The notes: a model not told the origin generated them from the letters alone. 64,000 nt of DNA from Candidatus Spyradenecus sp. (GCA_045535075.1 JAZSKX010000017.1:32001-96000); one strand, 5' to 3'; positions 1 through 64,000 are shown, counted from the stretch's first letter. Program-made: numbers and translations.

Positions 1-2
1 TT

Positions 3-65
3 ACGGAGAATGCGTCTTCGGAAAACGTTATCCGCCGCCTTCTTGAGGTTCTCGACAAGCCTTAA
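3..65 (+). CDS. 3' end of an upstream gene (partial, product unknown)
   Basis: Open frame TENASSENVIRRLLEVLDKP* ends in TAA at 63-65, 39 nt before the next start. Confidence 0.35.
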   Translation, partial: TENASSENVIRRLLEVLDKP

Positions 66-104
66 GCTTTAAAAAAACTCGCGGCTGTGCTTTGATTAAG
101 CGCA

Positions 105-1361
105 ATGAAAACGGACTTTCAAAATAAAGCCGCGCGCGTTCCCGCAAAATTTAAGCCGGAACCGTTCGCCTACCATCAGGAACTGGAACTCGAAATCGCG
201 ACGCTGACCAACCTCGGCGAAGGCGTCGCGCGGCACGACGGCTGGGTCATTTTCGTTCCCGGCGCGCTTCCGGGCGAACGCATTCGCGCGCGCATCTGGC
301 ACAACGCGAAAAATTTTTCCCGCGCGGATTTGGTCGAAGTTCTCGTTCCCGCAAAGGAACGCGTCGAGCCGCTCTGCCCGCTTTTCGGCACCTGCGGCGG
401 TTGCCAGTATCAAAATTTTAATTACGAAGGACAACTCGCCTGGAAAACGCAGCAGGTTTCGGATTTGCTCGAACGCCTCGGGAAAATCTCGTTTCCCGTC
501 AATCCGTGCCGCGGCTCGCCGAAGCAATACGGCTACCGCTCAAAAATCACGCCGCACTTCGAACGTCCGCGCCAAGGCGAAACGAATTTTCCCATCGGCT
601 TCCTCGCCGCGGGAACGTCGCGCCGCATCGTCGATGTGCCCGCCTGCCCGATCGCGACCGACGCCGTCAACGCCGCGCTTCCGCGCCTGCGCGAGCAAAT
701 GCGTTCCCGCGCCGCACGCGGAGAATTTCGTCGCGGCGTAACGATGCTCATTCGGGAAACGCTCGAAGGAATCGCGACCGACCACAAAGCGCCCGTTTCC
801 GAGCGCGTCGGCGATTTGGTTTTAAAATTTGTTGCCGGAGATTTTTTCCAAAATAATCCGTTTATTCTTCCGGAATTTGTCGACTTCGGTGTTCGCGCCG
901 CGCGCGGGAACGGCGAGTGTAAATATCTTGTGGATACATATTGCGGGAGCGGGCTTTTCGCGCTTTCCGCCGCCAAGTATTTTGAAAAAGTGCTCGGCGT
1001 GGAAGTCAGCGAAGACGCCGTTGTCAAAGCGCGCGAGAACGCAAAATCCAACAGGCTGAGCAACTGCGAATTTACGGCGGGTTCCTCGGAAATTATTTTC
1101 GCGAAAGTACCGTTTTCGCCGGACGAAACCGCGCTCATCATCGACCCTCCGCGCAAAGGCTGCGACGAAGCGTTTATCTCGCAGCTGCTCGCGTTCGCGC
1201 CGCGCCGCGTCGTTTACGTTTCCTGCGGGCCGGACACACAGGCGCGCGACCTGCAGATGATTCTCGCAAGCGGGAAATACGCGCTTGAGGAAGTCCAGCC
1301 CTTCGACTTGTTCCCGCAAACGCGCCACATCGAAAATATCGCCGTTCTTGTGCGAAAATAA
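105..1361 (+). CDS. rlmD: 23S rRNA (uracil-C5)-methyltransferase, RlmD/TrmA family
   Basis: N-terminal TRAM-like segment, 4Fe-4S motif CPLFGTCGGC, SAM motif DTYCGSGLF, DPPRKG, catalytic YVSC, and DLFPQTRHIE. Confidence 0.9.
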   Translation: MKTDFQNKAARVPAKFKPEPFAYHQELELEIATLTNLGEGVARHDGWVIFVPGALPGERIRARIWHNAKNFSRADLVEVLVPAKERVEPLCPLFGTCGGCQYQNFNYEGQLAWKTQQVSDLLERLGKISFPVNPCRGSPKQYGYRSKITPHFERPRQGETNFPIGFLAAGTSRRIVDVPACPIATDAVNAALPRLREQMRSRAARGEFRRGVTMLIRETLEGIATDHKAPVSERVGDLVLKFVAGDFFQNNPFILPEFVDFGVRAARGNGECKYLVDTYCGSGLFALSAAKYFEKVLGVEVSEDAVVKARENAKSNRLSNCEFTAGSSEIIFAKVPFSPDETALIIDPPRKGCDEAFISQLLAFAPRRVVYVSCGPDTQARDLQMILASGKYALEEVQPFDLFPQTRHIENIAVLVRK

Positions 1362-1413
1362 CAAAAATCGTTCCCGCAAAATCAATCACGGGAACACATT
1401 CGAAATAGAAATT

Positions 1414-1495
1414 AACTCCGACTAAGCCGATTCCTGTACGGCTAACGCCTTACTCATTTTGAAGCGTTAGCGGGAAAATCGGCTTAATCGGAGTT
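1414..1495. repeat. 82-bp nested inverted repeat (long hairpin)
   Basis: Outer arms AACTCCGACTAAGCCGATT / AATCGGCTTAATCGGAGTT (18/19 complementary), with inner stem GCTAACGC / GCGTTAGC. Confidence 0.75.
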
Positions 1496-1737
1496 TTCCC
1501 GTCTCGGATTAATTTTTCCGCTTAAACAATAACTCTGCGGCATTGTTAATAATTTCCTCTTGGAAAAAATACATTTGCGGATTTATAAATTCGGAACTCG
1601 CCGTACGAGAAAGCGGCGAATTCGGATTGGGAGATTAAAAGAATCACTATTCGTTGCGGGAACGTGGGTTCCGGCCGGATTTTTGTCGTCTCATTTCCGG
1701 AAGATTTTCTCGGCAAAACAACAAACTTCCTTCTCTT

Positions 1738-4700
1738 ATGAACCACATTCTTTTTACCGGCTCAACATTTCTAATACTCACAACTACGGCCTTTAGCACC
1801 GATTCCGCAAGCGCCGTCCCTCCCGCACAAGCTTCCCAACAGGAAGCGCCGAAGCAAGCACTTCTGTTGGAAAATTCAAGCCGATCCGGGAACACGGTTT
1901 ATTTTCGTTTTTCCGATGCGGTAACTAAGGAAGACTTTGATAAAAGCCTCTCCGTCGAACCGGCGCTCAAAGTCGAAACCACGCAACAATACTCAAGCGG
2001 ATTTAGTGTTCACGCGGACTTTGAGCCGGGCGAAACCTACGCTATCCGCATTGCCCCGTCGCTTGCGGGAACGAAAACAAAATCGCTCGGCCAGGAAGCC
2101 GTTTTTACATTCATCGCGCCGAATCGCAGTACGGAAATCAATTTTCTGACGAACGGCAGACTCTTTCCGCTTTCCGCTCCGGATTTTTCGCTTCCCGTTC
2201 AAGCGTGCAACTCCGAAAAAATCGTTGTTACCGTCCGCCAAGCTTACGCGGATTCCGTCATTCCCTTCCTGTTTACGTCGGGAACCCGCAATTATTCGCA
2301 GGAAATTTTCTCCGGCGAAGCCCGCCCGAAAATGCGACCGAATCAACGCGAACGCTACGCGATTGATTTGGAGAAAATCGGAATTCCCCGAAAACCGGGC
2401 GTTTACGAAATCGAAGCGGAAGCCAAGCACGGGAACATGTATTATACCCCTTGGTCTTCCCGTATCGTCGTTGTCACGGATTTGGCGATTCAGGCGGTTC
2501 GCAACGGCGACGAACTTGCCGTTGCCGTTAAAACGATTTCGGAGAACACTGCCGTTCCCGCAAAAATCAGCATCTATTCCTCTAAAAACAGACTCATTGC
2601 AAAAGCACAATGCGATGCCGAAGGATTTGCCGAAATTGCAATTCCGCCGCTGAGCGACTCGGAGGATTCCGCCTGCTCGATTCTTGCCGAATACGGCGAA
2701 GACAAAAGCGTGCTGAGGCTCGACGACTTGTCTACTCAGCGCCAAAAATACGGATTCGAAAAACACGGCGCGAAAGCCCACGTTTTCCCCGAACGCGGAA
2801 TTTGCCGCCCCGGTGAAGAAATCAGCCTTTTCGCAAATCTGCGCAACGGCGAAGACAAACGGGCACAAGGAAACGTTCCCGCAGAATTCCACATTAAAGA
2901 CCCGAGCGGAAACAGCCTAACGCGAATTCCCGTCGTCGGCGACGAATTCGGTTTTTACAAAACGTCCGTCAAGATCCCAGATTTCGCGGCAACCGGCACA
3001 TACCACGCCGATTTGCGCATCCCCGGGCAGGAAGAAAGCACATTCGGGAGCACGCGCTTCTCCGTCGGCGAATACGTTCCCGACACGCTGGCAGTTTCGC
3101 TCAAAACGCAAAAAGACGGCATAGGCATTCGCGCGCGCGGGAACGCGGCGTATTATTTCGGCATGCCGCTCGACGGCGGGAAAATCCAAGTCAGTCTTTC
3201 TCTGAGCCACACACGCTTTGTCGCCAAAGATGAGGACTTGAAGGATTTTCTCTTCGGATTGCCCGGGAAGGAATTCGCCGACGGCATTTCGAAATCGGAT
3301 AAAAATCTCGTCTCCGATGCCCAAGGCAATTTTGAAACGTTTTTCGAGCTTCCGAGCTCCGTAAGCTACGCCGCCCCGATTCTTGCGAACGTAACCGCAA
3401 GCGCGGCATCAAGCGCCGGCGGGCGCAATGTCTCCGCAGGCGATTCGACGGAAATTCACACGGAAAAATTTTATCTCGGCACCCGAGAAAAATCGGTCGG
3501 CGAGAAGGAACGTGTTTTTGAAATCCGTACCGTCGCACCGGATTCTTCCAATATCTCCCTCGCGGGAACGCGGCTCAAAGCAACGCTCACCAGAAGCGAA
3601 TGGAATTACGTCGTGAGGGAAACCAACGGGCGCACAAGCTATAATTGGCAGGAAGAACACGTTCCCGTCGGAGAATTCGAGTTCGACGCCTCCGCGGAAA
3701 CCATCCGCGTTCCCGTGCCGAACGGCGGCAACTACACGCTGACGATTGCGCTCGCCGACGGAGAAAAAAACATTCTCCACAAGCGCGAATTTTGGCATTA
3801 CTACGGCGAAACGGGAAGCCGCTCCCGCAATACCGCACAGCTTTCTTTCCGGCTCGACAACAAAAAATACCTTCCCGGCGAAACCGCAAAAATTGCCTTC
3901 GATTCTCCGTTTTCCGGAAAGGCGGTTTTACTCATCGGTGAGAGCAGAATCGAAACGATGCAAGCGCTCGATGTTCGTGTCGGCGAAAACGTTTTCGAGA
4001 TTCCGATTCCCGCGGGAACGAACTCCGGAAGCCGGTTTTTCTCGGTAACGGCAAGCGGAAAAACGGAAGCCGGATCTCCGGACCTCATTCAACGCACCTT
4101 CGGAGTCGGTGTAATTCCCGTGAATCAGGACGCCCGGAAAATTTTTGTAAAAACCGATCTTCCCGGCATCATTCGCCCCGGCGAGAAAGCAAAAATTCGC
4201 GTCTCGCTTTCGGATGCCACGGGAAAACCCGTTGCCGGTAAAATCCAACTCTGGGCAGTTGATCGCGGCGTACTTGCACTAAGCGGATTCAAAACGCCGA
4301 ATACGTTTTCGTATTTTTTCGGTACATACGATTGCCCGTACGAATTCGGCGACAATTACACAAATTTCTACCCCTTACTTTCGCTCGACAAAAGACTCTT
4401 CGGCGGCGGAGCGGGAACGAATCGAAGCAAATTCCTCGACGCGACAGATCAATCCGAAAAAAGCGCGGTCGTTGTCCTCGAGACACTAAACGTTCCCGCA
4501 AGCGGCGAAGCAACGGCGGAGATTACACCGCCGGATTTTGACGGCGGGATGCGCCTCATGGCATTTGCGCTCAACGAAGAAAAAGTCGGCTCGGGAGAAA
4601 TCGATTTCATCGTTCGCGAACCGGTTTCGATACAACTTACCGCCCCGCGCGCCATCGCGCCGGGCGATGAATTCGAGCTCGTTGCCGAAATTTTCAACAC

Positions 4701-6408
4701 CGATTTACCGAAACAAAATTTCTCATGGGAATTAATTTACGACGGGAAACAAGTTGCCTCCGGCGGCGGGATTTCGTTGAACCGGAACGAAAAATACGCA
4801 TTGCGGAAACGCCTGACGGCGGAAAGCGACTGCGCCGCCCAAACCGCCGAATTGCTCGTTCGCGACGAAAGCGGAAATCTCTGCTCCCGCGAAGACGTCT
4901 GCGTTTCCGTACGCTCCCCGTTCCCGCAACGCGACAATGTCGTGATTTCGGAACTCGCGCCGGGAAGCGAAGCTCATTTTGAAAACGCCAATCCGGCAGG
5001 CGAAGTCTCGCTCGGTTCTCCCGCACTCACAATCGCCGGCGCGCTCCAATGGCTTGAGAATTATCCTTACGGATGTCTCGAACAGGTTTCGGCAGCGACG
5101 TTCCCGCTTCTTGCCGCAAGATCCCTCGCGGAAAACGGTGCCATTCCCGCCGCGTTCGCGGAAAGCGCCGCGACAAAAATTCGGGCCGGGCTCGCCCAAA
5201 TCGCAACAATGCGTTGCTACGACGGCGCATACGCGATGTGGCCTGACGGACGCACAGTTTGGGAAGCCGGCTCGCTGTTCGCATGGCACCTTGAATTGGA
5301 AGCCGATGCCTCCGGATTTCCGCTTTCGGAAAAACGGCAAAACGAAATTCGGGGAAACCTCATGCGATTCGCAGATTCCGCTAAAAAGCCGATCGCACAA
5401 CGCGCCTACGCGATCTACCTACTCGCCCTTACCGGAGAGCCCAAAGCGGCTGCTTTTGCAAAGTTGTTTTTATTCGGGAAAAAAGGCGACGACTTCTCAC
5501 GATTCCTCGTCGCAGCCGCGTTAGTAGAATCCGGATATGCTGCAGAAGGAATGAAAAACCTGCTCCCGCTACTTGAAAAAGATTTTTGGTCCGAGGAAAA
5601 ATCTCATTGGGATTCGTGCTTGGATTCTCCCATCCGCCGTGCGGGATTTGCCCTTCACATCCTCTCAAAAATCGCTCCGGACGCTCCCGCGAACAAAATG
5701 ATTGCACATTATCTTTGCAAAAAAATCCGCGACGACGGGCATTGGGGATCGACCCAAAAGAACGCGTGGGCAAGCTTCGGTCTCGCCGCCTATTTCGGGA
5801 AAAGCGCAGCCGGAGCGGAACGCGGAATCCTTAAAATTGACGGAGTCGAAACCGAGCTCAAAGGCTCAATGCGTATTCCCGGCGGAAAGCGCGTCAGCCT
5901 GAAAAATATCGGAGAACGCCCGATTCTTTGCTTTGTGCGTTCCCGCGAAAAAGCAAAATCATTTGAGCCGATCGCAAACGGGTTTGAAATCTCGCGAAGC
6001 TATCTCGATGCGACGGGAACGCCCGTAACGTCATGCAAGACCGGAGATTTACTGACCGTAAAAATTCGCGTCCGCGCAACAGAAACCGTCCCCAGCTCCG
6101 TCATTTGCGACCTGCTCCCCGGCGGACTTGAAATCGAAGACGAAACACTGCTGACGCGTGTTCGCTCAAACAATTCAATTCCGACCCAAGCTGCCGGATT
6201 CTTCGAACTCATGCGGGAACGCCGTTTCGATCGCTTCCTCGCGTTCGGAACCTTTTACCCGGGCGACAACTGGCATGAACTGACTTATCGCGTTCGAGCC
6301 ACGGCGCGCGGAAAATTCGTTATTCCTCCGATTCAAATCGAATCCATGTACGAAGGCGAAAAACGCGCAACATGGATGCCGGAAAATACAATTTTCGAAG
6401 TCCAATAA
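1738..6408 (+). CDS. Bacterial alpha-2-macroglobulin (YfhM family)
   Basis: Thioester motif YPYGCLEQ, MG-domain motifs (ERGICRPGE, LWAVDRGVL, DLLPGGLEIE, IESMY) and adjacency to pbpC. ATG at 1738 preferred over TTG at 1654. Confidence 0.92.
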   Translation: MNHILFTGSTFLILTTTAFSTDSASAVPPAQASQQEAPKQALLLENSSRSGNTVYFRFSDAVTKEDFDKSLSVEPALKVETTQQYSSGFSVHADFEPGETYAIRIAPSLAGTKTKSLGQEAVFTFIAPNRSTEINFLTNGRLFPLSAPDFSLPVQACNSEKIVVTVRQAYADSVIPFLFTSGTRNYSQEIFSGEARPKMRPNQRERYAIDLEKIGIPRKPGVYEIEAEAKHGNMYYTPWSSRIVVVTDLAIQAVRNGDELAVAVKTISENTAVPAKISIYSSKNRLIAKAQCDAEGFAEIAIPPLSDSEDSACSILAEYGEDKSVLRLDDLSTQRQKYGFEKHGAKAHVFPERGICRPGEEISLFANLRNGEDKRAQGNVPAEFHIKDPSGNSLTRIPVVGDEFGFYKTSVKIPDFAATGTYHADLRIPGQEESTFGSTRFSVGEYVPDTLAVSLKTQKDGIGIRARGNAAYYFGMPLDGGKIQVSLSLSHTRFVAKDEDLKDFLFGLPGKEFADGISKSDKNLVSDAQGNFETFFELPSSVSYAAPILANVTASAASSAGGRNVSAGDSTEIHTEKFYLGTREKSVGEKERVFEIRTVAPDSSNISLAGTRLKATLTRSEWNYVVRETNGRTSYNWQEEHVPVGEFEFDASAETIRVPVPNGGNYTLTIALADGEKNILHKREFWHYYGETGSRSRNTAQLSFRLDNKKYLPGETAKIAFDSPFSGKAVLLIGESRIETMQALDVRVGENVFEIPIPAGTNSGSRFFSVTASGKTEAGSPDLIQRTFGVGVIPVNQDARKIFVKTDLPGIIRPGEKAKIRVSLSDATGKPVAGKIQLWAVDRGVLALSGFKTPNTFSYFFGTYDCPYEFGDNYTNFYPLLSLDKRLFGGGAGTNRSKFLDATDQSEKSAVVVLETLNVPASGEATAEITPPDFDGGMRLMAFALNEEKVGSGEIDFIVREPVSIQLTAPRAIAPGDEFELVAEIFNTDLPKQNFSWELIYDGKQVASGGGISLNRNEKYALRKRLTAESDCAAQTAELLVRDESGNLCSREDVCVSVRSPFPQRDNVVISELAPGSEAHFENANPAGEVSLGSPALTIAGALQWLENYPYGCLEQVSAATFPLLAARSLAENGAIPAAFAESAATKIRAGLAQIATMRCYDGAYAMWPDGRTVWEAGSLFAWHLELEADASGFPLSEKRQNEIRGNLMRFADSAKKPIAQRAYAIYLLALTGEPKAAAFAKLFLFGKKGDDFSRFLVAAALVESGYAAEGMKNLLPLLEKDFWSEEKSHWDSCLDSPIRRAGFALHILSKIAPDAPANKMIAHYLCKKIRDDGHWGSTQKNAWASFGLAAYFGKSAAGAERGILKIDGVETELKGSMRIPGGKRVSLKNIGERPILCFVRSREKAKSFEPIANGFEISRSYLDATGTPVTSCKTGDLLTVKIRVRATETVPSSVICDLLPGGLEIEDETLLTRVRSNNSIPTQAAGFFELMRERRFDRFLAFGTFYPGDNWHELTYRVRATARGKFVIPPIQIESMYEGEKRATWMPENTIFEVQ

Positions 6409-6415
6409 ATCGAAA

Positions 6416-8572
6416 ATGCATCATCGTTTTTCGATGAGATTTTCCGGGAAATTCCTGCGAAACATCGTAATGCTTGGCGGCATTGCGATGTTTTTTGCAG
6501 GCGCATTTTGGCACTGGGCGTTCCCGCATCTTTTCGTTTTTGATGAAAAACAACTCAACGCGCAAATCCCCGCAACGATTTTTACCGATTCCCGCGAGAA
6601 CGCCGTTCATACCGAAGCCGGAAGCGATTACGCACTACGTTTCCCCGTAAGCTTGGGAGATCTTCCGAAGCATTTAATCGATGTCACGCTTGCCGCTGAG
6701 GACAGGCGCTTCTTCGAACACGACGGCGTGGACTTGTGCGCCGTCGCTCGAGCGGGAGCGCAACTGCTTACAAGCGGGCGTATCATTTCCGGTGCGTCAA
6801 CTGTAACGATGCAATTAGTTGCTCTCGGCGACGAACGACGGGAACGTTCTTTCCTGCGGAAAATTGTTCAAATGGGCAAAGCGCGAAATTTGGAACTGCG
6901 TCGGAGCAAAGAAGAAATTCTCGAAGAATATTTTAACCGACTCCCCTACGGCGGAAAAATTTACGGAATCGAAGCCGCCGCCAACTACTATTTCGGGCGT
7001 TCGGCACGAGAACTCAATCTCGGCGAATCCGTCCTGCTCGCAGGAATTCCGCAACGGCCGAACCGATTCCGCCCCGATCGCTTTCCCGAAGCCTCTCTTG
7101 CGCGACGGGAACGCGTCCTTCAAATGCTCATCAATCAAGGCATTTTCACAAAAGAAAAAGCGGACGCTATTCGACACGAGCCGCTGAGATTTCGGGATTT
7201 TGAACAGCCCGCGTTCCCGCGCGCCGAAGATCCGCAATTTTTTCTTTGGGCGAGAAGTAAACATCCCGAAATCCGAGGAAAATTCACGACAACCCTGGAT
7301 ATGACAACACAGAAAATTGTCAAATCGGTTGTTGCAGCTCAATTAAGGGAACTTTTTTCCGTCCGCGACGGAGCCGTAATTGTTATTGAAAACAAATTAC
7401 ATGCCATCCGTGCATTTCTGGGAACAACGGATTTTTATAATCCGCGGGACGGACAAGTTAATGCCGCGACTTCCCGGCGATCACCGGGTTCTTTGCTCAA
7501 GCCGTTTATCTTCGGCGAGGCTGTCAACGGCGGACTGATTGTTTCGGAAACACTCATGGACGACTCGCCGATTTCCGTCGGAGAATATCGCCCGGAAAAT
7601 TTTTCGGGAAAATTTCTCGGAAAAGTTCCGGCAGAAATCGCATTGTCAAAATCTCTGAACGTTCCCGCAGTGCGCTTACTCGAAGAACTCGGTGTCGAGC
7701 GCAACATCGAAATGCTTAAACAGTTCGGAATTCATTTTTCCGAAGGCAAAACTGCCGAAAGCATCGGACTTTCGTTGGCGCTCGGCGGTGCGGAAACAAC
7801 GCTTCTCCAACTTGCCGAAGCCTACTCTGCGCTTGCAAACGATAGCGTTCCCGCAAAGCTTCAATGCCTAAAAAAAGAGAATCCGCCGGAAAGCGAAAAA
7901 GCGATTTGGAATCCGGGAAGCGCCGAAATGGTTTTGCAAATGCTTCGCCTGAGCCCGCTTCCGGAAGCGGAAAATTTGGAAGTCGCATGGAAAACGGGAA
8001 CGTCCAACGGTTTGCGCGACGCATGGTGCATCGCCGTTACGCGCGAATGGACGGTTGCCGTCTGGTTCGGGAATAAGGACGGTTCTCCCGCGCCCGAACT
8101 TGTCGGTGCCGAAGTCGCCGCGCCCGTCGCCGGACGAATCATAAACGCACTCTACCGCGGAAAAATTCCTGATAATTCCGGGCGCGGTCTGCATTTCCGC
8201 TCCGCTCTTCTGTGCGCCGAAAGCGGCTTGGCGGCGAGTTCGTTCTGCTCCAAAACGTTCCCGGCAAAAGCAGTCGTAGGCATTCCGCTGAAAACGTGCC
8301 GCCGATGCAAAAGCCTCGCTCCGAAAAGTCTTTTCTTGCAGGAAACTCGAATTGTTCAACCCGTCAGCGGAACTTACCGTCGAGGCTTCAACGGAAAAGC
8401 ACGCTTTATTCTTAAAAGCATTCCCCCAAAATCGCACTGGTATTTAAACAGTAATTACATCGGCTTTCTCAACTCGGGAACGCCCTTGGAAATTCCGCCC
8501 GGGAAACACCGACTCTTCGCGTGGGGAGGCGAGAAATATTCCGCCGCCAAACTCGAAATCGAAGTGAAATAA
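6416..8572 (+). CDS. pbpC: Penicillin-binding protein 1C
   Basis: Transglycosylase motifs EDRRFFEHDGVD and GASTVTMQ; transpeptidase motifs SLLK, SLN and KTGT; directly downstream of the macroglobulin gene. Confidence 0.9.
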   Translation: MHHRFSMRFSGKFLRNIVMLGGIAMFFAGAFWHWAFPHLFVFDEKQLNAQIPATIFTDSRENAVHTEAGSDYALRFPVSLGDLPKHLIDVTLAAEDRRFFEHDGVDLCAVARAGAQLLTSGRIISGASTVTMQLVALGDERRERSFLRKIVQMGKARNLELRRSKEEILEEYFNRLPYGGKIYGIEAAANYYFGRSARELNLGESVLLAGIPQRPNRFRPDRFPEASLARRERVLQMLINQGIFTKEKADAIRHEPLRFRDFEQPAFPRAEDPQFFLWARSKHPEIRGKFTTTLDMTTQKIVKSVVAAQLRELFSVRDGAVIVIENKLHAIRAFLGTTDFYNPRDGQVNAATSRRSPGSLLKPFIFGEAVNGGLIVSETLMDDSPISVGEYRPENFSGKFLGKVPAEIALSKSLNVPAVRLLEELGVERNIEMLKQFGIHFSEGKTAESIGLSLALGGAETTLLQLAEAYSALANDSVPAKLQCLKKENPPESEKAIWNPGSAEMVLQMLRLSPLPEAENLEVAWKTGTSNGLRDAWCIAVTREWTVAVWFGNKDGSPAPELVGAEVAAPVAGRIINALYRGKIPDNSGRGLHFRSALLCAESGLAASSFCSKTFPAKAVVGIPLKTCRRCKSLAPKSLFLQETRIVQPVSGTYRRGFNGKARFILKSIPPKSHWYLNSNYIGFLNSGTPLEIPPGKHRLFAWGGEKYSAAKLEIEVK

Positions 8573-8610
8573 AAAAAAGAGCCGACTCATCTTACGTGAA
8601 TCGGCTCTTT
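8571..8610. terminator. Probable bidirectional intrinsic terminator between convergent pbpC and phoU
   Basis: Stem AAAGAGCCGA...TCGGCTCTTT with a flanking A tract. Confidence 0.7.
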
Positions 8611-8629
8611 CGTTCCCTTATAAAAACCT

Positions 8630-9292
8630 TTATCCGGCGTTCCCGTGGCGGACGATGGTGCCGCATTCGAGATAAATGACGTCTTCGCAGATATTGGTTG
8701 CGACGTCGCCGATGCGCTCCAGATTTTTCGAAATCGTCATGCACGAAAGATAATACGCGGCACGGGCGGGGTCGCTCGCAATGTCTGTTTGAATTTGCCT
8801 GATGTTAGCGGCGTGGAGCGCATCCACTTCGTCGTCGCGGCGGATCACGGCGCGCGCGGCGTCGGGATCGCGATACGCAAACGCATCAAGCGCGTCTTTG
8901 AGCATCGCGGTCGCAACGTTTGCCATCTTCGTAAAATCAATGCGCTTTTCCGCGGGAACGCCGCTTTCGGCGACGGATTTTGTGCGCTCTGCGATATTGA
9001 CCGCCATGTCGGCGACGCGCTCAATTTCCGAATTAATTTTCAAAACGGTTACAATCGTGCGCAGATCCGAGGCAACCGGCTGGTAAAGCGCAAGAATTTT
9101 CAAACAATCTTCTTCTATGCGGATTTCCTCGCAATCGATCGCGTAATCGTTTTCCGCGACCTGCGCGGCGAGCGCGGCATCAAAGGTTGCAATCGCCTGC
9201 AAAGCTTTTCCCAAAGCCGCTTCCGCCTCCGTCGCCTGTCGCGCCAAATGCCGCTTCAGCTGTGATATTTCTTGCGTAAAATGTTCTTTCAT
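8630..9292 (-). CDS. phoU: Phosphate signalling protein PhoU
   Basis: YQPVASDLR, ERVADMAVNIAE and LERIGDVATNICE motifs; follows pstB. Confidence 0.95.
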   Translation of the reverse strand: MKEHFTQEISQLKRHLARQATEAEAALGKALQAIATFDAALAAQVAENDYAIDCEEIRIEEDCLKILALYQPVASDLRTIVTVLKINSEIERVADMAVNIAERTKSVAESGVPAEKRIDFTKMANVATAMLKDALDAFAYRDPDAARAVIRRDDEVDALHAANIRQIQTDIASDPARAAYYLSCMTISKNLERIGDVATNICEDVIYLECGTIVRHGNAG

Positions 9293-9350
9293 CGTCTAAC
9301 TTTCTCTTTAATTTTTTTACGGACAATCGATAGTTTTGACAGCAAATCCA

Positions 9351-9385
9351 CCTATCACCTATCAGTTATTCCCTATCAACCATCT
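9351..9385. repeat. Heptamer tandem repeat, single arm (CCTATCA type), at the pstB-phoU junction
   Basis: CCTATCA CCTATCA GTTATTC CCTATCA ACCATCT; same unit family as the arm at 16849-16877. Confidence 0.6.
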
Positions 9386-10145
9386 ACCCGAATCGTCCCG
9401 TGATGTATTCTTCGGTCTTCTTACTTTTCGGATTGGAAAACAGAGTTCTCGTATCGGAAAATTCCACGATTTTCCCCTTGTAAAAAAACGCCGTGTCGTC
9501 GCTGACGCGTGCCGCCTGTTGCATGTTGTGCGTAACAATAACAATCGTAAAACGCTCTTTTAATTCGAGAAGCAGCTCTTCAATTTTCAGCGTCGCAACG
9601 GGATCGATGGCGCTCGTCGGCTCGTCCATGAGCAGCACTTCCGGCTCCGCCGCAATTGCACGCGCAATGCAAAGGCGTTGCTGTTGTCCGCCGGAAAGCG
9701 CAAGCCCGCTTGCCGAAAGCTTGTCTTTAACTTCGTCCCAAAGCGACGCGCCGCGCAAGGCGCGCTCAACATCGTCCTCAATTTCGCTTCGCGTCTTTTT
9801 AAAATGCAGTCGCAAAGGATAGGCGACATTGTCGAAAACGGACATCGGGAACGGCGTCGGCTTTTGAAAAATCATTCCGACCTTGCGGCGCAACTCCAAG
9901 ACATCGACGCTTTTATCGAGAATATTTACGCCGTCGAGCAGAATTTCGCCCTCGCAACGCTGTTCCCGGTAAAGCTCGAAAATCCGGTTGTAAGTCCGCA
10001 AGTGCGTGGATTTCCCGCAACCGGACGGACCGATGACCGCAGTGATGCGGTTCGCTCCGATATCCAAACTGTTTTCAAAAAGCGCCTGATGATTTCCGTA
10101 GAAAAAATTCAGATTCTTTGCGGAGATTTTCGGTATCGTATTCAT
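9384..10145 (-). CDS. pstB: Phosphate ABC transporter ATPase
   Basis: [33 protein letters not shown] and terminal YITGRFG. Confidence 0.97.
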
Positions 10146-10182
10146 TTTATCATTACAATTTTTTTGTTTTCTGAATTTTAAT

Positions 10183-11064
10183 TTAGCGTTCCCGCGCGCG
10201 TTCCCGGAAAGCGATGCGCGTGAAAATATTCACGGCAAGAATGGCAAGCATAATGACGAGTGCCGCGCCCCAGCCCGCCGTGTGCATTTCTTCGAACGGT
10301 GAATTTGTCGCGTATTCCGTGATCAAAACCGGCATATTTGCCGTCGGCTCGGAGAAAAATCTGTCCGGCCAGGCGTCGGCAAACATCGCGGTAAAAAGCA
10401 GCGGAGCGGTTTCGCCGGAAACGCGCGCGAGCGAAAGCAAAATTCCCGTGAGCAAACCGTTTTTTGCCGCGCGGCAAACAATGCAAAGCGTCGTTCGCGC
10501 ACGCGACATGCCGAGCGCGAGCCCGCTTTCGCGCAACGCGTCCGGCACCATCGCAAGCATATCTTCCGTCGTCCGCATAATCAGCGGGAACATGATAATC
10601 GCCAGCGCGACCGCTCCCGCGAATCCGGAAAAATGTCCCGTCGTTACCACAAGAATCGTGTAAACGAAAAGCCCGACGATGATCGACGGCAGGCCCATCA
10701 TGACGTTTGCGCTGAAACGCAACATCGCGCCGAGCTTGCTCTTTCGCCCGAATTCCGAAAGATAAATTCCGGCGGCAACGGCGAGCGGGACCGCGAGCGC
10801 AGCGGCGCAGAGCGTGATGAAAAGCGTTCCGAGCAAAGCGTTGGCAATGCCGGAATCGGAAACGCCGTAGGGCTTGGACGGATTGGTCAAAAAAACCCAG
10901 TCAATCGCGGGAACGCCGCGCGAGACCACCATGAAAAGAATCCACGCCATCGCAGCGACTGCAAGCGCAACCGCGAAAACGGAAAACACGCGGACTCCGA
11001 AATCCGCCGTTTTGCGGAAAAACAATGGTCTGCGACGAACAGTGTTAAGCGGAATCGTATTCAT
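10183..11064 (-). CDS. pstA: Phosphate ABC transporter permease
   Basis: [17 protein letters not shown] and [13 protein letters not shown]; operon position. Confidence 0.93.
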
Positions 11065-11087
11065 AAAATTTATTTGTTTTGATGAGA

Positions 11088-11178
11088 GATGAGAGCTCAG
11101 GGCTTAGAGGTAAGTGCGTTTTGCCAAGGGCAAAAAAGGTTTTTAAAATGCTTCTTCCGGAAATACCTCTCATCTCTA
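11088..11178. repeat. ~90-bp dispersed palindromic element, copy 1
   Basis: Aligns end to end with 15812-15902. Heptamer arms GATGAGA/GCTTAGA...TCTCATC and an inner TTTGCC-N3-GGCAAA hairpin. Confidence 0.8.
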
Positions 11179-11194
11179 AAATTTCACCTTTAAT

Positions 11195-12136
11195 CTAACT
11201 TCTTTCTCCGCGCTTGGAGGAAGTAAGGTGCAAGTAATATTGCGCGAAAACCTGAATACCGAACGCCATCACGAGCAACACGAGCCCGAGCGCGAAAAGC
11301 GCGCTGCGCTGAAGCCCGTCCGCTTCCGCAAAGTTGTTTGCGAGCGTCGCGGCAATCGTCGTTCCCGAGTCAAAAAGTGCCGCGGGAACGTCCATAATAT
11401 TTCCGATGACGAAAAGCACCGCCATCGTTTCGCCGAGTGCGCGCCCGAGCCCGACAAACACGCCGCCGAGCAAGCCGCGTATCCCGTATTTCATTACAAC
11501 ATCTTTCGCGCATTCCCACTTTGTGCAACCGATCCCGTAAGCGGATTCGCGCAAAACGGCGGGCGTCATTTTAAAAACATCGCGCATAATCGCGCAGACA
11601 TACGGCAAAATCATCAGCGCAAGAATCAACCCCGCCGTAAAAAAACCGAATCCGTTGAAACCGTGTTCGCCGACCAAAAGCCCGTCGAGCACGGGAACGG
11701 CTTGCAGATTTAAAGTTTCCGCAAGAAACGGCTGAACGTGATTTTGCATCAGCGGCGCGAGCACGAAAAGCCCCCACATGCCGTAAATCACACTCGGAAT
11801 CGCCGCGAGCAAATCAATCGCCTGCGAGAGCACGCGCCCGATTGCCGGCGGCGCATCCGTCAGATAAAGCGCGGAAACGAACGCAAGCGGAAGCGCGACG
11901 GCAAGCGCAATCGCCGTTGTCAGGAGCGTTCCCGCGATCGACGGGAACGCTCCGAATTTTCCGGCAACGGGATCCCATTCCGAGGAAAATAAAAACCCGA
12001 GCCCGAACTCGCGCCACGCCTCGCTCGAATTGACAAAGAGCTGAACGAAAAAGCTCAGCATCAGCAAACCGATCAGGCAAGCGCATGCGAGGCAAAACGT
12101 TTTGAAAAAGGAATCTGTAGCTTTTGGCGGATTCAT
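11195..12136 (-). CDS. pstC: Phosphate ABC transporter permease
   Basis: WDPVAGKFGA, LAAIPSVIYGMWG and GRALGETMAV. Confidence 0.95.
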   Translation of the reverse strand: MNPPKATDSFFKTFCLACACLIGLLMLSFFVQLFVNSSEAWREFGLGFLFSSEWDPVAGKFGAFPSIAGTLLTTAIALAVALPLAFVSALYLTDAPPAIGRVLSQAIDLLAAIPSVIYGMWGLFVLAPLMQNHVQPFLAETLNLQAVPVLDGLLVGEHGFNGFGFFTAGLILALMILPYVCAIMRDVFKMTPAVLRESAYGIGCTKWECAKDVVMKYGIRGLLGGVFVGLGRALGETMAVLFVIGNIMDVPAALFDSGTTIAATLANNFAEADGLQRSALFALGLVLLVMAFGIQVFAQYYLHLTSSKRGERS

Positions 12137-12168
12137 TGCTTGTGTATTTCTGCAAACATTTTCGCCGA

Positions 12169-12212
12169 AGAATATTTAGCCGATATTCGGACTTCGTTAG
12201 TTTTTCGTTAAA
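12169..12212 (-). promoter_or_regulatory. Putative Pho-box-like array (four 11-bp units) upstream of pstC
   Basis: Minus strand TTTAACGAAAA|ACTAACGAAGT|CCGAATATCGG|CTAAATATTCT; parallels the array upstream of the porin. Confidence 0.5.
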
Positions 12213-12450
12213 TCGCTTTTTTCATTAACCGCGGAACGCACAGAACAAACACGGAAGTTTTGTTTTTCCCACAGATGAAACCGGATTTCTCTTACCAGCC
12301 CGCAACACCATAAAGTTTTTTCGGGAGCGCGAATGAAAACGCTTGCTTCGCGTTTTTTTTTGCAGAATCACCTCTGACAACTGAGTCAAAAATTCATCGA
12401 AACAGATTTTCGACGAACCAAACGCACTAACCCACGATCAATAAAAACAA

Positions 12451-13269
12451 ATGATTCCCTCAAAGCATACCCTAATTTTATGTATTTTATCGTTAGTTCC
12501 CTCGCTTTCCGCATTTGCAATTAGCGGCACGACGACCGACGAATGGTTGTCCTCCACAAATACAAGTGTTCATCAAAATCAAACATGGATTGATACTGGA
12601 CGTGCTCGCTTACAGCCAAATTCAAGTAAACAATCTGTTTTACACGTTTATGGTACAGCAATTTTAAATGAAGTCGTAACTGGATTTAGCGGAAACAATG
12701 CAATGATTTACATTTACGATGGCGGACATATCTCAGCAAACGACATAAGATGTGTTGACGTGATGGCGGATGCAGAGCATAAGGCTTGGATTGGAGTACA
12801 AGAAGGTGGCACGTTTACACTTAAAGCAACATCACAAAAAATGCCGACGATGCTTGCCCCAAAACAAGGAAGTGGAGACTATGGTGTCTATATTGAAGAT
12901 TTGAGCGGGTTTAAAATTGACCTCTCTGATTACCCGGAACCTACAGATACTGATATTTTCCTTATAAACCTAATAACAAATACTGAAAATGCGTTTGTAA
13001 GCCTTATTTCCTCTGGGAGTGCAGTAGAACGGGGGGGTAAGAGTGCCTCATCGTTTGAATTCTCAGAAAAAGGCATGCAAAAGTGGAATACGTCATTCAT
13101 TGAGAATATTTCTGGGTTTGAAGAATGGCAAAAAGAGTTTGTATTTAGTAGCGAAAACAATGGCACTCTTGTTTTAAAGCTTTCGAAAATTCCGGAGCCG
13201 TCGGCATTCGGGTTGCTCGCCGGATTGGGAGCTTTGGCGCTTGTTGGTGCGCGTCGCCGCCGTCGCTAA
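12451..13269 (+). CDS. PEP-CTERM sorting-domain surface protein
   Basis: Signal peptide and C-terminal IPEPSAFGLLAGLGALALVGARRRRR. The gene body is AT-rich and antisense to the pst genes. Confidence 0.9.
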   Translation: MIPSKHTLILCILSLVPSLSAFAISGTTTDEWLSSTNTSVHQNQTWIDTGRARLQPNSSKQSVLHVYGTAILNEVVTGFSGNNAMIYIYDGGHISANDIRCVDVMADAEHKAWIGVQEGGTFTLKATSQKMPTMLAPKQGSGDYGVYIEDLSGFKIDLSDYPEPTDTDIFLINLITNTENAFVSLISSGSAVERGGKSASSFEFSEKGMQKWNTSFIENISGFEEWQKEFVFSSENNGTLVLKLSKIPEPSAFGLLAGLGALALVGARRRRR

Positions 13270-13290
13270 TGAGAGCTTAACACCTAAAAG

Positions 13291-13330
13291 AAGAGCGTTC
13301 CCGCAATTTGTTTTGCGGGAACGCTCTTTT
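13291..13330. terminator. Bidirectional terminator built from an inverted GCGTTCCCGC pair
   Basis: Perfect 16-bp stem AAGAGCGTTCCCGCAA / TTGCGGGAACGCTCTT between the convergent PEP-CTERM gene and pstS. Confidence 0.8.
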
Positions 13331-13379
13331 ATTTCCGTGGGTTCGGTGTATTCCGCGGGTAATTAGAATTTCCCGCGGT

Positions 13380-14423
13380 TTATTGAAGTTTTTCGCGGAT
13401 GAGCGAAACGACGTTTTCGGGAATCGGGACGTAATTCAGGCGCGCCGCCGAAGAAGCGCCTTCGGTGAAGCACCAGTTGAAATAATCTTTCAATGCCGCC
13501 TGCGTTCCCGCGTCCGCATCTTTTCGTATCAGGATATACGTTACGCCGGTGATCGGCCACGATTCCGCTCCGGGCTGGTCGGTGAGCATCATCAGAAATC
13601 CGGGTGCGTTTTTCCAATCGGCGTTTGCCGCGCTTGCCGCAAAGCTCTTTGCCGTCGGTGCGATGAACGTTCCCGCGCGGTTTTCAAGCTGCGCACAATT
13701 TAATTTCGCTTCCACGGCGTAAGTGTATTCGGTGTAGCCGATGCTTCCGCGAATTTTGGCGACGTTGTTGCACACGCCGGGATTTTTCTGTCCGCCGATG
13801 CCGACCGGCCATTTGACGGACGATCCCGCGCCGATTGTGTTTTTCCACTCGCCGGAAATTTTGCTCAGGTAATCCGTGAAAATAAACGTCGTTCCCGAGG
13901 AATCCGAGCGACGCACGACCGTGATTTTCAAATCTTTCGGAAGCCGCACGCCGGGATTGATTTTCGCGATCGCGGGATCGTTCCAGTTCGTGATTTTTCC
14001 GAGAAAGATATCCGAGAGCACAGCACGGCTGAGCTTGAGTTCGCCGGATTTTACGCCGGGAACATTGACGATGACAACCACGCCGCCCGTAAGCATCGGG
14101 AACTGAACGAGCCCCGTCTCCGCCTGTTGCTCCGCGGTGAGCGGGCTGTCCGTTCCCGCGAAATCCACCGTTCCCGCCTTAATTTGGCTGAGCCCCGCGC
14201 CGGAGCCGAGGCTTTGGTAGTTCACGGTTGCCTTGCCCGACTGCGTATAGGCGTAAGTCCACAGCTGATAAACCGGAGCCGGGAACGACGCGCCCGCGCC
14301 GTTGAGAGTTATTGCGTTTTTTGCAGGTGTGTTCGGCGTTCCCGCGTCGCCGCAACCCGAGCTGAGAAATACCGATGCCGCCAAAGCCGAGGCGAGCGTT
14401 CCTATGAGCATTTTTTTAATCAT
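13380..14423 (-). CDS. pstS: Phosphate-binding lipoprotein
   Basis: GAGASFP, YQSLGSGAG, RSDSSGTT and SWPITGVTY; signal peptide with Cys. Confidence 0.96.
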   Translation of the reverse strand: MIKKMLIGTLASALAASVFLSSGCGDAGTPNTPAKNAITLNGAGASFPAPVYQLWTYAYTQSGKATVNYQSLGSGAGLSQIKAGTVDFAGTDSPLTAEQQAETGLVQFPMLTGGVVVIVNVPGVKSGELKLSRAVLSDIFLGKITNWNDPAIAKINPGVRLPKDLKITVVRRSDSSGTTFIFTDYLSKISGEWKNTIGAGSSVKWPVGIGGQKNPGVCNNVAKIRGSIGYTEYTYAVEAKLNCAQLENRAGTFIAPTAKSFAASAANADWKNAPGFLMMLTDQPGAESWPITGVTYILIRKDADAGTQAALKDYFNWCFTEGASSAARLNYVPIPENVVSLIREKLQ

Positions 14424-14506
14424 AATTTTTTTGATGAATTTTGATTTTGTTTCTTTATTTTCGCGTTCCCGCGTTTAGAGATTATTCGGGAATCATTAGT
14501 TTTCGG

Positions 14507-15694
14507 TTAGAATGTTGCCTGAAGTTGAAGCCTAAACGCGCTCGCGTATTCGTCGCGTTGCCCGCCGTCGAAGTCCGTGTATTCGTAGCCTGCGGAAATT
14601 TTGATGTGCTTGTTCGCGTAGAAATTCGCGCCAAGGTAGATTCCGCGTGCCGAGTCGTAATCTTTGCTGCCGTCCGTCGGAATGTTTTTGAGTTTCGACG
14701 GATCAATGTTCCGGTTGTCGCCAACGTCGAGACTGGAAAATCGAACAACCGGCTCGATGTTGTTTTCGAATCTGTAAGCGAAGGTCGCGTTCACGCCCCA
14801 AGCGGAGTCCGACATCACTTCGGAATCGCCGTCGGCAAAAAGCCCGTCGAAAATAGCCTGAAAACCGCCGGAGGAAAATTTTACATAAGGCTCCAATCCG
14901 TAAACGGCGCCGGGAACGCGTTTTGATGCGCGGCTGGTTTCATCGTCGTTTCCGGGATTGTAAACGCCGTTGACGCCGAATTCCAATTTATCGTCGCCGA
15001 ATTTAAACTCGTAAGCGACGTTCCCGTAGAATGCGACGCCGTCGTTTTGGTCGCCGTTAATGTCTTCCTTGTATTGGTTGGAGATCGCGAATCCGTATTT
15101 GAAGTCGGAAACTTTTCCGTCCCACCACACACCGCCGTGGCGTCCGGCGAGCGAGCCGTTTGCGAGGTTTGTAAAATAAACCGTTGCGACGGACTGCTCG
15201 ATGCAAAGTTGCGTTTTGGACGAGGAATATTCCTCCATCACAAAGCTCGGTTTTTGATAACCGGCGGTGAGTTTTCCGGCGGCGTTTTTGTAAGCGATAA
15301 TCGCCTTATCGACAAAGATCGTGCTGTTGTCGGCTCCGAGCTTTCCGCCTTTGTTCCCGCTGTCGATTTCAAAACCGACTTCAGCGCTCCACGCTTCGGA
15401 GATTTCCCCCTTTACGGAAATTGCCGCGCGGCGAATCGCGAATCCGGAATTGGCGTTGGCGGAATTGTTTTTACTGTCGTTGTAAAAATACTGCGCCTGC
15501 GCGTAGCCGGAGACTTTTATTTTCGCCGCATCGAGTTTTTTCTTGAGATCGGGAAGCTTGATGACGAGCTCGTCGTCCGCGCCGGCGGCGGGAACGTTTT
15601 TCGCGGGAACGTCTTGGGCTTCGGCGGCAGCAAATCCGCAAATAAGCATCGCCGCCGCAGTTAGTGTTTGTCGTGTCAGTTTTCGGTTCATCAT
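14507..15694 (-). CDS. Outer-membrane porin, phosphate-selective OprO/OprP-like
   Basis: Signal peptide, F-x-IRRA motif, amphipathic beta strands, terminal LQLQATF; immediately upstream of pstS. Confidence 0.75.
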   Translation of the reverse strand: MMNRKLTRQTLTAAAMLICGFAAAEAQDVPAKNVPAAGADDELVIKLPDLKKKLDAAKIKVSGYAQAQYFYNDSKNNSANANSGFAIRRAAISVKGEISEAWSAEVGFEIDSGNKGGKLGADNSTIFVDKAIIAYKNAAGKLTAGYQKPSFVMEEYSSSKTQLCIEQSVATVYFTNLANGSLAGRHGGVWWDGKVSDFKYGFAISNQYKEDINGDQNDGVAFYGNVAYEFKFGDDKLEFGVNGVYNPGNDDETSRASKRVPGAVYGLEPYVKFSSGGFQAIFDGLFADGDSEVMSDSAWGVNATFAYRFENNIEPVVRFSSLDVGDNRNIDPSKLKNIPTDGSKDYDSARGIYLGANFYANKHIKISAGYEYTDFDGGQRDEYASAFRLQLQATF

Positions 15695-15730
15695 TTTTTG
15701 AATGAATTAAAGTCCCGATAATCTACACGT

Positions 15731-15774
15731 GCTTTGTTCAGAGCTTATTCGCCTCAGATTAGAAATTTGTTAAA
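15731..15774 (-). promoter_or_regulatory. Putative Pho-box-like array upstream of porin-pstS
   Basis: Minus strand TTTAACAAATT|TCTAATCTGAG|GCGAATAAGCT|CTGAACAAAGC, followed 5 nt later by a -10-like TAGATT. Confidence 0.5.
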
Positions 15775-15811
15775 ACACAAAAGCAGGCTAAAAATTGTTT
15801 TTGAGGGAACC

Positions 15812-15902
15812 GATGAGAGCTGAGAGCTTAGAGGTAAATGCGCTTTGCCTACGGCAAAATGAGGTTTTTGAAATTCTTTTTCGGAAATACCTCTCATCTC
15901 TA
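15812..15902. repeat. ~90-bp dispersed palindromic element, copy 2
   Basis: Aligns with 11088-11178. Confidence 0.8.
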
Positions 15903-15953
15903 TCATCTTTCTACCGGAAACTCTATTTATGGAGCTTCCCTTAAAGATTAAAG

Positions 15954-15990
15954 AAAGCGTTCCCGCGAAAACAAATTGCGGGAACGCTTT
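15954..15990. terminator. Hairpin downstream of atpC built from an inverted GCGTTCCCGC pair
   Basis: 13-bp stem AAAGCGTTCCCGC / GCGGGAACGCTTT; nearly the reverse complement of the 13291 hairpin, loop included. Confidence 0.75.
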
Positions 15991-16012
15991 TTTCGGAATT
16001 GAAACGCCAAGC

Positions 16013-16426
16013 TTAGTGCTTGGATTTGACGAGCTTTTGAGCGATGGCAAAGCGGGCGACGGCTTCGAGGCGTTCGAGCTCGGCGGGATCGATTTCCTTT
16101 TGGTGGCGCGCCGCTTCGAGCGCGGCTTCGGCGCGTTTCTGTGCATCTTCCACGGCGGAAAGATCGATCGCCTTGACGTCGATGGCGGCTTCGGCGAGCA
16201 CGCTCACGCGGTCGGCGAGCACGCGCGCGTAGCCTTTATCGACGGCGAGCTTGGTCGTTCCCGCGCTTGTTTCCACGTCGATTTCGCCGGGTTCGATTTC
16301 CGCCGTCAGCGGAATGTGCCCGGGAAGAATCCCGAGTTCGCCACTCGTCGTCGGAAGCGTCACGGAATTGACGTTTTCTGCCTGATAAACAATGCCTGTG
16401 GGAGTGATAATTTCAAAACTTAGCAT
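16013..16426 (-). CDS. atpC: ATP synthase F1 epsilon subunit
   Basis: EIITP, GELGILPGHIP and a C-terminal helical hairpin. Confidence 0.95.
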   Translation of the reverse strand: MLSFEIITPTGIVYQAENVNSVTLPTTSGELGILPGHIPLTAEIEPGEIDVETSAGTTKLAVDKGYARVLADRVSVLAEAAIDVKAIDLSAVEDAQKRAEAALEAARHQKEIDPAELERLEAVARFAIAQKLVKSKH

Positions 16427-16437
16427 TTTAAAAAGGT

Positions 16438-16877
16438 AAAACTGATAACTGATAGTGGATAGGTTTCGTATGTTAAAACTGATAACAAATTTATTCTTCC
16501 AGCTTTTTCTTGGTTGTTTTTACGGAGGAAGTAAGAAGCTTAGCCAATTCAACCACGTCCGGATAAATCGCATCATGCTCACGTGCAGACAAATACTCTC
16601 CGGCAAAAAGCAGTGTTAGCCAATATTGCGTTTCGTTTGCCTCTTTCAATGCAATATTGAGTTTGTGCACAAAATCCCGGCGACTTTGTGCATTCCACGC
16701 CTCATGAACATTCGCCCCTATACTGGTTGCGCTACGCAAAAACTGCTTGGACAGAACAAACTCTTTTTTTTCGTCAGTAAGATAACGATAGAGTTTTACC
16801 GCGCGCATTGCGAAAGCCATAGATTTTTCTCTCAACAAACTCATGGTAAAACCTATCAGTTATCAGTTATCAGTTTT
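16438..16877 (-). mobile_element. Four-helix-bundle gene enclosed by 29-bp heptamer inverted repeats
   Basis: Arms 16438-16466 AAAACTGATAACTGATAGTGGATAGGTTT and 16849-16877 AAACCTATCAGTTATCAGTTATCAGTTTT (26/29 complementary). Mobility is inferred. Confidence 0.6.
16491..16844 (-). CDS. Four helix bundle protein (23S rRNA intervening-sequence protein family)
   Basis: KQFLRSATSIGANVHEA...DFVHKLNIALKEANETQYWL. Confidence 0.9.
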   Translation of the reverse strand: MSLLREKSMAFAMRAVKLYRYLTDEKKEFVLSKQFLRSATSIGANVHEAWNAQSRRDFVHKLNIALKEANETQYWLTLLFAGEYLSAREHDAIYPDVVELAKLLTSSVKTTKKKLEE

Positions 16878-16892
16878 CCCTTATCGGCGAAG

Positions 16893-18329
<1,437 letters not shown>

Positions 18330-18389
18330 TTATAAAAAAAGAAGTGTTCCCGCAGATAGATACAAACGTTTCCGGATATTTTTCAAAAG

Positions 18390-18460
18390 CTTCGCGTTAA
18401 AAACATTCGTGGCGGGTTGTGTTCATTTCTTTAAGCTTTAAGCCCTAAGCACTCAACTTT
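18390..18460. repeat. Remnant repeat arms at the atpG-atpD junction
   Basis: 18390-18411 matches the reverse complement of 28807-28828 at 20/22. Heptamers CTTTAAG CTTTAAG CCCTAAG start at 18429. Confidence 0.55.
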
Positions 18461-19360
18461 CTATCCTGCGTTGGAGGCGGCGAGTTCGTTGATTTCGTTG
18501 GTGATGGCGGCTTGGCGCGCCTTGTTGTATTCGAGCGAGAGGGAATCGACGAGGTTTTTCGCGTTGTCCGTCGCGGCTTTCATCGCGACCATGCGCGCGG
18601 ACTGTTCGGACGCTTTCGCCTCCAAAATCGCCTGATACAAGCTCTGCTTGAAAAACAGCGCGGGAAGCCCGTCGAGAATCGTTCCCGCGTCGGGCGCGAA
18701 CGACATTTCGCGGTCGTCTTCGAGCAGCTTAAATTCTTCTTTTTTGCCCTGCGCGGCGAACTGCGCCTGCATGCGTTCTTCCAAGTTCCCGAGCGGCACG
18801 AGCGTCGCCATTGTCGGCACCTGCACAATCGTGTTCTTAAACTGCGAAAGCACAATTTCGATCGTGTCGATCGTTCCCGCGAGGTATTCCTTGATCAAAA
18901 ATTCCCCGATCGGGCGCACTTCGGAAAAGTTCACGCGGTCGCTCACGGAAAAGTCCGCCACGAGGTCGCGTTTCGACCGCGCCACGAACTGCGTCGCTTT
19001 TTTCCCGACGGTAAAAAACTTTGCCGGCGTTCCCGCGGGAACGTTTTTGTTCAAAAAGCGAAACAGATTGGAATTAAGCCCGCCGCACAGTCCTTTGTCG
19101 GTTGCGATGACGACGATCCCGCGCGTTTTCACGGGGCGTTCCTGCATGAGCGGATGCGAAAAATCGCCCGACAAATCGAGCCCGCGCAACGCCGTCGCAA
19201 GAATCCGCGAAAGCAGAACCGCGTAAGGTCGCCCGGAAGTTGCGGCGTCCTGCGCGCGGCGCATTTTCGACGATGCAACCAGCTGCATCGCGCGCGTGAT
19301 TTGCCCGGTGTTCGTCACCGAACGAATACGATTTCGAATTTCTCTCAGACCCTTAGCCAT
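18461..19360 (-). CDS. atpG: ATP synthase F1 gamma subunit
   Basis: ITRAMQLVA, DKGLCGGLN and YNKARQAAITNEI. Confidence 0.98.
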   Translation of the reverse strand: MAKGLREIRNRIRSVTNTGQITRAMQLVASSKMRRAQDAATSGRPYAVLLSRILATALRGLDLSGDFSHPLMQERPVKTRGIVVIATDKGLCGGLNSNLFRFLNKNVPAGTPAKFFTVGKKATQFVARSKRDLVADFSVSDRVNFSEVRPIGEFLIKEYLAGTIDTIEIVLSQFKNTIVQVPTMATLVPLGNLEERMQAQFAAQGKKEEFKLLEDDREMSFAPDAGTILDGLPALFFKQSLYQAILEAKASEQSARMVAMKAATDNAKNLVDSLSLEYNKARQAAITNEINELAASNAG

Positions 19361-19373
19361 TTTTGAAAAAAGA

Positions 19374-19846
19374 TTAAAGCTTAATGCTTAAAGCTTAAAG
19401 AAAGTGTAAGTTTTAAGAAAAAGCAGTTTAAGATTGAATTGATTGTTTGTTGCGACGAAGCCCGCTAAGCATTCTCGCAATTTCCTGAATGAGAGCCCCT
19501 AAGTCCTCAAAGCGTTCCCGCGAAACGTACCCCAAATCCTCCGCCAGTTGAAGTTGGCAAAAAACTTCCATCAACGAACCGTAAGCGATTTCGATAAAAC
19601 GGATTTGATCTTTCGGGGATTCCTTTGCACTTCCTTCAGCAATGTTTGAAGGGACGGAAATCACGGCTCGCCGCAATTGATCCGCAAGCGAAAAACGCTC
19701 CGCTTGCGGGAACGATTCCAACACGGAGTAGACGCGTTTCACCAGCGCGCGCGACTTCTGCCACACAAGCAACTTTTGAAACGAGAAAAATGTGTTGGGA
19801 CTTTCCATCTTCAAACTCTCTTTAAGCTTTAAGCATTAAGCTCTAA
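19374..19846 (-). mobile_element. Four-helix-bundle gene enclosed by 32-bp heptamer inverted repeats
   Basis: Arms 19374-19405 TTAAAGCTTAATGCTTAAAGCTTAAAGAAAGT and 19815-19846 ACTCTCTTTAAGCTTTAAGCATTAAGCTCTAA (30/32 complementary). Mobility is inferred. Confidence 0.6.
19428..19808 (-). CDS. Four helix bundle protein (23S rRNA intervening-sequence protein family)
   Basis: FQKLLVWQKS...FPQAERFSLADQLRRAVISVPSNIAEG...IAYGSLMEV. ATG at 19808 preferred over TTG at 19814. Confidence 0.92.
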   Translation of the reverse strand: MESPNTFFSFQKLLVWQKSRALVKRVYSVLESFPQAERFSLADQLRRAVISVPSNIAEGSAKESPKDQIRFIEIAYGSLMEVFCQLQLAEDLGYVSRERFEDLGALIQEIARMLSGLRRNKQSIQS

Positions 19847-19850
19847 GCTT

Positions 19851-21377
19851 TCAGCCGGCATAAGCCGCTTTCCACTGCGAGCAAGCGGCTTTGATTTTGC
19901 CTTCGAGCTCGTCGTCGAGTTTCGCTTTAGTGCGGATCTCCGTGAGCGTTTCCTTGGCGGAAGTTTCCAAAAATTCCTGAAGCGCGAGCGAGGCGGCGAG
20001 CGTCTTTTCCCGGGGAATGTCCGCAAAGAAATCGTGCTGCATCGCCCAAATCAACGCGATTTGCGAGGCAACCGGTTTCGGTTCGCCGGGACCTTGTTTG
20101 AAGAGCTCGACGAAGCGGTCGCCCTTGTCGAGAATCATTTTCGTCGCCGCATCAAGATCGCTCCCGAACTGCGCAAACGCCGCCATTTCGCGATACTGCG
20201 CAAGCTCGCCTTTGACCTTCCCCGCGACTTGCTTAAACGCCTTGATCTGCGCAGAAGAACCGACGCGGGAAACCGACAAACCGACGGAAATCGCCGGGCG
20301 CACGCCTTGGTTGAACAAGTCCGTTTGCAGGAAGATTTGCCCGTCCGTAATCGAAATAACGTTGGTCGGAATGTAAGCGGAAACGTCGCCCGCCTGCGTT
20401 TCGATAATCGGGAGCGCGGTGAGCGAGCCTTTTCCCGTAAGGCGTGCGGCGCGTTCGAGCAGGCGGGAATGCAGGTAAAAAACGTCGCCCGGATACGCTT
20501 CGCGCCCGGAAGGACGTTTCAGAATCAAAGAAATCTGGCGATAGGCGGCGGCGTGCTTCGACAAGTCGTCGTAAACGACGAGCGCGTCCATGCCGTTTTC
20601 CATAAACCATTCGCCGATTGCCGCTCCCGCGAAAGGAGCATACATCTGGTTCGCGGCGTTTTCCGACGCTCCCGCGACGACGATCACGCAGTATTCGAGC
20701 GCTCCCGCCTTTTCGAGTGTCGCAATCAGGCGCGCCACGCTGGAATTTTTCTGCCCGACGGCAACGTAAATTGAGTAAACCGGACGGAAATTCGGGTCGC
20801 CCGAAGCCAAGCCTTCGCGGTTGATGCGCGCTTGGTTGATGATGGTGTCGGTCGCGATCGTTGTTTTGCCCGTCGAGCGGTCGCCGATGATGAGTTCGCG
20901 TTGCCCGCGCCCGATCGGAATCATCGCGTCGATCGGCATAATGCCGGTTTGGAGTGCCTGATTGACGGGCTCGCGCGGCATGATGCCGGGAGCGATTTTT
21001 TCAATCGGCGCGCGTTCGGCGGCGTTGATCGGACCTTTGCCGTCCACCGGATTGCCGAGCGTATCGACAACGCGCCCGAGCAATTCCTTGCCCACGGGAA
21101 CGCTGAGCAGGCGTCCCGTCGTCTTGCAAGTCATGCCTTCTTTGAGCGTCGAAGTATCGCCCATGACAACGACGCCGACAATGTCCTGCTCCAAGTTGAA
21201 CGCGATGCCTTCGAGCCCGTTTTCAAACGCGAGCATTTCCGTCATTTGCGTTTTGGAAAGCCCGTCCACTTTCGCCACGCCGTCGGCGAGCTCAATAATC
21301 GTGCCGACGTTCGACTTTTCGGGTTTAGCGTCGAGCGAAGCAATCGCCGACCGGATATCTTCAAGAATCTGACTCAT
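19851..21377 (-). CDS. atpA: ATP synthase F1 alpha subunit
   Basis: [28 protein letters not shown] and [10 protein letters not shown]. Confidence 0.99.
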
Positions 21378-21426
21378 AGTTGTGATTTCGTTTTAAGTTT
21401 TTTGTTTTTGTTAAAGGGATTGAAAA

Positions 21427-22350
21427 TTAACAGCCGCCGCCGCATCCTCCACGGAAACGGGATTTCGATTTCTTTGCCGTTAGCCAATAAGCAATTAATG
21501 TTTTTTGGAGTTCGGAAAACTGATCCTGCAATTTAACGCTAATCGGAGGCGTTGCCAAAAAATAAAGGAGTGCATGGAAATCGCGATCACCTTGAAGTTC
21601 CAACGGGACTTTGAGAATGTCTGATTCACGGGAACGCCACCGGGAAACACTCCTTAGCAGGAGAAAGTATTCGTAAATTTTTTGAGGATTATTTTCCGCC
21701 CAGCCGAGCAAGGCATCGCGCTCCCGTGCGAGAAGACGCTCGCGTTTCCCGATTAAATATTTTTGGCGAATATACATAAATTTCGCCATTTCTAATGCCA
21801 AGTTCCCATCTCGAATTTTCGTTGTTTTGGGAAGTTCGAGAATCGGTTTGTATAATTCTTCCGGCGAGTCATTTTCCGCTTCCGAGAAAATATCGGCTAC
21901 AATTTTCAGACTCATCTCGAATTGCTCCCTGGCAAGCTCCGGTGCCAAATTTTTCATTTCGGAAGAAAGTAATTCTTCGAGAAAACGCTCTTTCGCCTGG
22001 ATGTCAACAAGGGCGATTGACTCCAACCACCGATTTCCGCTCTTACAAAAATCGTCAAACGGCATACGCCACCCAAGCAACTCATTGTAAGTTTTCTTAT
22101 TTTTTTCAAATCGTTCCCGCGCTTTTTCCTGCGTTTTTAAACTCGGAATCTCAACAACAACATTTCCGGAAGAAACTTCGCGGGAAACCGGCTCATCTTC
22201 GTCGTAGAAATAACCAAACCGCAACGCCTTTTTCTCGTATTTTTGCGTTTTCGCGGTTTTTTCTCCGTACATAACAGGACCTGCCGGACGCGCAAAAAGC
22301 AAACTGCATCCGACAAAGAAAAAAGCCAAGATCGTTGAGAGATTATTCAC
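21427..22350 (-). CDS. Hypothetical exported helical protein ('Y3'), ends GGCGGGC
   Basis: 307-aa ORF with a hydrophobic N-terminus (possible lipobox FVGC); GTG start overlaps the X2 stop by 8 nt. Confidence 0.7.
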   Translation of the reverse strand: MNNLSTILAFFFVGCSLLFARPAGPVMYGEKTAKTQKYEKKALRFGYFYDEDEPVSREVSSGNVVVEIPSLKTQEKARERFEKNKKTYNELLGWRMPFDDFCKSGNRWLESIALVDIQAKERFLEELLSSEMKNLAPELAREQFEMSLKIVADIFSEAENDSPEELYKPILELPKTTKIRDGNLALEMAKFMYIRQKYLIGKRERLLARERDALLGWAENNPQKIYEYFLLLRSVSRWRSRESDILKVPLELQGDRDFHALLYFLATPPISVKLQDQFSELQKTLIAYWLTAKKSKSRFRGGCGGGC

Positions 22351-23725
22351 TGGATTGCCCCGGACAAAAATCTTTTTTCACTGAAATACTTAATCCTGTT
22401 CCAGACCACAGTACGCCATCAGAATCAACGCTTACGAGTTTAATTTTTTTACACGTTGCAACCTGAACACTCTTCGGTGAAATCTCTTTCTTGTAGTCTC
22501 TCTCATCATTCTCTGTTTTCTCTATTTCAACTAATTCCTCTTCAGAAGCGACCGTCCACCTAACAGGAATTTTCCACGTTAACGTCCCAAGTATAGCTCC
22601 TTCTTCTGCATCCAAAAAATCCTTACTATTAAAGAAATCGTAAGGAAATTCAAATATGCCAAACCCGACAGTATCTTCCCAATCGTTTTCTTTCTTTAAA
22701 GCCATAAGTTCAGTTCCAGGTTCATGGACTGTCCCCGACATTCCCGAAAATATTCCTGTCGCACTCCTCTCTCCAATGCATTCCCAAAATCGAGCACCGG
22801 CGAATGAAACATCAGTAGGGTGTACTACTACTTTATATTTTGTTGTCATTCCTACCTCGGCTCGGACAGTCACTTTTTCTCCCGAATCAAGCTTACTAAC
22901 CGTTTCATAGAACGCATTTCGTTCATCAATAATTTCCTCGCCTATTTGGAATTCCGGACAGACAACAGAAATAAAATCCTTTAAAACCTCTCCGTCCGCA
23001 AACATCGCAAGTAACACAACATCCCCATCCACATAAAACCTATCCCCTAGAATTTCAATATTCCCCGCAGTTGGCGGAGTAATCGTCAACACGCTTCCAT
23101 CGGCAAACTCAAGTCGTACAGACGAAGGTCCTTCCAACTCCAAACTTTCATCATCTTTAGAGCGAATCCAAATTTTTAAAGATTCCCCGACTCCAATTTT
23201 TCGGCGCTCTGAAATCGGATAATTTTCTGTTAGCCCCGCATTTCCCGCATTCGGAGGGGCATAGAGAAAGCCTATGTGTAGCTTCCTTAAAGACCGTTTC
23301 AGAATAATTGTTACGTTAAGAGAATATGGACCGCCGATGGTTTCGTAATTCCCACTAAGAGAAAGGCTGTCAGAGGGAGAGCTTATCCATTGCTTTGTTT
23401 CATCCTCGCTCGGATTATGCAAGGTTGAACTCGCTGAAATTTCCCCGATATTCACAGTTGCGGTATCATCAGAAGAAACACGTACGGAATAAAGATTCGC
23501 GGAGTATTTAATGCTACAGGAAAATGCTGCCGTAAATTTTTGTTGGTAATAGGGTGCTGTTCCTGAAAACCCAAACGAAATCGTTGTTATTTCATACGCG
23601 CCGGAAATCTCCCGTGTAACAGCAGGAATTATGCTTTCCGCCAAGCCTTCAGGCGGGTTTTCTCCTCCACTCACAAAGCGCCAATCGGATATAAAACTCT
23701 GCCAATTTAATGTTTCCGTGCTCAT
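22343..23725 (-). CDS. Hypothetical protein 'X2', paralog of X1, with one PA14-like unit
   Basis: Starts MSTETLNWQSFISDWRFVSGGENPPEGL as X1 does; shares VHPTDVSFA..FWE and W..PVRW. Confidence 0.75.
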   Translation of the reverse strand: MSTETLNWQSFISDWRFVSGGENPPEGLAESIIPAVTREISGAYEITTISFGFSGTAPYYQQKFTAAFSCSIKYSANLYSVRVSSDDTATVNIGEISASSTLHNPSEDETKQWISSPSDSLSLSGNYETIGGPYSLNVTIILKRSLRKLHIGFLYAPPNAGNAGLTENYPISERRKIGVGESLKIWIRSKDDESLELEGPSSVRLEFADGSVLTITPPTAGNIEILGDRFYVDGDVVLLAMFADGEVLKDFISVVCPEFQIGEEIIDERNAFYETVSKLDSGEKVTVRAEVGMTTKYKVVVHPTDVSFAGARFWECIGERSATGIFSGMSGTVHEPGTELMALKKENDWEDTVGFGIFEFPYDFFNSKDFLDAEEGAILGTLTWKIPVRWTVASEEELVEIEKTENDERDYKKEISPKSVQVATCKKIKLVSVDSDGVLWSGTGLSISVKKDFCPGQSSE

Positions 23726-23769
23726 TGTTTTATCCTTTTGGGTTATTTGTTCGTAGAGGGAAAAACATT

Positions 23770-23802
23770 CTACGCGGAAGCGAGAGAGGCGCGGAGGCGG
23801 GC
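23770..23802 (-). pseudogene. Duplicate of the last 10 codons and stop of atpH
   Basis: Encodes ARLRASLASA* like 27432-27464, with three synonymous differences. Confidence 0.8.
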
Positions 23803-23971
23803 GCTCTCCGAAATCGCATCGTCTGAACACGATCCGCCAACACTCCGCCTTCTTTAATCGGCTCATCTTCGTCGTTCATAGTTGTGATTTCGTTTTAAGT
23901 TTTTTTGTTAAAGGGGGGTTAGATCCATTTTGTTTTTCTCGACGCGCCTCCGCCTCACAAATCGCATTATA
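23801..23971. repeat. ~170-bp direct repeat, copy A (Y 3' end + atpA leader + X fragment)
   Basis: Near-identical to 24834-25009; contains the atpA leader CATAGTTGTGATTTCGTTTTAAG also found at 21375. Confidence 0.9.
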
Positions 23972-24766
23972 GATTGGGATAAGACTTTGATGGATACATC
24001 CTTCTTCATTTTTGTGTTCTTTGAGATAACGCTCCGACATTTTTCCAAAGTTTGTTTTTTGGAGAATTCGGCTCTTTTCGAAAAGCTCAAGGGGTTTATC
24101 CATGTCATCCGGATACGCTCTGATAAGCAATGAAATAAAATCGTCGACCACTACTAACAACGCCGTCATGTTGGTACGATATCTTATTCGACGCAATCTG
24201 TAAGAGTAAAAATCTTCACGACGTTTTAATTGTGCAACGACGTCCGCTTCGGTAAGATTCCGCGCACGAAGCGCATCTCCTTCAATTTTCAGCTGAACAC
24301 GCCCCCAATCGTCCTCACTTAAAAAATCCGCAATGAGCGCAGATGCCATTTCCGCGTTTTGGCGTAAAGATTCCATAGAAGCCCCTCGGAAGGGCGGACG
24401 ACAAAGCTCCTTCATGAAACGAAGCTTTGCAATTATCTCTTTCTCAATTTTCGGATTAGGTCTGAGCGGATTCCCCTCGTAGTAGAAGGATCCGTATCGA
24501 GGATTGCTGTATTGAGGATTATTAAATTCATCATAAGAAACGCGGCGTTTATACAAAATTCGGAATCGTTCTTCCCGAGGCAAAGCTAAAAAATCTTTGT
24601 TTTCCGGGAAAATAATGGCCCCCGGATGAGCTTCACGCATCATAATATTCGCCAACCACCGGCTATCTTCCTCTCGCGAAGGAAGATTCTCTCCCCTTTG
24701 TTCTTCCGCATGAACAACCACACAGAAAAAGCAAAAAAGAATTACCAACAATCGCCGCAAAAACAT
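23876..24766 (-). CDS. Hypothetical secreted helical protein 'Y2', paralog of Y1
   Basis: Signal peptide; shares NAE.ASAL.AD.LSE..WG and IYNAICEAEARREKQNGSNP with Y1. Confidence 0.75.
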   Translation of the reverse strand: MFLRRLLVILFCFFCVVVHAEEQRGENLPSREEDSRWLANIMMREAHPGAIIFPENKDFLALPREERFRILYKRRVSYDEFNNPQYSNPRYGSFYYEGNPLRPNPKIEKEIIAKLRFMKELCRPPFRGASMESLRQNAEMASALIADFLSEDDWGRVQLKIEGDALRARNLTEADVVAQLKRREDFYSYRLRRIRYRTNMTALLVVVDDFISLLIRAYPDDMDKPLELFEKSRILQKTNFGKMSERYLKEHKNEEGCIHQSLIPIYNAICEAEARREKQNGSNPPLTKKLKTKSQL

Positions 24767-24768
24767 TA

Positions 24769-24912
24769 TTAAGAAATCCTTTCGCTCTTAAATTCCTTGG
24801 AAACATGAACTTCGAGCAACGGCGACGGTGGAAGCGCTCTCCGAAATCGCATCGTCTGAACACGATCCGCCAACGCTCCGTCTTCTTTAATCGGCTCATC
24901 TTCGTCGTTCAT
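24769..24912 (-). pseudogene. Orphan C-terminal fragment (47 aa) of an X-family gene, started by a copy of the atpA leader
   Basis: MNDEDEPIKEDGALADRVQTMRFRRALPPSPLLEVHVSKEFKSERIS* aligns with the X1 tail DGCLPDRVQTMTLYKNQTPPPLLTVVVKKVF. Not in the supplied ORF track. Confidence 0.7.
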
Positions 24913-25009
24913 AGTTGTGATTTCGTTTTAAGTTTTTTTGTTTTTGTTAAAGGGGGTTAGATCCATTTTGTTTTTCTCGACGCGCCTCCGCCTCACAAAT
25001 CGCATTATA
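24834..25009. repeat. ~175-bp direct repeat, copy B
   Basis: Near-identical to 23801-23971. Confidence 0.9.
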
Positions 25010-25717
25010 AATACATTGTTCCTCAGATCTCCATCTCGAAAATCCTTTTTTATACTCGTCGGACATCTTCCCTTTATGTGTTCTTTGGGGAATCAAACTT
25101 TTCTCGTAGAGGGCAACTGCCGCATCCCAATCGTCCGAATAAGCCTCAATAAGCAACTGATGAAACTCCCCCATGTCGTTAGGTCCGGTGTTGCTAAAAC
25201 TTCTCTCCACTAAAAACAGTCTGGCTTCATAAAACGAGCGTATCGCCTTCAAGCGCTTAGTAAATACGTCCTTATCAAGGTTTAGAGCTTGGAGTCGTTG
25301 CTCAGCTCTTTTCAACTGCTGCTCGCCCCATTCTTTTTCACTCAAAAGATCGGCAAACAATGCAGACGCTTTTTCTGCGTTACTTCTCAACTCATCCCGC
25401 GTTACATGTTTTTTACAATAGGCCCTGCACAGGGAATACGCCAGATAGCGCTTAGCACGAATCTCACATCGAACAGAGACGATTCCAGGCCCCCGGGGAT
25501 ATTTGTCTTCTTCATAAGAAACTTTGCGCCCAAGCAAGATTTTGTAGCGCTCCTCAACGGGAAGGCTCCAATATTCCTCTATCGTTCCCGCATAAATAAT
25601 TTTTCCGGGAAAAAATCGTTCTTCCAATATTTTCGCCATGGAAACCTCTTCTGCAGTAGCGGCATTCCCGCAAAAAAGCAACAAGGTCCATAAAACTAAT
25701 TTAAACAGGATATTCAT
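24947..25717 (-). CDS. Hypothetical secreted helical protein 'Y1'
   Basis: Signal peptide MNILFKLVLWTLLLFCGNAATA; start overlaps the X1 stop; paralog of Y2. Confidence 0.75.
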   Translation of the reverse strand: MNILFKLVLWTLLLFCGNAATAEEVSMAKILEERFFPGKIIYAGTIEEYWSLPVEERYKILLGRKVSYEEDKYPRGPGIVSVRCEIRAKRYLAYSLCRAYCKKHVTRDELRSNAEKASALFADLLSEKEWGEQQLKRAEQRLQALNLDKDVFTKRLKAIRSFYEARLFLVERSFSNTGPNDMGEFHQLLIEAYSDDWDAAVALYEKSLIPQRTHKGKMSDEYKKGFSRWRSEEQCIYNAICEAEARREKQNGSNPL

Positions 25718-27383
25718 TTCCAAAAACTTTTTTTACCACAACTGTAAGTAGCGGCGGCGGAGTTTGATTTTTATACAAAGTCATGGTTTGAACTCGATCG
25801 GGCAAGCAACCATCCGCACGTATCATCGAATTTTGCCCTTCCTCGCCCGGATTATTCATGCTCCATCTTACCGGACAAACCCACTTCAAGACTCCAACAT
25901 CGCCAGCCTCCGACACAATCGCGGACTCGATTGTGTCGTCTGAAAAATTTGCAGCATAAAACGCACAATCCGTCCATTGGTTTTCACCATACAATTGGCA
26001 GGGTTCAGCCGGCAAATGAGCTGTATCAAGTCCAGGCTCCAAAAACAATCCGGATTTTTCCTCCGGGTGTTCATTCTCCCAAAAATATAAGTACGCAAAC
26101 GAAACGTCCGTCGGATGAACCGTTATCAAATAATAGTTCCCGTCGTAATAAGGATTTCCTTTATAGTCAATTCGTCGTTTAGCGATCTGTTCTTCTGTCT
26201 CCCCGTGCCACTTCAAAAAATTCACAAATTCTTCTTCCGTTAGCTTTTTTACCGTCTCGTGCGTAGGGTATTTAATTGTAAATTTCAACGGAATTTCTTC
26301 TCCATCGTCAAAACAAGCAATAAGTTGACACTCCCGCTCCGACTCCCCGTTTTTGGGAAGAAGACTTGTCTTTGCGCAAACCTCGTCTTTGTACAAATCA
26401 TAAGACTCCGCCCAAGAATCAGGCGCTCCTAGGAGTTTTTTTGTGTATTTATGCCTTAGTCGAACATGGGCAACCTCTGATACGCCAAACACATTACGTT
26501 CAGCAAGCTTCCCCTTAAGCTCCTCCTCAGAGTATTCCGGAACATGCATTAGCTCATCCGGCGTGTTTAAGAGAGTTTCAAAATAAACTTCCCGTAACGA
26601 CCGTTTTACGGTAATGGTTACAGAAAGACGATACGGACCACCGGCGTTGTGATAGGAAACGGAGATTGGGAACGTATTCGGGACTTTCTCTATCCAACCG
26701 GAATCATACCTCGCAGGATTGTTCAAGGTTGCCCTCACGAGATAATCTCCGACGGAAACCGTCGCCTCGTCGTCAGCTTCGACGCTGATTTCCACCCAAC
26801 TCCCACCGTCAATTTCAAGCGGAAGACTATCCCACGAAAATCCCAACGTATCAGATCGGGCGTTCCCGCTAAACGAAAGTCTCGCCGTTTTTATTTCATA
26901 GGGACCGGACTCTGTCCATGCTTCACTGACAACCCATTTTGCGCCAATTAAACGCTTTAAAGTAATCGTTACCGAAAGTGAATACGGACCGCCTATTGTT
27001 TCAAATGTTCCCGAGACTGCCGGAAGATTGCCTGCGGTGTCGCTCCACGCGGACGAAGCAATACCTCCGGCGTTAAGCCGCGACGAAACAAAATCCACTC
27101 CTCCAAGTTGCACGGTTGCGGTATCATCCGACGAAACAGATACTTCGTAAAAATTTACAGCTCCCAAAACACGAAACGAAAATTCCGCCGTGAATTTCTG
27201 CTGATGATACGGAGCCGTTCCCGAAAAACCGAACGAGATGGTTGTAATTTCAAAAAGTCCGTCCGAACTTCTTGTAACCGCCGGAACAACACTTTCCCCC
27301 AAGCCTTCCGGCGGGTTTTCTCCTCCACTCACAAAGCGCCAATCGGATATAAAACTCTGCCAATTTAATGTTTCTGTGCTCAT
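25701..27383 (-). CDS. Hypothetical protein 'X1' with two PA14-like units
   Basis: 560-aa ORF with an internal repeat (VSSDDTATV...ETIGGPYSLSVTI / VEADDEATV...HNAGGPYRLSVTI); no signal peptide seen. Confidence 0.75.
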   Translation of the reverse strand: MSTETLNWQSFISDWRFVSGGENPPEGLGESVVPAVTRSSDGLFEITTISFGFSGTAPYHQQKFTAEFSFRVLGAVNFYEVSVSSDDTATVQLGGVDFVSSRLNAGGIASSAWSDTAGNLPAVSGTFETIGGPYSLSVTITLKRLIGAKWVVSEAWTESGPYEIKTARLSFSGNARSDTLGFSWDSLPLEIDGGSWVEISVEADDEATVSVGDYLVRATLNNPARYDSGWIEKVPNTFPISVSYHNAGGPYRLSVTITVKRSLREVYFETLLNTPDELMHVPEYSEEELKGKLAERNVFGVSEVAHVRLRHKYTKKLLGAPDSWAESYDLYKDEVCAKTSLLPKNGESERECQLIACFDDGEEIPLKFTIKYPTHETVKKLTEEEFVNFLKWHGETEEQIAKRRIDYKGNPYYDGNYYLITVHPTDVSFAYLYFWENEHPEEKSGLFLEPGLDTAHLPAEPCQLYGENQWTDCAFYAANFSDDTIESAIVSEAGDVGVLKWVCPVRWSMNNPGEEGQNSMIRADGCLPDRVQTMTLYKNQTPPPLLTVVVKKVFGNEYPV

Positions 27384-27431
27384 TGCTTTATCCTTTCGTT
27401 TGAGTTATTTGTTTGTAGAGGGAAAAACATT

Positions 27432-27842
27432 CTACGCGGAAGCGAGGGAGGCTCGGAGGCGAGCGAGCGTTCCCGCAAGCGAGGCATCGTAAACATCGTC
27501 GCCGACCTGGACGCGCAAGCCGCCGAGAAGTGCGGCGTTTTCCGTGGCGACGGGCACAATCGGGCGATTATAAATTTCGGAAAAATGCGCAGCGATGGCA
27601 TTTACCGTTCCCGCAGCGAGCGTTCCCGCGTATTCAATGCGAGCTTCGGAAAAACGCAGTTCGCGGGCGACGGCGGCGTAAAACGCCTCAAGAATCGGAC
27701 GCAATTGCGCCGACGGGAACGCCTTGGGGAGTTCCGAGAGCACGGCTTTGACGCGCGCGGCATCGATGTTCCCGTCCGCCCCGCGCGAAAGCTCCGTGAG
27801 CCGCGCCGTCACTTTCTGCAAATTTTTATCTTTCTTAGCCAT
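27432..27842 (-). CDS. atpH: ATP synthase F1 delta subunit (short form)
   Basis: LLGGLRVQVGDDVYDASLAGTLARL; operon position. Confidence 0.9.
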   Translation of the reverse strand: MAKKDKNLQKVTARLTELSRGADGNIDAARVKAVLSELPKAFPSAQLRPILEAFYAAVARELRFSEARIEYAGTLAAGTVNAIAAHFSEIYNRPIVPVATENAALLGGLRVQVGDDVYDASLAGTLARLRASLASA

Positions 27843-27867
27843 TTTCTTTTAAAAATTTATTTTTTAG

Positions 27868-28885
27868 AGAAACCACGAATTTCACGAATGAACACGAATT
27901 TTATTCCGAAGATTCGAGCGTAAAATTTTCATTGCTTAAAAGCATTCGCCGTTCCCGCTCGATTTGCGGAATGCCTTTCGGCGGACACGGCAAATCTTCC
28001 GGTAAAGTTCCGCCGAGATCTTTAATCGTTTCGCGAACTTTTTTGCCGACTTCGTAATGAGCGGAATTTGCGGCGGTTTTTCCCGTGATGTTTTCCCGAC
28101 GGATTTTCTCCTCCGCTTGCGTCGCACGGAAAAGGTTCGCGGCAAGTTCCGTGCTACCCATGTGATCGAGAATTTTTTGATTTTTCTTCAACCCTTTGTG
28201 CGCGTGGATCGCTTTCGCGTCCATGCCGCCGTAAAGCCCTTTGTAGCCATGATTTTGGAATATTGCGTAGTCCAATTCCGTGCGAACTCCGGCTTGTTTG
28301 GCTGTTTCGACAAGAGCTTTATTGTGTTCCCGCAACTCGTTGCGCAAAAACAATCGTCGATCCTCTTCGCTGAGAGCCTTAAAGGCAGCATCATCCGCAA
28401 GCTCCTGTCTCCGCGTTTGAATCGCGAAATACGTTTGTCCAAGCGCGATAACGGGCTTCGTCGGATCGCCGTTTTGAACGATAAGGTAACATGCGTAGCG
28501 CGAGAGGTGATAATCTTCGATTTCGCGTTGAGCACCTTTCGCGGCAGTGATCAATTTCACCTTGAGGTGAAAATGATCCGAAGCCTTTGCCCCCGCGGTT
28601 TCGCAGGCGGTTTGGGCTCGAACGATTAGCTCTTTGAATTTTTCCCAGCGGCTGTATTCCAGTGCGGGGAAAAGCTCTCGCGCAGACCAATACTCCCCGC
28701 CTTCGGCAGTGGTGTGTCGGAGCGCTTCAAACGTTTGATTATGTTTTTCGGGAACGGTCATGTGTTTTTATTTTTCGGAGAAGAAACCACGAATTTCACG
28801 AATGAACACAAATGTTTTTAACGCAAAGTAAAAAAAGAATTCCGTGGTTAAAATCATTCGTGGAATTTGTGTAATTCGTGGATTC
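27868..28885 (-). mobile_element. dinD cassette bounded by identical 28-bp direct repeats, plus one inverted arm
   Basis: AGAAACCACGAATTTCACGAATGAACAC at 27868-27895 and 28782-28809; imperfect complementary arm at ~28856-28884. Mobility is inferred. Confidence 0.6.
27901..28761 (-). CDS. dinD: DNA damage-inducible protein D (BRO-like N-terminus)
   Basis: EYWSAREL, LSRYACYLIVQNGDPTK, QTYFAIQTRRQE and LDHMGSTELAANLFRATQ. Confidence 0.9.
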   Translation of the reverse strand: MTVPEKHNQTFEALRHTTAEGGEYWSARELFPALEYSRWEKFKELIVRAQTACETAGAKASDHFHLKVKLITAAKGAQREIEDYHLSRYACYLIVQNGDPTKPVIALGQTYFAIQTRRQELADDAAFKALSEEDRRLFLRNELREHNKALVETAKQAGVRTELDYAIFQNHGYKGLYGGMDAKAIHAHKGLKKNQKILDHMGSTELAANLFRATQAEEKIRRENITGKTAANSAHYEVGKKVRETIKDLGGTLPEDLPCPPKGIPQIERERRMLLSNENFTLESSE

Positions 28886-28907
28886 TCCTTTCTTTAAGCA
28901 TTAAGCT

Positions 28908-29465
28908 CTAATCTTTCTTTATCTCTTTTGCGGCGGCTTCGGCGAGGCGGGATTTTTCCGCGGCGGGAAGGTCTCGAGCGAGGAGCTTGGCGGTTGTTTC
29001 GACAACGAGCGCGGCGACTTCGCCTTTCAGATCGGCGAGCATTTTTTCGCGTTCCCGCGCGATGTTTTCGGCGGCACGCTTTTCGGTTTCCTCAGCGCGG
29101 GAAATCGCGTCTTGCGCGGCTTTTTCCACCGTTTCCTTAGCGGCTTTGCGGGCGGATTCGATGACGGCGGCGGCTTCCTGCGCGGCTTGCGTCATTTTCG
29201 CCTTGTAGTCGGCTTCGGACTGCGCGAGCTTCGCCTTCATTTCATCGGAAAACTGCAAGCCTTCCGCAATTTTTGCCTGTCGCTCGGCAATCGTTTTCAT
29301 CAGCGGGCGGAAGCCGAAATACCACACGACGAGCGCGAGCACGGCAAAGCTGATAATTTGGACGACGAGCGGGCCGGCTTCGATGCCGAATTTCGTTGTT
29401 ACCTGTGTAAATTTGTTTCCGCCTTCAGCGGCGGGAACGGCACTGGCTAAAATTTGAGCAAACAT
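28908..29465 (-). CDS. atpF: ATP synthase F0 subunit b
   Basis: Single TM segment (QIISFAVLALVVWYFGFRPL) followed by a coiled coil; ATG at 29465. Confidence 0.93.
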   Translation of the reverse strand: MFAQILASAVPAAEGGNKFTQVTTKFGIEAGPLVVQIISFAVLALVVWYFGFRPLMKTIAERQAKIAEGLQFSDEMKAKLAQSEADYKAKMTQAAQEAAAVIESARKAAKETVEKAAQDAISRAEETEKRAAENIAREREKMLADLKGEVAALVVETTAKLLARDLPAAEKSRLAEAAAKEIKKD

Positions 29466-29504
29466 TTTTACGTTGGGGAAAATTGGATAGATAACCGGTA
29501 GGGG

Positions 29505-29615
29505 TAGTGAATAATGAATAGTGAATAATAAATGGTTCATTGCTAAAGTTTTTGCACGAATGAGCAAAAACTTTGAACACTGCGTTATTCGTTATTCACT
29601 ATTCATTATTCACTA
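29505..29615. repeat. Empty heptamer palindrome at the atpE-atpF junction
   Basis: Perfect 24-bp arms TAGTGAATAATGAATAGTGAATAA / TTATTCACTATTCATTATTCACTA with inner stem AAAGTTTTTGC / GCAAAAACTTT. Confidence 0.85.
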
Positions 29616-29621
29616 ACTTTC

Positions 29622-29843
29622 TTACGCCAGGAAGAGCACGTAGAACGCGATAGCTTCCGCAAGCGCCATGCCGAGAATCGCGAGAACGAGAATTTTCCCG
29701 AACGCGCCCGGATTGCGCCCGACGGCTTCGACAGCCTTGCTGCCGACCCATCCGACGCCGATAGCTGCCGCCGCGCAACCGAGTGCGACGTGGAGGCTTC
29801 CGTCAACGGCTGCTGCCGCTTGTGCGAGGAGTGCTGTAATCAT
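29622..29843 (-). CDS. atpE: ATP synthase F0 subunit c
   Basis: Two TM helices, GRNP loop and the conserved Glu in ALAEA. Confidence 0.95.
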   Translation of the reverse strand: MITALLAQAAAAVDGSLHVALGCAAAAIGVGWVGSKAVEAVGRNPGAFGKILVLAILGMALAEAIAFYVLFLA

Positions 29844-29859
29844 GTTGTTATACCTTTTG

Positions 29860-29970
29860 TTATTGTGGGTTATTGTGGGTTATTGTGGATTCCGGCGTGG
29901 ACGCTCTCGGCATCCTCCCGCACGGAAAAAGGGAATAAATAAGGCAGACGTGATAGTTGATAACTGATAG
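29860..29970. repeat. Short tandem repeats at the atpB-atpE junction
   Basis: TTATTGTGGG x3 (last imperfect) at 29860-29889; heptamers TGATAGT TGATAAC TGATAG at ~29951-29970. Confidence 0.6.
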
Positions 29971-29998
29971 GGCACTTATCCGTTTTCAGATTTGCCTT

Positions 29999-30874
29999 TT
30001 AACTTTCCTCTTCGTGCTCGTGGCTGTCGTCGTGGTTCGTAATCAGCCCGATGTAAACCGCCGAAAGTAGCGTAAACACGAGGGCTTGAACAACGCCGAC
30101 GAGGATTTCCAGGAAGTAAAAAGCCGTAAAGTAGCCGGTCGAGTGCATCAGCGTTTCGCCGCCGAAAACGTTCCCGAAGAGACGGAACGACAGCGAAACC
30201 GGACGGAATACAATCGAGATAATTTCAATAAATCCGACTGCGAAAAACACGAGCGAGAGAAAGTAGTAAACCGCCGCGGGAACGTCGCGCTTGTCCGCCT
30301 TGTTCCCGAACCAATCAAAGAAAACCGCCTTCGGTCCGGCGTATTTAAAAATCAAAATCGCCCACGCACCGAAGGAAACGAGCGCAAGTCCGAGCGTGCC
30401 GTTCATGTCCGCACCGAGCGCGCGAAACAGCGGGACGAAATGCTCGGTTTCCGTGCCGTCGGCGGCGATTGCCGTTTCGTGCCAACCGATAGTGCCGACA
30501 CCCGGAATCAGCCCCGCCCAATTCTGCGCGAGAATGAAAAAGAAAAGGCAAATCAGCAGCGGGAACGCCGCCGGGAACGCTTTTTTCCCGAGAATCGGCT
30601 CCAAAATTTCTTTAAACATTCCGATGACGGTTTCGATCGCGTATTGCCCTTTTGAGGGAATCAGCTTCGGCTTTCCGCAGGCGAGGCGAATCAGCACAAT
30701 CAGCAAAATCGCCACGATCCACGCCGTTACGATACTGTTCGTAATCGGCAACGAAAATCCGTCCCAAAGCGGAATCTCGAAGAGTTTTTCTGCGGCTTCC
30801 GTTGCCGCCGAAGCCGCGGGCGCCGCCATCAGCAACGCCGCAATACAGGGGAAAAATTTCATCAAACGAGTCAT
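29999..30874 (-). CDS. atpB: ATP synthase F0 subunit a
   Basis: RPVSLSFRLFGN and QALVFTLLSAVYI. Confidence 0.96.
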   Translation of the reverse strand: MTRLMKFFPCIAALLMAAPAASAATEAAEKLFEIPLWDGFSLPITNSIVTAWIVAILLIVLIRLACGKPKLIPSKGQYAIETVIGMFKEILEPILGKKAFPAAFPLLICLFFFILAQNWAGLIPGVGTIGWHETAIAADGTETEHFVPLFRALGADMNGTLGLALVSFGAWAILIFKYAGPKAVFFDWFGNKADKRDVPAAVYYFLSLVFFAVGFIEIISIVFRPVSLSFRLFGNVFGGETLMHSTGYFTAFYFLEILVGVVQALVFTLLSAVYIGLITNHDDSHEHEEES

Positions 30875-30936
30875 AAGTTTTCGAATTTTATTTTAAGCGC
30901 TACGGGCGATTTGTAAAACGTGTTTTCTCCGGCAAA

Positions 30937-31266
30937 TTAGCGACAGCTCGGGTTCCGGCACACCGCCCAAGCGCCCACAGGACAATAATTGCTAAGCGTT
31001 CCCGGCTCCGAAACTGCAACATCGATGACATTTTCGTCGGGCAGGAACATCAATTCAACACAAACGGGCTTCCCGCCGAGGAGCCGTTCCCGCACAACAA
31101 TTTCTTTCGGATTCTCCCGAAAATACGCTTGGATTTCGAGATTCGCTTCAATGATTTTCGCGATACGATTTGCGTAGCGTTTCAAAACTTTACGACGCTC
31201 CCAAGCGCGTTTTACGAAAACGCCTCCGCATGTCATCGCCAAGGAACTGAAGAAAACGACACCCAT
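30937..31266 (-). CDS. Hypothetical protein
   Basis: 109-aa ORF coupled to the trmL stop (TAATG overlap); hydrophobic N-terminus. Confidence 0.5.
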   Translation of the reverse strand: MGVVFFSSLAMTCGGVFVKRAWERRKVLKRYANRIAKIIEANLEIQAYFRENPKEIVVRERLLGGKPVCVELMFLPDENVIDVAVSEPGTLSNYCPVGAWAVCRNPSCR

Positions 31267-31730
31267 TATTTTCCGCGTGTGATTTGGCGGAGCGCTTCGT
31301 AGGCGGCGATTCCGGCGGCAGTGGAAAGATTCAGCGAACGCAAAGTTTCCGCAGGTTGCGGGATTTTGATTTCAAAATCTTTCCCGATAAAATCGTGGAG
31401 CCACGCGGGAGCGCCATGACCTTCATTGCCGAAAACGAGTCCGTCGCCGTCGCGAAAATCTGCGTCCCAAAGCCCTTTTTCCGCCTTGGTCGTCAACAGC
31501 CAAAGCCGAGTCGGGCGTTGCGGGAACGCCAAAAATGCGTCCCAGTTTTCGTGGTGCACGACATCGAGCGACTTCCAATAATCCATGCCGGAGCGGCGCA
31601 AATGCGCGTCGGTAATTGTAAATCCGAGCGGATGAATCAGGTGCAGGCGGGAACGCGTAATCGCACACATGCGCCCGATGTTGCCCGTATTTTGCGGAAT
31701 TTCCGGATTAAAAAGAATGAGGTGGAGCAT
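31266..31730 (-). CDS. trmL: tRNA (C34/U34-2'-O)-methyltransferase, SpoU family
   Basis: PEIPQNTGNIGR, LRRSGMDYW and RSLNLS. Confidence 0.93.
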   Translation of the reverse strand: MLHLILFNPEIPQNTGNIGRMCAITRSRLHLIHPLGFTITDAHLRRSGMDYWKSLDVVHHENWDAFLAFPQRPTRLWLLTTKAEKGLWDADFRDGDGLVFGNEGHGAPAWLHDFIGKDFEIKIPQPAETLRSLNLSTAAGIAAYEALRQITRGK

Positions 31731-31739
31731 TTTGAAAGT

Positions 31740-31868
31740 AAGTTTAAAAGCTGAGGAGCTGAAAAGTTTGGTCGGCGAGCCGAGATGTTTTCCTTTATAT
31801 GGTTAAAACAAGATTCTTTTTCTACAAGCAAAACAACTAAACTTCTCAGCTCTTAAGCTCTTCAGCCT
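31740..31868. repeat. Imperfect octamer-period inverted repeat between the HAD gene and trmL
   Basis: AAGTTTAAAAGCTGAGGAGCTGAAAAGTTT ... AAACTTCTCAGCTCTTAAGCTCTTCAGCCT (~23/30 complementary). Confidence 0.55.
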
Positions 31869-31872
31869 CTCT

Positions 31873-32463
31873 CTACTGCGGATAAACCATCATGCACGCC
31901 ATACCGGCGGCTTCGGCAGCATCAAAACCTTTCGGGCTGTCTTCGACGACAAGGCATTCCCGCGCGGGAACGCCGAGCTTTTCCGCCGCAAGCAGAAACA
32001 AATCCGGCGCCGGTTTGCAGTTGGCAACGTCTTCCGACGTGATGACCACCGGGAAAAGCTCCGCCACGCCGATAGTTTTTAAAATCTCGTGAACCTCCTT
32101 ACGAAAACCTCCCGAGGCGACAGCGAGCTTTGCGCCGCGCGCGGCAAGTTTTCTCGCGTAGGCACAAACATCCGGAATCGGCTCCACTTCACAAATATGC
32201 TCGGCAAGATACGCGTGATAATCCGGAAGCAGTTTTTCGATGCTGATTTTAAAACCGTAACGATTTTCCAAAATCGCAATCGTGTCCGCCGTGTTCATGC
32301 CGCCAAGCGTGCAGAAAAAATCCCACGGGAACGCCCAGTTCTCGCCGACTTGGCGGCGCACGGAATATTCCCACGCAGCGTGGTGCAACTTCATCGATGC
32401 GGCAAGCGTGCCGTCGCAATCAAAAACGTACGCAGAAAAAGGTTCTTTAAATTCGGAACTCAT
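31873..32463 (-). CDS. HAD-family phosphatase (beta-phosphoglucomutase/YqaB-like)
   Basis: FDCDGTL, KPAPD and VEDSPKG. Confidence 0.9.
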   Translation of the reverse strand: MSSEFKEPFSAYVFDCDGTLAASMKLHHAAWEYSVRRQVGENWAFPWDFFCTLGGMNTADTIAILENRYGFKISIEKLLPDYHAYLAEHICEVEPIPDVCAYARKLAARGAKLAVASGGFRKEVHEILKTIGVAELFPVVITSEDVANCKPAPDLFLLAAEKLGVPARECLVVEDSPKGFDAAEAAGMACMMVYPQ

Positions 32464-32547
32464 TGGAGAATGAATTTACGACGTTCCCGTTTCCGGCGCA
32501 AGCTCGCCCTCCAAAGCCGGCGGTCTTGCAGGGGCATTTTTATTCGC

Positions 32548-32574
32548 AAAAAAAGGCTTCCGTCGGGAAGCCTT
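32548..32574 (-). terminator. Intrinsic terminator after tRNA-Thr
   Basis: Stem AAGGCTTCC / GGAAGCCTT with a U tract on the minus strand. Confidence 0.75.
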
Positions 32575-32579
32575 AAAAA

Positions 32580-32655
32580 TGGAGCCACTTGTCAGACTTG
32601 AACTGACGACCCTCTCATTACGAATGAGATGCTCTACCAACTGAGCTAAAGTGGC
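32580..32655 (-). tRNA. tRNA-Thr (CGT)
   Basis: GCCACTTTAGCTCAGTTGGTAGAGCATCTCATTCGTAATGAGAGGGTCGTCAGTTCAAGTCTGACAAGTGGCTCCA folds as a 76-nt cloverleaf with encoded CCA. Confidence 0.95.
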
Positions 32656-32840
32656 TAATGGAAGAATGAAGCTTCAACTCTACACTTTTTATTTTTTTGT
32701 GCAAGCAAAAATTAAAAATCCCGATTTACCGAATTTCACGGGAACGGGGATTGTTACGGACTTTCTTTTAAAAAAAATTCAAACCTCGGGCTGTGATTGC
32801 ATTTGCGCCGCGGAAAGATTTCGCGCACAATGGTCGCGAA

Positions 32841-35666
32841 ATGAATTCGGCGGTAAAAAGATGCGGACATAAGCTCCTGAAAAAAATTGCATTAAACATT
32901 TTTTTCGCGGGAACGCTACTGAGTACGGGAGTGCTTCCCGCGACTGCGGGAACCGTCACGCCGGACTTGGCGCCGCTTGCCGAAGCCGCCGAGCAAAAAG
33001 CGCGTTCCCGCACGCAGACGATCCTTGCGCGCAATGCGCTCGGAAGCGGACTTACAAGCTTGGCAATCAATTTTACGGAAGATGTTCTCGCGGGTTCTTC
33101 GATTTCCGACGACGAACGCGACGACGCGTTGCTGACCCGTGCGTCGGCATTGATCGCCCGCGGAGATTTTGCCGAAGCGGAGAAATCGCTTAGAGCAGTC
33201 AAAAAATCCTCTGCGGCAAAAACGCTTCGTGAAGTTTGGATAAAAATCGGGAATTCGGATTTTTGGAATGCCGGCGAAATTATCAAAACGATTGCACCCG
33301 AGGCTCTGTCGACAAGCGATCGCGTCTGGCTGGAGCTGGCGCAAGCTATTTTGGCAAAGCAATCCGGGAGCGCCGACGAATCTGTCCTCCGAAAAAATTT
33401 TGAAGAAGTCATCAAAAAAGGCATCAATCCGGCTCAGCGCTCTCAGTTTGAATATGTTCAAAGTTGGGCGAATGCCACTTTCGTTCCCGAGCCTTCAGAA
33501 GAGGAATTGACTGAGTTACGGGAACACGCGATTCGCGCCAGAGGCACGCGGGAAGGCGCACAGCTTGCAAAATTGCTTGCGATTACGCTCAACCGCAAAG
33601 CCCACGGGAACGAGGGCGAAGAAATGCGCGCCGCCGCACGCAAAGCGCTTGCCGATGCGGGAACGGTTCCGCCGGACTTGCGCCCGGAATTCGATTTTCT
33701 TGAAGGAATTTTTCAGGATTCGCCGAGTTCCGTCGCTGCAAGGCGAGCGTTTATGCGAGTCATTCGCCAGCGCCCGGACACCGCGCTTCAGGAAGCCGCC
33801 ATTGCCGGGCTTTACCGCCATGTCAGCAAGCTTGTTGAAGAAAAAAAACGCGATGCCGCCATCATCGCCGTAAGCGAAATCAATGCATTTTTTGAAAGCG
33901 CCCAAACCGGCAATCCCGCTCTTCCCTCAGACGGGAACAAGCTCGCGCCCGATCCGAGAATGCTTGATCTTGAGCTCTTCCTGCGCGCGCGCATCTCCAA
34001 GCTTGTCAACGATACTCTCCGCGTGGAAAAAGCGGCAAGCGAGCTACTCGAAAAATGTCCGACAAGCGCACTTGTTCCCGACACGCTTCGCCTGCTCACA
34101 ATTGAAGCAATGAGCCGCCGGGAATACCGCCGAGCAGTCCCTTATTTGGAAAAATTGCGCGATGCCGAACCCTCGGAACCGGAAAAAGCGAAAATCAACA
34201 TCATCCTCGCGGACTGCCATTTCTTAAGCGGCGACTACGATCTTGCCAACGACGTTTACTCGCGCACCGAGCTTAAGGAATACGCGGGTGTTATTTTTTC
34301 CCAGCGCGTTCTTTGCGAGATTCGTTCAGATAAATTCCAAGCGGCGGAAGATTTAATCGAAGCCTACAAAAACGCCCCCGAAACCTTTAATCGCGACTGG
34401 ATTTTCCGCGCCGAATGCAATCTCATCGAGCGCCTTCGCAAAACCGGAAACTTGGATAAAGCGGCGGGACAATGCACACGCTTTCTTGAACAGGAAAACA
34501 TTCCCGACGCCTATCGCCTTCGCGTTTTGTGGGCTCAGGCACAACTTGCAATCGAACAAAATATTCCCGAAATCGCCGTAAGCGCCGCCGATGAAATTTC
34601 CAAAATTTTAGCAAGACAGGAAAAATCCGAAACCTTCCTGCTCCCGAAAACACTTGAAACGCTGAAATCCGACGCCATCCTCCTCAAGGCACGAGCGTTG
34701 TTGCGCAACGGGAACTTGGAAGAAGCGCGCAAGCAACTTACCCGGCTGCGGGAAGCGTTTCCGGACAGCAATGCCGCCGTGATTTCTTACCTCGACGAAG
34801 GACGTGCGCTTGCAGAAAAAAGTTTTCAATTTGAAGCGCTAAGTTGCTTCGAACGCCTCATCGAGCTTTGCGAAAACAATCCGAAGTTTTCTAATTATGC
34901 CCCGGTTGCATATACCGAGGCTGCGCAACAGGAAGTCTCGCTCGGGCGTCCCCGCGAAGCGATTGACCGGTTGGCGACCCTGCTTCGAAAGCACGGGAAC
35001 GACCGTCTTAAGGAAACAATCCGTATGCGCCAGGCGGATCTTTTCCGTATGCTCAACGACTTTGAGTCGGCGCTCGCAATTTACGACCAGCTTTATTCCC
35101 TCTACAAGCAGGCAGCCAACGTTCCGGAACACGTCAACCTCGAACGTATCGAAACGGCTCGGGCGGACTGTCTGCTCGCGCTCGCTTCCGGCATTCGGAA
35201 GTCCGACGACGCAGAAACCCGAGTCGCCTTGCGGGAAGCGATGCGCAAGGCGATTGCCGGTTATGAGCGTATTTGCACGTCTCCGGAAGCATCCATCGAA
35301 ATCTGCGCAGAAGCCGGGAACAAGTGGGGCTACGCGACGGCGGAATTTATCCGTCTTCTTGAAAATCCTTCCGAGAGTGCGAAATTCCAAGCCAATCTTG
35401 ATGCCCGAAAAATTTACTGGAACGTCATCAACCTTGTGATTAATCGTGCGTCAAAAGGCGGCGTCGATCCTTCGGAGAACTGGGGAGTTTCGACCGGCTA
35501 TTGGTTGGCTCGCAGTCTTTTTGCGATTGCGGATCTCTGCGAAGAAGCCGGCGATTACGCCGAAGCCCGCAAAGCCTACGAGCAAGTAAAGAACTGGTCT
35601 GCCCGCGGCTGGATGCCCGGCTCCGAATACGCGCGTTCCCGCGAAGAAGCGATTCGCGACAAATAA
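32841..35666 (+). CDS. Large exported tetratricopeptide-repeat protein
   Basis: Long alanine-rich helical ORF with TPR-like units (e.g. LADCHFLSGDYDLANDVY). The start is uncertain. Confidence 0.7.
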   Translation: MNSAVKRCGHKLLKKIALNIFFAGTLLSTGVLPATAGTVTPDLAPLAEAAEQKARSRTQTILARNALGSGLTSLAINFTEDVLAGSSISDDERDDALLTRASALIARGDFAEAEKSLRAVKKSSAAKTLREVWIKIGNSDFWNAGEIIKTIAPEALSTSDRVWLELAQAILAKQSGSADESVLRKNFEEVIKKGINPAQRSQFEYVQSWANATFVPEPSEEELTELREHAIRARGTREGAQLAKLLAITLNRKAHGNEGEEMRAAARKALADAGTVPPDLRPEFDFLEGIFQDSPSSVAARRAFMRVIRQRPDTALQEAAIAGLYRHVSKLVEEKKRDAAIIAVSEINAFFESAQTGNPALPSDGNKLAPDPRMLDLELFLRARISKLVNDTLRVEKAASELLEKCPTSALVPDTLRLLTIEAMSRREYRRAVPYLEKLRDAEPSEPEKAKINIILADCHFLSGDYDLANDVYSRTELKEYAGVIFSQRVLCEIRSDKFQAAEDLIEAYKNAPETFNRDWIFRAECNLIERLRKTGNLDKAAGQCTRFLEQENIPDAYRLRVLWAQAQLAIEQNIPEIAVSAADEISKILARQEKSETFLLPKTLETLKSDAILLKARALLRNGNLEEARKQLTRLREAFPDSNAAVISYLDEGRALAEKSFQFEALSCFERLIELCENNPKFSNYAPVAYTEAAQQEVSLGRPREAIDRLATLLRKHGNDRLKETIRMRQADLFRMLNDFESALAIYDQLYSLYKQAANVPEHVNLERIETARADCLLALASGIRKSDDAETRVALREAMRKAIAGYERICTSPEASIEICAEAGNKWGYATAEFIRLLENPSESAKFQANLDARKIYWNVINLVINRASKGGVDPSENWGVSTGYWLARSLFAIADLCEEAGDYAEARKAYEQVKNWSARGWMPGSEYARSREEAIRDK

Positions 35667-35686
35667 ATCTTCCAATCCGATAATTT

Positions 35687-36352
35687 ATGAACACTGAACC
35701 CTATCAATTTTATTTTTTGAGCGACGGCGGTCCGTTTGTTTGGACACTTCTCGGCATCGCGCTTTTCGGTCTCGTTTTTCTGATTGAACGCGGACTTTAC
35801 CTGCATCGCCGTCAAATTCCTTCCCGCGAATTTCTAAGCGGCATTTTCAACAACCTCCGCAAGGGGCGCTACATTGAAGCGTTGACGGTTTGCGAAAACA
35901 CCGAAGGTCCCGTTGCTCGCGTCGTAAAAGCAATTCTGCTCCATCGCACGGAAAGCGAAGAACGTATGCGACTCGCAGCGGAAGAAGCCGCCATCGCAGA
36001 AATTCCCGCACTTGAGCGTCGCGCGGGAACGATTAACGCCTTTGCCAAAATCGCCCCGCTCGTCGGTTTGGCGGGAACGGTTTTTGCCCTGCTTCGCGCA
36101 TTTTTGCACATGACCGCCGCCGGGCACTACGCAACAGCAGATCTTTTTTCCGCCGACATTGCGCAGGCTCTCGCCGCCACCGGGCTCGGGCTCGTCATCG
36201 CAATCGTGCTTCACCTCGGGCACCACTTCATCGTCGGGCGCATCCGCGCATTAACTTACGACATCGACAAAACGGCAATCGCCGTCATCCTTTTCCTAAA
36301 CTACGAAATCCACCTTCCGGAAACGGACGAAAGCGCGGAGTCCGGAAAATAA
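35687..36352 (+). CDS. MotA/TolQ/ExbB proton-channel family protein
   Basis: GGPFVW, IAPLVGLAGTV and IAQALAATGLGLVIAI. Confidence 0.85.
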   Translation: MNTEPYQFYFLSDGGPFVWTLLGIALFGLVFLIERGLYLHRRQIPSREFLSGIFNNLRKGRYIEALTVCENTEGPVARVVKAILLHRTESEERMRLAAEEAAIAEIPALERRAGTINAFAKIAPLVGLAGTVFALLRAFLHMTAAGHYATADLFSADIAQALAATGLGLVIAIVLHLGHHFIVGRIRALTYDIDKTAIAVILFLNYEIHLPETDESAESGK

Positions 36353-36370
36353 CGCTTCGGAATTTTCCGC

Positions 36371-38311
36371 GTGTTTACGCTCAAGGACATTCGCTTGCGC
36401 TTCGGTCCGCGCGAGCTTTTTAGGGGAATCAACGTTGCCGTCAACGCGCGGGAACGCATCGGGCTTGTCGGCTCAAACGGTGCAGGAAAATCCACTTTTC
36501 TCAAGATTCTTGCCGGGCTTCACGATTACGATTCCGGTGAAATTTCGGCAGCCAAAAGCGCAACGGTCGGCTATCTCCCGCAAGACGGTTTGGAGCTTCA
36601 CGGGAAGACGCTTTACAATGAAGTGGAGTCCGCCTGTGAAAACATTGTTGCATTGCGCGAAAAAATCCGTGAAGCCGATGCAGAGCTTGCAGGATTCCGA
36701 CCGGATTCTCCGGAATATCGCGAACGGCTCGAACTCATCGCCGAATGGGAACGCCGCCTCGACGACGCGGATGCCGAGAAATTGCGTTCCCGCATCGAGC
36801 GGGTTTTACTCGGCCTCGGTTTCTCCCAAAGCGATATGGAACGCCCGACGGAAGAATTTTCCGGCGGTTGGCAAATGCGCATCGCTTTGGCAAAGTTGCT
36901 TCTGCGGGAACCGACATTGCTTCTGCTGGACGAACCGACCAATCACCTCGACATCGAATCGCAAAATTGGCTTGAAAACTGGCTGAAATCCTATGCCGGT
37001 GCCGTCATTATCGTTTCTCACGATCGTGCGTTTCTGGACACGCTTTGCACGCGGATTTTCGCGCTTAATTTCGGCTTGCTCGAAGTTTATAACGGGAATT
37101 TTTCCTATTTTGAAAAAACGTCACGGGAACGTCGGGAAGCCCTGCGTCGCGCGGCTCAAAATCAGGCGCGTGAAATTGAGAAAACAGAGGCGTTTATCGA
37201 ACGCTTTCGTGCAAAGGCGACAAAAGCCGCGCAAGTGCAGTCTCGCATAAAATCGCTCGAAAAGATAGAGCGTATCGAGTTCGAAGAAGAAGATGATTCG
37301 GAAATCGATTTCGAATTCCCGCCGGCGCCGCCGACCGGGCAACGCGTCCTCACGCTTGAATCTGCGGGGAAAAGCTACGGAACGCACGAGGTTCTGCGTA
37401 ATTTAAACCTGAAAATCGAACGCGGGGAACGCATCGCCGTCGTTGGAGTAAACGGAGCCGGGAAATCGACGCTTATCCGTATGCTTGCGGGAACGGAAGC
37501 GCTTACGGCGGGAACGCGGGAAGAAGGCCTTCACGTTGCCGTTTCCTACTTTGCACAACATCAGGCAAAAGAGCTTGATCCGGGGAAAACGGTTTTGGAG
37601 ACGGTTAACGACGTCGCCGCCGGCTTAGGGACAACACGCCTGCGTTCGTTGCTCGGCGCTTTCCTTTTTCGCGGCGAAGATGTTTTCAAGCCGGTTTCGG
37701 TGCTTTCAGGCGGCGAACGCAATCGACTCGCTCTCGCCCGCATGTTGTTAAGACCGTTTAATTTTTTGATTTTAGACGAACCGACTAACCACCTTGATAT
37801 GCGCTCCAAAGCGGTGCTCGCGCATGCGATCCGTCGCTTTACGGGAACGGTTGTCGTTGTTTCGCACGATCGGGCTTTCCTGGATCCTCTTGTGAGCAAG
37901 GTTCTTGAAGTCAAGGACGGCAGCATTCGTGTTTTTCACGGGAACGTCTCCGATTACCTCACGGCAACGGACGCCGAGCGTCAGGCGGCACGGGAGCGGT
38001 TTTCCGGGAAAGTCGCCGAAAAGCCTAAACCGGCTTCCGCGAATTCAAGCGATCCGCGGGAACGCCGCCGCGCCAATGCCGAACGCGCAAAGCAACTGGC
38101 ACCCTTACGAAGGGAATTGGAAAAACTCGAATCCGCAATTTCAGCGCTTGAGGCAGAACAACAGGACCTTGAAACCCAAATGGCAGAGCCGGATTTCTTT
38201 TCTCGCGGCGAAGCAACTAAAGCGGCACTTGTCCGCTACGAAGCCGTAAAAACCGAAATCTCCGCGAGCTATGCGCGCTGGGAAGAACTCTCGCTTCTTC
38301 TTGAATCCTAA
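36371..38311 (+). CDS. ABC-F family ATP-binding protein
   Basis: Two NBDs (GSNGAGKST, FSGGWQMR, LDEPTNHLD twice), no TM segments, C-terminal coiled coil. Confidence 0.92.
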   Translation: MFTLKDIRLRFGPRELFRGINVAVNARERIGLVGSNGAGKSTFLKILAGLHDYDSGEISAAKSATVGYLPQDGLELHGKTLYNEVESACENIVALREKIREADAELAGFRPDSPEYRERLELIAEWERRLDDADAEKLRSRIERVLLGLGFSQSDMERPTEEFSGGWQMRIALAKLLLREPTLLLLDEPTNHLDIESQNWLENWLKSYAGAVIIVSHDRAFLDTLCTRIFALNFGLLEVYNGNFSYFEKTSRERREALRRAAQNQAREIEKTEAFIERFRAKATKAAQVQSRIKSLEKIERIEFEEEDDSEIDFEFPPAPPTGQRVLTLESAGKSYGTHEVLRNLNLKIERGERIAVVGVNGAGKSTLIRMLAGTEALTAGTREEGLHVAVSYFAQHQAKELDPGKTVLETVNDVAAGLGTTRLRSLLGAFLFRGEDVFKPVSVLSGGERNRLALARMLLRPFNFLILDEPTNHLDMRSKAVLAHAIRRFTGTVVVVSHDRAFLDPLVSKVLEVKDGSIRVFHGNVSDYLTATDAERQAARERFSGKVAEKPKPASANSSDPRERRRANAERAKQLAPLRRELEKLESAISALEAEQQDLETQMAEPDFFSRGEATKAALVRYEAVKTEISASYARWEELSLLLES

Positions 38312-38340
38312 GCAAAACCGGGTTCTGCCCTGAGCATAAC

Positions 38341-38372
38341 AAAAAAACTCCCGCGGGAACGGGAGTTTTTTT
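38341..38372. terminator. Bidirectional intrinsic terminator
   Basis: AAAAAAACTCCCG-CGGGAA-CGGGAGTTTTTTT between convergent genes; GCGGGAACG spans the loop. Confidence 0.85.
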
Positions 38373-38384
38373 GATTTACGTTGT

Positions 38385-41300
38385 TTAGAAGCGGCAACGC
38401 ACCATCAAGTTGATGTTGTGCTCCGGATCGGAATCTTCGCGCAGGAAGTTCAAGTCGTAATCCAAGGAAATCGTCGTTGATTCCGCGAGCAGAACCGTAA
38501 CGCCGAGCCCTGCGGTAACATAGTCGGAGCCTTCCTTGTTCATCGTCGTCGAGAACGGCGTTGAGCCCGGAATCGCAAGCGCGGCATCAATATCTTCGTC
38601 CCCGTCGAGGAATTCATGTTGCCACGAGATACGTGCTTCGGGAACGAAAGTGATCGTTTCCTTCACATTGAATCGTACCGTCGTGCGCCATCCGACGCTG
38701 GTTTGCAAAGAGTCGTAGCTGTAGTCATCCACGTCGAGCGCATCTGCACCGTTTCCTTCTTCGGAATAGCCGTCCACGCTGTTGTAAACGTAGCGCAAGG
38801 AAACCATCGGTCCGGTCGTCCATTGGTAAGAAAGCGCCTGCGAACCCGCATCCCATTCCCAGCCGGCGGCGAGATAGCCGATCGCCTGAGAGCCGTCCGG
38901 AGACGCACTCGCCTTGGAGCTGTAGTCGCCGATTTTCGTAGAACGCGTAAAATCGTATTCTCCGACACCGTAAGATGCCATGCCCATGTAGTAAAGGCTG
39001 CCTTCTTTGTTATTTTTGGACCCGGCAAAATAAATTCCGAGAGAACGCATGGAAGCGTCCGTTTCCGAACCGGTTGCCTTCATTTCCGTTGTTCCGCCGG
39101 AATATGTCGCGAAAATACCGACAGAAAGGCGATCGCTGACTGCGTAGTCAAACCCGATCGATGCGTTCATCATGTCGGTTTCGGTTTTTGAGGTGTGCGA
39201 CGTCGCATCCCCGTCGGAGAACGAATAACCGCCGTTTGCCCAAAGCATTGCCCGATCGTCATTCAAATCGTAGCCGGCAAATTGGCGCATTCCGTTAGCG
39301 GCAACGGCATTCGGGTTCGCAGAGAACGAGAATCCGTAGGAATTGAACAGCGGAACGGACCACAAGTCCGCCACCGGATAGCCGGAACGCAACTCGCGGG
39401 AACGACGTTCGAGCGCCCCCGTAACAGCCGCCGCCTGCTTGTTGTTTAGCGAATTAATCGTAATCAGATTAACCGGCAAAAGTTGATCATACGCTCCGAG
39501 CAATCCGTCGAGAGATTCGAAACGGTTAAGTTCTTCGAGCAACTTGGAAGAAACATTCGCATTTTCGCCGTCGGAAAGACAGGTTCGCAACGACTGAGCA
39601 ATGGCTTTTTGCTCGGATGTCATCTGAGAATAGGTCAAACGCACGGGAACGAGCTCTGCGCCGTCCGGAAGCTGAGCTTCGATTGTTCCGCTTGCGTTAA
39701 TTCCGTAAACGAGAGGGATTTCTTCCTTCCCGTCCCACAGCAACGGAGCATTGGAATCGATCACAACCGAAACCGTATCGTCAACAGTAACCGTTTTCCC
39801 TTCCGCCAAGTCGATAAATTCGATGGTGTCTCGCGGCAATTTATTTTGGAACGCGAGCTCGATGACCGAGTTCCCGCGAATCTCAACATTCTGGTTTACA
39901 GCCAAGGAGTCGCCGAAAACAACGCCGAGTCTGCTGTCTTGGCAGAGAACGCCAAGATCGACTCCGGCTTCCACCGTCGTAACGCCGTTACCGACTCCGC
40001 CGCCAACTTGGAAAAATGACCCGCCCAATAATTCAAGAGAAGATTGGGTCAACTTCAGAACGGCTCCGTCTCCGGCAAAGAGTTCGGAATCCGTAAGGGA
40101 GAGTCCGGTCAAGCCTTCAATCTGCGTCGTCCCTTTCAGGACAAGAGACGATTTTTCCTGAAGCGTGACTCCGCATTCGAAGACAGCTCCGTCCATTTGA
40201 ATCGCTCCGTAGGAGACATTCATCGCTCCCGCGCGAATGCGTCCGTTTATCACAGCCGAGGAGCGTGTCGTTACCTCCGGAGAAGTTTCCGTACCGTCTT
40301 CCGCGATAACAGCGTTCTTATGAAAACCTTTAACCGTGAGCACGCCGATGCCGTCAAAATCCGTTCCGACATAAAGCGTTGAGTTTGCGGGAACGAGCAA
40401 AGACGCGGCAGTCGTTTCCGTCGCACCGATATTTGCCGCCTGAACCGTCGCCTGAGCGACGACATTTATCTGCCCGCCGGTTGCATCTACGGCAAGCTCA
40501 TTTTTTCCGCCCATATTGAACGTTCCGCCCGACATATTGAAAACCGTCGCGCGGAGCGTCCCGTTCGGATTGGTCGTCAAAACGCCGTTCCCGCTCAAAT
40601 CAATGCGGCTCGCCTGAGAGTTTGCCGTGTTTACCTCGACAACCCCGCCATGGATATTAAGCGAACCGCCGGAAATAGAACCGCCGTTGAGATTGAGCTT
40701 CCCGCCGGCAATCTCAATGCCGCGCGTCGCTTCAATCGTTCCGTACTCGTTCAAATTGATTACGCCGCCGGAAAGAAGGACTTTCAACCCCTTCCAATTG
40801 ACTCCGTCAAAGCTGGTAATTTTCCCGCCGTCGGAAACATTGAGCACGCCATTGTTAACGATGACGGAATCTTCCACGTATAGCACCGCCTGATTGCCGA
40901 CGACGGAAAGATTGGTCGAAGAACGGTCAATCGCCACAGCGTGGACTTCCCGCCAATCGGAAATTTGCATGTTATCGCTTTCCATGACAACCGCTCCCGT
41001 GTTGAACTTCAGCGAAACATCGCTAACGATTGCCGTTCCCGTGCCCTTGTTGACAAATTCAACCGTCCAGTCCCCGGCTTCGGTTACACCCCAGAATGCG
41101 TTAGAAATATAAGTCCAGGTTAACGCCGTTGTTCCCTTTTCATTAACGACTAAATTGTAAACCGTCTCATAGGCATTGTCTTCCTTGTTATCGGAAAGCG
41201 ACGCCTTATCCAAAAGCACGCTACGCGTTCCCGAGGGAGAAACAAGCGCGACTTGGGCATCTTCAAAATAGTTAATATTGTCGATTGTAAAGGTTACTTC

Positions 41301-42653
41301 GACGGATTCAATCGGTTGAGCAAGGGAGTCCACGCCCGCGACCGCGACCACCGCGTCGCTCGAAGTCCAAGCGTCCTTGTTTCCGCTCAAATTCGCATCG
41401 ACCGTCTTTGAAGTACGAATCGTTTCGTAAGCAATATTTTCCGCAACTTCGATGAATTTCGGCGCGTTGACCAACCCGAACCCGTAGTCGTTGGAGAATT
41501 CAAAACCGGCGGAATTAACCGTCCAAACCGTTCCCGCGGATTGTTCGCCGCGCATCGCTTCGAGAATGTCGCAAGAGCGCGCGAGCGCGTGTTTCGCCCA
41601 ACGCGCATCCATCGCCGGGTTGGCAGCGGCGGCAAGCGCAATGACACCAGAGACAATCGGAGTCGAGAAAGACGTTCCGGAGCTGTAAGTATAGTGCGTG
41701 CGATTGTCGGAATCGGAAGATGTATTGTCGTCTCCGGCTCGGAATCCGAATGATGTTCCGGTGTTGTTGTCGCCGCCCTTTTCATCGTCGCCGAGCATTG
41801 TCAATCCGTAACGGGAGGTTGAGAAAACGGATTCGCCCGGAGCCGTCACAAAAAGGTTCGCCCCGTAACAGGAAAAACCGCTGTAAAATCCGCCGCGGGA
41901 AGTCGATCCGACAACAATTCCGCCTTCATAATTGGCAACGGCATCTCCGTTGGCGTCTGCGGGCTGAAGGGCCGTGTTCAGGTTTGTTTTGCTACGAGAA
42001 TTCCCTGCCGCGATGACGTAAATCGTGTTGTTGCGCGTCGTTTTTTCGAGAGCGGCAACCATTTCGTCCGGATTTTTAAAAATGTAATACGGCGGATAGC
42101 CGAAAGAACAGTTTTTGATATGAATGGCGGCATCGCCTTCAACTGCTCCGTTTGCCGAATTAATGCCGGAACCCCAATAATACGCTTGGATAAGTTGCGC
42201 GTCGGAAAGATCCACGTGCAATCCTGCAAGTTGCGCCTTCGGAGCCGCGCCGATAATCCCGATATTGTTTTGCCCGACGGCAGCCGCCATCCCGGCAACG
42301 AAGGTGCCGTGAGTTTCCCCGTCATATTTTACGGTATCGTTCGGGTTTGCAGTATTGACAAAATCTTTACTCCACTCCGTGTTGTAATTTTCCGCTAAGT
42401 CCGGATGTTCCGGATCCACCCATTCGTCAATAATTCCGATAATAACACCCTCTCCCATGTATCCGGCCATCCACGCCGGAGAGATATTAATTCCGTTAAG
42501 AGAAGGATTCCACTGCCATTGAGAATTATAGAGCGGATCATAAAGAGCCCCGTCATAAGTTTCCTGAACCGATTGGGCGTTTATCGTAAGAGCGGAAAGC
42601 GCCGTCGCGCCGGCAAACAAAAGTGTTAAAGGTAAGCGGAGAGGGGAATTCAT
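38385..42653 (-). CDS. Autotransporter with kexin/furin-like S8 protease and P domain
   Basis: Catalytic triad IGIID / HGTFVAG / GTSFSTP, oxyanion AAGN, P-domain LVSPSGTRSVL, and a C-terminal beta barrel ending in F. ATG at 42653. Confidence 0.88.
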   Translation of the reverse strand: MNSPLRLPLTLLFAGATALSALTINAQSVQETYDGALYDPLYNSQWQWNPSLNGINISPAWMAGYMGEGVIIGIIDEWVDPEHPDLAENYNTEWSKDFVNTANPNDTVKYDGETHGTFVAGMAAAVGQNNIGIIGAAPKAQLAGLHVDLSDAQLIQAYYWGSGINSANGAVEGDAAIHIKNCSFGYPPYYIFKNPDEMVAALEKTTRNNTIYVIAAGNSRSKTNLNTALQPADANGDAVANYEGGIVVGSTSRGGFYSGFSCYGANLFVTAPGESVFSTSRYGLTMLGDDEKGGDNNTGTSFGFRAGDDNTSSDSDNRTHYTYSSGTSFSTPIVSGVIALAAAANPAMDARWAKHALARSCDILEAMRGEQSAGTVWTVNSAGFEFSNDYGFGLVNAPKFIEVAENIAYETIRTSKTVDANLSGNKDAWTSSDAVVAVAGVDSLAQPIESVEVTFTIDNINYFEDAQVALVSPSGTRSVLLDKASLSDNKEDNAYETVYNLVVNEKGTTALTWTYISNAFWGVTEAGDWTVEFVNKGTGTAIVSDVSLKFNTGAVVMESDNMQISDWREVHAVAIDRSSTNLSVVGNQAVLYVEDSVIVNNGVLNVSDGGKITSFDGVNWKGLKVLLSGGVINLNEYGTIEATRGIEIAGGKLNLNGGSISGGSLNIHGGVVEVNTANSQASRIDLSGNGVLTTNPNGTLRATVFNMSGGTFNMGGKNELAVDATGGQINVVAQATVQAANIGATETTAASLLVPANSTLYVGTDFDGIGVLTVKGFHKNAVIAEDGTETSPEVTTRSSAVINGRIRAGAMNVSYGAIQMDGAVFECGVTLQEKSSLVLKGTTQIEGLTGLSLTDSELFAGDGAVLKLTQSSLELLGGSFFQVGGGVGNGVTTVEAGVDLGVLCQDSRLGVVFGDSLAVNQNVEIRGNSVIELAFQNKLPRDTIEFIDLAEGKTVTVDDTVSVVIDSNAPLLWDGKEEIPLVYGINASGTIEAQLPDGAELVPVRLTYSQMTSEQKAIAQSLRTCLSDGENANVSSKLLEELNRFESLDGLLGAYDQLLPVNLITINSLNNKQAAAVTGALERRSRELRSGYPVADLWSVPLFNSYGFSFSANPNAVAANGMRQFAGYDLNDDRAMLWANGGYSFSDGDATSHTSKTETDMMNASIGFDYAVSDRLSVGIFATYSGGTTEMKATGSETDASMRSLGIYFAGSKNNKEGSLYYMGMASYGVGEYDFTRSTKIGDYSSKASASPDGSQAIGYLAAGWEWDAGSQALSYQWTTGPMVSLRYVYNSVDGYSEEGNGADALDVDDYSYDSLQTSVGWRTTVRFNVKETITFVPEARISWQHEFLDGDEDIDAALAIPGSTPFSTTMNKEGSDYVTAGLGVTVLLAESTTISLDYDLNFLREDSDPEHNINLMVRCRF

Positions 42654-42800
42654 AAAGATAAGATTTGGAAAATAAAAAGCAAGGGGCGAGACAATACTCG
42701 CATTCTTGGCGTAGATGAAACTCCTTTCTTGTTGTTCCCGCAAGGAAAAACACGCAAAAGAGCGCGGAAAACAGGAGTCCCGAACCCGGAGAATCGACAC

Positions 42801-42832
42801 AAAAAAACGTTCCCGCCGATTTGACGGGAACG
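42801..42832 (-). terminator. Terminator after HPr built from an inverted CGTTCCCG pair
   Basis: A7-CGTTCCCG-N9-CGGGAACG. Confidence 0.7.
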
Positions 42833-42848
42833 CTCGGAAGAAAAGAAA

Positions 42849-43148
42849 TTAAACTTCGTCAAAACGCCGCTCGAAAAGCCCGGTAAGCTCATCCAAAAGA
42901 TGCTGAGCCATCGTCGTGTCCGCCCCGGATGCGAAAAATTCCAATTTCGATCCGTTGCCCGCCGCGAGCATCATCAAGCCCATAATACTTTTACCGTTAA
43001 CCCGTTCGTCGTCTTTGGCGACTTCGAGTTCCACGCCGGGATATTTATTGGCGATTCGAACAATCATCGCCGCCGGACGCGCATGGATTCCCATCTTGTT
43101 TTGTACAACAAGTTCACGTGTAAGTATGTCTTGAGAGTCTTCTGGCAT
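42849..43148 (-). CDS. ptsH: Phosphocarrier protein HPr
   Basis: GIHARPAA (His15 motif) and KSIMGLMML (Ser46 motif); ATG at 43148. Confidence 0.92.
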   Translation of the reverse strand: MPEDSQDILTRELVVQNKMGIHARPAAMIVRIANKYPGVELEVAKDDERVNGKSIMGLMMLAAGNGSKLEFFASGADTTMAQHLLDELTGLFERRFDEV

Positions 43149-43199
43149 AGATTTGAAAAGGGATATTTGAACATTGACGGCAAATCCCGTCAATCCTAC

Positions 43200-43241
43200 A
43201 AAAAAAATGCGTTCCCGCAAACCGAAGCCTACGGGAACGCA
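43200..43241 (-). terminator. Terminator after the autotransporter, built from an inverted GCGTTCCCG pair
   Basis: A8-TGCGTTCCCG-N14-CGGGAACGCA. Confidence 0.7.
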
Positions 43242-43250
43242 AAAGACCGC

Positions 43251-46200
43251 TTAGAAGCGATAGCGGAAGCCGAGATTTGCGCGATGAGCGACTTCGGATT
43301 CCGTTCCGACTCGGAACTCGTAATTGAGATAGAGCGACGTTTTGGCATCCAAGTCAAACGAAACACTCGGAGCAACGGAAAGCGAAGTTCCGGAAAGCGC
43401 ACGAGCATCCGTCGTAAACGTGGAGTTGGCGAGGGACGATTCGATTTCCACCTCATCATCAAGGAATTCATGAATGAGGGAAAGATCCAACCCGACACGC
43501 GTCGCATGACCTCCGAGTTCAAACACGCAGTTCAATGCGGCACCGAGGCGCGCTTGGAGACTGAGAGCGTCAAACGAATCCGTTGCCAATGCCGTTCCGG
43601 AATCAATTGCGGAAGAAGAGTTTTCTTCAAACTTATCAACGCGATAATAGGAAAGCGCCAATCCGGCGTGCGGGAAGAAATCGAGATGTGCGGTTTCGCC
43701 CCATTCCGCAACCGTGCAGGCTCCGACGAAATCAGCGAAGATCCCGCCGTGCCATCCGTCCGTATCTCCGTCGTTTTTCCCGTAGAGCGTGCGGCGTTCC
43801 ACATCATAACTTGCGTATCCGATTTGTACGCCCGTGTTCAACGAAAGATAATCGTTAATCAGATGGCCGGCAAAGAACGTTGCACGAATATCGTCAGACT
43901 CGATTTCGCCGCCGTTCCCGTGAATATCCGCCTTCCCGTGATCATACGCAACGGCAAACCCGGCAGTTGTCTCCTTGTTAAACTTGATGTCCGCTCCCGC
44001 AAGCGCCCCGTAAGTGTTGTAGTCGTAGACCATGGAATCGGAATCGCTCCCGCCGTCTACGGTAGAACCTTGCGCTTGAGCAAAAAATTCCACATCGCGC
44101 TCATAAACCCAAACTGCGCTGTTGGAATCATAAAGACGTTGTTCGAGACGACCCGAAACGGCACGAATGTCCGACGTGAATCCGGCATGCGGCATCGACA
44201 CCATCGATGCATAGGCAAGCGGCGAAAGGTTCGCAATCGCGTCGCCCAATTGTGAAAGGGAAGTTTTATTCAGAGCATCGGCGATTGCCGCTTCTTCCGA
44301 CGTCAGTGTTGATTTCAGATAACCGTTTTCCGGAGTCGCCCAGTCGTTAAGAATGCCGACCAGCTCATCAAGACCGTCGTGCAAATCGGCTCCCGTTTTA
44401 CGGAAGTCAGACTGCGCAACATAGACCTTAAGGTTTCCGTCCGCCAAGCCGGCTTCGTCAATGTAAAGCGGCTCGCCGGAAGACGTAAGGCTGAAGCTGT
44501 TTTTGTCGATTGCGGTCGCCGTTCCCGTGCCCACGTATTCGAAAACGGACAAGGCTTTCCCGCGTTCGTTTTGGCTCATCGCAACATCGAGAGTAACCTG
44601 CCCGCGAACCGCGACATTGCCGGAATAACGGAGTGCTTCCCCCGCAGAAATATCAAGCTTGTAGGTGGAACCGTCTTCGAAATCGACGCTCGCGTTTTCT
44701 GCGGTCAGGACGATCCCGCCGCTGAGGACGGCGCCGTCTTTAACCAAAATTCCGGAGCTCGCCAGCTTCGTTCCCGAAGCGAACGCAAGCGTCCCTTGAG
44801 AAACAACGGTTTTTCCGGTGTAGCTTTGCGTTGCCGAATCAAGAAGCAAAGCACCGCTTCCGGTCTTTTCGAGATTTCCCGCACCGCCGATATCCTTCGA
44901 ATAACGCGCATAAGTGTAGGCGCCCGAATCCGCCGCCAACGTTAGCGTTCCTCCGGCGTTAGTCGCCAAGGCGATTCCTTTATTCGAGAAATCGTAAACC
45001 CCTCGCGAAGAAGTCGCCTTCGTCAAAATCGATCCGATCCAATCGTTGCCGACAAGATTTAAGGTCAGCCCCGCACCGTTGCGATTCGCAAGCGTCACAA
45101 GGACATCATCTGCAATTTGGATATTCGGGAAGAGGGAACCAAACGCGGTTTCCGACAAATCAATCATTCCTTCGAGAGCAATTCCGACCTCGGAAACGCC
45201 GTCCGCAACAGAAATCTTTCCGCCGTAAACCTGTCCGGCGACATCTCCGACAAGTCCGAGCGCACTTCCGTTGGTCGCAAGCGTAATATCGGCAGTATTT
45301 GCCAGCCCGACACTCAACGCGCCGGATTCGGAACCCGCGCCGACCCGGAATGTCGTTCCCGTAGCAAGCGTCGCATCCTTCGTTCCGTCAGAAAGAGCAA
45401 GTTCGCCGCTTCCCGCAACCGTAATTACGGCATTTTCCGCCGTATCAAGGGTTCCCGTGAAAACAACGTTGCGGTTCGGAGCAAGCGAAATCGTCGTTGC
45501 CGATGCGTCAAACGCAAGCGTTCCCGTTCCGGAAACACCGCCGATTGCGTTAATTCCCGCGCCCAAGCTGAGCTTCGAAGCCGTTCCGAGATCAAAAGTT
45601 CCGGTAAATCCGGCAATCGAAGCTCCGGAAGAAACCGTCGTAGCACCTCCGCCCAAGGCAAGCGTTCCCGCACCGGAGAGCCCGTTTTTAACCGTCGCCA
45701 AATCGAGTCCGTTCTTTGCCGGATCCACTTCAAACGTCGCTCCCGCCGCAATCGTAATTGAGTCGGGCGTATTGTTGCTGAGATTAACTCCGTTAACCGA
45801 AAGAGTTCCGGATTCAACGGAAAGCGCAACGCCGTTAAAATCAACCTCTTTCCCGAGGATTGCAACACCGACGCCTTTCTTAATCAAATCCGTTCCCGCA
45901 GCAGCCGAAAGCTCGAAATTCAACAATTTTTCGAGAGCAACACCGTTTTCGTCAGCTCCGATATCAAGAATCAAATCGCCTTCTTTAAGCGCAACAACGC
46001 CTTCGAAATCGACATCCGAAAGAGTCAACGCTCCGGAGCCGATCTTTTCGATTGTTCCCGTTCCCGTGATTGCTCCCGCGAACGCGCTGTCGCCGGCACC
46101 GGAAACCGTCAATGTCCCGTCCACGTCAAAAACCGTTCCCGCAGACATTGTAACCTGCTTGAACTGATAATTTGCGCCGGCGGCAATCGAAACCGTTCCC

Positions 46201-49200
46201 GCTTCAACAAGGAAAGAATCCACGTTCCAGTCCCCGTTCGTACGAGTAAGCGACAAGGTTCCGGCTCCGCTTTTCACAAAGCTTGCCTTTGCATCGGCAG
46301 TCGCGGAGAGAATGTTTCCGCCAAATGCGGTCTCGGTATTCTCTGCAATATCGAACCGGAGCACCGCCCCGTCGCCGAGAATCGTTTCCACGGATTCACT
46401 GCCGCCGCGGAAATCGCAATTTTCGTTAAACCGCAATTCCATTTCCCCGGCTTCCACGACAAATGCATATTCATTTTCGTAGTGAGCCAATGCCTCGCCT
46501 TGAGTAAAGATAAGCTTCCCTTCGCCGGATTTAACCAAGCGCGAAGCCGTTCCCGCAAGCGGAGCGCCACCGGAAATCTTCCCGTTGAACGTCAGCTCTT
46601 TTTCCGCACCGACGTCCAGCGTAAATGCCGTTCCTTCGTTCAAATAAACGTTAACGCTTTCGGCAAAAGCCTTACGTTCTCCGGCGTTGACCACCAAAGA
46701 TCCTTTCCCGACTACAATTTCGCCGGTGAAATCCGCTCCCGCGGCTTGTCCCAAAGCAGAGCCGATAACCAATGTCCCTTCGCCGTCCTTGAGAATCGTT
46801 CCCGCGCCGGAAATAACGCCGTCGCCTGCGATTTCAAAAACACACGGTTCCGTTCCTTCCGAAACGACGGTAAACAGCGCTCCCGCGTTGACATAAACGC
46901 CGGAGGTACGGCGAATCGCATCCCAATCGACACGCAATTCTCCGCCCTGAACAAGCGTTGCTCCGGTATAATCGCTCTTTCCGGTAAGGCGCAAGGTTTC
47001 GCTTCCGATCTTTTTCAAGACCACACCGTCGCCGGTAATCGTTCCCGCGAAGGCAGGCAATTCCCCGTCGGCATAGCGAACGCCGATAATCTTTTCGAAT
47101 TCCGCGTACTTCGCGTCATCCGTGGCGGCTTTGCGAATTGCTTCGACGTTGAAGCCGTACAAGCCGCTAAGGATATTAACGTTTTCCGTCGTAAGGCGGA
47201 ATTTATAATCGTCGACAAAAAGAGAGATAAATCCGTAAAGCGTCTGAGACTGGGTTACCTGTTCCGCCGTCAGACCGTTCCCGTAAGTAGAGAGATATTT
47301 GATGACGTTCGCATCCAAGAGGTTCCGATAACTTGCACGCGTCAGCGTCACGGCACCGGTTTTCGCTTCGTAAGCGAAGAGCGTCGCCGGATTCGCCTCG
47401 TAGCGTTCCGCGTAAGTAAGCAAATCGTTGAGTTCCCGTGCGGTCCAGCCGGTCGGGTTTGAGGCGACAAAGCTACGAATCGTCTTGAGGTCGAGAATCT
47501 GATTGAACGCACGATCCAAGCGGGTTTCGTTGATTCCGAAGCCGCTCCAAACGGACGAATTCAGCATGGCGCCGAACGTTCCCGAGTCAATTGTCGCATA
47601 AATATGCGAAAACGTATTCGCCAACTTCGCCGGATCTTTGAGATAGTTAATTGTATCTTGAGCGGTAATCGTGTCACGCGAAGCAACTCCGGAAGCGTCT
47701 TCCCGCATGTAATCCGGACGAAGCGCGCCGAGCGAAGCAATCGTCTCTGCCGCCTCCGAACCGGCAAATCCGCCGACTGAACTCAAGTCCAAACCGAAAC
47801 TTCCAAGGTAGGAATCCGCATCCGCCGTAGCAAAGAAGTAGCCGTCGTTGGCAATTTTCTTCGCCCCGGAATCGTAATATTCACGAATTCCGTTAACGGT
47901 TTTCGCCAACGCTTCGTCCGTCAATCCGATTGTCAGCGTTGAGCCGCCGGAGAGGGCGACCGTCGAATTTTCGGATCCGATGAGCGCCGCAAGGTGTTGG
48001 CTTTTTTCGGAAGAAAGGCGTCCGGAGTTTGCTAAAACCGTTCCCGAAGATGACAAAAGTGCACCTTCGTCGCCGAGTCCGATCGCTCCCGAGAGTCCGA
48101 TTGTCGCCAATGAATGCGAAGACGACTTGAGCGACAATCCGCGCGTTCCGGCTTTAACTAAACTTCCGGTTCCGGAAATCGTTCCCGCGAATTCACCCGC
48201 TCCCGTCAAAACGGCTACCGCATCGTAATGAGAATTGTCAGAGAAGACAAGAGACGTACTCGCGTCGCCGACGAGTGTCGGGAGAATCTGGTACGACTGC
48301 ACCGTAATACGTGCATTTTCTTCCAATGTAATTGACGACGCGTTTGAGAATACGCTTGCCAACTCATCGTCTCCGAATTTCCCGAGTGTCAGCGTCATGC
48401 CGTCAGCAACGGTAACAACGCCGTAAAAATCTTCTTGAGCCGCTGCGACTTGAATGTTCCCGCGATACGGATTGATATCGTCATACGATTCCGCGCGGTA
48501 ATACCATGTTGTCGAATTAACGAGAAACTCGCGCCCGTCGTTGATGAGACCTCCGTGTTTAACGCCGTTTTCGTCGACATATGAAGAGTCATATGTGAAA
48601 AGCAAAGTCGAAAGTCCGGCGCCTTCCAAGCGCGCATTCAAGGATTCTGTACGGTTGGAAATCACCCGCAGCGTTCCTTCGTTTCCGACATAGATTCTTC
48701 CGGCTCCGAGCGAGCCGACATCCGCAAGCCATGCGCCTTCGTAGATGAAGAGACGATTGATGACTGCGTCCACTTCACCTTCATAGATGGCAGTTGTATT
48801 TGCAAATGTTCCCTTCCCGGTTTTGATAATGTAGCCGTCATTGGCTTCGGCATTTTTTACATCCGTCGAATCCGTTGTAAAAAAGCGGCCGCAGAAAAAT
48901 CCGTCGCGATCCTCCTGCTGATTGATAATCATCGTTGCTCCGCTACGGACAAAAACCGATGTTTCGTATGCAGTCTCAACGACATTGCCTCCCGGAGTAA
49001 AATACGGAGTCAGTTCATAGAAACCTTCGCCGCCTTCCAAATATTCGTTGTGAAGCGTTTCGCGCTCAAAGAAAAGCGACTGCACATTGTTCAACACTTG
49101 TGTGCCGTAAATTGAAACCGCCGTCGCACTATGTCTCCCGACATCGACGTAGCGACCGCGGGTTTCCCAAACGGCACCGTCAACTTGACCGAACTCGGCA

Positions 49201-50486
49201 ATTTCAGCGAAATACGCCGAAAATTGAACCGCCGTTGCCGTCTCCAAAACATTGTCTACGACATTTTTCCCCGTAGAATCCGAGCCGATATTCGTATCCG
49301 TCAGCAAGAATACGTCAGCCAAGACTCCGGAGACAAGCATCTCGCCTTCGTCCGTTGTCTGGCGAACATTCCCCGTCAGATCGTAAGACGCGGCAAGATT
49401 GTGGACATAATTAAGAACAGAAGCTTCACTGCTCGGATTTAAATCGAGCGACGGCACGGAAGATGCGTTTTCGGAGAGCGTCGCAAATTCGGCACGATTC
49501 GTAATAGAAACAATCCGATTTCCCGCAGGCACTCCCGCTTGGGTCGGCGCACCTACGAAATAGACACGTCCCGTTCCCGCGAGCTTTCCGATCTTGGATT
49601 CACCGTCCCACCCGAAGTCGCGCCCGGTCGCAGCGTCGGTTGTCGCGATTATGATACGGGAAGACGATGCGCGATCGCCGCCCAACTCAATTGTGGTATT
49701 AATATCCGCCTTGACGTTCTGAAGGAAATTCAATGCGCGAACTCCGACCGCTTCCTCCGTCGGTCCGGTGTTCCCGTCGCCCAAATCAAAGCCTTTTGAA
49801 AGCAGATTTTTCTCGGCGGAGGCGAAAGAAACAACGGAAGTATCCTTCAAAACCAAATTGGAAATCCCGACATAGCCCAATTCGTCTGCAACCGGCCAAT
49901 CTGCGCCCGAAATTGCAAATTCAGCACGCGGTCTCCCGTAGGCAACGTACTGAGAAAGGTAACCCGACGCGATCAGCGTCGTTCCGCCGGAAACCGTCAA
50001 CTGTCCGGAAAATGCAGTATTTCTGACATCAACGTTCCCGCGATTATCAATTCCGACGAGCGAATGAGTGTAAGCCTGTTCGTAAACACCGCGTGCCTCA
50101 CCGTTCGTCGTCAGATACGTTCCCGAGTAATAATTGATATCCTTAAATCCCTGGTACTCCAAGGTTCCGCCGCCGGTAACCTCAATCTTTCCGCCGGTCC
50201 CGCCGATATCATAGTATCCCGTCCGGAAGTAATCAGCGCCCAAGGTTCGGGGAACGCCGCCTTCGGAGGCACTGGAAGAAGAACCGTAGAAATGTCCTTT
50301 TACCGCATGCGACTCGGAAATTTCCAGGGTGAGCGTTCCGTTCTCCGTAACGTAGTAGTCTTCCGTCAATTGCTTATCGACGGAAACCTTCATATTGCGA
50401 TCAACATTGATTGTCGCTGCGGAGGCGAGACAAGCACCGCCGAGGAAAATCGCCGCAGAGAGGAAAAGGTTTTTGGAAAATTTCAT
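43251..50486 (-). CDS. Large autotransporter (2411 aa) with passenger-associated beta-strand repeats
   Basis: Signal peptide, repeated L.K.G.GTL.L motifs, and a C-terminal barrel ending GFRYRF. Confidence 0.9.
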   Translation of the reverse strand: MKFSKNLFLSAAIFLGGACLASAATINVDRNMKVSVDKQLTEDYYVTENGTLTLEISESHAVKGHFYGSSSSASEGGVPRTLGADYFRTGYYDIGGTGGKIEVTGGGTLEYQGFKDINYYSGTYLTTNGEARGVYEQAYTHSLVGIDNRGNVDVRNTAFSGQLTVSGGTTLIASGYLSQYVAYGRPRAEFAISGADWPVADELGYVGISNLVLKDTSVVSFASAEKNLLSKGFDLGDGNTGPTEEAVGVRALNFLQNVKADINTTIELGGDRASSSRIIIATTDAATGRDFGWDGESKIGKLAGTGRVYFVGAPTQAGVPAGNRIVSITNRAEFATLSENASSVPSLDLNPSSEASVLNYVHNLAASYDLTGNVRQTTDEGEMLVSGVLADVFLLTDTNIGSDSTGKNVVDNVLETATAVQFSAYFAEIAEFGQVDGAVWETRGRYVDVGRHSATAVSIYGTQVLNNVQSLFFERETLHNEYLEGGEGFYELTPYFTPGGNVVETAYETSVFVRSGATMIINQQEDRDGFFCGRFFTTDSTDVKNAEANDGYIIKTGKGTFANTTAIYEGEVDAVINRLFIYEGAWLADVGSLGAGRIYVGNEGTLRVISNRTESLNARLEGAGLSTLLFTYDSSYVDENGVKHGGLINDGREFLVNSTTWYYRAESYDDINPYRGNIQVAAAQEDFYGVVTVADGMTLTLGKFGDDELASVFSNASSITLEENARITVQSYQILPTLVGDASTSLVFSDNSHYDAVAVLTGAGEFAGTISGTGSLVKAGTRGLSLKSSSHSLATIGLSGAIGLGDEGALLSSSGTVLANSGRLSSEKSQHLAALIGSENSTVALSGGSTLTIGLTDEALAKTVNGIREYYDSGAKKIANDGYFFATADADSYLGSFGLDLSSVGGFAGSEAAETIASLGALRPDYMREDASGVASRDTITAQDTINYLKDPAKLANTFSHIYATIDSGTFGAMLNSSVWSGFGINETRLDRAFNQILDLKTIRSFVASNPTGWTARELNDLLTYAERYEANPATLFAYEAKTGAVTLTRASYRNLLDANVIKYLSTYGNGLTAEQVTQSQTLYGFISLFVDDYKFRLTTENVNILSGLYGFNVEAIRKAATDDAKYAEFEKIIGVRYADGELPAFAGTITGDGVVLKKIGSETLRLTGKSDYTGATLVQGGELRVDWDAIRRTSGVYVNAGALFTVVSEGTEPCVFEIAGDGVISGAGTILKDGEGTLVIGSALGQAAGADFTGEIVVGKGSLVVNAGERKAFAESVNVYLNEGTAFTLDVGAEKELTFNGKISGGAPLAGTASRLVKSGEGKLIFTQGEALAHYENEYAFVVEAGEMELRFNENCDFRGGSESVETILGDGAVLRFDIAENTETAFGGNILSATADAKASFVKSGAGTLSLTRTNGDWNVDSFLVEAGTVSIAAGANYQFKQVTMSAGTVFDVDGTLTVSGAGDSAFAGAITGTGTIEKIGSGALTLSDVDFEGVVALKEGDLILDIGADENGVALEKLLNFELSAAAGTDLIKKGVGVAILGKEVDFNGVALSVESGTLSVNGVNLSNNTPDSITIAAGATFEVDPAKNGLDLATVKNGLSGAGTLALGGGATTVSSGASIAGFTGTFDLGTASKLSLGAGINAIGGVSGTGTLAFDASATTISLAPNRNVVFTGTLDTAENAVITVAGSGELALSDGTKDATLATGTTFRVGAGSESGALSVGLANTADITLATNGSALGLVGDVAGQVYGGKISVADGVSEVGIALEGMIDLSETAFGSLFPNIQIADDVLVTLANRNGAGLTLNLVGNDWIGSILTKATSSRGVYDFSNKGIALATNAGGTLTLAADSGAYTYARYSKDIGGAGNLEKTGSGALLLDSATQSYTGKTVVSQGTLAFASGTKLASSGILVKDGAVLSGGIVLTAENASVDFEDGSTYKLDISAGEALRYSGNVAVRGQVTLDVAMSQNERGKALSVFEYVGTGTATAIDKNSFSLTSSGEPLYIDEAGLADGNLKVYVAQSDFRKTGADLHDGLDELVGILNDWATPENGYLKSTLTSEEAAIADALNKTSLSQLGDAIANLSPLAYASMVSMPHAGFTSDIRAVSGRLEQRLYDSNSAVWVYERDVEFFAQAQGSTVDGGSDSDSMVYDYNTYGALAGADIKFNKETTAGFAVAYDHGKADIHGNGGEIESDDIRATFFAGHLINDYLSLNTGVQIGYASYDVERRTLYGKNDGDTDGWHGGIFADFVGACTVAEWGETAHLDFFPHAGLALSYYRVDKFEENSSSAIDSGTALATDSFDALSLQARLGAALNCVFELGGHATRVGLDLSLIHEFLDDEVEIESSLANSTFTTDARALSGTSLSVAPSVSFDLDAKTSLYLNYEFRVGTESEVAHRANLGFRYRF

Positions 50487-50511
50487 AGAATTAAGTCTTT
50501 CCTAAAGAAGA

Positions 50512-53500
50512 TTAGAAGCAGTGGCGGAAGCCCGCGTTGAAATTGTGATTAATCTGTTCGTCCGTGCCGTATTGAAGCATGTAGCCCAAAGAAAGCGAGT
50601 CGCGTTCCGAAAGATCCACCGTCATCGAAGGCGCGATTGAGAATGCGTCCGACGAACCGATTGCCGCCGAAACATCAAACGCCGTGTCGCGGTATTGCTT
50701 AAACCGAGCATCGATGTCGGCGTCATCATCAACGAATTCATGGTGATAGGCGAGATCCAGGGAAACGCGAGCCTCCCAATCGCCGAGCGGGAACTTCCAG
50801 TCAAACGTAGCGCCGAGGCGCCCGCGAACGCTGTGAGCGTCGAAGGAATCGACGTCCAATCCGGCGATTCCGGACTCGTCAAACGATCCGACTTTCGAGA
50901 AGAGATACGAGAGCCCGATATACGGAGTAACCACGACAAGCTTGTTTTTGTCCTTGCTCAGCATGAAGCCTTTGCCGAGCGTTACCGCCGCACCGGCATT
51001 CCAACCGTCAGTATCGCCTTCCGATTTACCGACAAGCGTATTGCGTTCAATGTCGTAGCTGTTGAGTCCGAGGTGAAGCGCCCCGTCGAGGAAAATACTT
51101 CCGTCCCCAAGCAATCCGCTTGCAAAAGCCGTTGCCCGGAAGCCGTCGGAACGAATTTTCCCTCCGCTATTGTGCAAACTTGCACTCCCGTAATCGTAGC
51201 CCAGCGTAAATCCGTAAAGAGAGAAATCGTCCGGCTTAACGTCAAATCCGACGAGCGCTCCGTAGGAATTGAAATCAAAGTTCGCAGCGTCGCTTCCCGA
51301 GCCGTTTTCGACGACGCTCGTCTGAGCACGCGCGAAAAATTCAAGCCCGTTGTCATAAAGCTCATTCGTCGAATCGTAGCGACGATGCGATGCTCGCTCG
51401 GCAATTGCACGCCAATCATTTTCAAAGGAATTGCGCGACATCGCAATCATCGATGCATAGCCGATCGGAGAAAGCTTTGCGATTTCATCTGCAAGAGCGG
51501 ATGCCGAAACCTGATTCAGGGCAACGCCGATCGGGCCCCAGTTTGCCAGCAATTCGGACTCGAAAATAATTCCCGTGGCAATGCCGGCATCAACGCCGCT
51601 CATTTCATCAAGAACGTCCGTAAAGCTTCCCGCCAATCCGTCTCTCAAACCGCCGACTTCCGCTAAGGATGTACCGACCGCATATGCGGAAATCACGCCG
51701 GTGTCGCTTTGAGAAAGCATCAGCGAGGTTGCGCCGTTGGTCAGCTTCCCGTAGCCGAAAAGCGCAGTCAGTTCTTCCTTGGAATAGGTCGTTCCCGAGA
51801 GCGAATTGAAAAGAACCAACTCGTTCCCGCGCGTCGCTGCCGCCGTTCCCGTGAGGCGAATTACGCCGTTGTTTTCAAAGGTTCCCGCGTAATCAATAGA
51901 ATCTCCGTTGTTTACATCGAGAACAACCGTGCCGTCGTTTACAAAATTTCCGCCGACCGTCGCGTCTGCCGTTGTTGCCGCCGACGTTGTCTTGGCGATG
52001 GCGGGAACTTTGACTCCGGTCAGCTTAACGCCGCCTTTCATTGTTCCGCCGTTTTCGACTTTCAAAATTGAAGTCGCCAGAGAAACATTTTTGAATTCGG
52101 CTGTTGTCCCGTTCTCGACAGTCGTCGTTCCCGTGTAAGTCTGATTCGCCGAAACCGAAGTCGTCTTGGACCCGCGGAACGCAACATTGCCGGTACCGGA
52201 AATTGAGCGATCGAGCACTTCGTTCGCTTCTCCTGCGCGGATAACGAAAGTTCCCGCAGAATTTTTGGCATCACTCGCCAAAGTCGTAAACCCGACGGCA
52301 GAATCAATTGCACTCAACCCGGAAACAATCAATTCTCCCTGGTCCACACCCAAAACCAAACGCGTGTTTGCAGAAGTCGTTGCTGCAGCCCAAAGCGCGT
52401 CCGAAGCAAAAAGAAGGCTCTTCCCGCCGTCCGCGACTCCGTCAAAAGCAAGAGAGGAAGTCCCGTTCCCGCTTTTAATCAGCGAAACGGTTCCGACCTT
52501 TGCTCCTTCATCCATGCGCACTTCGACATCGGAAAGGCGATTGCTACGATCCGAATTCGTCGTGAAATAGATTGTTGCATCGTTCTTTACGCGCAAGCCT
52601 CCGGTCGGCGTGTTGTTCAACTTCGAAGCTTCCGCACTGACCTGAACCTTACCGTTATCGACAAGGATCGTTCCCGTCGCCTGGACATCTTCAATGTTCA
52701 AGCAACCTTTTCCGGAAACAACGACATTGGCATTAAAGCTTCCTCCGATCGTCGTGTCATGATTTTGAGCAAGGAAAACCTGTTTTGACGTTTCGAGACC
52801 GCCGGTTGTTTGCAATGATGCCAGTTTGACTCCGGTTCCCGTCACGACGATTTTAAAGCTTCCGGCATCCAAAACGCCGTTAAAGTACCTACCGCCGTCA
52901 ACCGCCGTCGAAGTAAGCATCGACGTTCCCGTCAATTCAAGCGTTTCGGAAGAGGAGCTCGCAGTTTCAAGCAACGCAATCGTTCCGGAGCCTTCGATTT
53001 TCGAAAGATCCGGGGTTACGTCGTAGGCGCACTCGAGGGAAAGCGTTGCTCCCGCGACCACAACCGCCGAGTTAAATTTGAACGCATCCGAGCCTTCAAG
53101 ACGAAGTTCTCCTTCCAAAACCTGCAAATCCGAGCCGAGCCAAGAAGCGGCATTGGACGATTCAATCGTAAGGCTTCCCGTGCCGATTTTTCCGAGCTTT
53201 CGGTTTCCTGCGGGAACGCTCGCGTCGAACAACACTTTCCCGTCCAAGCGGGCGTCCGCAGAATCCGTTGCGAAAATCACGCGGGCATTTTCTCCCGTAA
53301 GCGCGACATCGTGATCAAGAATTGTCGTAATCAGCGTTGCCGAATCCGAGACGGAAAGCGCAACCTGAGACTCAAGCTCTCCGTTGAAAACGAAGGTTCC
53401 CGTTCCTCCGACTTTGAATTCCGTTGCCGTCGCATTCGTCCCGTACACGCCGACGGAACCCGTATATGCGCCAAACGCGGAATAATCCGTCGAAACAACA

Positions 53501-56500
53501 CGGTTTACGGTTGTCGCGTAAGATGCAGCGTTATTTGTAAAGGCAACGCCGTTCGTGTTTTTGAGTGCGAGGGTCAGCGCCGTCGGAGCATCCGTGTTAA
53601 TGAAAACATTTCCGCCTCCGGCGAGCTCTTTAAATGCCTGATTCGTCGCGATGTAAAGAGAACCGTTCCCGCCGATATTTGCCGACGCAGAATCGGAAAG
53701 CAGGTTTTCCGTAGCCAAGTAAAGATTGCCTTCCGTAACCGACAGAGTTCCGACGAAATCCTTTCCGGCGCTCCCCGTGTTTCGGAGAGTCAAATCTCCC
53801 GTTCCCGATTTTTCGATCGTTCCCGCCCCGGCAAACGCGCGATCAACCGTCGCCGCCTTCGTCGCACTTAATTCAAGTGTCGCGCCCGCAGCCACGGAAA
53901 CGGATTTTCCGGCTCCGACAAAATCGGCATCGACCAAAGCGAGCTCACCGGCTTCAACAGCGAGATTTCCGCTCAAAGTCGTCGAGCCGTTCAAAGTCAA
54001 AACACCCGTTCCCGCCTTAACTAAATTCCCTTTGTTATCCATCGTTCCCGCCCACGTAACGACACCATCCGCTTGATTGAGCGTCAAAGTCGAATTCGCA
54101 TTGCTGACGAAAATATCGCCCTGCGCTTTTACGTCGGACTCCGAGCGGGAATACAGGCTCATGGTCAAATTACCGCCGGCGACAATGGTTTTTCCGAAAT
54201 AATTTACTTCCGAACCGAAAGTGAGCGAGCCTTCGCCTTTCTTTTCGAAATTTCCGTCGCCCGTTAGAGCCTTATCAAACGTGTATTCCTTAGAAGCGTC
54301 CGTTCCCGTGTTAACGGAAAGCGTTGCTCCCGCCGCGACAGAGATCCCGTCGGCAAACGTTCCTTCGGTGTAGGCATCGACATCCATTTCGACTGCGCCG
54401 CCGAGGACTTTGAGCGATTTCGCCTCAACCGTTCCCGCGATGGTAACGCGTTCGTCTCCGACCTTAATAATATTGTTTGCCGCCAGTCTTCCGTTAAAGG
54501 AAAGACGGTCGATCATTTCATTCAAGTCGGCAGAATCGGTTCCCGCATTCTGCCCAAGCAACTTAACGTAGAGGCGCGTCACGTCGGCAACCGTTACGGT
54601 GTTCGGTTCCACGTCACGACCGAAAAGCTCTTTCAACGCTTTGCGTTCCGACGAGCCGAACTGTTCGTTTTTGAAGTAAGCCACTAACGCTTCTGCCTGA
54701 TTTTCCGTGAGCCCAGAGCCCCGGAAATCCAAAATCGGCTTGAGATAAGTTTTAACAAGCTTATCGGAATCGTTCCCGCTCGTGCTCGGGTAGGTTTGCA
54801 GAATTCTGTCGCTGTTGCCGAGATCGTCGGTTACGATTACGCCGAGCGCGTTTCCGACGGACGCCTGATATGCGGAATTAAGGACGGAGCGGCGGGAAGC
54901 GTCTGCTCCCAACTGCAAATCTCCGTTTTCAAGCGAGAGTTCCGTATTGGTTCCGCCGACGAGAGAAACCAGATTCTGCGCTCCCGCAAACGTTACCGTC
55001 GTTCCCGCATTCATCCAAACCATGGACGAATTCCAAAGCGATTGCGATTTTGTCGCATTGATTGCGCCTTCCTCAATCACCGTCGCGCCCATGTAAGAAA
55101 TCATGGAGCCGCCGTCGAGAGTTAAAGTCTTTGCTCCGGTTTTTACGAGATTCCCGGTCCCTGTAATTGCTCCGGAGAATCGGCTGTATTCCAGCTCGTC
55201 CCCATTCCCGGTTTTGCCCGAGATTCCAAGAACGTCGTCCGTCGCATCAAGGGTTGTACAGACGGTCAGAGTCGAGCGTCCCAAATCCACCTTGGAATAA
55301 TAATCACCCGTGAGATTATTGATTTTTTGGTTGGTGTTATTAAACGAAAGAGTCGAAATCTGCGAACCGGCATAAAGGTCCGTTTCCGTTCCGACTTTCC
55401 CCGCAAGAACGACGGCTTTTGCATTGCCGACGGACCCGCCCGAGAATTCAACGCTGTCCGTGTAGGAAAGACGTTCCAAATCGGCACCGGAAATTACCTG
55501 TTCTTTGCCGGCTGCATCCGTGTAGTAATAAACGCGTTCCCCGAGAGCATTTTTGTAGTACGCAACGTTATCGAAGGTTTCTCCGAGCTCGGTCGTGTAA
55601 GTTCCGAATCCGTTCACGTCATAATAGCGATAATTGCCTTCGGCGTCCGTGTAGCCCGCCAAATCCTGTGCGGTGAGAACGAGCGTCAGCCCGCGTTCCA
55701 CAAAAACTTCGCCCGTAATAAAACGCTGTTCGACACCGAGCTCAATCGTTCCCGGGTTGCGGCTATCGCTGACGTCAATCGGCCCGCCCAAAGTGTCGAT
55801 AAGAGCAAACGTACTAAAATGAACATCCTGCAGGTTAATGCGTGTTTTCAACGTTTCCGTTGCATTTTCGACAAGCGTAAAGTTCACGCCGTCCGCCGCA
55901 TAAAGCCCGGGTTCTTTCACCCAGTTTGCCGCATTGTATGCCTCGCCTTTGGTCCAGTCGTAGCTTCCCGGATCCAAATCGATTGCCGTAATGTTGACAA
56001 CGACATTGCCGGCTTCAAGCAATGCGAGCTTTTCATAATTTGCGCCTTCAAGCATCAGCGCAAGATCCCCGGCTCCGTACTTAACGACGGTTCCGCCCTT
56101 AATAAGCGAGCCGTCCGCATTTACGCCGGCGGCATCTCCGGCCTCGTTCACACCGCAAATCGTTCCTTTGTAAATCCCGCCCTTGCCGGCTTCCTGATAA
56201 AGCGCAAGCACGGAACCTTCTTTAACCGCCAAGTAAGAACCGCTTCCCGTTCCCGCGACAATCGGAGCATCTTTGTCTGCGGAATCCGCGGCGTTTTGGA
56301 CTGCGCTCGCCGCAGAAAGATTCGTATCGAGCGCTCCGACTCCGTTCGCAAACATCGCTTGGAAATTGCGAATCGCCTCGTTGTTGTTCACGACGAGCGT
56401 TCCCGCAGAAGAATCCGTGAAAAATGCCTCTTTGTAATAAGTAACCTGAACTGTGTTTTGATCTCGGCGTTCCGTGCGGTCAAACAGAACACGCACATCC

Positions 56501-57585
56501 GCACCCAAGCGCGACGCTTCCGAAAGGGAAGACGTTACCGCACCGTTCCCGCTGGAGTTTTGGGGATCGATCGTTCCCGCAATCGTCAGCGAACCGGCAT
56601 TCCAAAGCGTACGCCCGTATTCCAAATCACCGTAGCCGTACTTTGCCAACGCTCCCGTGACATCCACGGAAATCGCATCATTGACGGCGGCATTCAAAAC
56701 AACGCTTCCGCCTGCGACGAAGAACTTCCCGCTGAAATCGCGGTTCTCGCTCAGCATCGTAAGCTTGCCTTCGCCGGTTTTATAAATATCCGCATCCCCG
56801 ATGATATAACCGACGGATCCTCCGTCCTGCAAAGTCCCGTTCGGATTTGTGCTATCCCACGCATCAATATGAATATTGACGTGATAAATATCGTCTGCCG
56901 ACTTCGTCGTGTTCCCGTTGTTGCGCCCGACATCCAAAAATGAGCCTGCCTGGTCGTTATTTTCCCCGGCTCGGAGATTGTGGAGGAAAACAAAAACATT
57001 TTTCCCCGCCATCGGTTTTTCCCCGCCGTTCGAAAAATTGTAAAGAAAGCGGCTTTGCCCGACATTTAAATAGGCTCCGTTCCAAAGCGTGATCTTGTCA
57101 ACACCCGCCATCTCGCCTTCCCGCGGCAATCCGGCAACCATGCTGTTCACCTGAGGACCATAGTCTTTCCACAAATTCACATAGCCGCTGAGCAAAAGCG
57201 TTCCGGATCGGACGACCAGCTCTCCCGCATTCCAAGAGGGATATTGGATATCCTTTGGCCACGTTTCTACGATTGAACCGGCTTCACTTACGCTAATTGA
57301 GGCCTTCTCGGAGAGATTGGACTGATAAACGGCATAAACATCCGTTCCGTCCGAACGCCCGAAAATTTCAAGCGTTCCGTCGCCGGATTTGACTAGCGTT
57401 CCCGAGCCGGAGAAATTGGAGGAAATCGTCAAATTGGTATCGTTATCAACCTCGATTGTTCGATCTGCGTAGTTGGTAAAATTGGTTCCGTCCGCCCGGT
57501 CGTACGGTGCTGCGCCGGAAAGAACGGCACCGGCAATGAGACCCGCGGCCAATAAAGTTGTTTTCGTAAGAATCGGGAAACGCAT
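50512..57585 (-). CDS. Large autotransporter (2357 aa), paralog of the downstream gene
   Basis: Signal peptide, LVKSGDGTL-type repeats, and a barrel ending GFRHCF. Confidence 0.9.
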   Translation of the reverse strand: MRFPILTKTTLLAAGLIAGAVLSGAAPYDRADGTNFTNYADRTIEVDNDTNLTISSNFSGSGTLVKSGDGTLEIFGRSDGTDVYAVYQSNLSEKASISVSEAGSIVETWPKDIQYPSWNAGELVVRSGTLLLSGYVNLWKDYGPQVNSMVAGLPREGEMAGVDKITLWNGAYLNVGQSRFLYNFSNGGEKPMAGKNVFVFLHNLRAGENNDQAGSFLDVGRNNGNTTKSADDIYHVNIHIDAWDSTNPNGTLQDGGSVGYIIGDADIYKTGEGKLTMLSENRDFSGKFFVAGGSVVLNAAVNDAISVDVTGALAKYGYGDLEYGRTLWNAGSLTIAGTIDPQNSSGNGAVTSSLSEASRLGADVRVLFDRTERRDQNTVQVTYYKEAFFTDSSAGTLVVNNNEAIRNFQAMFANGVGALDTNLSAASAVQNAADSADKDAPIVAGTGSGSYLAVKEGSVLALYQEAGKGGIYKGTICGVNEAGDAAGVNADGSLIKGGTVVKYGAGDLALMLEGANYEKLALLEAGNVVVNITAIDLDPGSYDWTKGEAYNAANWVKEPGLYAADGVNFTLVENATETLKTRINLQDVHFSTFALIDTLGGPIDVSDSRNPGTIELGVEQRFITGEVFVERGLTLVLTAQDLAGYTDAEGNYRYYDVNGFGTYTTELGETFDNVAYYKNALGERVYYYTDAAGKEQVISGADLERLSYTDSVEFSGGSVGNAKAVVLAGKVGTETDLYAGSQISTLSFNNTNQKINNLTGDYYSKVDLGRSTLTVCTTLDATDDVLGISGKTGNGDELEYSRFSGAITGTGNLVKTGAKTLTLDGGSMISYMGATVIEEGAINATKSQSLWNSSMVWMNAGTTVTFAGAQNLVSLVGGTNTELSLENGDLQLGADASRRSVLNSAYQASVGNALGVIVTDDLGNSDRILQTYPSTSGNDSDKLVKTYLKPILDFRGSGLTENQAEALVAYFKNEQFGSSERKALKELFGRDVEPNTVTVADVTRLYVKLLGQNAGTDSADLNEMIDRLSFNGRLAANNIIKVGDERVTIAGTVEAKSLKVLGGAVEMDVDAYTEGTFADGISVAAGATLSVNTGTDASKEYTFDKALTGDGNFEKKGEGSLTFGSEVNYFGKTIVAGGNLTMSLYSRSESDVKAQGDIFVSNANSTLTLNQADGVVTWAGTMDNKGNLVKAGTGVLTLNGSTTLSGNLAVEAGELALVDADFVGAGKSVSVAAGATLELSATKAATVDRAFAGAGTIEKSGTGDLTLRNTGSAGKDFVGTLSVTEGNLYLATENLLSDSASANIGGNGSLYIATNQAFKELAGGGNVFINTDAPTALTLALKNTNGVAFTNNAASYATTVNRVVSTDYSAFGAYTGSVGVYGTNATATEFKVGGTGTFVFNGELESQVALSVSDSATLITTILDHDVALTGENARVIFATDSADARLDGKVLFDASVPAGNRKLGKIGTGSLTIESSNAASWLGSDLQVLEGELRLEGSDAFKFNSAVVVAGATLSLECAYDVTPDLSKIEGSGTIALLETASSSSETLELTGTSMLTSTAVDGGRYFNGVLDAGSFKIVVTGTGVKLASLQTTGGLETSKQVFLAQNHDTTIGGSFNANVVVSGKGCLNIEDVQATGTILVDNGKVQVSAEASKLNNTPTGGLRVKNDATIYFTTNSDRSNRLSDVEVRMDEGAKVGTVSLIKSGNGTSSLAFDGVADGGKSLLFASDALWAAATTSANTRLVLGVDQGELIVSGLSAIDSAVGFTTLASDAKNSAGTFVIRAGEANEVLDRSISGTGNVAFRGSKTTSVSANQTYTGTTTVENGTTAEFKNVSLATSILKVENGGTMKGGVKLTGVKVPAIAKTTSAATTADATVGGNFVNDGTVVLDVNNGDSIDYAGTFENNGVIRLTGTAAATRGNELVLFNSLSGTTYSKEELTALFGYGKLTNGATSLMLSQSDTGVISAYAVGTSLAEVGGLRDGLAGSFTDVLDEMSGVDAGIATGIIFESELLANWGPIGVALNQVSASALADEIAKLSPIGYASMIAMSRNSFENDWRAIAERASHRRYDSTNELYDNGLEFFARAQTSVVENGSGSDAANFDFNSYGALVGFDVKPDDFSLYGFTLGYDYGSASLHNSGGKIRSDGFRATAFASGLLGDGSIFLDGALHLGLNSYDIERNTLVGKSEGDTDGWNAGAAVTLGKGFMLSKDKNKLVVVTPYIGLSYLFSKVGSFDESGIAGLDVDSFDAHSVRGRLGATFDWKFPLGDWEARVSLDLAYHHEFVDDDADIDARFKQYRDTAFDVSAAIGSSDAFSIAPSMTVDLSERDSLSLGYMLQYGTDEQINHNFNAGFRHCF

Positions 57586-57602
57586 AGGAAAAAAGATTAA
57601 AA

Positions 57603-58760
57603 TTATTCGTTGGGTTCGAGAACAAAGGTCGTACCTTCTTTAAGAATGTAGCCTTCGGGGGATTTTTCTAAAATGGCTAACGCTCCGGAGCCGGTTACCG
57701 CCGCCAAGCGGACAAGAATCGGCTCGCCGTCCAACGCAACGACGAGGCGGCATTTCGCTCCCTCCTTCAATCCTTGCGTATTGCTGACGGCAATCTGGAA
57801 ACGCGTATTGCTGAAAAGCATACTGATTTTTCCGGTGATTTTCGCGGGAACGGCGGGAGCGGCTTTTTCTTCCGCAGGTTTTTCCGCCGGAGCTGCTTCG
57901 GAAGCAACTTCCACCGGAATATCCGTTGCGACTGCCGGCGCGTCCGAACCGGGCATAATCGCAGAGCGAGCCGCAAATGCACCGCTCCAAACCTTAATCA
58001 TTCGCCCTTTGAGCGGGAGCAAAATTTCAACTACGCGAGAGCCGACGGGAAGCTCCGTCAGCGCACCGTCCGTCAGCGTCGCGGGAGCGCCGTCAACCTT
58101 GACAACCGCGCCTTGCTGAAGCGCCAACACCAAGGGAACGTCCGGCAAAACAATTTTACCGTCGGGTTTTTGCGCCGGAATGTTCCCGCGCAAATCAAAA
58201 TTCAGTTTTGTCATTTCTCCGGCTCGGATTTTTACGCGTCGCGTCTGCACGCCGTAGCGGGAAGAACGCGCCTCCACGGTTACTTCCTGCCCGAGCGGCA
58301 ATCCGCCCATCATCAGAGAACCGTGCCCTTTGAGTTCTCCGTCAACAAACAGCGCGACATCTCCCGGAAGGCACGAAACCATCAATTCTCCCGTGCGCAT
58401 TTTAAGCTCCGGAGCCAATTTCGTAATTTCTCCGCCGCGCAACAAAACATTTTCAATGCGGCAGGGAGCCTGCGCGTCCCGATGCTCAAAAATAAAAACA
58501 TGCGTTCCCGCGGGGACATTTACGGAATCAAAAACGCCGTCGCTCCCGACGGTGCCGACGGGAAGTTTTTCTTCTCCGGCTAAGCGAAAAATTTGAGTTC
58601 CGGGTTCTGCCCTGACAATGAAAAACGGACGTGCGACCGCCGCAGAAGCCGCTTCCGCAAAGGCTCCGACGGGAACGACGATCCATGCGGCGAATACGGC
58701 AATCACCCAAAAAAACCAAGGAACAAACGAAATATTCTGTAAGCGAGTGAGAAAAGACAT
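57603..58760 (-). CDS. PEGA-domain exported or membrane-anchored protein
   Basis: N-terminal hydrophobic segment and PEGA-like units (GELMVSCLPGDVALFVDG...VKIRAGE). Confidence 0.65.
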   Translation of the reverse strand: MSFLTRLQNISFVPWFFWVIAVFAAWIVVPVGAFAEAASAAVARPFFIVRAEPGTQIFRLAGEEKLPVGTVGSDGVFDSVNVPAGTHVFIFEHRDAQAPCRIENVLLRGGEITKLAPELKMRTGELMVSCLPGDVALFVDGELKGHGSLMMGGLPLGQEVTVEARSSRYGVQTRRVKIRAGEMTKLNFDLRGNIPAQKPDGKIVLPDVPLVLALQQGAVVKVDGAPATLTDGALTELPVGSRVVEILLPLKGRMIKVWSGAFAARSAIMPGSDAPAVATDIPVEVASEAAPAEKPAEEKAAPAVPAKITGKISMLFSNTRFQIAVSNTQGLKEGAKCRLVVALDGEPILVRLAAVTGSGALAILEKSPEGYILKEGTTFVLEPNE

Positions 58761-58898
58761 CTAGGAAAAGGGGAAATATGAGCAGGGTTTGTTTCCTGCC
58801 ATAACACAGCTTTTGACGCGGGAAGTCAAGCACGCTATTAGAGAGAATTCCGCTTAAAATACTCGCGTAAACACCGAAAAGTCCGCCCTCGCATGCAC

Positions 58899-58932
58899 AA
58901 AAAAAATCCGAAAGGCGAAAACCTTTCGGATT
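58899..58932 (-). terminator. Intrinsic terminator after ferredoxin
   Basis: Stem AATCCGAAAGG / CCTTTCGGATT with a U tract on the minus strand. Confidence 0.8.
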
Positions 58933-58949
58933 AAAGAAGAGACGGAAAA

Positions 58950-59183
58950 TTATTCCCCGTCGTCGCCGATTGCATCAACCGGGCAAGAACCCTTTGCTTC
59001 TTCGCAAAGAGCAATTTCTTCGTCCGTCGTCGGTTGCTTGATGACGATCGTCACGCCGTTGTCGTCGTCACGCGCGAAGAAATCGGGTGCCATTTCGCGA
59101 CAGACGTCGCAATCGATGCACTGGTTGTCAACGTAGAACTTACCGGGAACGCATCCCTCATTTTTATCATCAATGTTTGCCAT
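58950..59183 (-). CDS. Monocluster 4Fe-4S ferredoxin
   Basis: CIDCDVC...CPVDAI; ATG at 59183. Confidence 0.92.
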   Translation of the reverse strand: MANIDDKNEGCVPGKFYVDNQCIDCDVCREMAPDFFARDDDNGVTIVIKQPTTDEEIALCEEAKGSCPVDAIGDDGE

Positions 59184-59193
59184 AGAACTCCCC

Positions 59194-59221
59194 AGTATGC
59201 GACTCTTCCCTTCGTTGTCAA
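59194..59221 (-). promoter_or_regulatory. Sigma70-type promoter of ferredoxin
   Basis: TTGACA-N16-CATACT, ending 10 nt before the ATG. Confidence 0.5.
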
Positions 59222-59327
59222 AGGTAAAGCCGAAATTATCTGTTGTTGATCGGATGCTCCCGCACGAAAAGCGGAAGCTGAAACTTGGAGCTTTCTTAAT
59301 TTCGCCGCTTGCGTTAGTCTTTCGGGC

Positions 59328-60533
59328 ATGGCTTGCAATAATATTTCCGGTTCTCAAGGTCGCTACGCCGCCCGCGGCGTTTCTTCGTCCAAAGATGAAG
59401 TTCACGCCGTCGTCGATAAAATCGACAAAGGGCTTTTCCCGGGCGCGTTTTGCAAAATCACGGAAGATTTTCTCACCGGGAATCCGGAATTGTGTAACTG
59501 CACGCACTCCGACGGCTCGGGAACGAAATCATTGCTCGCCTATATGTATTGGAAAGAAACCGGCGACGCCTCCGTTTACCGCGGGATCGCACAAGACAGC
59601 ATTGTCATGAACATCGACGATCTGCTCTGCATCGGCGTTACCGGCAACACGATTATTTCCTCGACCATCAATCGCAACGCCAAGTCCATCCCCGGCGAAG
59701 TTCTTGCCCAACTCATCGGCGGGACCGAAGAATTTTTGCAAATGCTCCGCGACTATGGCGTCGATATTCGCTCCGGCGGCGGCGAGACCGCCGATGTCGG
59801 CGACCTTACGCCCACCTGCACCGTCGATTCCTGCGCAACTTCCGTGCTCCCGCGTTCCCGCGTTGTCGATGCCGCCCGCATTCGCCCCGGACTTTCCATC
59901 GTCTCGCTCGCGTCTTCGGGAACTTGTGCTTACGAACCCGTTGAAAACTCCGGCATCGCCTCCAACGGGCTCACCTCCGCGCGCCACGAAATGCTTTCTA
60001 AATACTACGCAGAAAAATATCCGGAAACTTTCGACAAGCGCATCGACCCGGAATTTGTTTACTGCGGCCCCTACAAAATGACCGACGCGCTCCCGGGATC
60101 AACGCTCACCGTCGGGAAAGCCCTGCTCTCGCCGACACGCACCTACGCGCCGTTTGTTCTGCGTTTGCTCAAGGAGCTTCCCGTTGAGCGCGTCTATGGG
60201 CTCATTCATTGTTCGGGCGGCGCGATGACGAAGTGCATCCGCTTCGGCTCCAACGTTCATTTCATTAAGGACAATCTGCTTCCGGTCCCGCCGATTTTCA
60301 AAGCTATTCGCGACGCAAGCAAAACCGATGCCGCCGAAATGCACCGCGTTTACAACATGGGGCAACGTCTCGAAATTTACGTCGAAGAAAAAGACGTTCC
60401 CGCAGTTCGGCAAATTGCGGATTCGCTCGGAATTGTCTCACAGGTTACGGGACGCACCGAAGCCTCCCAAAAAGCTGACGGCTCCAACCACATCACGCTC
60501 ACGAGCGCCGACGGCGAAATCGTCGAATATTAA
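59328..60533 (+). CDS. purM: Phosphoribosylformylglycinamidine cyclo-ligase (AIR synthase)
   Basis: [37 protein letters not shown] and YNMG. Confidence 0.88.
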
Positions 60534-60630
60534 TTCGAACTCTAAAAACCGGAATCGGCAATTCCCTCGCTTTCGTCGAACAAAACAGGGGTTTGCCGAT
60601 TTTCCTTTCTCCGGATAAATCGATTTCCCA

Positions 60631-61251
60631 ATGAACACGCTTCAAACTCTCGGCATCGCCGTCGCGCTGGCATCGGACGCAATGATTGTCGCCTTTTCCT
60701 ACGGCGCAATCATCCGCTCCGGACGCCGAGCCGCCGCTCTAAAACTCGCGGGAACGACGGCGTTTTTTCAGGCGCTCATGCCGATTTTGGGCTTCATGGC
60801 GGCAAACAGCGTTCTCCGCTACTGCACAAGCTGGGAACCTTGGATCGCCTTTGCCGTTTTCGGAACTCTCGGCGGAACAATTATTTACAACGCAATTTTT
60901 AACCACGAAAATAAAAACGCCGCAATGCAGGACGACGGATGCGCCTGCGGGAAATGCGTATTGGGCGGCAAACGCCTGATCGCCGTCGGCATCGCAACGA
61001 GTATCGACGCGCTTTTTGTCGGCGCCGGAATGCACTGCCTCGCGGGAGCGCACGTCGAGCTCGCAGACGTTTTTCCGGCGGCGACAATTATCGGCGGCAT
61101 AACTTTCTTCGGGGTTTTAAGCGCATTCGGTGTTTCTCGGATTTTCAGAAAACTGCCGCAGCGAATCATGGAAATCGCGGCAGGATTAATTCTGCTTTCT
61201 CTCGGCGTCATCGCGCTCGCCCAACACCTTTGCGCGGAGGCGGGAAAATGA
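60631..61251 (+). CDS. mntP: Manganese efflux pump, MntP family
   Basis: ALASDAM, FQALMP and IATSIDA motifs; multiple TM helices. Confidence 0.8.
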   Translation: MNTLQTLGIAVALASDAMIVAFSYGAIIRSGRRAAALKLAGTTAFFQALMPILGFMAANSVLRYCTSWEPWIAFAVFGTLGGTIIYNAIFNHENKNAAMQDDGCACGKCVLGGKRLIAVGIATSIDALFVGAGMHCLAGAHVELADVFPAATIIGGITFFGVLSAFGVSRIFRKLPQRIMEIAAGLILLSLGVIALAQHLCAEAGK

Positions 61252-62234
61252 AATCCGAAAACATCCCTTTCTCTCAAAACCGCGAAGCAAGTATCGGCGC
61301 ACTCGGCGAAATCGCGCTCCTGAAAAAAATTGCCGCATGGCTTGCTCCGTTCCCGCAAGTTGCCCGCCCCTCCCCGCGCGGCATCGGCGACGATTGCGCT
61401 GTTTTCCCGAACGAACACGGGAACGCCCGACGCCTCGTAACCACCGACAGCGTTATTTTTTCCAAGCATTTTGACGCAAGCGTTTCCCCGCAAGCCGCCG
61501 GAGCCAAACTAATCAAACGCAACGCAAGCGACATTGCGGCAATGGGCGGCGTTCCCGCGGATGCCGTGCTTTCACTGGTCATGAGCCGCGACATCAAAAT
61601 CGAGTGGTTAGAAAAATTTTACGCGGGAATGGCGCAAGCCTGCGCCGGGCTCAGCATCGAACTCGCCGGCGGCGATGTTGCCTCCGCACCGGCGGGAACG
61701 CAAATTTTCATTGCAACGCTCACGCTCACCGGATTCTGCGAAAACGAACCGCTCTTACGGGCAGGCGCACAAGTAGGCGATGTCGTTTTCGTCACGGGAA
61801 CACTCGGCGGCAGCATCGAAAAAAAACACTTTGCGTTTACCCCGCGCCTGAAAGAGGGGGAATTTTTGGCAAGTTTCCCGCGAGAGAAAATTCGCGCCTG
61901 CATGGATATTACGGACGGCTTGGCAAAAGACCTGCGGGAAATCGTTCCCGCAAACGCGCATATTGAATTCGATTTTTCCGCAATTCCGATTTCCGACGAA
62001 GCGGAAAAACTTTCCGGCGGCAACCGCGAACTCGCGCTCGAACACGCATTTTGCGACGGCGAAGACTACGAACTTGTTTTTTGCGTCGCAGCGGAATTCG
62101 AATCAACGCTTAAGGCTCTTTGGCGGGAACGCTTTCCGCAAACGCCCTTGGCAAGAATCGGGCAAATTGCCTCCGGAGCCGCATCGTTCCCGCAACTCGG
62201 GAAATCCGGCTCCGGCTACGAACATTTTCGTTAA
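61248..62234 (+). CDS. thiL: Thiamine-monophosphate kinase
   Basis: GIGDDCAV, NASDIAAMG, GGD, MDITDGL, GEDYEL and GYEHF; ATGA overlap with the mntP stop. Confidence 0.92.
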   Translation: MKSENIPFSQNREASIGALGEIALLKKIAAWLAPFPQVARPSPRGIGDDCAVFPNEHGNARRLVTTDSVIFSKHFDASVSPQAAGAKLIKRNASDIAAMGGVPADAVLSLVMSRDIKIEWLEKFYAGMAQACAGLSIELAGGDVASAPAGTQIFIATLTLTGFCENEPLLRAGAQVGDVVFVTGTLGGSIEKKHFAFTPRLKEGEFLASFPREKIRACMDITDGLAKDLREIVPANAHIEFDFSAIPISDEAEKLSGGNRELALEHAFCDGEDYELVFCVAAEFESTLKALWRERFPQTPLARIGQIASGAASFPQLGKSGSGYEHFR

Positions 62235-62445
62235 AAATTTCGCGCCTCAGGCGAAAGCGCTTTTATCGCCCGGCAAACACAATTTTCCTCTCTCATCACG
62301 GAAACCTTAAGAAATGAGAGAGCGTTGATCCTACCCGTTCCGAATTACCGAACCCCGGTTGCTGATTTTCACGGTTGATTTTTCCTACTCTGCGGCTATA
62401 TTTTCGCCATCTCTAAAAAACCAATCACTACGATAGGATATAAAA

Positions 62446-64000
62446 ATGAAAAAATCCGCTCTCTCCGGGATCTCCGTATTCACACTTTTCGCTGCCGCTA
62501 CACTCTGCGCAGAGGAAACCGACACAAGCACCGCGCCGGAATTGGGCGGCGCGACGTCTGCAGCGGTTAGAGCCTTAATTCATATCATCGGGGACGCAGT
62601 GAAGATTGAGGCAAAGCTCATAAAGATTCTGATTAATGCTACGGACGGCGTTGACGAGGAAGTTCTGATTTACGGGCATAATAATGAGGAGCAAAAAGGC
62701 GACGGGATTACTTTTACGGATGGAGGAGGATACTCGGGAGATGACATTGTTACCGGCTATCATATTAAAGACCTTTATCCGGAGGCATCGAATAGCGGAC
62801 AAATCGACGTAAAAGGAATTGAAGTCTATTCGCCGTATTCCGGGAAAGAGGCGGTTTGCGGGATTTACCACGAACAAGCCGGGAACGGTGCAAGACAAGG
62901 GCTTGGCAAGATCGCAGTCTCGGAAAAGGTGGACGTTTCGTATTTCGAAGACAACGCAAGCGTCGCCGGGATTTGGCAAAAAGGCTCAGACACAAGCGAA
63001 CCGCCGTATTTTTACGAGAGCGTGAAATTAAACGGCGTTAATATTTCGGCAACGGGAAGCGGCGCAACGGCTTACGGAATTGTTCAGGACGGGAACGCGC
63101 ACATAGACAAGAACCTTGAGCTTCACGGAAGCGTTTCAAGCTCACGCGGGAACGCGTTCGGTGTTAAGGGCGGCGTTTACGGTGGAAACATCTTGGCGGA
63201 CCTGACCGTCTCGGCGGGCGAAAGCGGAGTCGCCGCCGGAATTTATTTAGCCAAAACCGCGGGAAGCATCGACGGTTCAATCGACGCAGACGGAAACAGG
63301 ATAATGAATTCTGACGGGAGCGTCAAAAAAGCAAAGCTCACCGTAACATCTAACACAGCCTCGGTCGGCATCCTCTTGGGCGGGGAAAGCACATTCGACT
63401 CAGACGGGAACGTAACCGGCGAAACCAAAGGCGGGAACGTTTCCGGCGCACTCGCGAATTACGATATTTCGGTGGAGAGCAAATCTCAGAATCCGGAAAA
63501 CATGGCGATTGGCGTTTACATGCACAACGGCGCTTCGGTCGACTCGATGAGCGATTTGAAGATTTCCGCCATTTCTTACTACGGTCCCGCCGCCGGATTC
63601 GTTTACGACAACACGGGAACGGAAACAATGTCCGCAGGGACAACGATAAGCCGTTTGGATATTACGGCGGAAACGTTTACCTCCGTGTTTGAAGAGTCCG
63701 ACTGCGGACGCACCGCCGGGATTCTCATCGGAAAAGATGTCGATTTTAAAGTCGATGATTCGTCAATCACCGTCACGCCGGGGAACGGGCGGGACAGTTA
63801 CGGTTTGGCTTACGGGAAGAACGTTTCCGGCGATGCGGAAAACGGCGGGAGCGCAGACGACGGCGGGGTCGGGATCTTCAATCACACAAACAAAGATTCG
63901 TCCGGCTTGGAGATTACGAATTCGCAAATTGTCGCTTACGCCTGTAACACGGCTACGAAAGATGCGAATGCTTACGGGCTTTTTGTAGGCTATGACAAGA
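62446..64000 (+). CDS. Large secreted beta-helix-like surface protein (runs off the window)
   Basis: MKKSALSGISVFTLFAAATLCA signal peptide; frame open to the window end with recurring A-x-G-I units. Absent from the ORF track because it has no stop. Confidence 0.8.
   Translation, partial: MKKSALSGISVFTLFAAATLCAEETDTSTAPELGGATSAAVRALIHIIGDAVKIEAKLIKILINATDGVDEEVLIYGHNNEEQKGDGITFTDGGGYSGDDIVTGYHIKDLYPEASNSGQIDVKGIEVYSPYSGKEAVCGIYHEQAGNGARQGLGKIAVSEKVDVSYFEDNASVAGIWQKGSDTSEPPYFYESVKLNGVNISATGSGATAYGIVQDGNAHIDKNLELHGSVSSSRGNAFGVKGGVYGGNILADLTVSAGESGVAAGIYLAKTAGSIDGSIDADGNRIMNSDGSVKKAKLTVTSNTASVGILLGGESTFDSDGNVTGETKGGNVSGALANYDISVESKSQNPENMAIGVYMHNGASVDSMSDLKISAISYYGPAAGFVYDNTGTETMSAGTTISRLDITAETFTSVFEESDCGRTAGILIGKDVDFKVDDSSITVTPGNGRDSYGLAYGKNVSGDAENGGSADDGGVGIFNHTNKDSSGLEITNSQIVAYACNTATKDANAYGLFVGYDK

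Follow-up and report, generated by a model that had tools for sequence, protein, structure and literature searches.

The chromosome from which the window (the whole stretch of 64,000 nucleotides analysed) is taken carries a hyperabundant 8-mer, CGTTCCCG/CGGGAACG, with the consensus gCGTTCCCGYr. The chances are, in our judgement, about even that gCGTTCCCGYr is a genus-specific self-recognition word of the type called DUS in Neisseriaceae and USS in Pasteurellaceae, with a role in DNA uptake that we infer. A wider reading, to which we give slightly less than even weight, is that the word would represent a third uptake self-recognition system of independent origin, without precedent outside Proteobacteria and with a density above all those known (to 1 copy per ~210 bases), which drives gene-sized allele exchange among species of one Verrucomicrobiota genus and is off in two lineages where the word decays.

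The hyperabundance of CGTTCCC and CGTTCCCG is confirmed. No 8-mer is commoner than CGTTCCCG in the 1.95-Mb genome (G000): its 5159 copies compare with expectations of 183 under an order-1 and 268 under an order-2 Markov model, i.e., an excess of about 20-28-fold. There is one copy per 378 bases, the copies occupy about 2.1% of the chromosome, and at least one is present in 1254 of 1505 ORFs. A 120-kb sample of the congener G003 has 4.7 copies per kb, or 1 per 213 bases. In the window the 8-mer is scattered from position 1 to 64,000 at about 3 per kb, the plus strand reading CGTTCCCG 111 times and CGGGAACG 78 times; the 7-mer CGTTCCC occurs 197 times, where 100 shuffles that preserve dinucleotides give 15.35 on average (sd 3.7, maximum 24), and GCGTTCCCGC 48 times against 0.53 expected. 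All seven exact copies that the sequence-only reading had listed at the start of the window were located (137, 254, 344, 702, and 1369 on the plus strand, 611 and 906 on the minus strand), as was the palindrome formed by two overlapping copies inside atpG (19028-19043), the host ORF of which matches Pfam ATP-synt (gamma subunit). Its chance figure of about 0.2 copies per 1400 bases was somewhat low, the shuffles giving about 0.34, and this leaves the conclusion of enrichment unaffected. The enrichment also persists under the codon-aware null that had been proposed: with synonymous codons shuffled within each ORF, 1828 + 2631 copies were observed against 192 + 322 expected (30 shuffles; maxima 218 and 358), an excess of about 8.7-fold.

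The word consists of an 8-base core and one or two weak flank positions and is non-palindromic, CGTTCCCG being different from its own reverse complement. Because the flanks are nearly uninformative (G at -1 in 47%, C in 63% or T in 25% at +1, and G or A at +2), the word is not part of a longer repeat. Genome-wide the copies are split between the contig strands (2632 vs. 2527), they are denser between genes (3.83 per kb) than within genes (2.52 per kb), and all six frames are occupied, which bears out the earlier claim of recurrence on both strands and in different frames. The sole place in the window where motif orientation follows the gene is a pair of giant autotransporter genes of 2411 and 2357 aa (43251-57585, minus strand), in which 42 copies have CGGGAACG on the coding strand and 1 is opposite.

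Some copies, amounting to only about 6% of the total, are members of inverted pairs. The arrangement CGTTCCCG-N4-20-CGGGAACG was found 154 times in G000 (117 follow genes, 5 separate divergently oriented genes, and 32 lie in ORFs), and the reverse arrangement, with CGGGAACG first, was not enriched in this genome. As judged by folding of pairs in the window, where strong hairpins reach -25 to -32 kcal/mol, the roughly 150 inverted pairs make strong, putative bidirectional terminator hairpins. The pair at 13286-13334 (CGTTCCCG-N12-CGGGAACG) lies where genes converge, preceded by an A-run and followed by a T-run (-32.4 kcal/mol, z -8.85), was listed by the terminator scan and is a predicted bidirectional intrinsic terminator. 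A further terminator-like hairpin is located at 15948-15997 (-27.6 kcal/mol, z -6.6), and one at 11917-11960 (-25.0 kcal/mol, z -5.5) falls within a crude ORF (11195-12136, transporter permease). Another pair hairpin, at 43200-43250 (-16.9 kcal/mol, z -4.0), is found just beyond position 43251, where the autotransporter gene of 2411 aa ends with its stop codon, and a weaker pair at 42798-42843 (-13.3 kcal/mol, z -2.1) around the start-codon end (42800) of a 1471-aa subtilase autotransporter gene.

Comparison across relatives, as had been suggested for the motif, confined the word to one genus. An extended 10-mer is enriched in all 19 genomes of the genus (138-3301 copies each) and in none of 118 genomes of four sister genera, where it has at most 64 copies and does not exceed a reversed control; 16 genomes from 16 other families of the order have 0-49 copies each. 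Dialects, i.e., variant words, were sought in 57-120-kb samples of motif-poor congeners and sister genera (G001, G014, and G019-G022), and none were seen. Within G000, two Mu-like prophages are motif-poor (0.42-0.50 per kb) and the longest motif-free gaps coincide with low-GC restriction/defence islands. Among 2.9 million viral contigs searched, the pair hairpin was present in only 39 and a host-like density in none. The longest motif-free stretch of the window (22112-25583; 3471 bases, GC 44%) lies within an island that interrupts the ATP synthase operon (21427-28761) and is made up of genes without Pfam match and a Bro-N gene; this island is mostly absent from the corresponding place in G016.

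In aligned orthologous DNA that is less than 85% identical, 76 of 117 motif copies (65%) were identical; the figure was 245 of 1196 for words of the same composition and 13.8% for the remainder. Codons for the same amino acid were identical in 84-88% of cases if their third base fell inside the word vs. 56-59% elsewhere. A function of the word on the DNA itself would predict conserved silent sites just as well. The genus is split into 15 genomes that maintain the word and 4, in two separate lineages, where it is decaying. Eleven motif-rich genomes retain 119 of 161 sites, and 44 private copies were seen in them as well. G014 retains 3 of 21 motif sites of G000 (background 13%) and G001 11 of 34 (background 30%), and all 45 copies observed in the four motif-poor genomes are shared relics. 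The G014 and G001/G002/G013 lineages carry only decaying relics of the word, with retention at background and no visible loss of core genes; by this evidence the word is apparently dispensable and seems to have been switched off twice.

Gene-sized segments of G000 are 96-99% identical to distant congeners. In sampled DNA of G016, G007, and G010, 12-32% is at least 95% identical to G000 and the remainder is below 75% or unmatched, and RpoB of G000 is only 84-85% identical to that of G007 and G010 (a comparison made without G016). These identities show what is evidently recent, gene-sized exchange between distant congeners. The phosphate transport and ATP synthase genes of the window (8630-21415), with 35 motif copies, are 97-98% identical to G016 and G007, the genes of which are only 67-85% identical to G000 outside segments of this type, and the segment is read as recently exchanged. 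The ends of exchanged segments are no closer to the word than random positions are. As the recent segments of G000 are shared only with the G016/G007/G010 group and not with the motif-rich G003, exchange need not depend on the word.

Several of the competence genes named in the sequence-only reading (ComEC, ComEA, DprA, PilQ, and ComP-like pilins) are present. G000 encodes ComEC, DprA, a secretin, PilM, two PilB-like ATPases and a third one, PilC, and pilins. On the other hand, a search for ComEA with the HHH_3 and TIGR00426 profiles matched only the Tex protein, and a Pfam search for a ComP-like domain in six pilin-like proteins of G000 returned the N_methyl motif alone; Pfam presumably includes a ComP model. 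ComP is a minor pilin that acts as the receptor in Neisseria, and ComN is the predicted receptor in Pasteurellaceae; a receptor in the present genus may have another fold. All 41 relatives examined have ComEC, those of word-free sister genera among them, and in the motif-poor genomes too DprA, at least three pilus/secretion ATPases, and the four clustered minor pilins are intact and a secretin domain was found. Because the competence genes occur just as regularly in motif-poor congeners and sister genera, they do not discriminate, and no competence gene tracks the word. A literature search for DNA uptake or transformation in this Verrucomicrobiota group retrieved no report.

The proposal of an uptake signal made from the window alone is thus partly supported: the codon null and the tests of strand, competence genes and methyltransferases did not refute it, whereas no ComEA and no dialects were seen and the competence genes proved uninformative. 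Beyond those tests, further DUS/USS hallmarks were found in the terminator pairs, the depletion in prophages and islands, the restriction to one genus, and the conservation at orthologous and silent sites. If gCGTTCCCGYr is such a word, a surface DNA receptor, probably in the type IV pilus/ComEC route, would prefer word-bearing DNA, so that DNA of the same genus would be taken up and recombined more often. Word-bearing alleles would then displace alleles lacking the word by molecular drive, and copies would accumulate where the DNA tolerates them, i.e., at silent or tolerant codon positions, in intergenic DNA, and in terminator stems. Both uptake as the step that reads the word and the identity of the reader protein are what we infer.

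The strongest competitor, which we consider unlikely, is that CGTTCCCG is a HIP1-like word, recognised on the chromosome by a plentiful protein inside the cell that serves nucleoid structure, repair entry or a related function, and that purifying selection acts on each copy with no link to uptake. Fold enrichment and density match the HIP1 values in the available part of PMC5861425, where the authors' argument for selection is the same as the one that orthologous and silent-site conservation would allow here, and the failure of any competence gene to track the word also fits. However, the word is non-palindromic and no helical (10-11-base) phasing was found when looked for; decay to background in two lineages without visible core-gene loss would be odd for a core chromosomal function. 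The use in terminator stems and the poverty of phage DNA are not specifically predicted by such a role, and no candidate reader protein was identified.

It is improbable that the word results from methylation-coupled repair, in which a methyltransferase marks it and mismatch repair turns near-matches into matches, as proposed for HIP sequences. In favour of this, variants with one mismatch in the last five positions of CGTTCCCG are at or below expectation, and G000 encodes an enzyme of the MmeI family that is complete at 995 aa and has five MmeI domains. Members of that family read asymmetric words of 6-8 bases with an adenine beside the last base, and CGGGAAC would match this pattern. But the sequence-only reading had pointed to a matching methyltransferase as what to look for, and no family among the MmeI-type, C5, PF01555, Dam-like, and type I enzymes searched follows the word. 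The MmeI methylase domain is present in only 9 of 18 congeners, among them the motif-poor G001, and was not found in the motif-rich G003, G006, G007, G008, G009, G012, and G016; C5 methylases are likewise present in 9 of 18 and were not found in 8 motif-rich genomes. In G000 the C5 methylases sit in a low-GC restriction island and a prophage, the Dam-like matches are confined to a Mu-like prophage, three type I methylases lie at or adjoin motif-free low-GC gaps, and the PF01555 profile gave no match.

Very improbable is a polar signal of the Chi or KOPS type, with RecBCD/AddAB or FtsK as its directional reader. Such a role would suit an asymmetric, G-rich 8-mer that core DNA contains in excess, and recombination in the genome is frequent, but the G-rich form is on the G-rich strand for just 55% of coding copies and 52% of intergenic ones (leading strand presumed from GC skew on 18 contigs without a mapped origin), so that the strong replichore bias named beforehand as the mark of such a signal is absent. 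What little excess there is goes with gene orientation and GC skew, the density is far beyond what such systems need, and the ends of exchanged segments show no association with the word. A by-product without any reader, of codon or dipeptide usage, terminator stems or a dispersed repeat, would agree with the single orientation of 42 of 43 copies in the two giant autotransporter genes, a local CGGGTACG excess inside a giant gene of one sister-genus genome, which has the same kind of cause, and a 3-base periodicity, but it has next to no probability and is already contradicted by the flanks, the six-frame use with intergenic DNA richer than coding DNA, the small share of paired copies, the 8.7-fold excess over the synonymous null, and the conserved silent sites within the word.

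If gCGTTCCCGYr does act as a DUS/USS-like word in Verrucomicrobiota, self-recognition before uptake has evolved repeatedly, and the word gives a means of studying gene flow and species borders in a group without cultured members. The two decaying lineages would then serve as naturally occurring knockouts in the search for a receptor that is unrelated to ComP. As 15 genomes maintain the word and 4 genomes in two lineages do not, the question of the reader is testable by comparative genomics. Whatever the reader, the word is a practical marker that separates chromosomal from phage or island DNA, dates acquisitions, and tells lineages in which the process is active from those in which it has stopped.

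Among known words, Chi and KOPS/AIMS resemble CGTTCCCG as asymmetric G-rich 8-mers enriched in core DNA and differ in their strong co-orientation with replication, which for CGTTCCCG is 52-55%. TGTATCAC is another word in another lineage. HIP1 (GCGATCGC, cyanobacteria) has a periodicity of 10-90 kb and, as Elhai is said to have reported in 2015, is accompanied by matching orphan methyltransferases; to our knowledge its reader has remained unsolved after decades. It is palindromic, in contrast to the asymmetric CGTTCCCG, which no methyltransferase family follows. In the available part of the source HIP1 is described as an octamer of unknown function that occurs more than once per gene, is over-represented 15-300-fold and is conserved both inside ORFs and between them (PMC5861425), and to that extent CGTTCCCG is alike as a hyperabundant octamer conserved between genomes beyond the codon level.

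DUS and USS are about 9-12 nt long, occur at about 1 per kb and have dialects in neighbouring lineages. CGTTCCCG differs in its occurrence in Verrucomicrobiota, its unrelated sequence, its shorter core (8 bases), the small fraction of its copies that are paired (~6%), and a density about three times as high, and it was seen without dialects and without a ComP-like domain or ComEA. The accessible part of a recent preprint mentions only two families, both of Proteobacteria, as having sequence-specific DNA uptake, and gives as features of DUS and USS inverted pairs in terminator stems, conservation in the core genome, scarcity in recently acquired DNA, and confinement to one lineage (bioRxiv 10.1101/2025.10.24.684340). 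So far as these features go, CGTTCCCG shares them, with inverted pairs as putative terminator stems, conservation in the core, poverty in acquired DNA, and restriction to one lineage, and like DUS and USS it is short and asymmetric and present in thousands of copies, on either strand and in genic as well as intergenic DNA, that together make up about 2% of the chromosome.

The 8-mer CGTTCCCG, counted together with its reverse complement CGGGAACG, is the most frequent 8-mer of the Candidatus Spyradenecus sp. assembly G000 (1,949,087 bases in 18 contigs, GC 52%), where its 5159 copies, one per 378 bases, compare with 183 and 268 expected from order-1 and order-2 Markov models, respectively. In the window, which spans C16:32001-96000, the shorter CGTTCCC occurs 197 times, where shuffles that preserve dinucleotides give 15.35 (sd 3.7), and GCGTTCCCGC 48 times against 0.53 expected. 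The sequence-only reading had placed seven copies of CGTTCCC, all at correct positions, and an overlapping palindrome at 19028-19043, which is confirmed and sits inside atpG. The flanks of the word are weakly informative (a preceding G in 47%; a following C in 63% or T in 25%, then G or A) and add little, so that the word comprises 8-10 bases with no longer repeat around it. Relative to Markov expectation, variants with a single mismatch are mildly over-represented when it falls in the first three positions and mostly at or below expectation when it falls in the last five (TCCCG). The distances between copies are near-exponential (CV 1.10) with too few very short gaps, which rules out even spacing. 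Helical phasing was likewise rejected, as pair distances carry a 3-base periodicity only and no 10-11-base signal.

The abundance of the word in coding DNA is not a codon effect. In a set of 1505 crude ORFs (longest ORFs, minimum length 100 codons, chosen greedily without overlap, about 90% of the DNA), 1828 copies of CGTTCCCG and 2631 of CGGGAACG were observed on the coding strand, while shuffling of synonymous codons within ORFs gave 192 (sd 12) and 322 (sd 17) (30 shuffles) and permutation of codon order 74 and 88 (20 permutations). The enrichment taken from the sequence alone thus persists under a codon-aware null. Coding copies, 1824 and 2625 of the two forms in the count by frame, span all six frames, at least one copy is present in 1254/1505 ORFs, and density is 3.83 per kb in intergenic DNA versus 2.52 per kb inside these crude ORFs. 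Orientation tracks the gene at one place only, in two giant autotransporter genes that occupy 43251-57585, where CGGGAACG lies on the coding strand in 42/43 copies; these genes, of 2411 and 2357 aa, contain PATR repeats and follow a subtilase (S8) autotransporter of 1471 aa in the region 38385-57585 of the window. When GC skew in 40-kb windows is used to assign the leading strand, the G-rich form is found on the G-rich strand in 2156/3905 coding copies (55%) and 327/626 intergenic copies (52%). The strong replichore bias that would have spoken against the sequence-only reading was not seen.

About 6% of all copies sit in inverted pairs, in which CGTTCCCG, a spacer and CGGGAACG may form a terminator hairpin. 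At spacers of ~12 bases this arrangement is strongly over-represented, and the reverse arrangement, CGGGAACG first, is not enriched. Convergent genes flank 45 of the 154 pairs; 72 follow a gene in tandem, 5 fall between divergent genes and 32 within ORFs. The pairs are typically flanked by an A-run upstream and a T-run downstream, and examples from the window fold with -25 to -32 kcal/mol (z -5.5 to -8.9). A repeat of ~150 bases, found at C5:106000-106170 and about 30 further places (32 genome hits), combines three parts: a coding-region end, a conserved AT-rich stretch of ~25 bases and a terminator built from a motif pair; judged by eye, the coding end resembles a PEP-CTERM-type anchor.

The word is a property of the genus. 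The 10-mer is present in 19/19 genus genomes with 138-3301 copies each; 118 genomes of the four other genera of the family have at most 64 copies, not above a reversed control, and 16 genomes from 16 other families of the order have 0-49 copies each. Density of the 8-mer in genome samples ranges from 4.7 per kb in congener G003 and 2.9-3.2 in G016, G007 and G010 to 0.67 in G001 and 0.27 in G014; the last two, together with G002 and G013, are the motif-poor members of the genus. No substitute word was seen in samples of the motif-poor genomes or of the sister genera. In the sister-genus genome G019, CGGGTACG was considered as a dialect and rejected, since 99/105 copies share a strand in a single 40-kb part of one contig. 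The copies of this cluster (CGGG[T/C]ACG, C2:1-40000, loci L223 and L224), ~99 of them on one strand, have flanks with 3-base periodicity, and the cluster is read as a probable giant repetitive gene, which makes it an effect of local codon use instead of a word spread over the genome. It has another codon in the same context where the genus of G000 uses CGGGAACG. As to relationships, AtpD of G000 is 76-77% identical to proteins of Opitutales, Opitutaceae and Verrucomicrobia MAGs in the 1/64 parts of the collection scanned, which places the organism in Verrucomicrobiota, probably close to Opitutales. RpoB of the motif-rich congeners G008 and G009 (loci L324 and L311) is only 71-73% identical to that of G000, and both are reported as more distant, though of the same genus, RpoB from other families of the order being 70-76% identical. 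In the open-access papers and preprints searched no description of the word itself turned up, no genomic motif being treated in the 20 papers listed of 1,708 with one of its four strings, and neither uptake or hyperabundant words for Verrucomicrobiota or Opitutales nor a description of natural transformation in Verrucomicrobiota was found there; Verrucomicrobiota are not mentioned in PMC5217627.

Where the DNA of G000 was aligned with that of G016, G007 and G010, 76/117 copies of the word were identical in segments less than 85% identical, against 245/1196 (20.5%) for words of the same composition, 17% for other words with two CpG and 13.8% for the rest. Codons for the same amino acid were themselves identical in 54/62, 52/62 and 111/126 cases where the third base fell within the word and in 56-59% elsewhere (Fisher p 2e-5 to 1e-12). 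In these comparisons the word may anchor the BLAST alignments, windows overlap and the three genomes are mutually related. On this evidence the word is actively kept. That it is an uptake word like the DUS of Neisseriaceae and the USS of Pasteurellaceae is about as likely as not. Conservation at silent sites fits equally well a function of the word on the DNA itself, as for the iterated palindrome HIP1 of cyanobacteria, an explanation that is possible but rather unlikely.

Among eleven motif-rich genomes of similar divergence 119/161 G000 sites were retained, and 44 private copies were present in addition. Retention was 3/21 in G014 (background 13%), 11/34 in G001 (background 30%), and 17/31 and 14/24 in G002 and G013 (background 32%), and the copies seen in these four motif-poor genomes were all shared (45/45), none being private. 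Three sites in atpD/atpA are kept in all genus genomes examined except G014, in which all three are mutated, and G001, which has lost one. A tree of RpoB, a single protein recovered by tblastn with G016-G018 left out, has the form (G014,(G004,(G000,(G001,(G002,G013))))) with two motif-rich clades outside. Since the motif-rich G004 and G000 separate the poor lineages, two losses are the simplest reading, and the process that keeps the word would be off in two lineages. Loss in two lineages without visible damage fits a core chromosomal role of the word on DNA less well, and an accessory system, e.g., uptake specificity, fits better.

The competence genes that an uptake word would call for were found in part: ComEC, DprA, secretin, pilus ATPases and minor pilins are present, and ComEA was not found. 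ComEC occurs in 41/41 relatives; in the genus, 19/19 genomes have an intact DprA and at least three pilus/secretion ATPases, and 18/19 have a secretin, the exception being G005, which is 92% complete. The motif-poor genomes retain the four clustered minor pilins intact; with ComEC, DprA and the pilus ATPases also intact there, and a secretin domain present, the idea that decay followed from loss of competence genes was rejected. A substitute for ComEA was sought in two small ORFs upstream of ComEC, which gave no family match; one of them, read by eye, is fragment-like with a YD-repeat-like motif. A second secretin (open frame of ~780-880 aa) is confined to the motif-poor G001, G002, G013 and G014 and the motif-rich G004, G012 and G018. 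All of these save G012 are also listed with an extra PilB-like ATPase (438-444 bits), which in G014 adjoins the minor-pilin cluster. Against uptake as the role of the word stand the missing direct tie between word and uptake and the fact that neither a receptor nor ComEA was found.

A matching methyltransferase, raised in the sequence-only reading, did not emerge, as no searched family (MmeI, C5, PF01555 and Dam-like) follows the word, and methyltransferases do not appear to track it. The MmeI type is present in 9/18 congeners, missing from seven motif-rich genomes and present in the motif-poor G001; the C5 type is present in 9/18 congeners and in 0/8 motif-rich genomes; PF01555 has no match in G000, where Dam-like matches are confined to prophage. 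HIP1 is reportedly linked to a methylase in the Elhai model, and no such link was seen for this word.

The two largest motif-poor regions of G000 are Mu-like prophages. One, at C16:184-221 kb, encodes Gam, transposition proteins, terminase, portal and a Dam-like methylase and has 0.43-0.50 copies per kb (184-220 kb); it also causes a local switch in GC skew. The other, at C8:20-34 kb, encodes Gam, transposase and a C5 methylase, with 0.42 copies per kb (22-34 kb). The longest motif-free gaps coincide with low-GC restriction/defence islands, which comprise type I systems, a system of the NgoBV/HpaII type and the end with the reverse transcriptase of an island that also encodes an MmeI-family enzyme. 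A defence island at C2:15779-23600 encodes a complete MmeI-family restriction-modification enzyme of 995 aa and a reverse-transcriptase-domain protein of 937 aa, as well as a T5orf172 protein and a SocA/Panacea-HTH protein. In the window, a low-GC, partly motif-free island at 21427-28761, with genes without Pfam match and a Bro-N domain gene, interrupts the ATP synthase operon, with the region adjoining atpA on one side and atpF on the other; it includes the motif-free gap 22112-25583 (3.5 kb), and G016 lacks most of it at this position. The motif-pair hairpin was found in 39 of 2.9 million viral contigs searched, and phages saturated with the word were rejected, as none of the 39 had host-like density around the hairpin.

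The genome of G000 is a mosaic in which segments of gene size (1.5-5 kb) match G016 and G007 at 96-99% identity; as they are single-copy, insertion sequences are ruled out. Their neighbours are 67-85% identical, lie on other contigs in G016/G007 and are not syntenic. The phosphate-transport/ATP synthase block at 8.6-21.4 kb of the window consists of three such segments in a run, of 3.0-5.0 kb each. Identity to G016, G007 and G010 is bimodal at C5:100-120 kb, C1:100-120 kb and 8630-30875 of the window, and RpoB of G007 and G010 (G016 was not compared) is only ~85% identical to that of G000. The bimodality points to probable recent introgression between distant congeners. Of sampled DNA, 26% (G016), 32% (G007) and 12% (G010) is at least 95% identical to the whole G000 genome, with a second mode below 75%, these percentages being biased upward since the samples were picked around the shared ATP block; the figure is 0% for G001 (95 kb), G014 (70 kb) and G003 (120 kb). 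A 20-kb piece of the motif-poor G001 had no match of at least 95% outside its own clade. Exchanged segments carry 3.55 copies per kb. The word was rejected as a recombination joint, segment ends having a median distance of 124-136 bases from the nearest copy versus 110 for random points. The atpD+atpA tree (G017 left out) was also rejected as a species tree, as RpoB instead groups G000 with G001/G002/G013; the atp region matches G016 and G007 at 97-98% identity, most genes being 67-85% identical and relocated, and with the placement by RpoB this makes it the gene tree of an exchanged segment.

Set beside known systems, the word lacks the polarity of Chi and KOPS, as a share of 52-55% on the G-rich strand falls well short of the skew of such words. 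It also lacks the palindromy of HIP1, as HIP1 is described in PMC5861425. The closest likeness is to DUS and USS: the sequence-level marks of these uptake words, as listed in bioRxiv 10.1101/2025.10.24.684340 and with dialects excepted, are present here.
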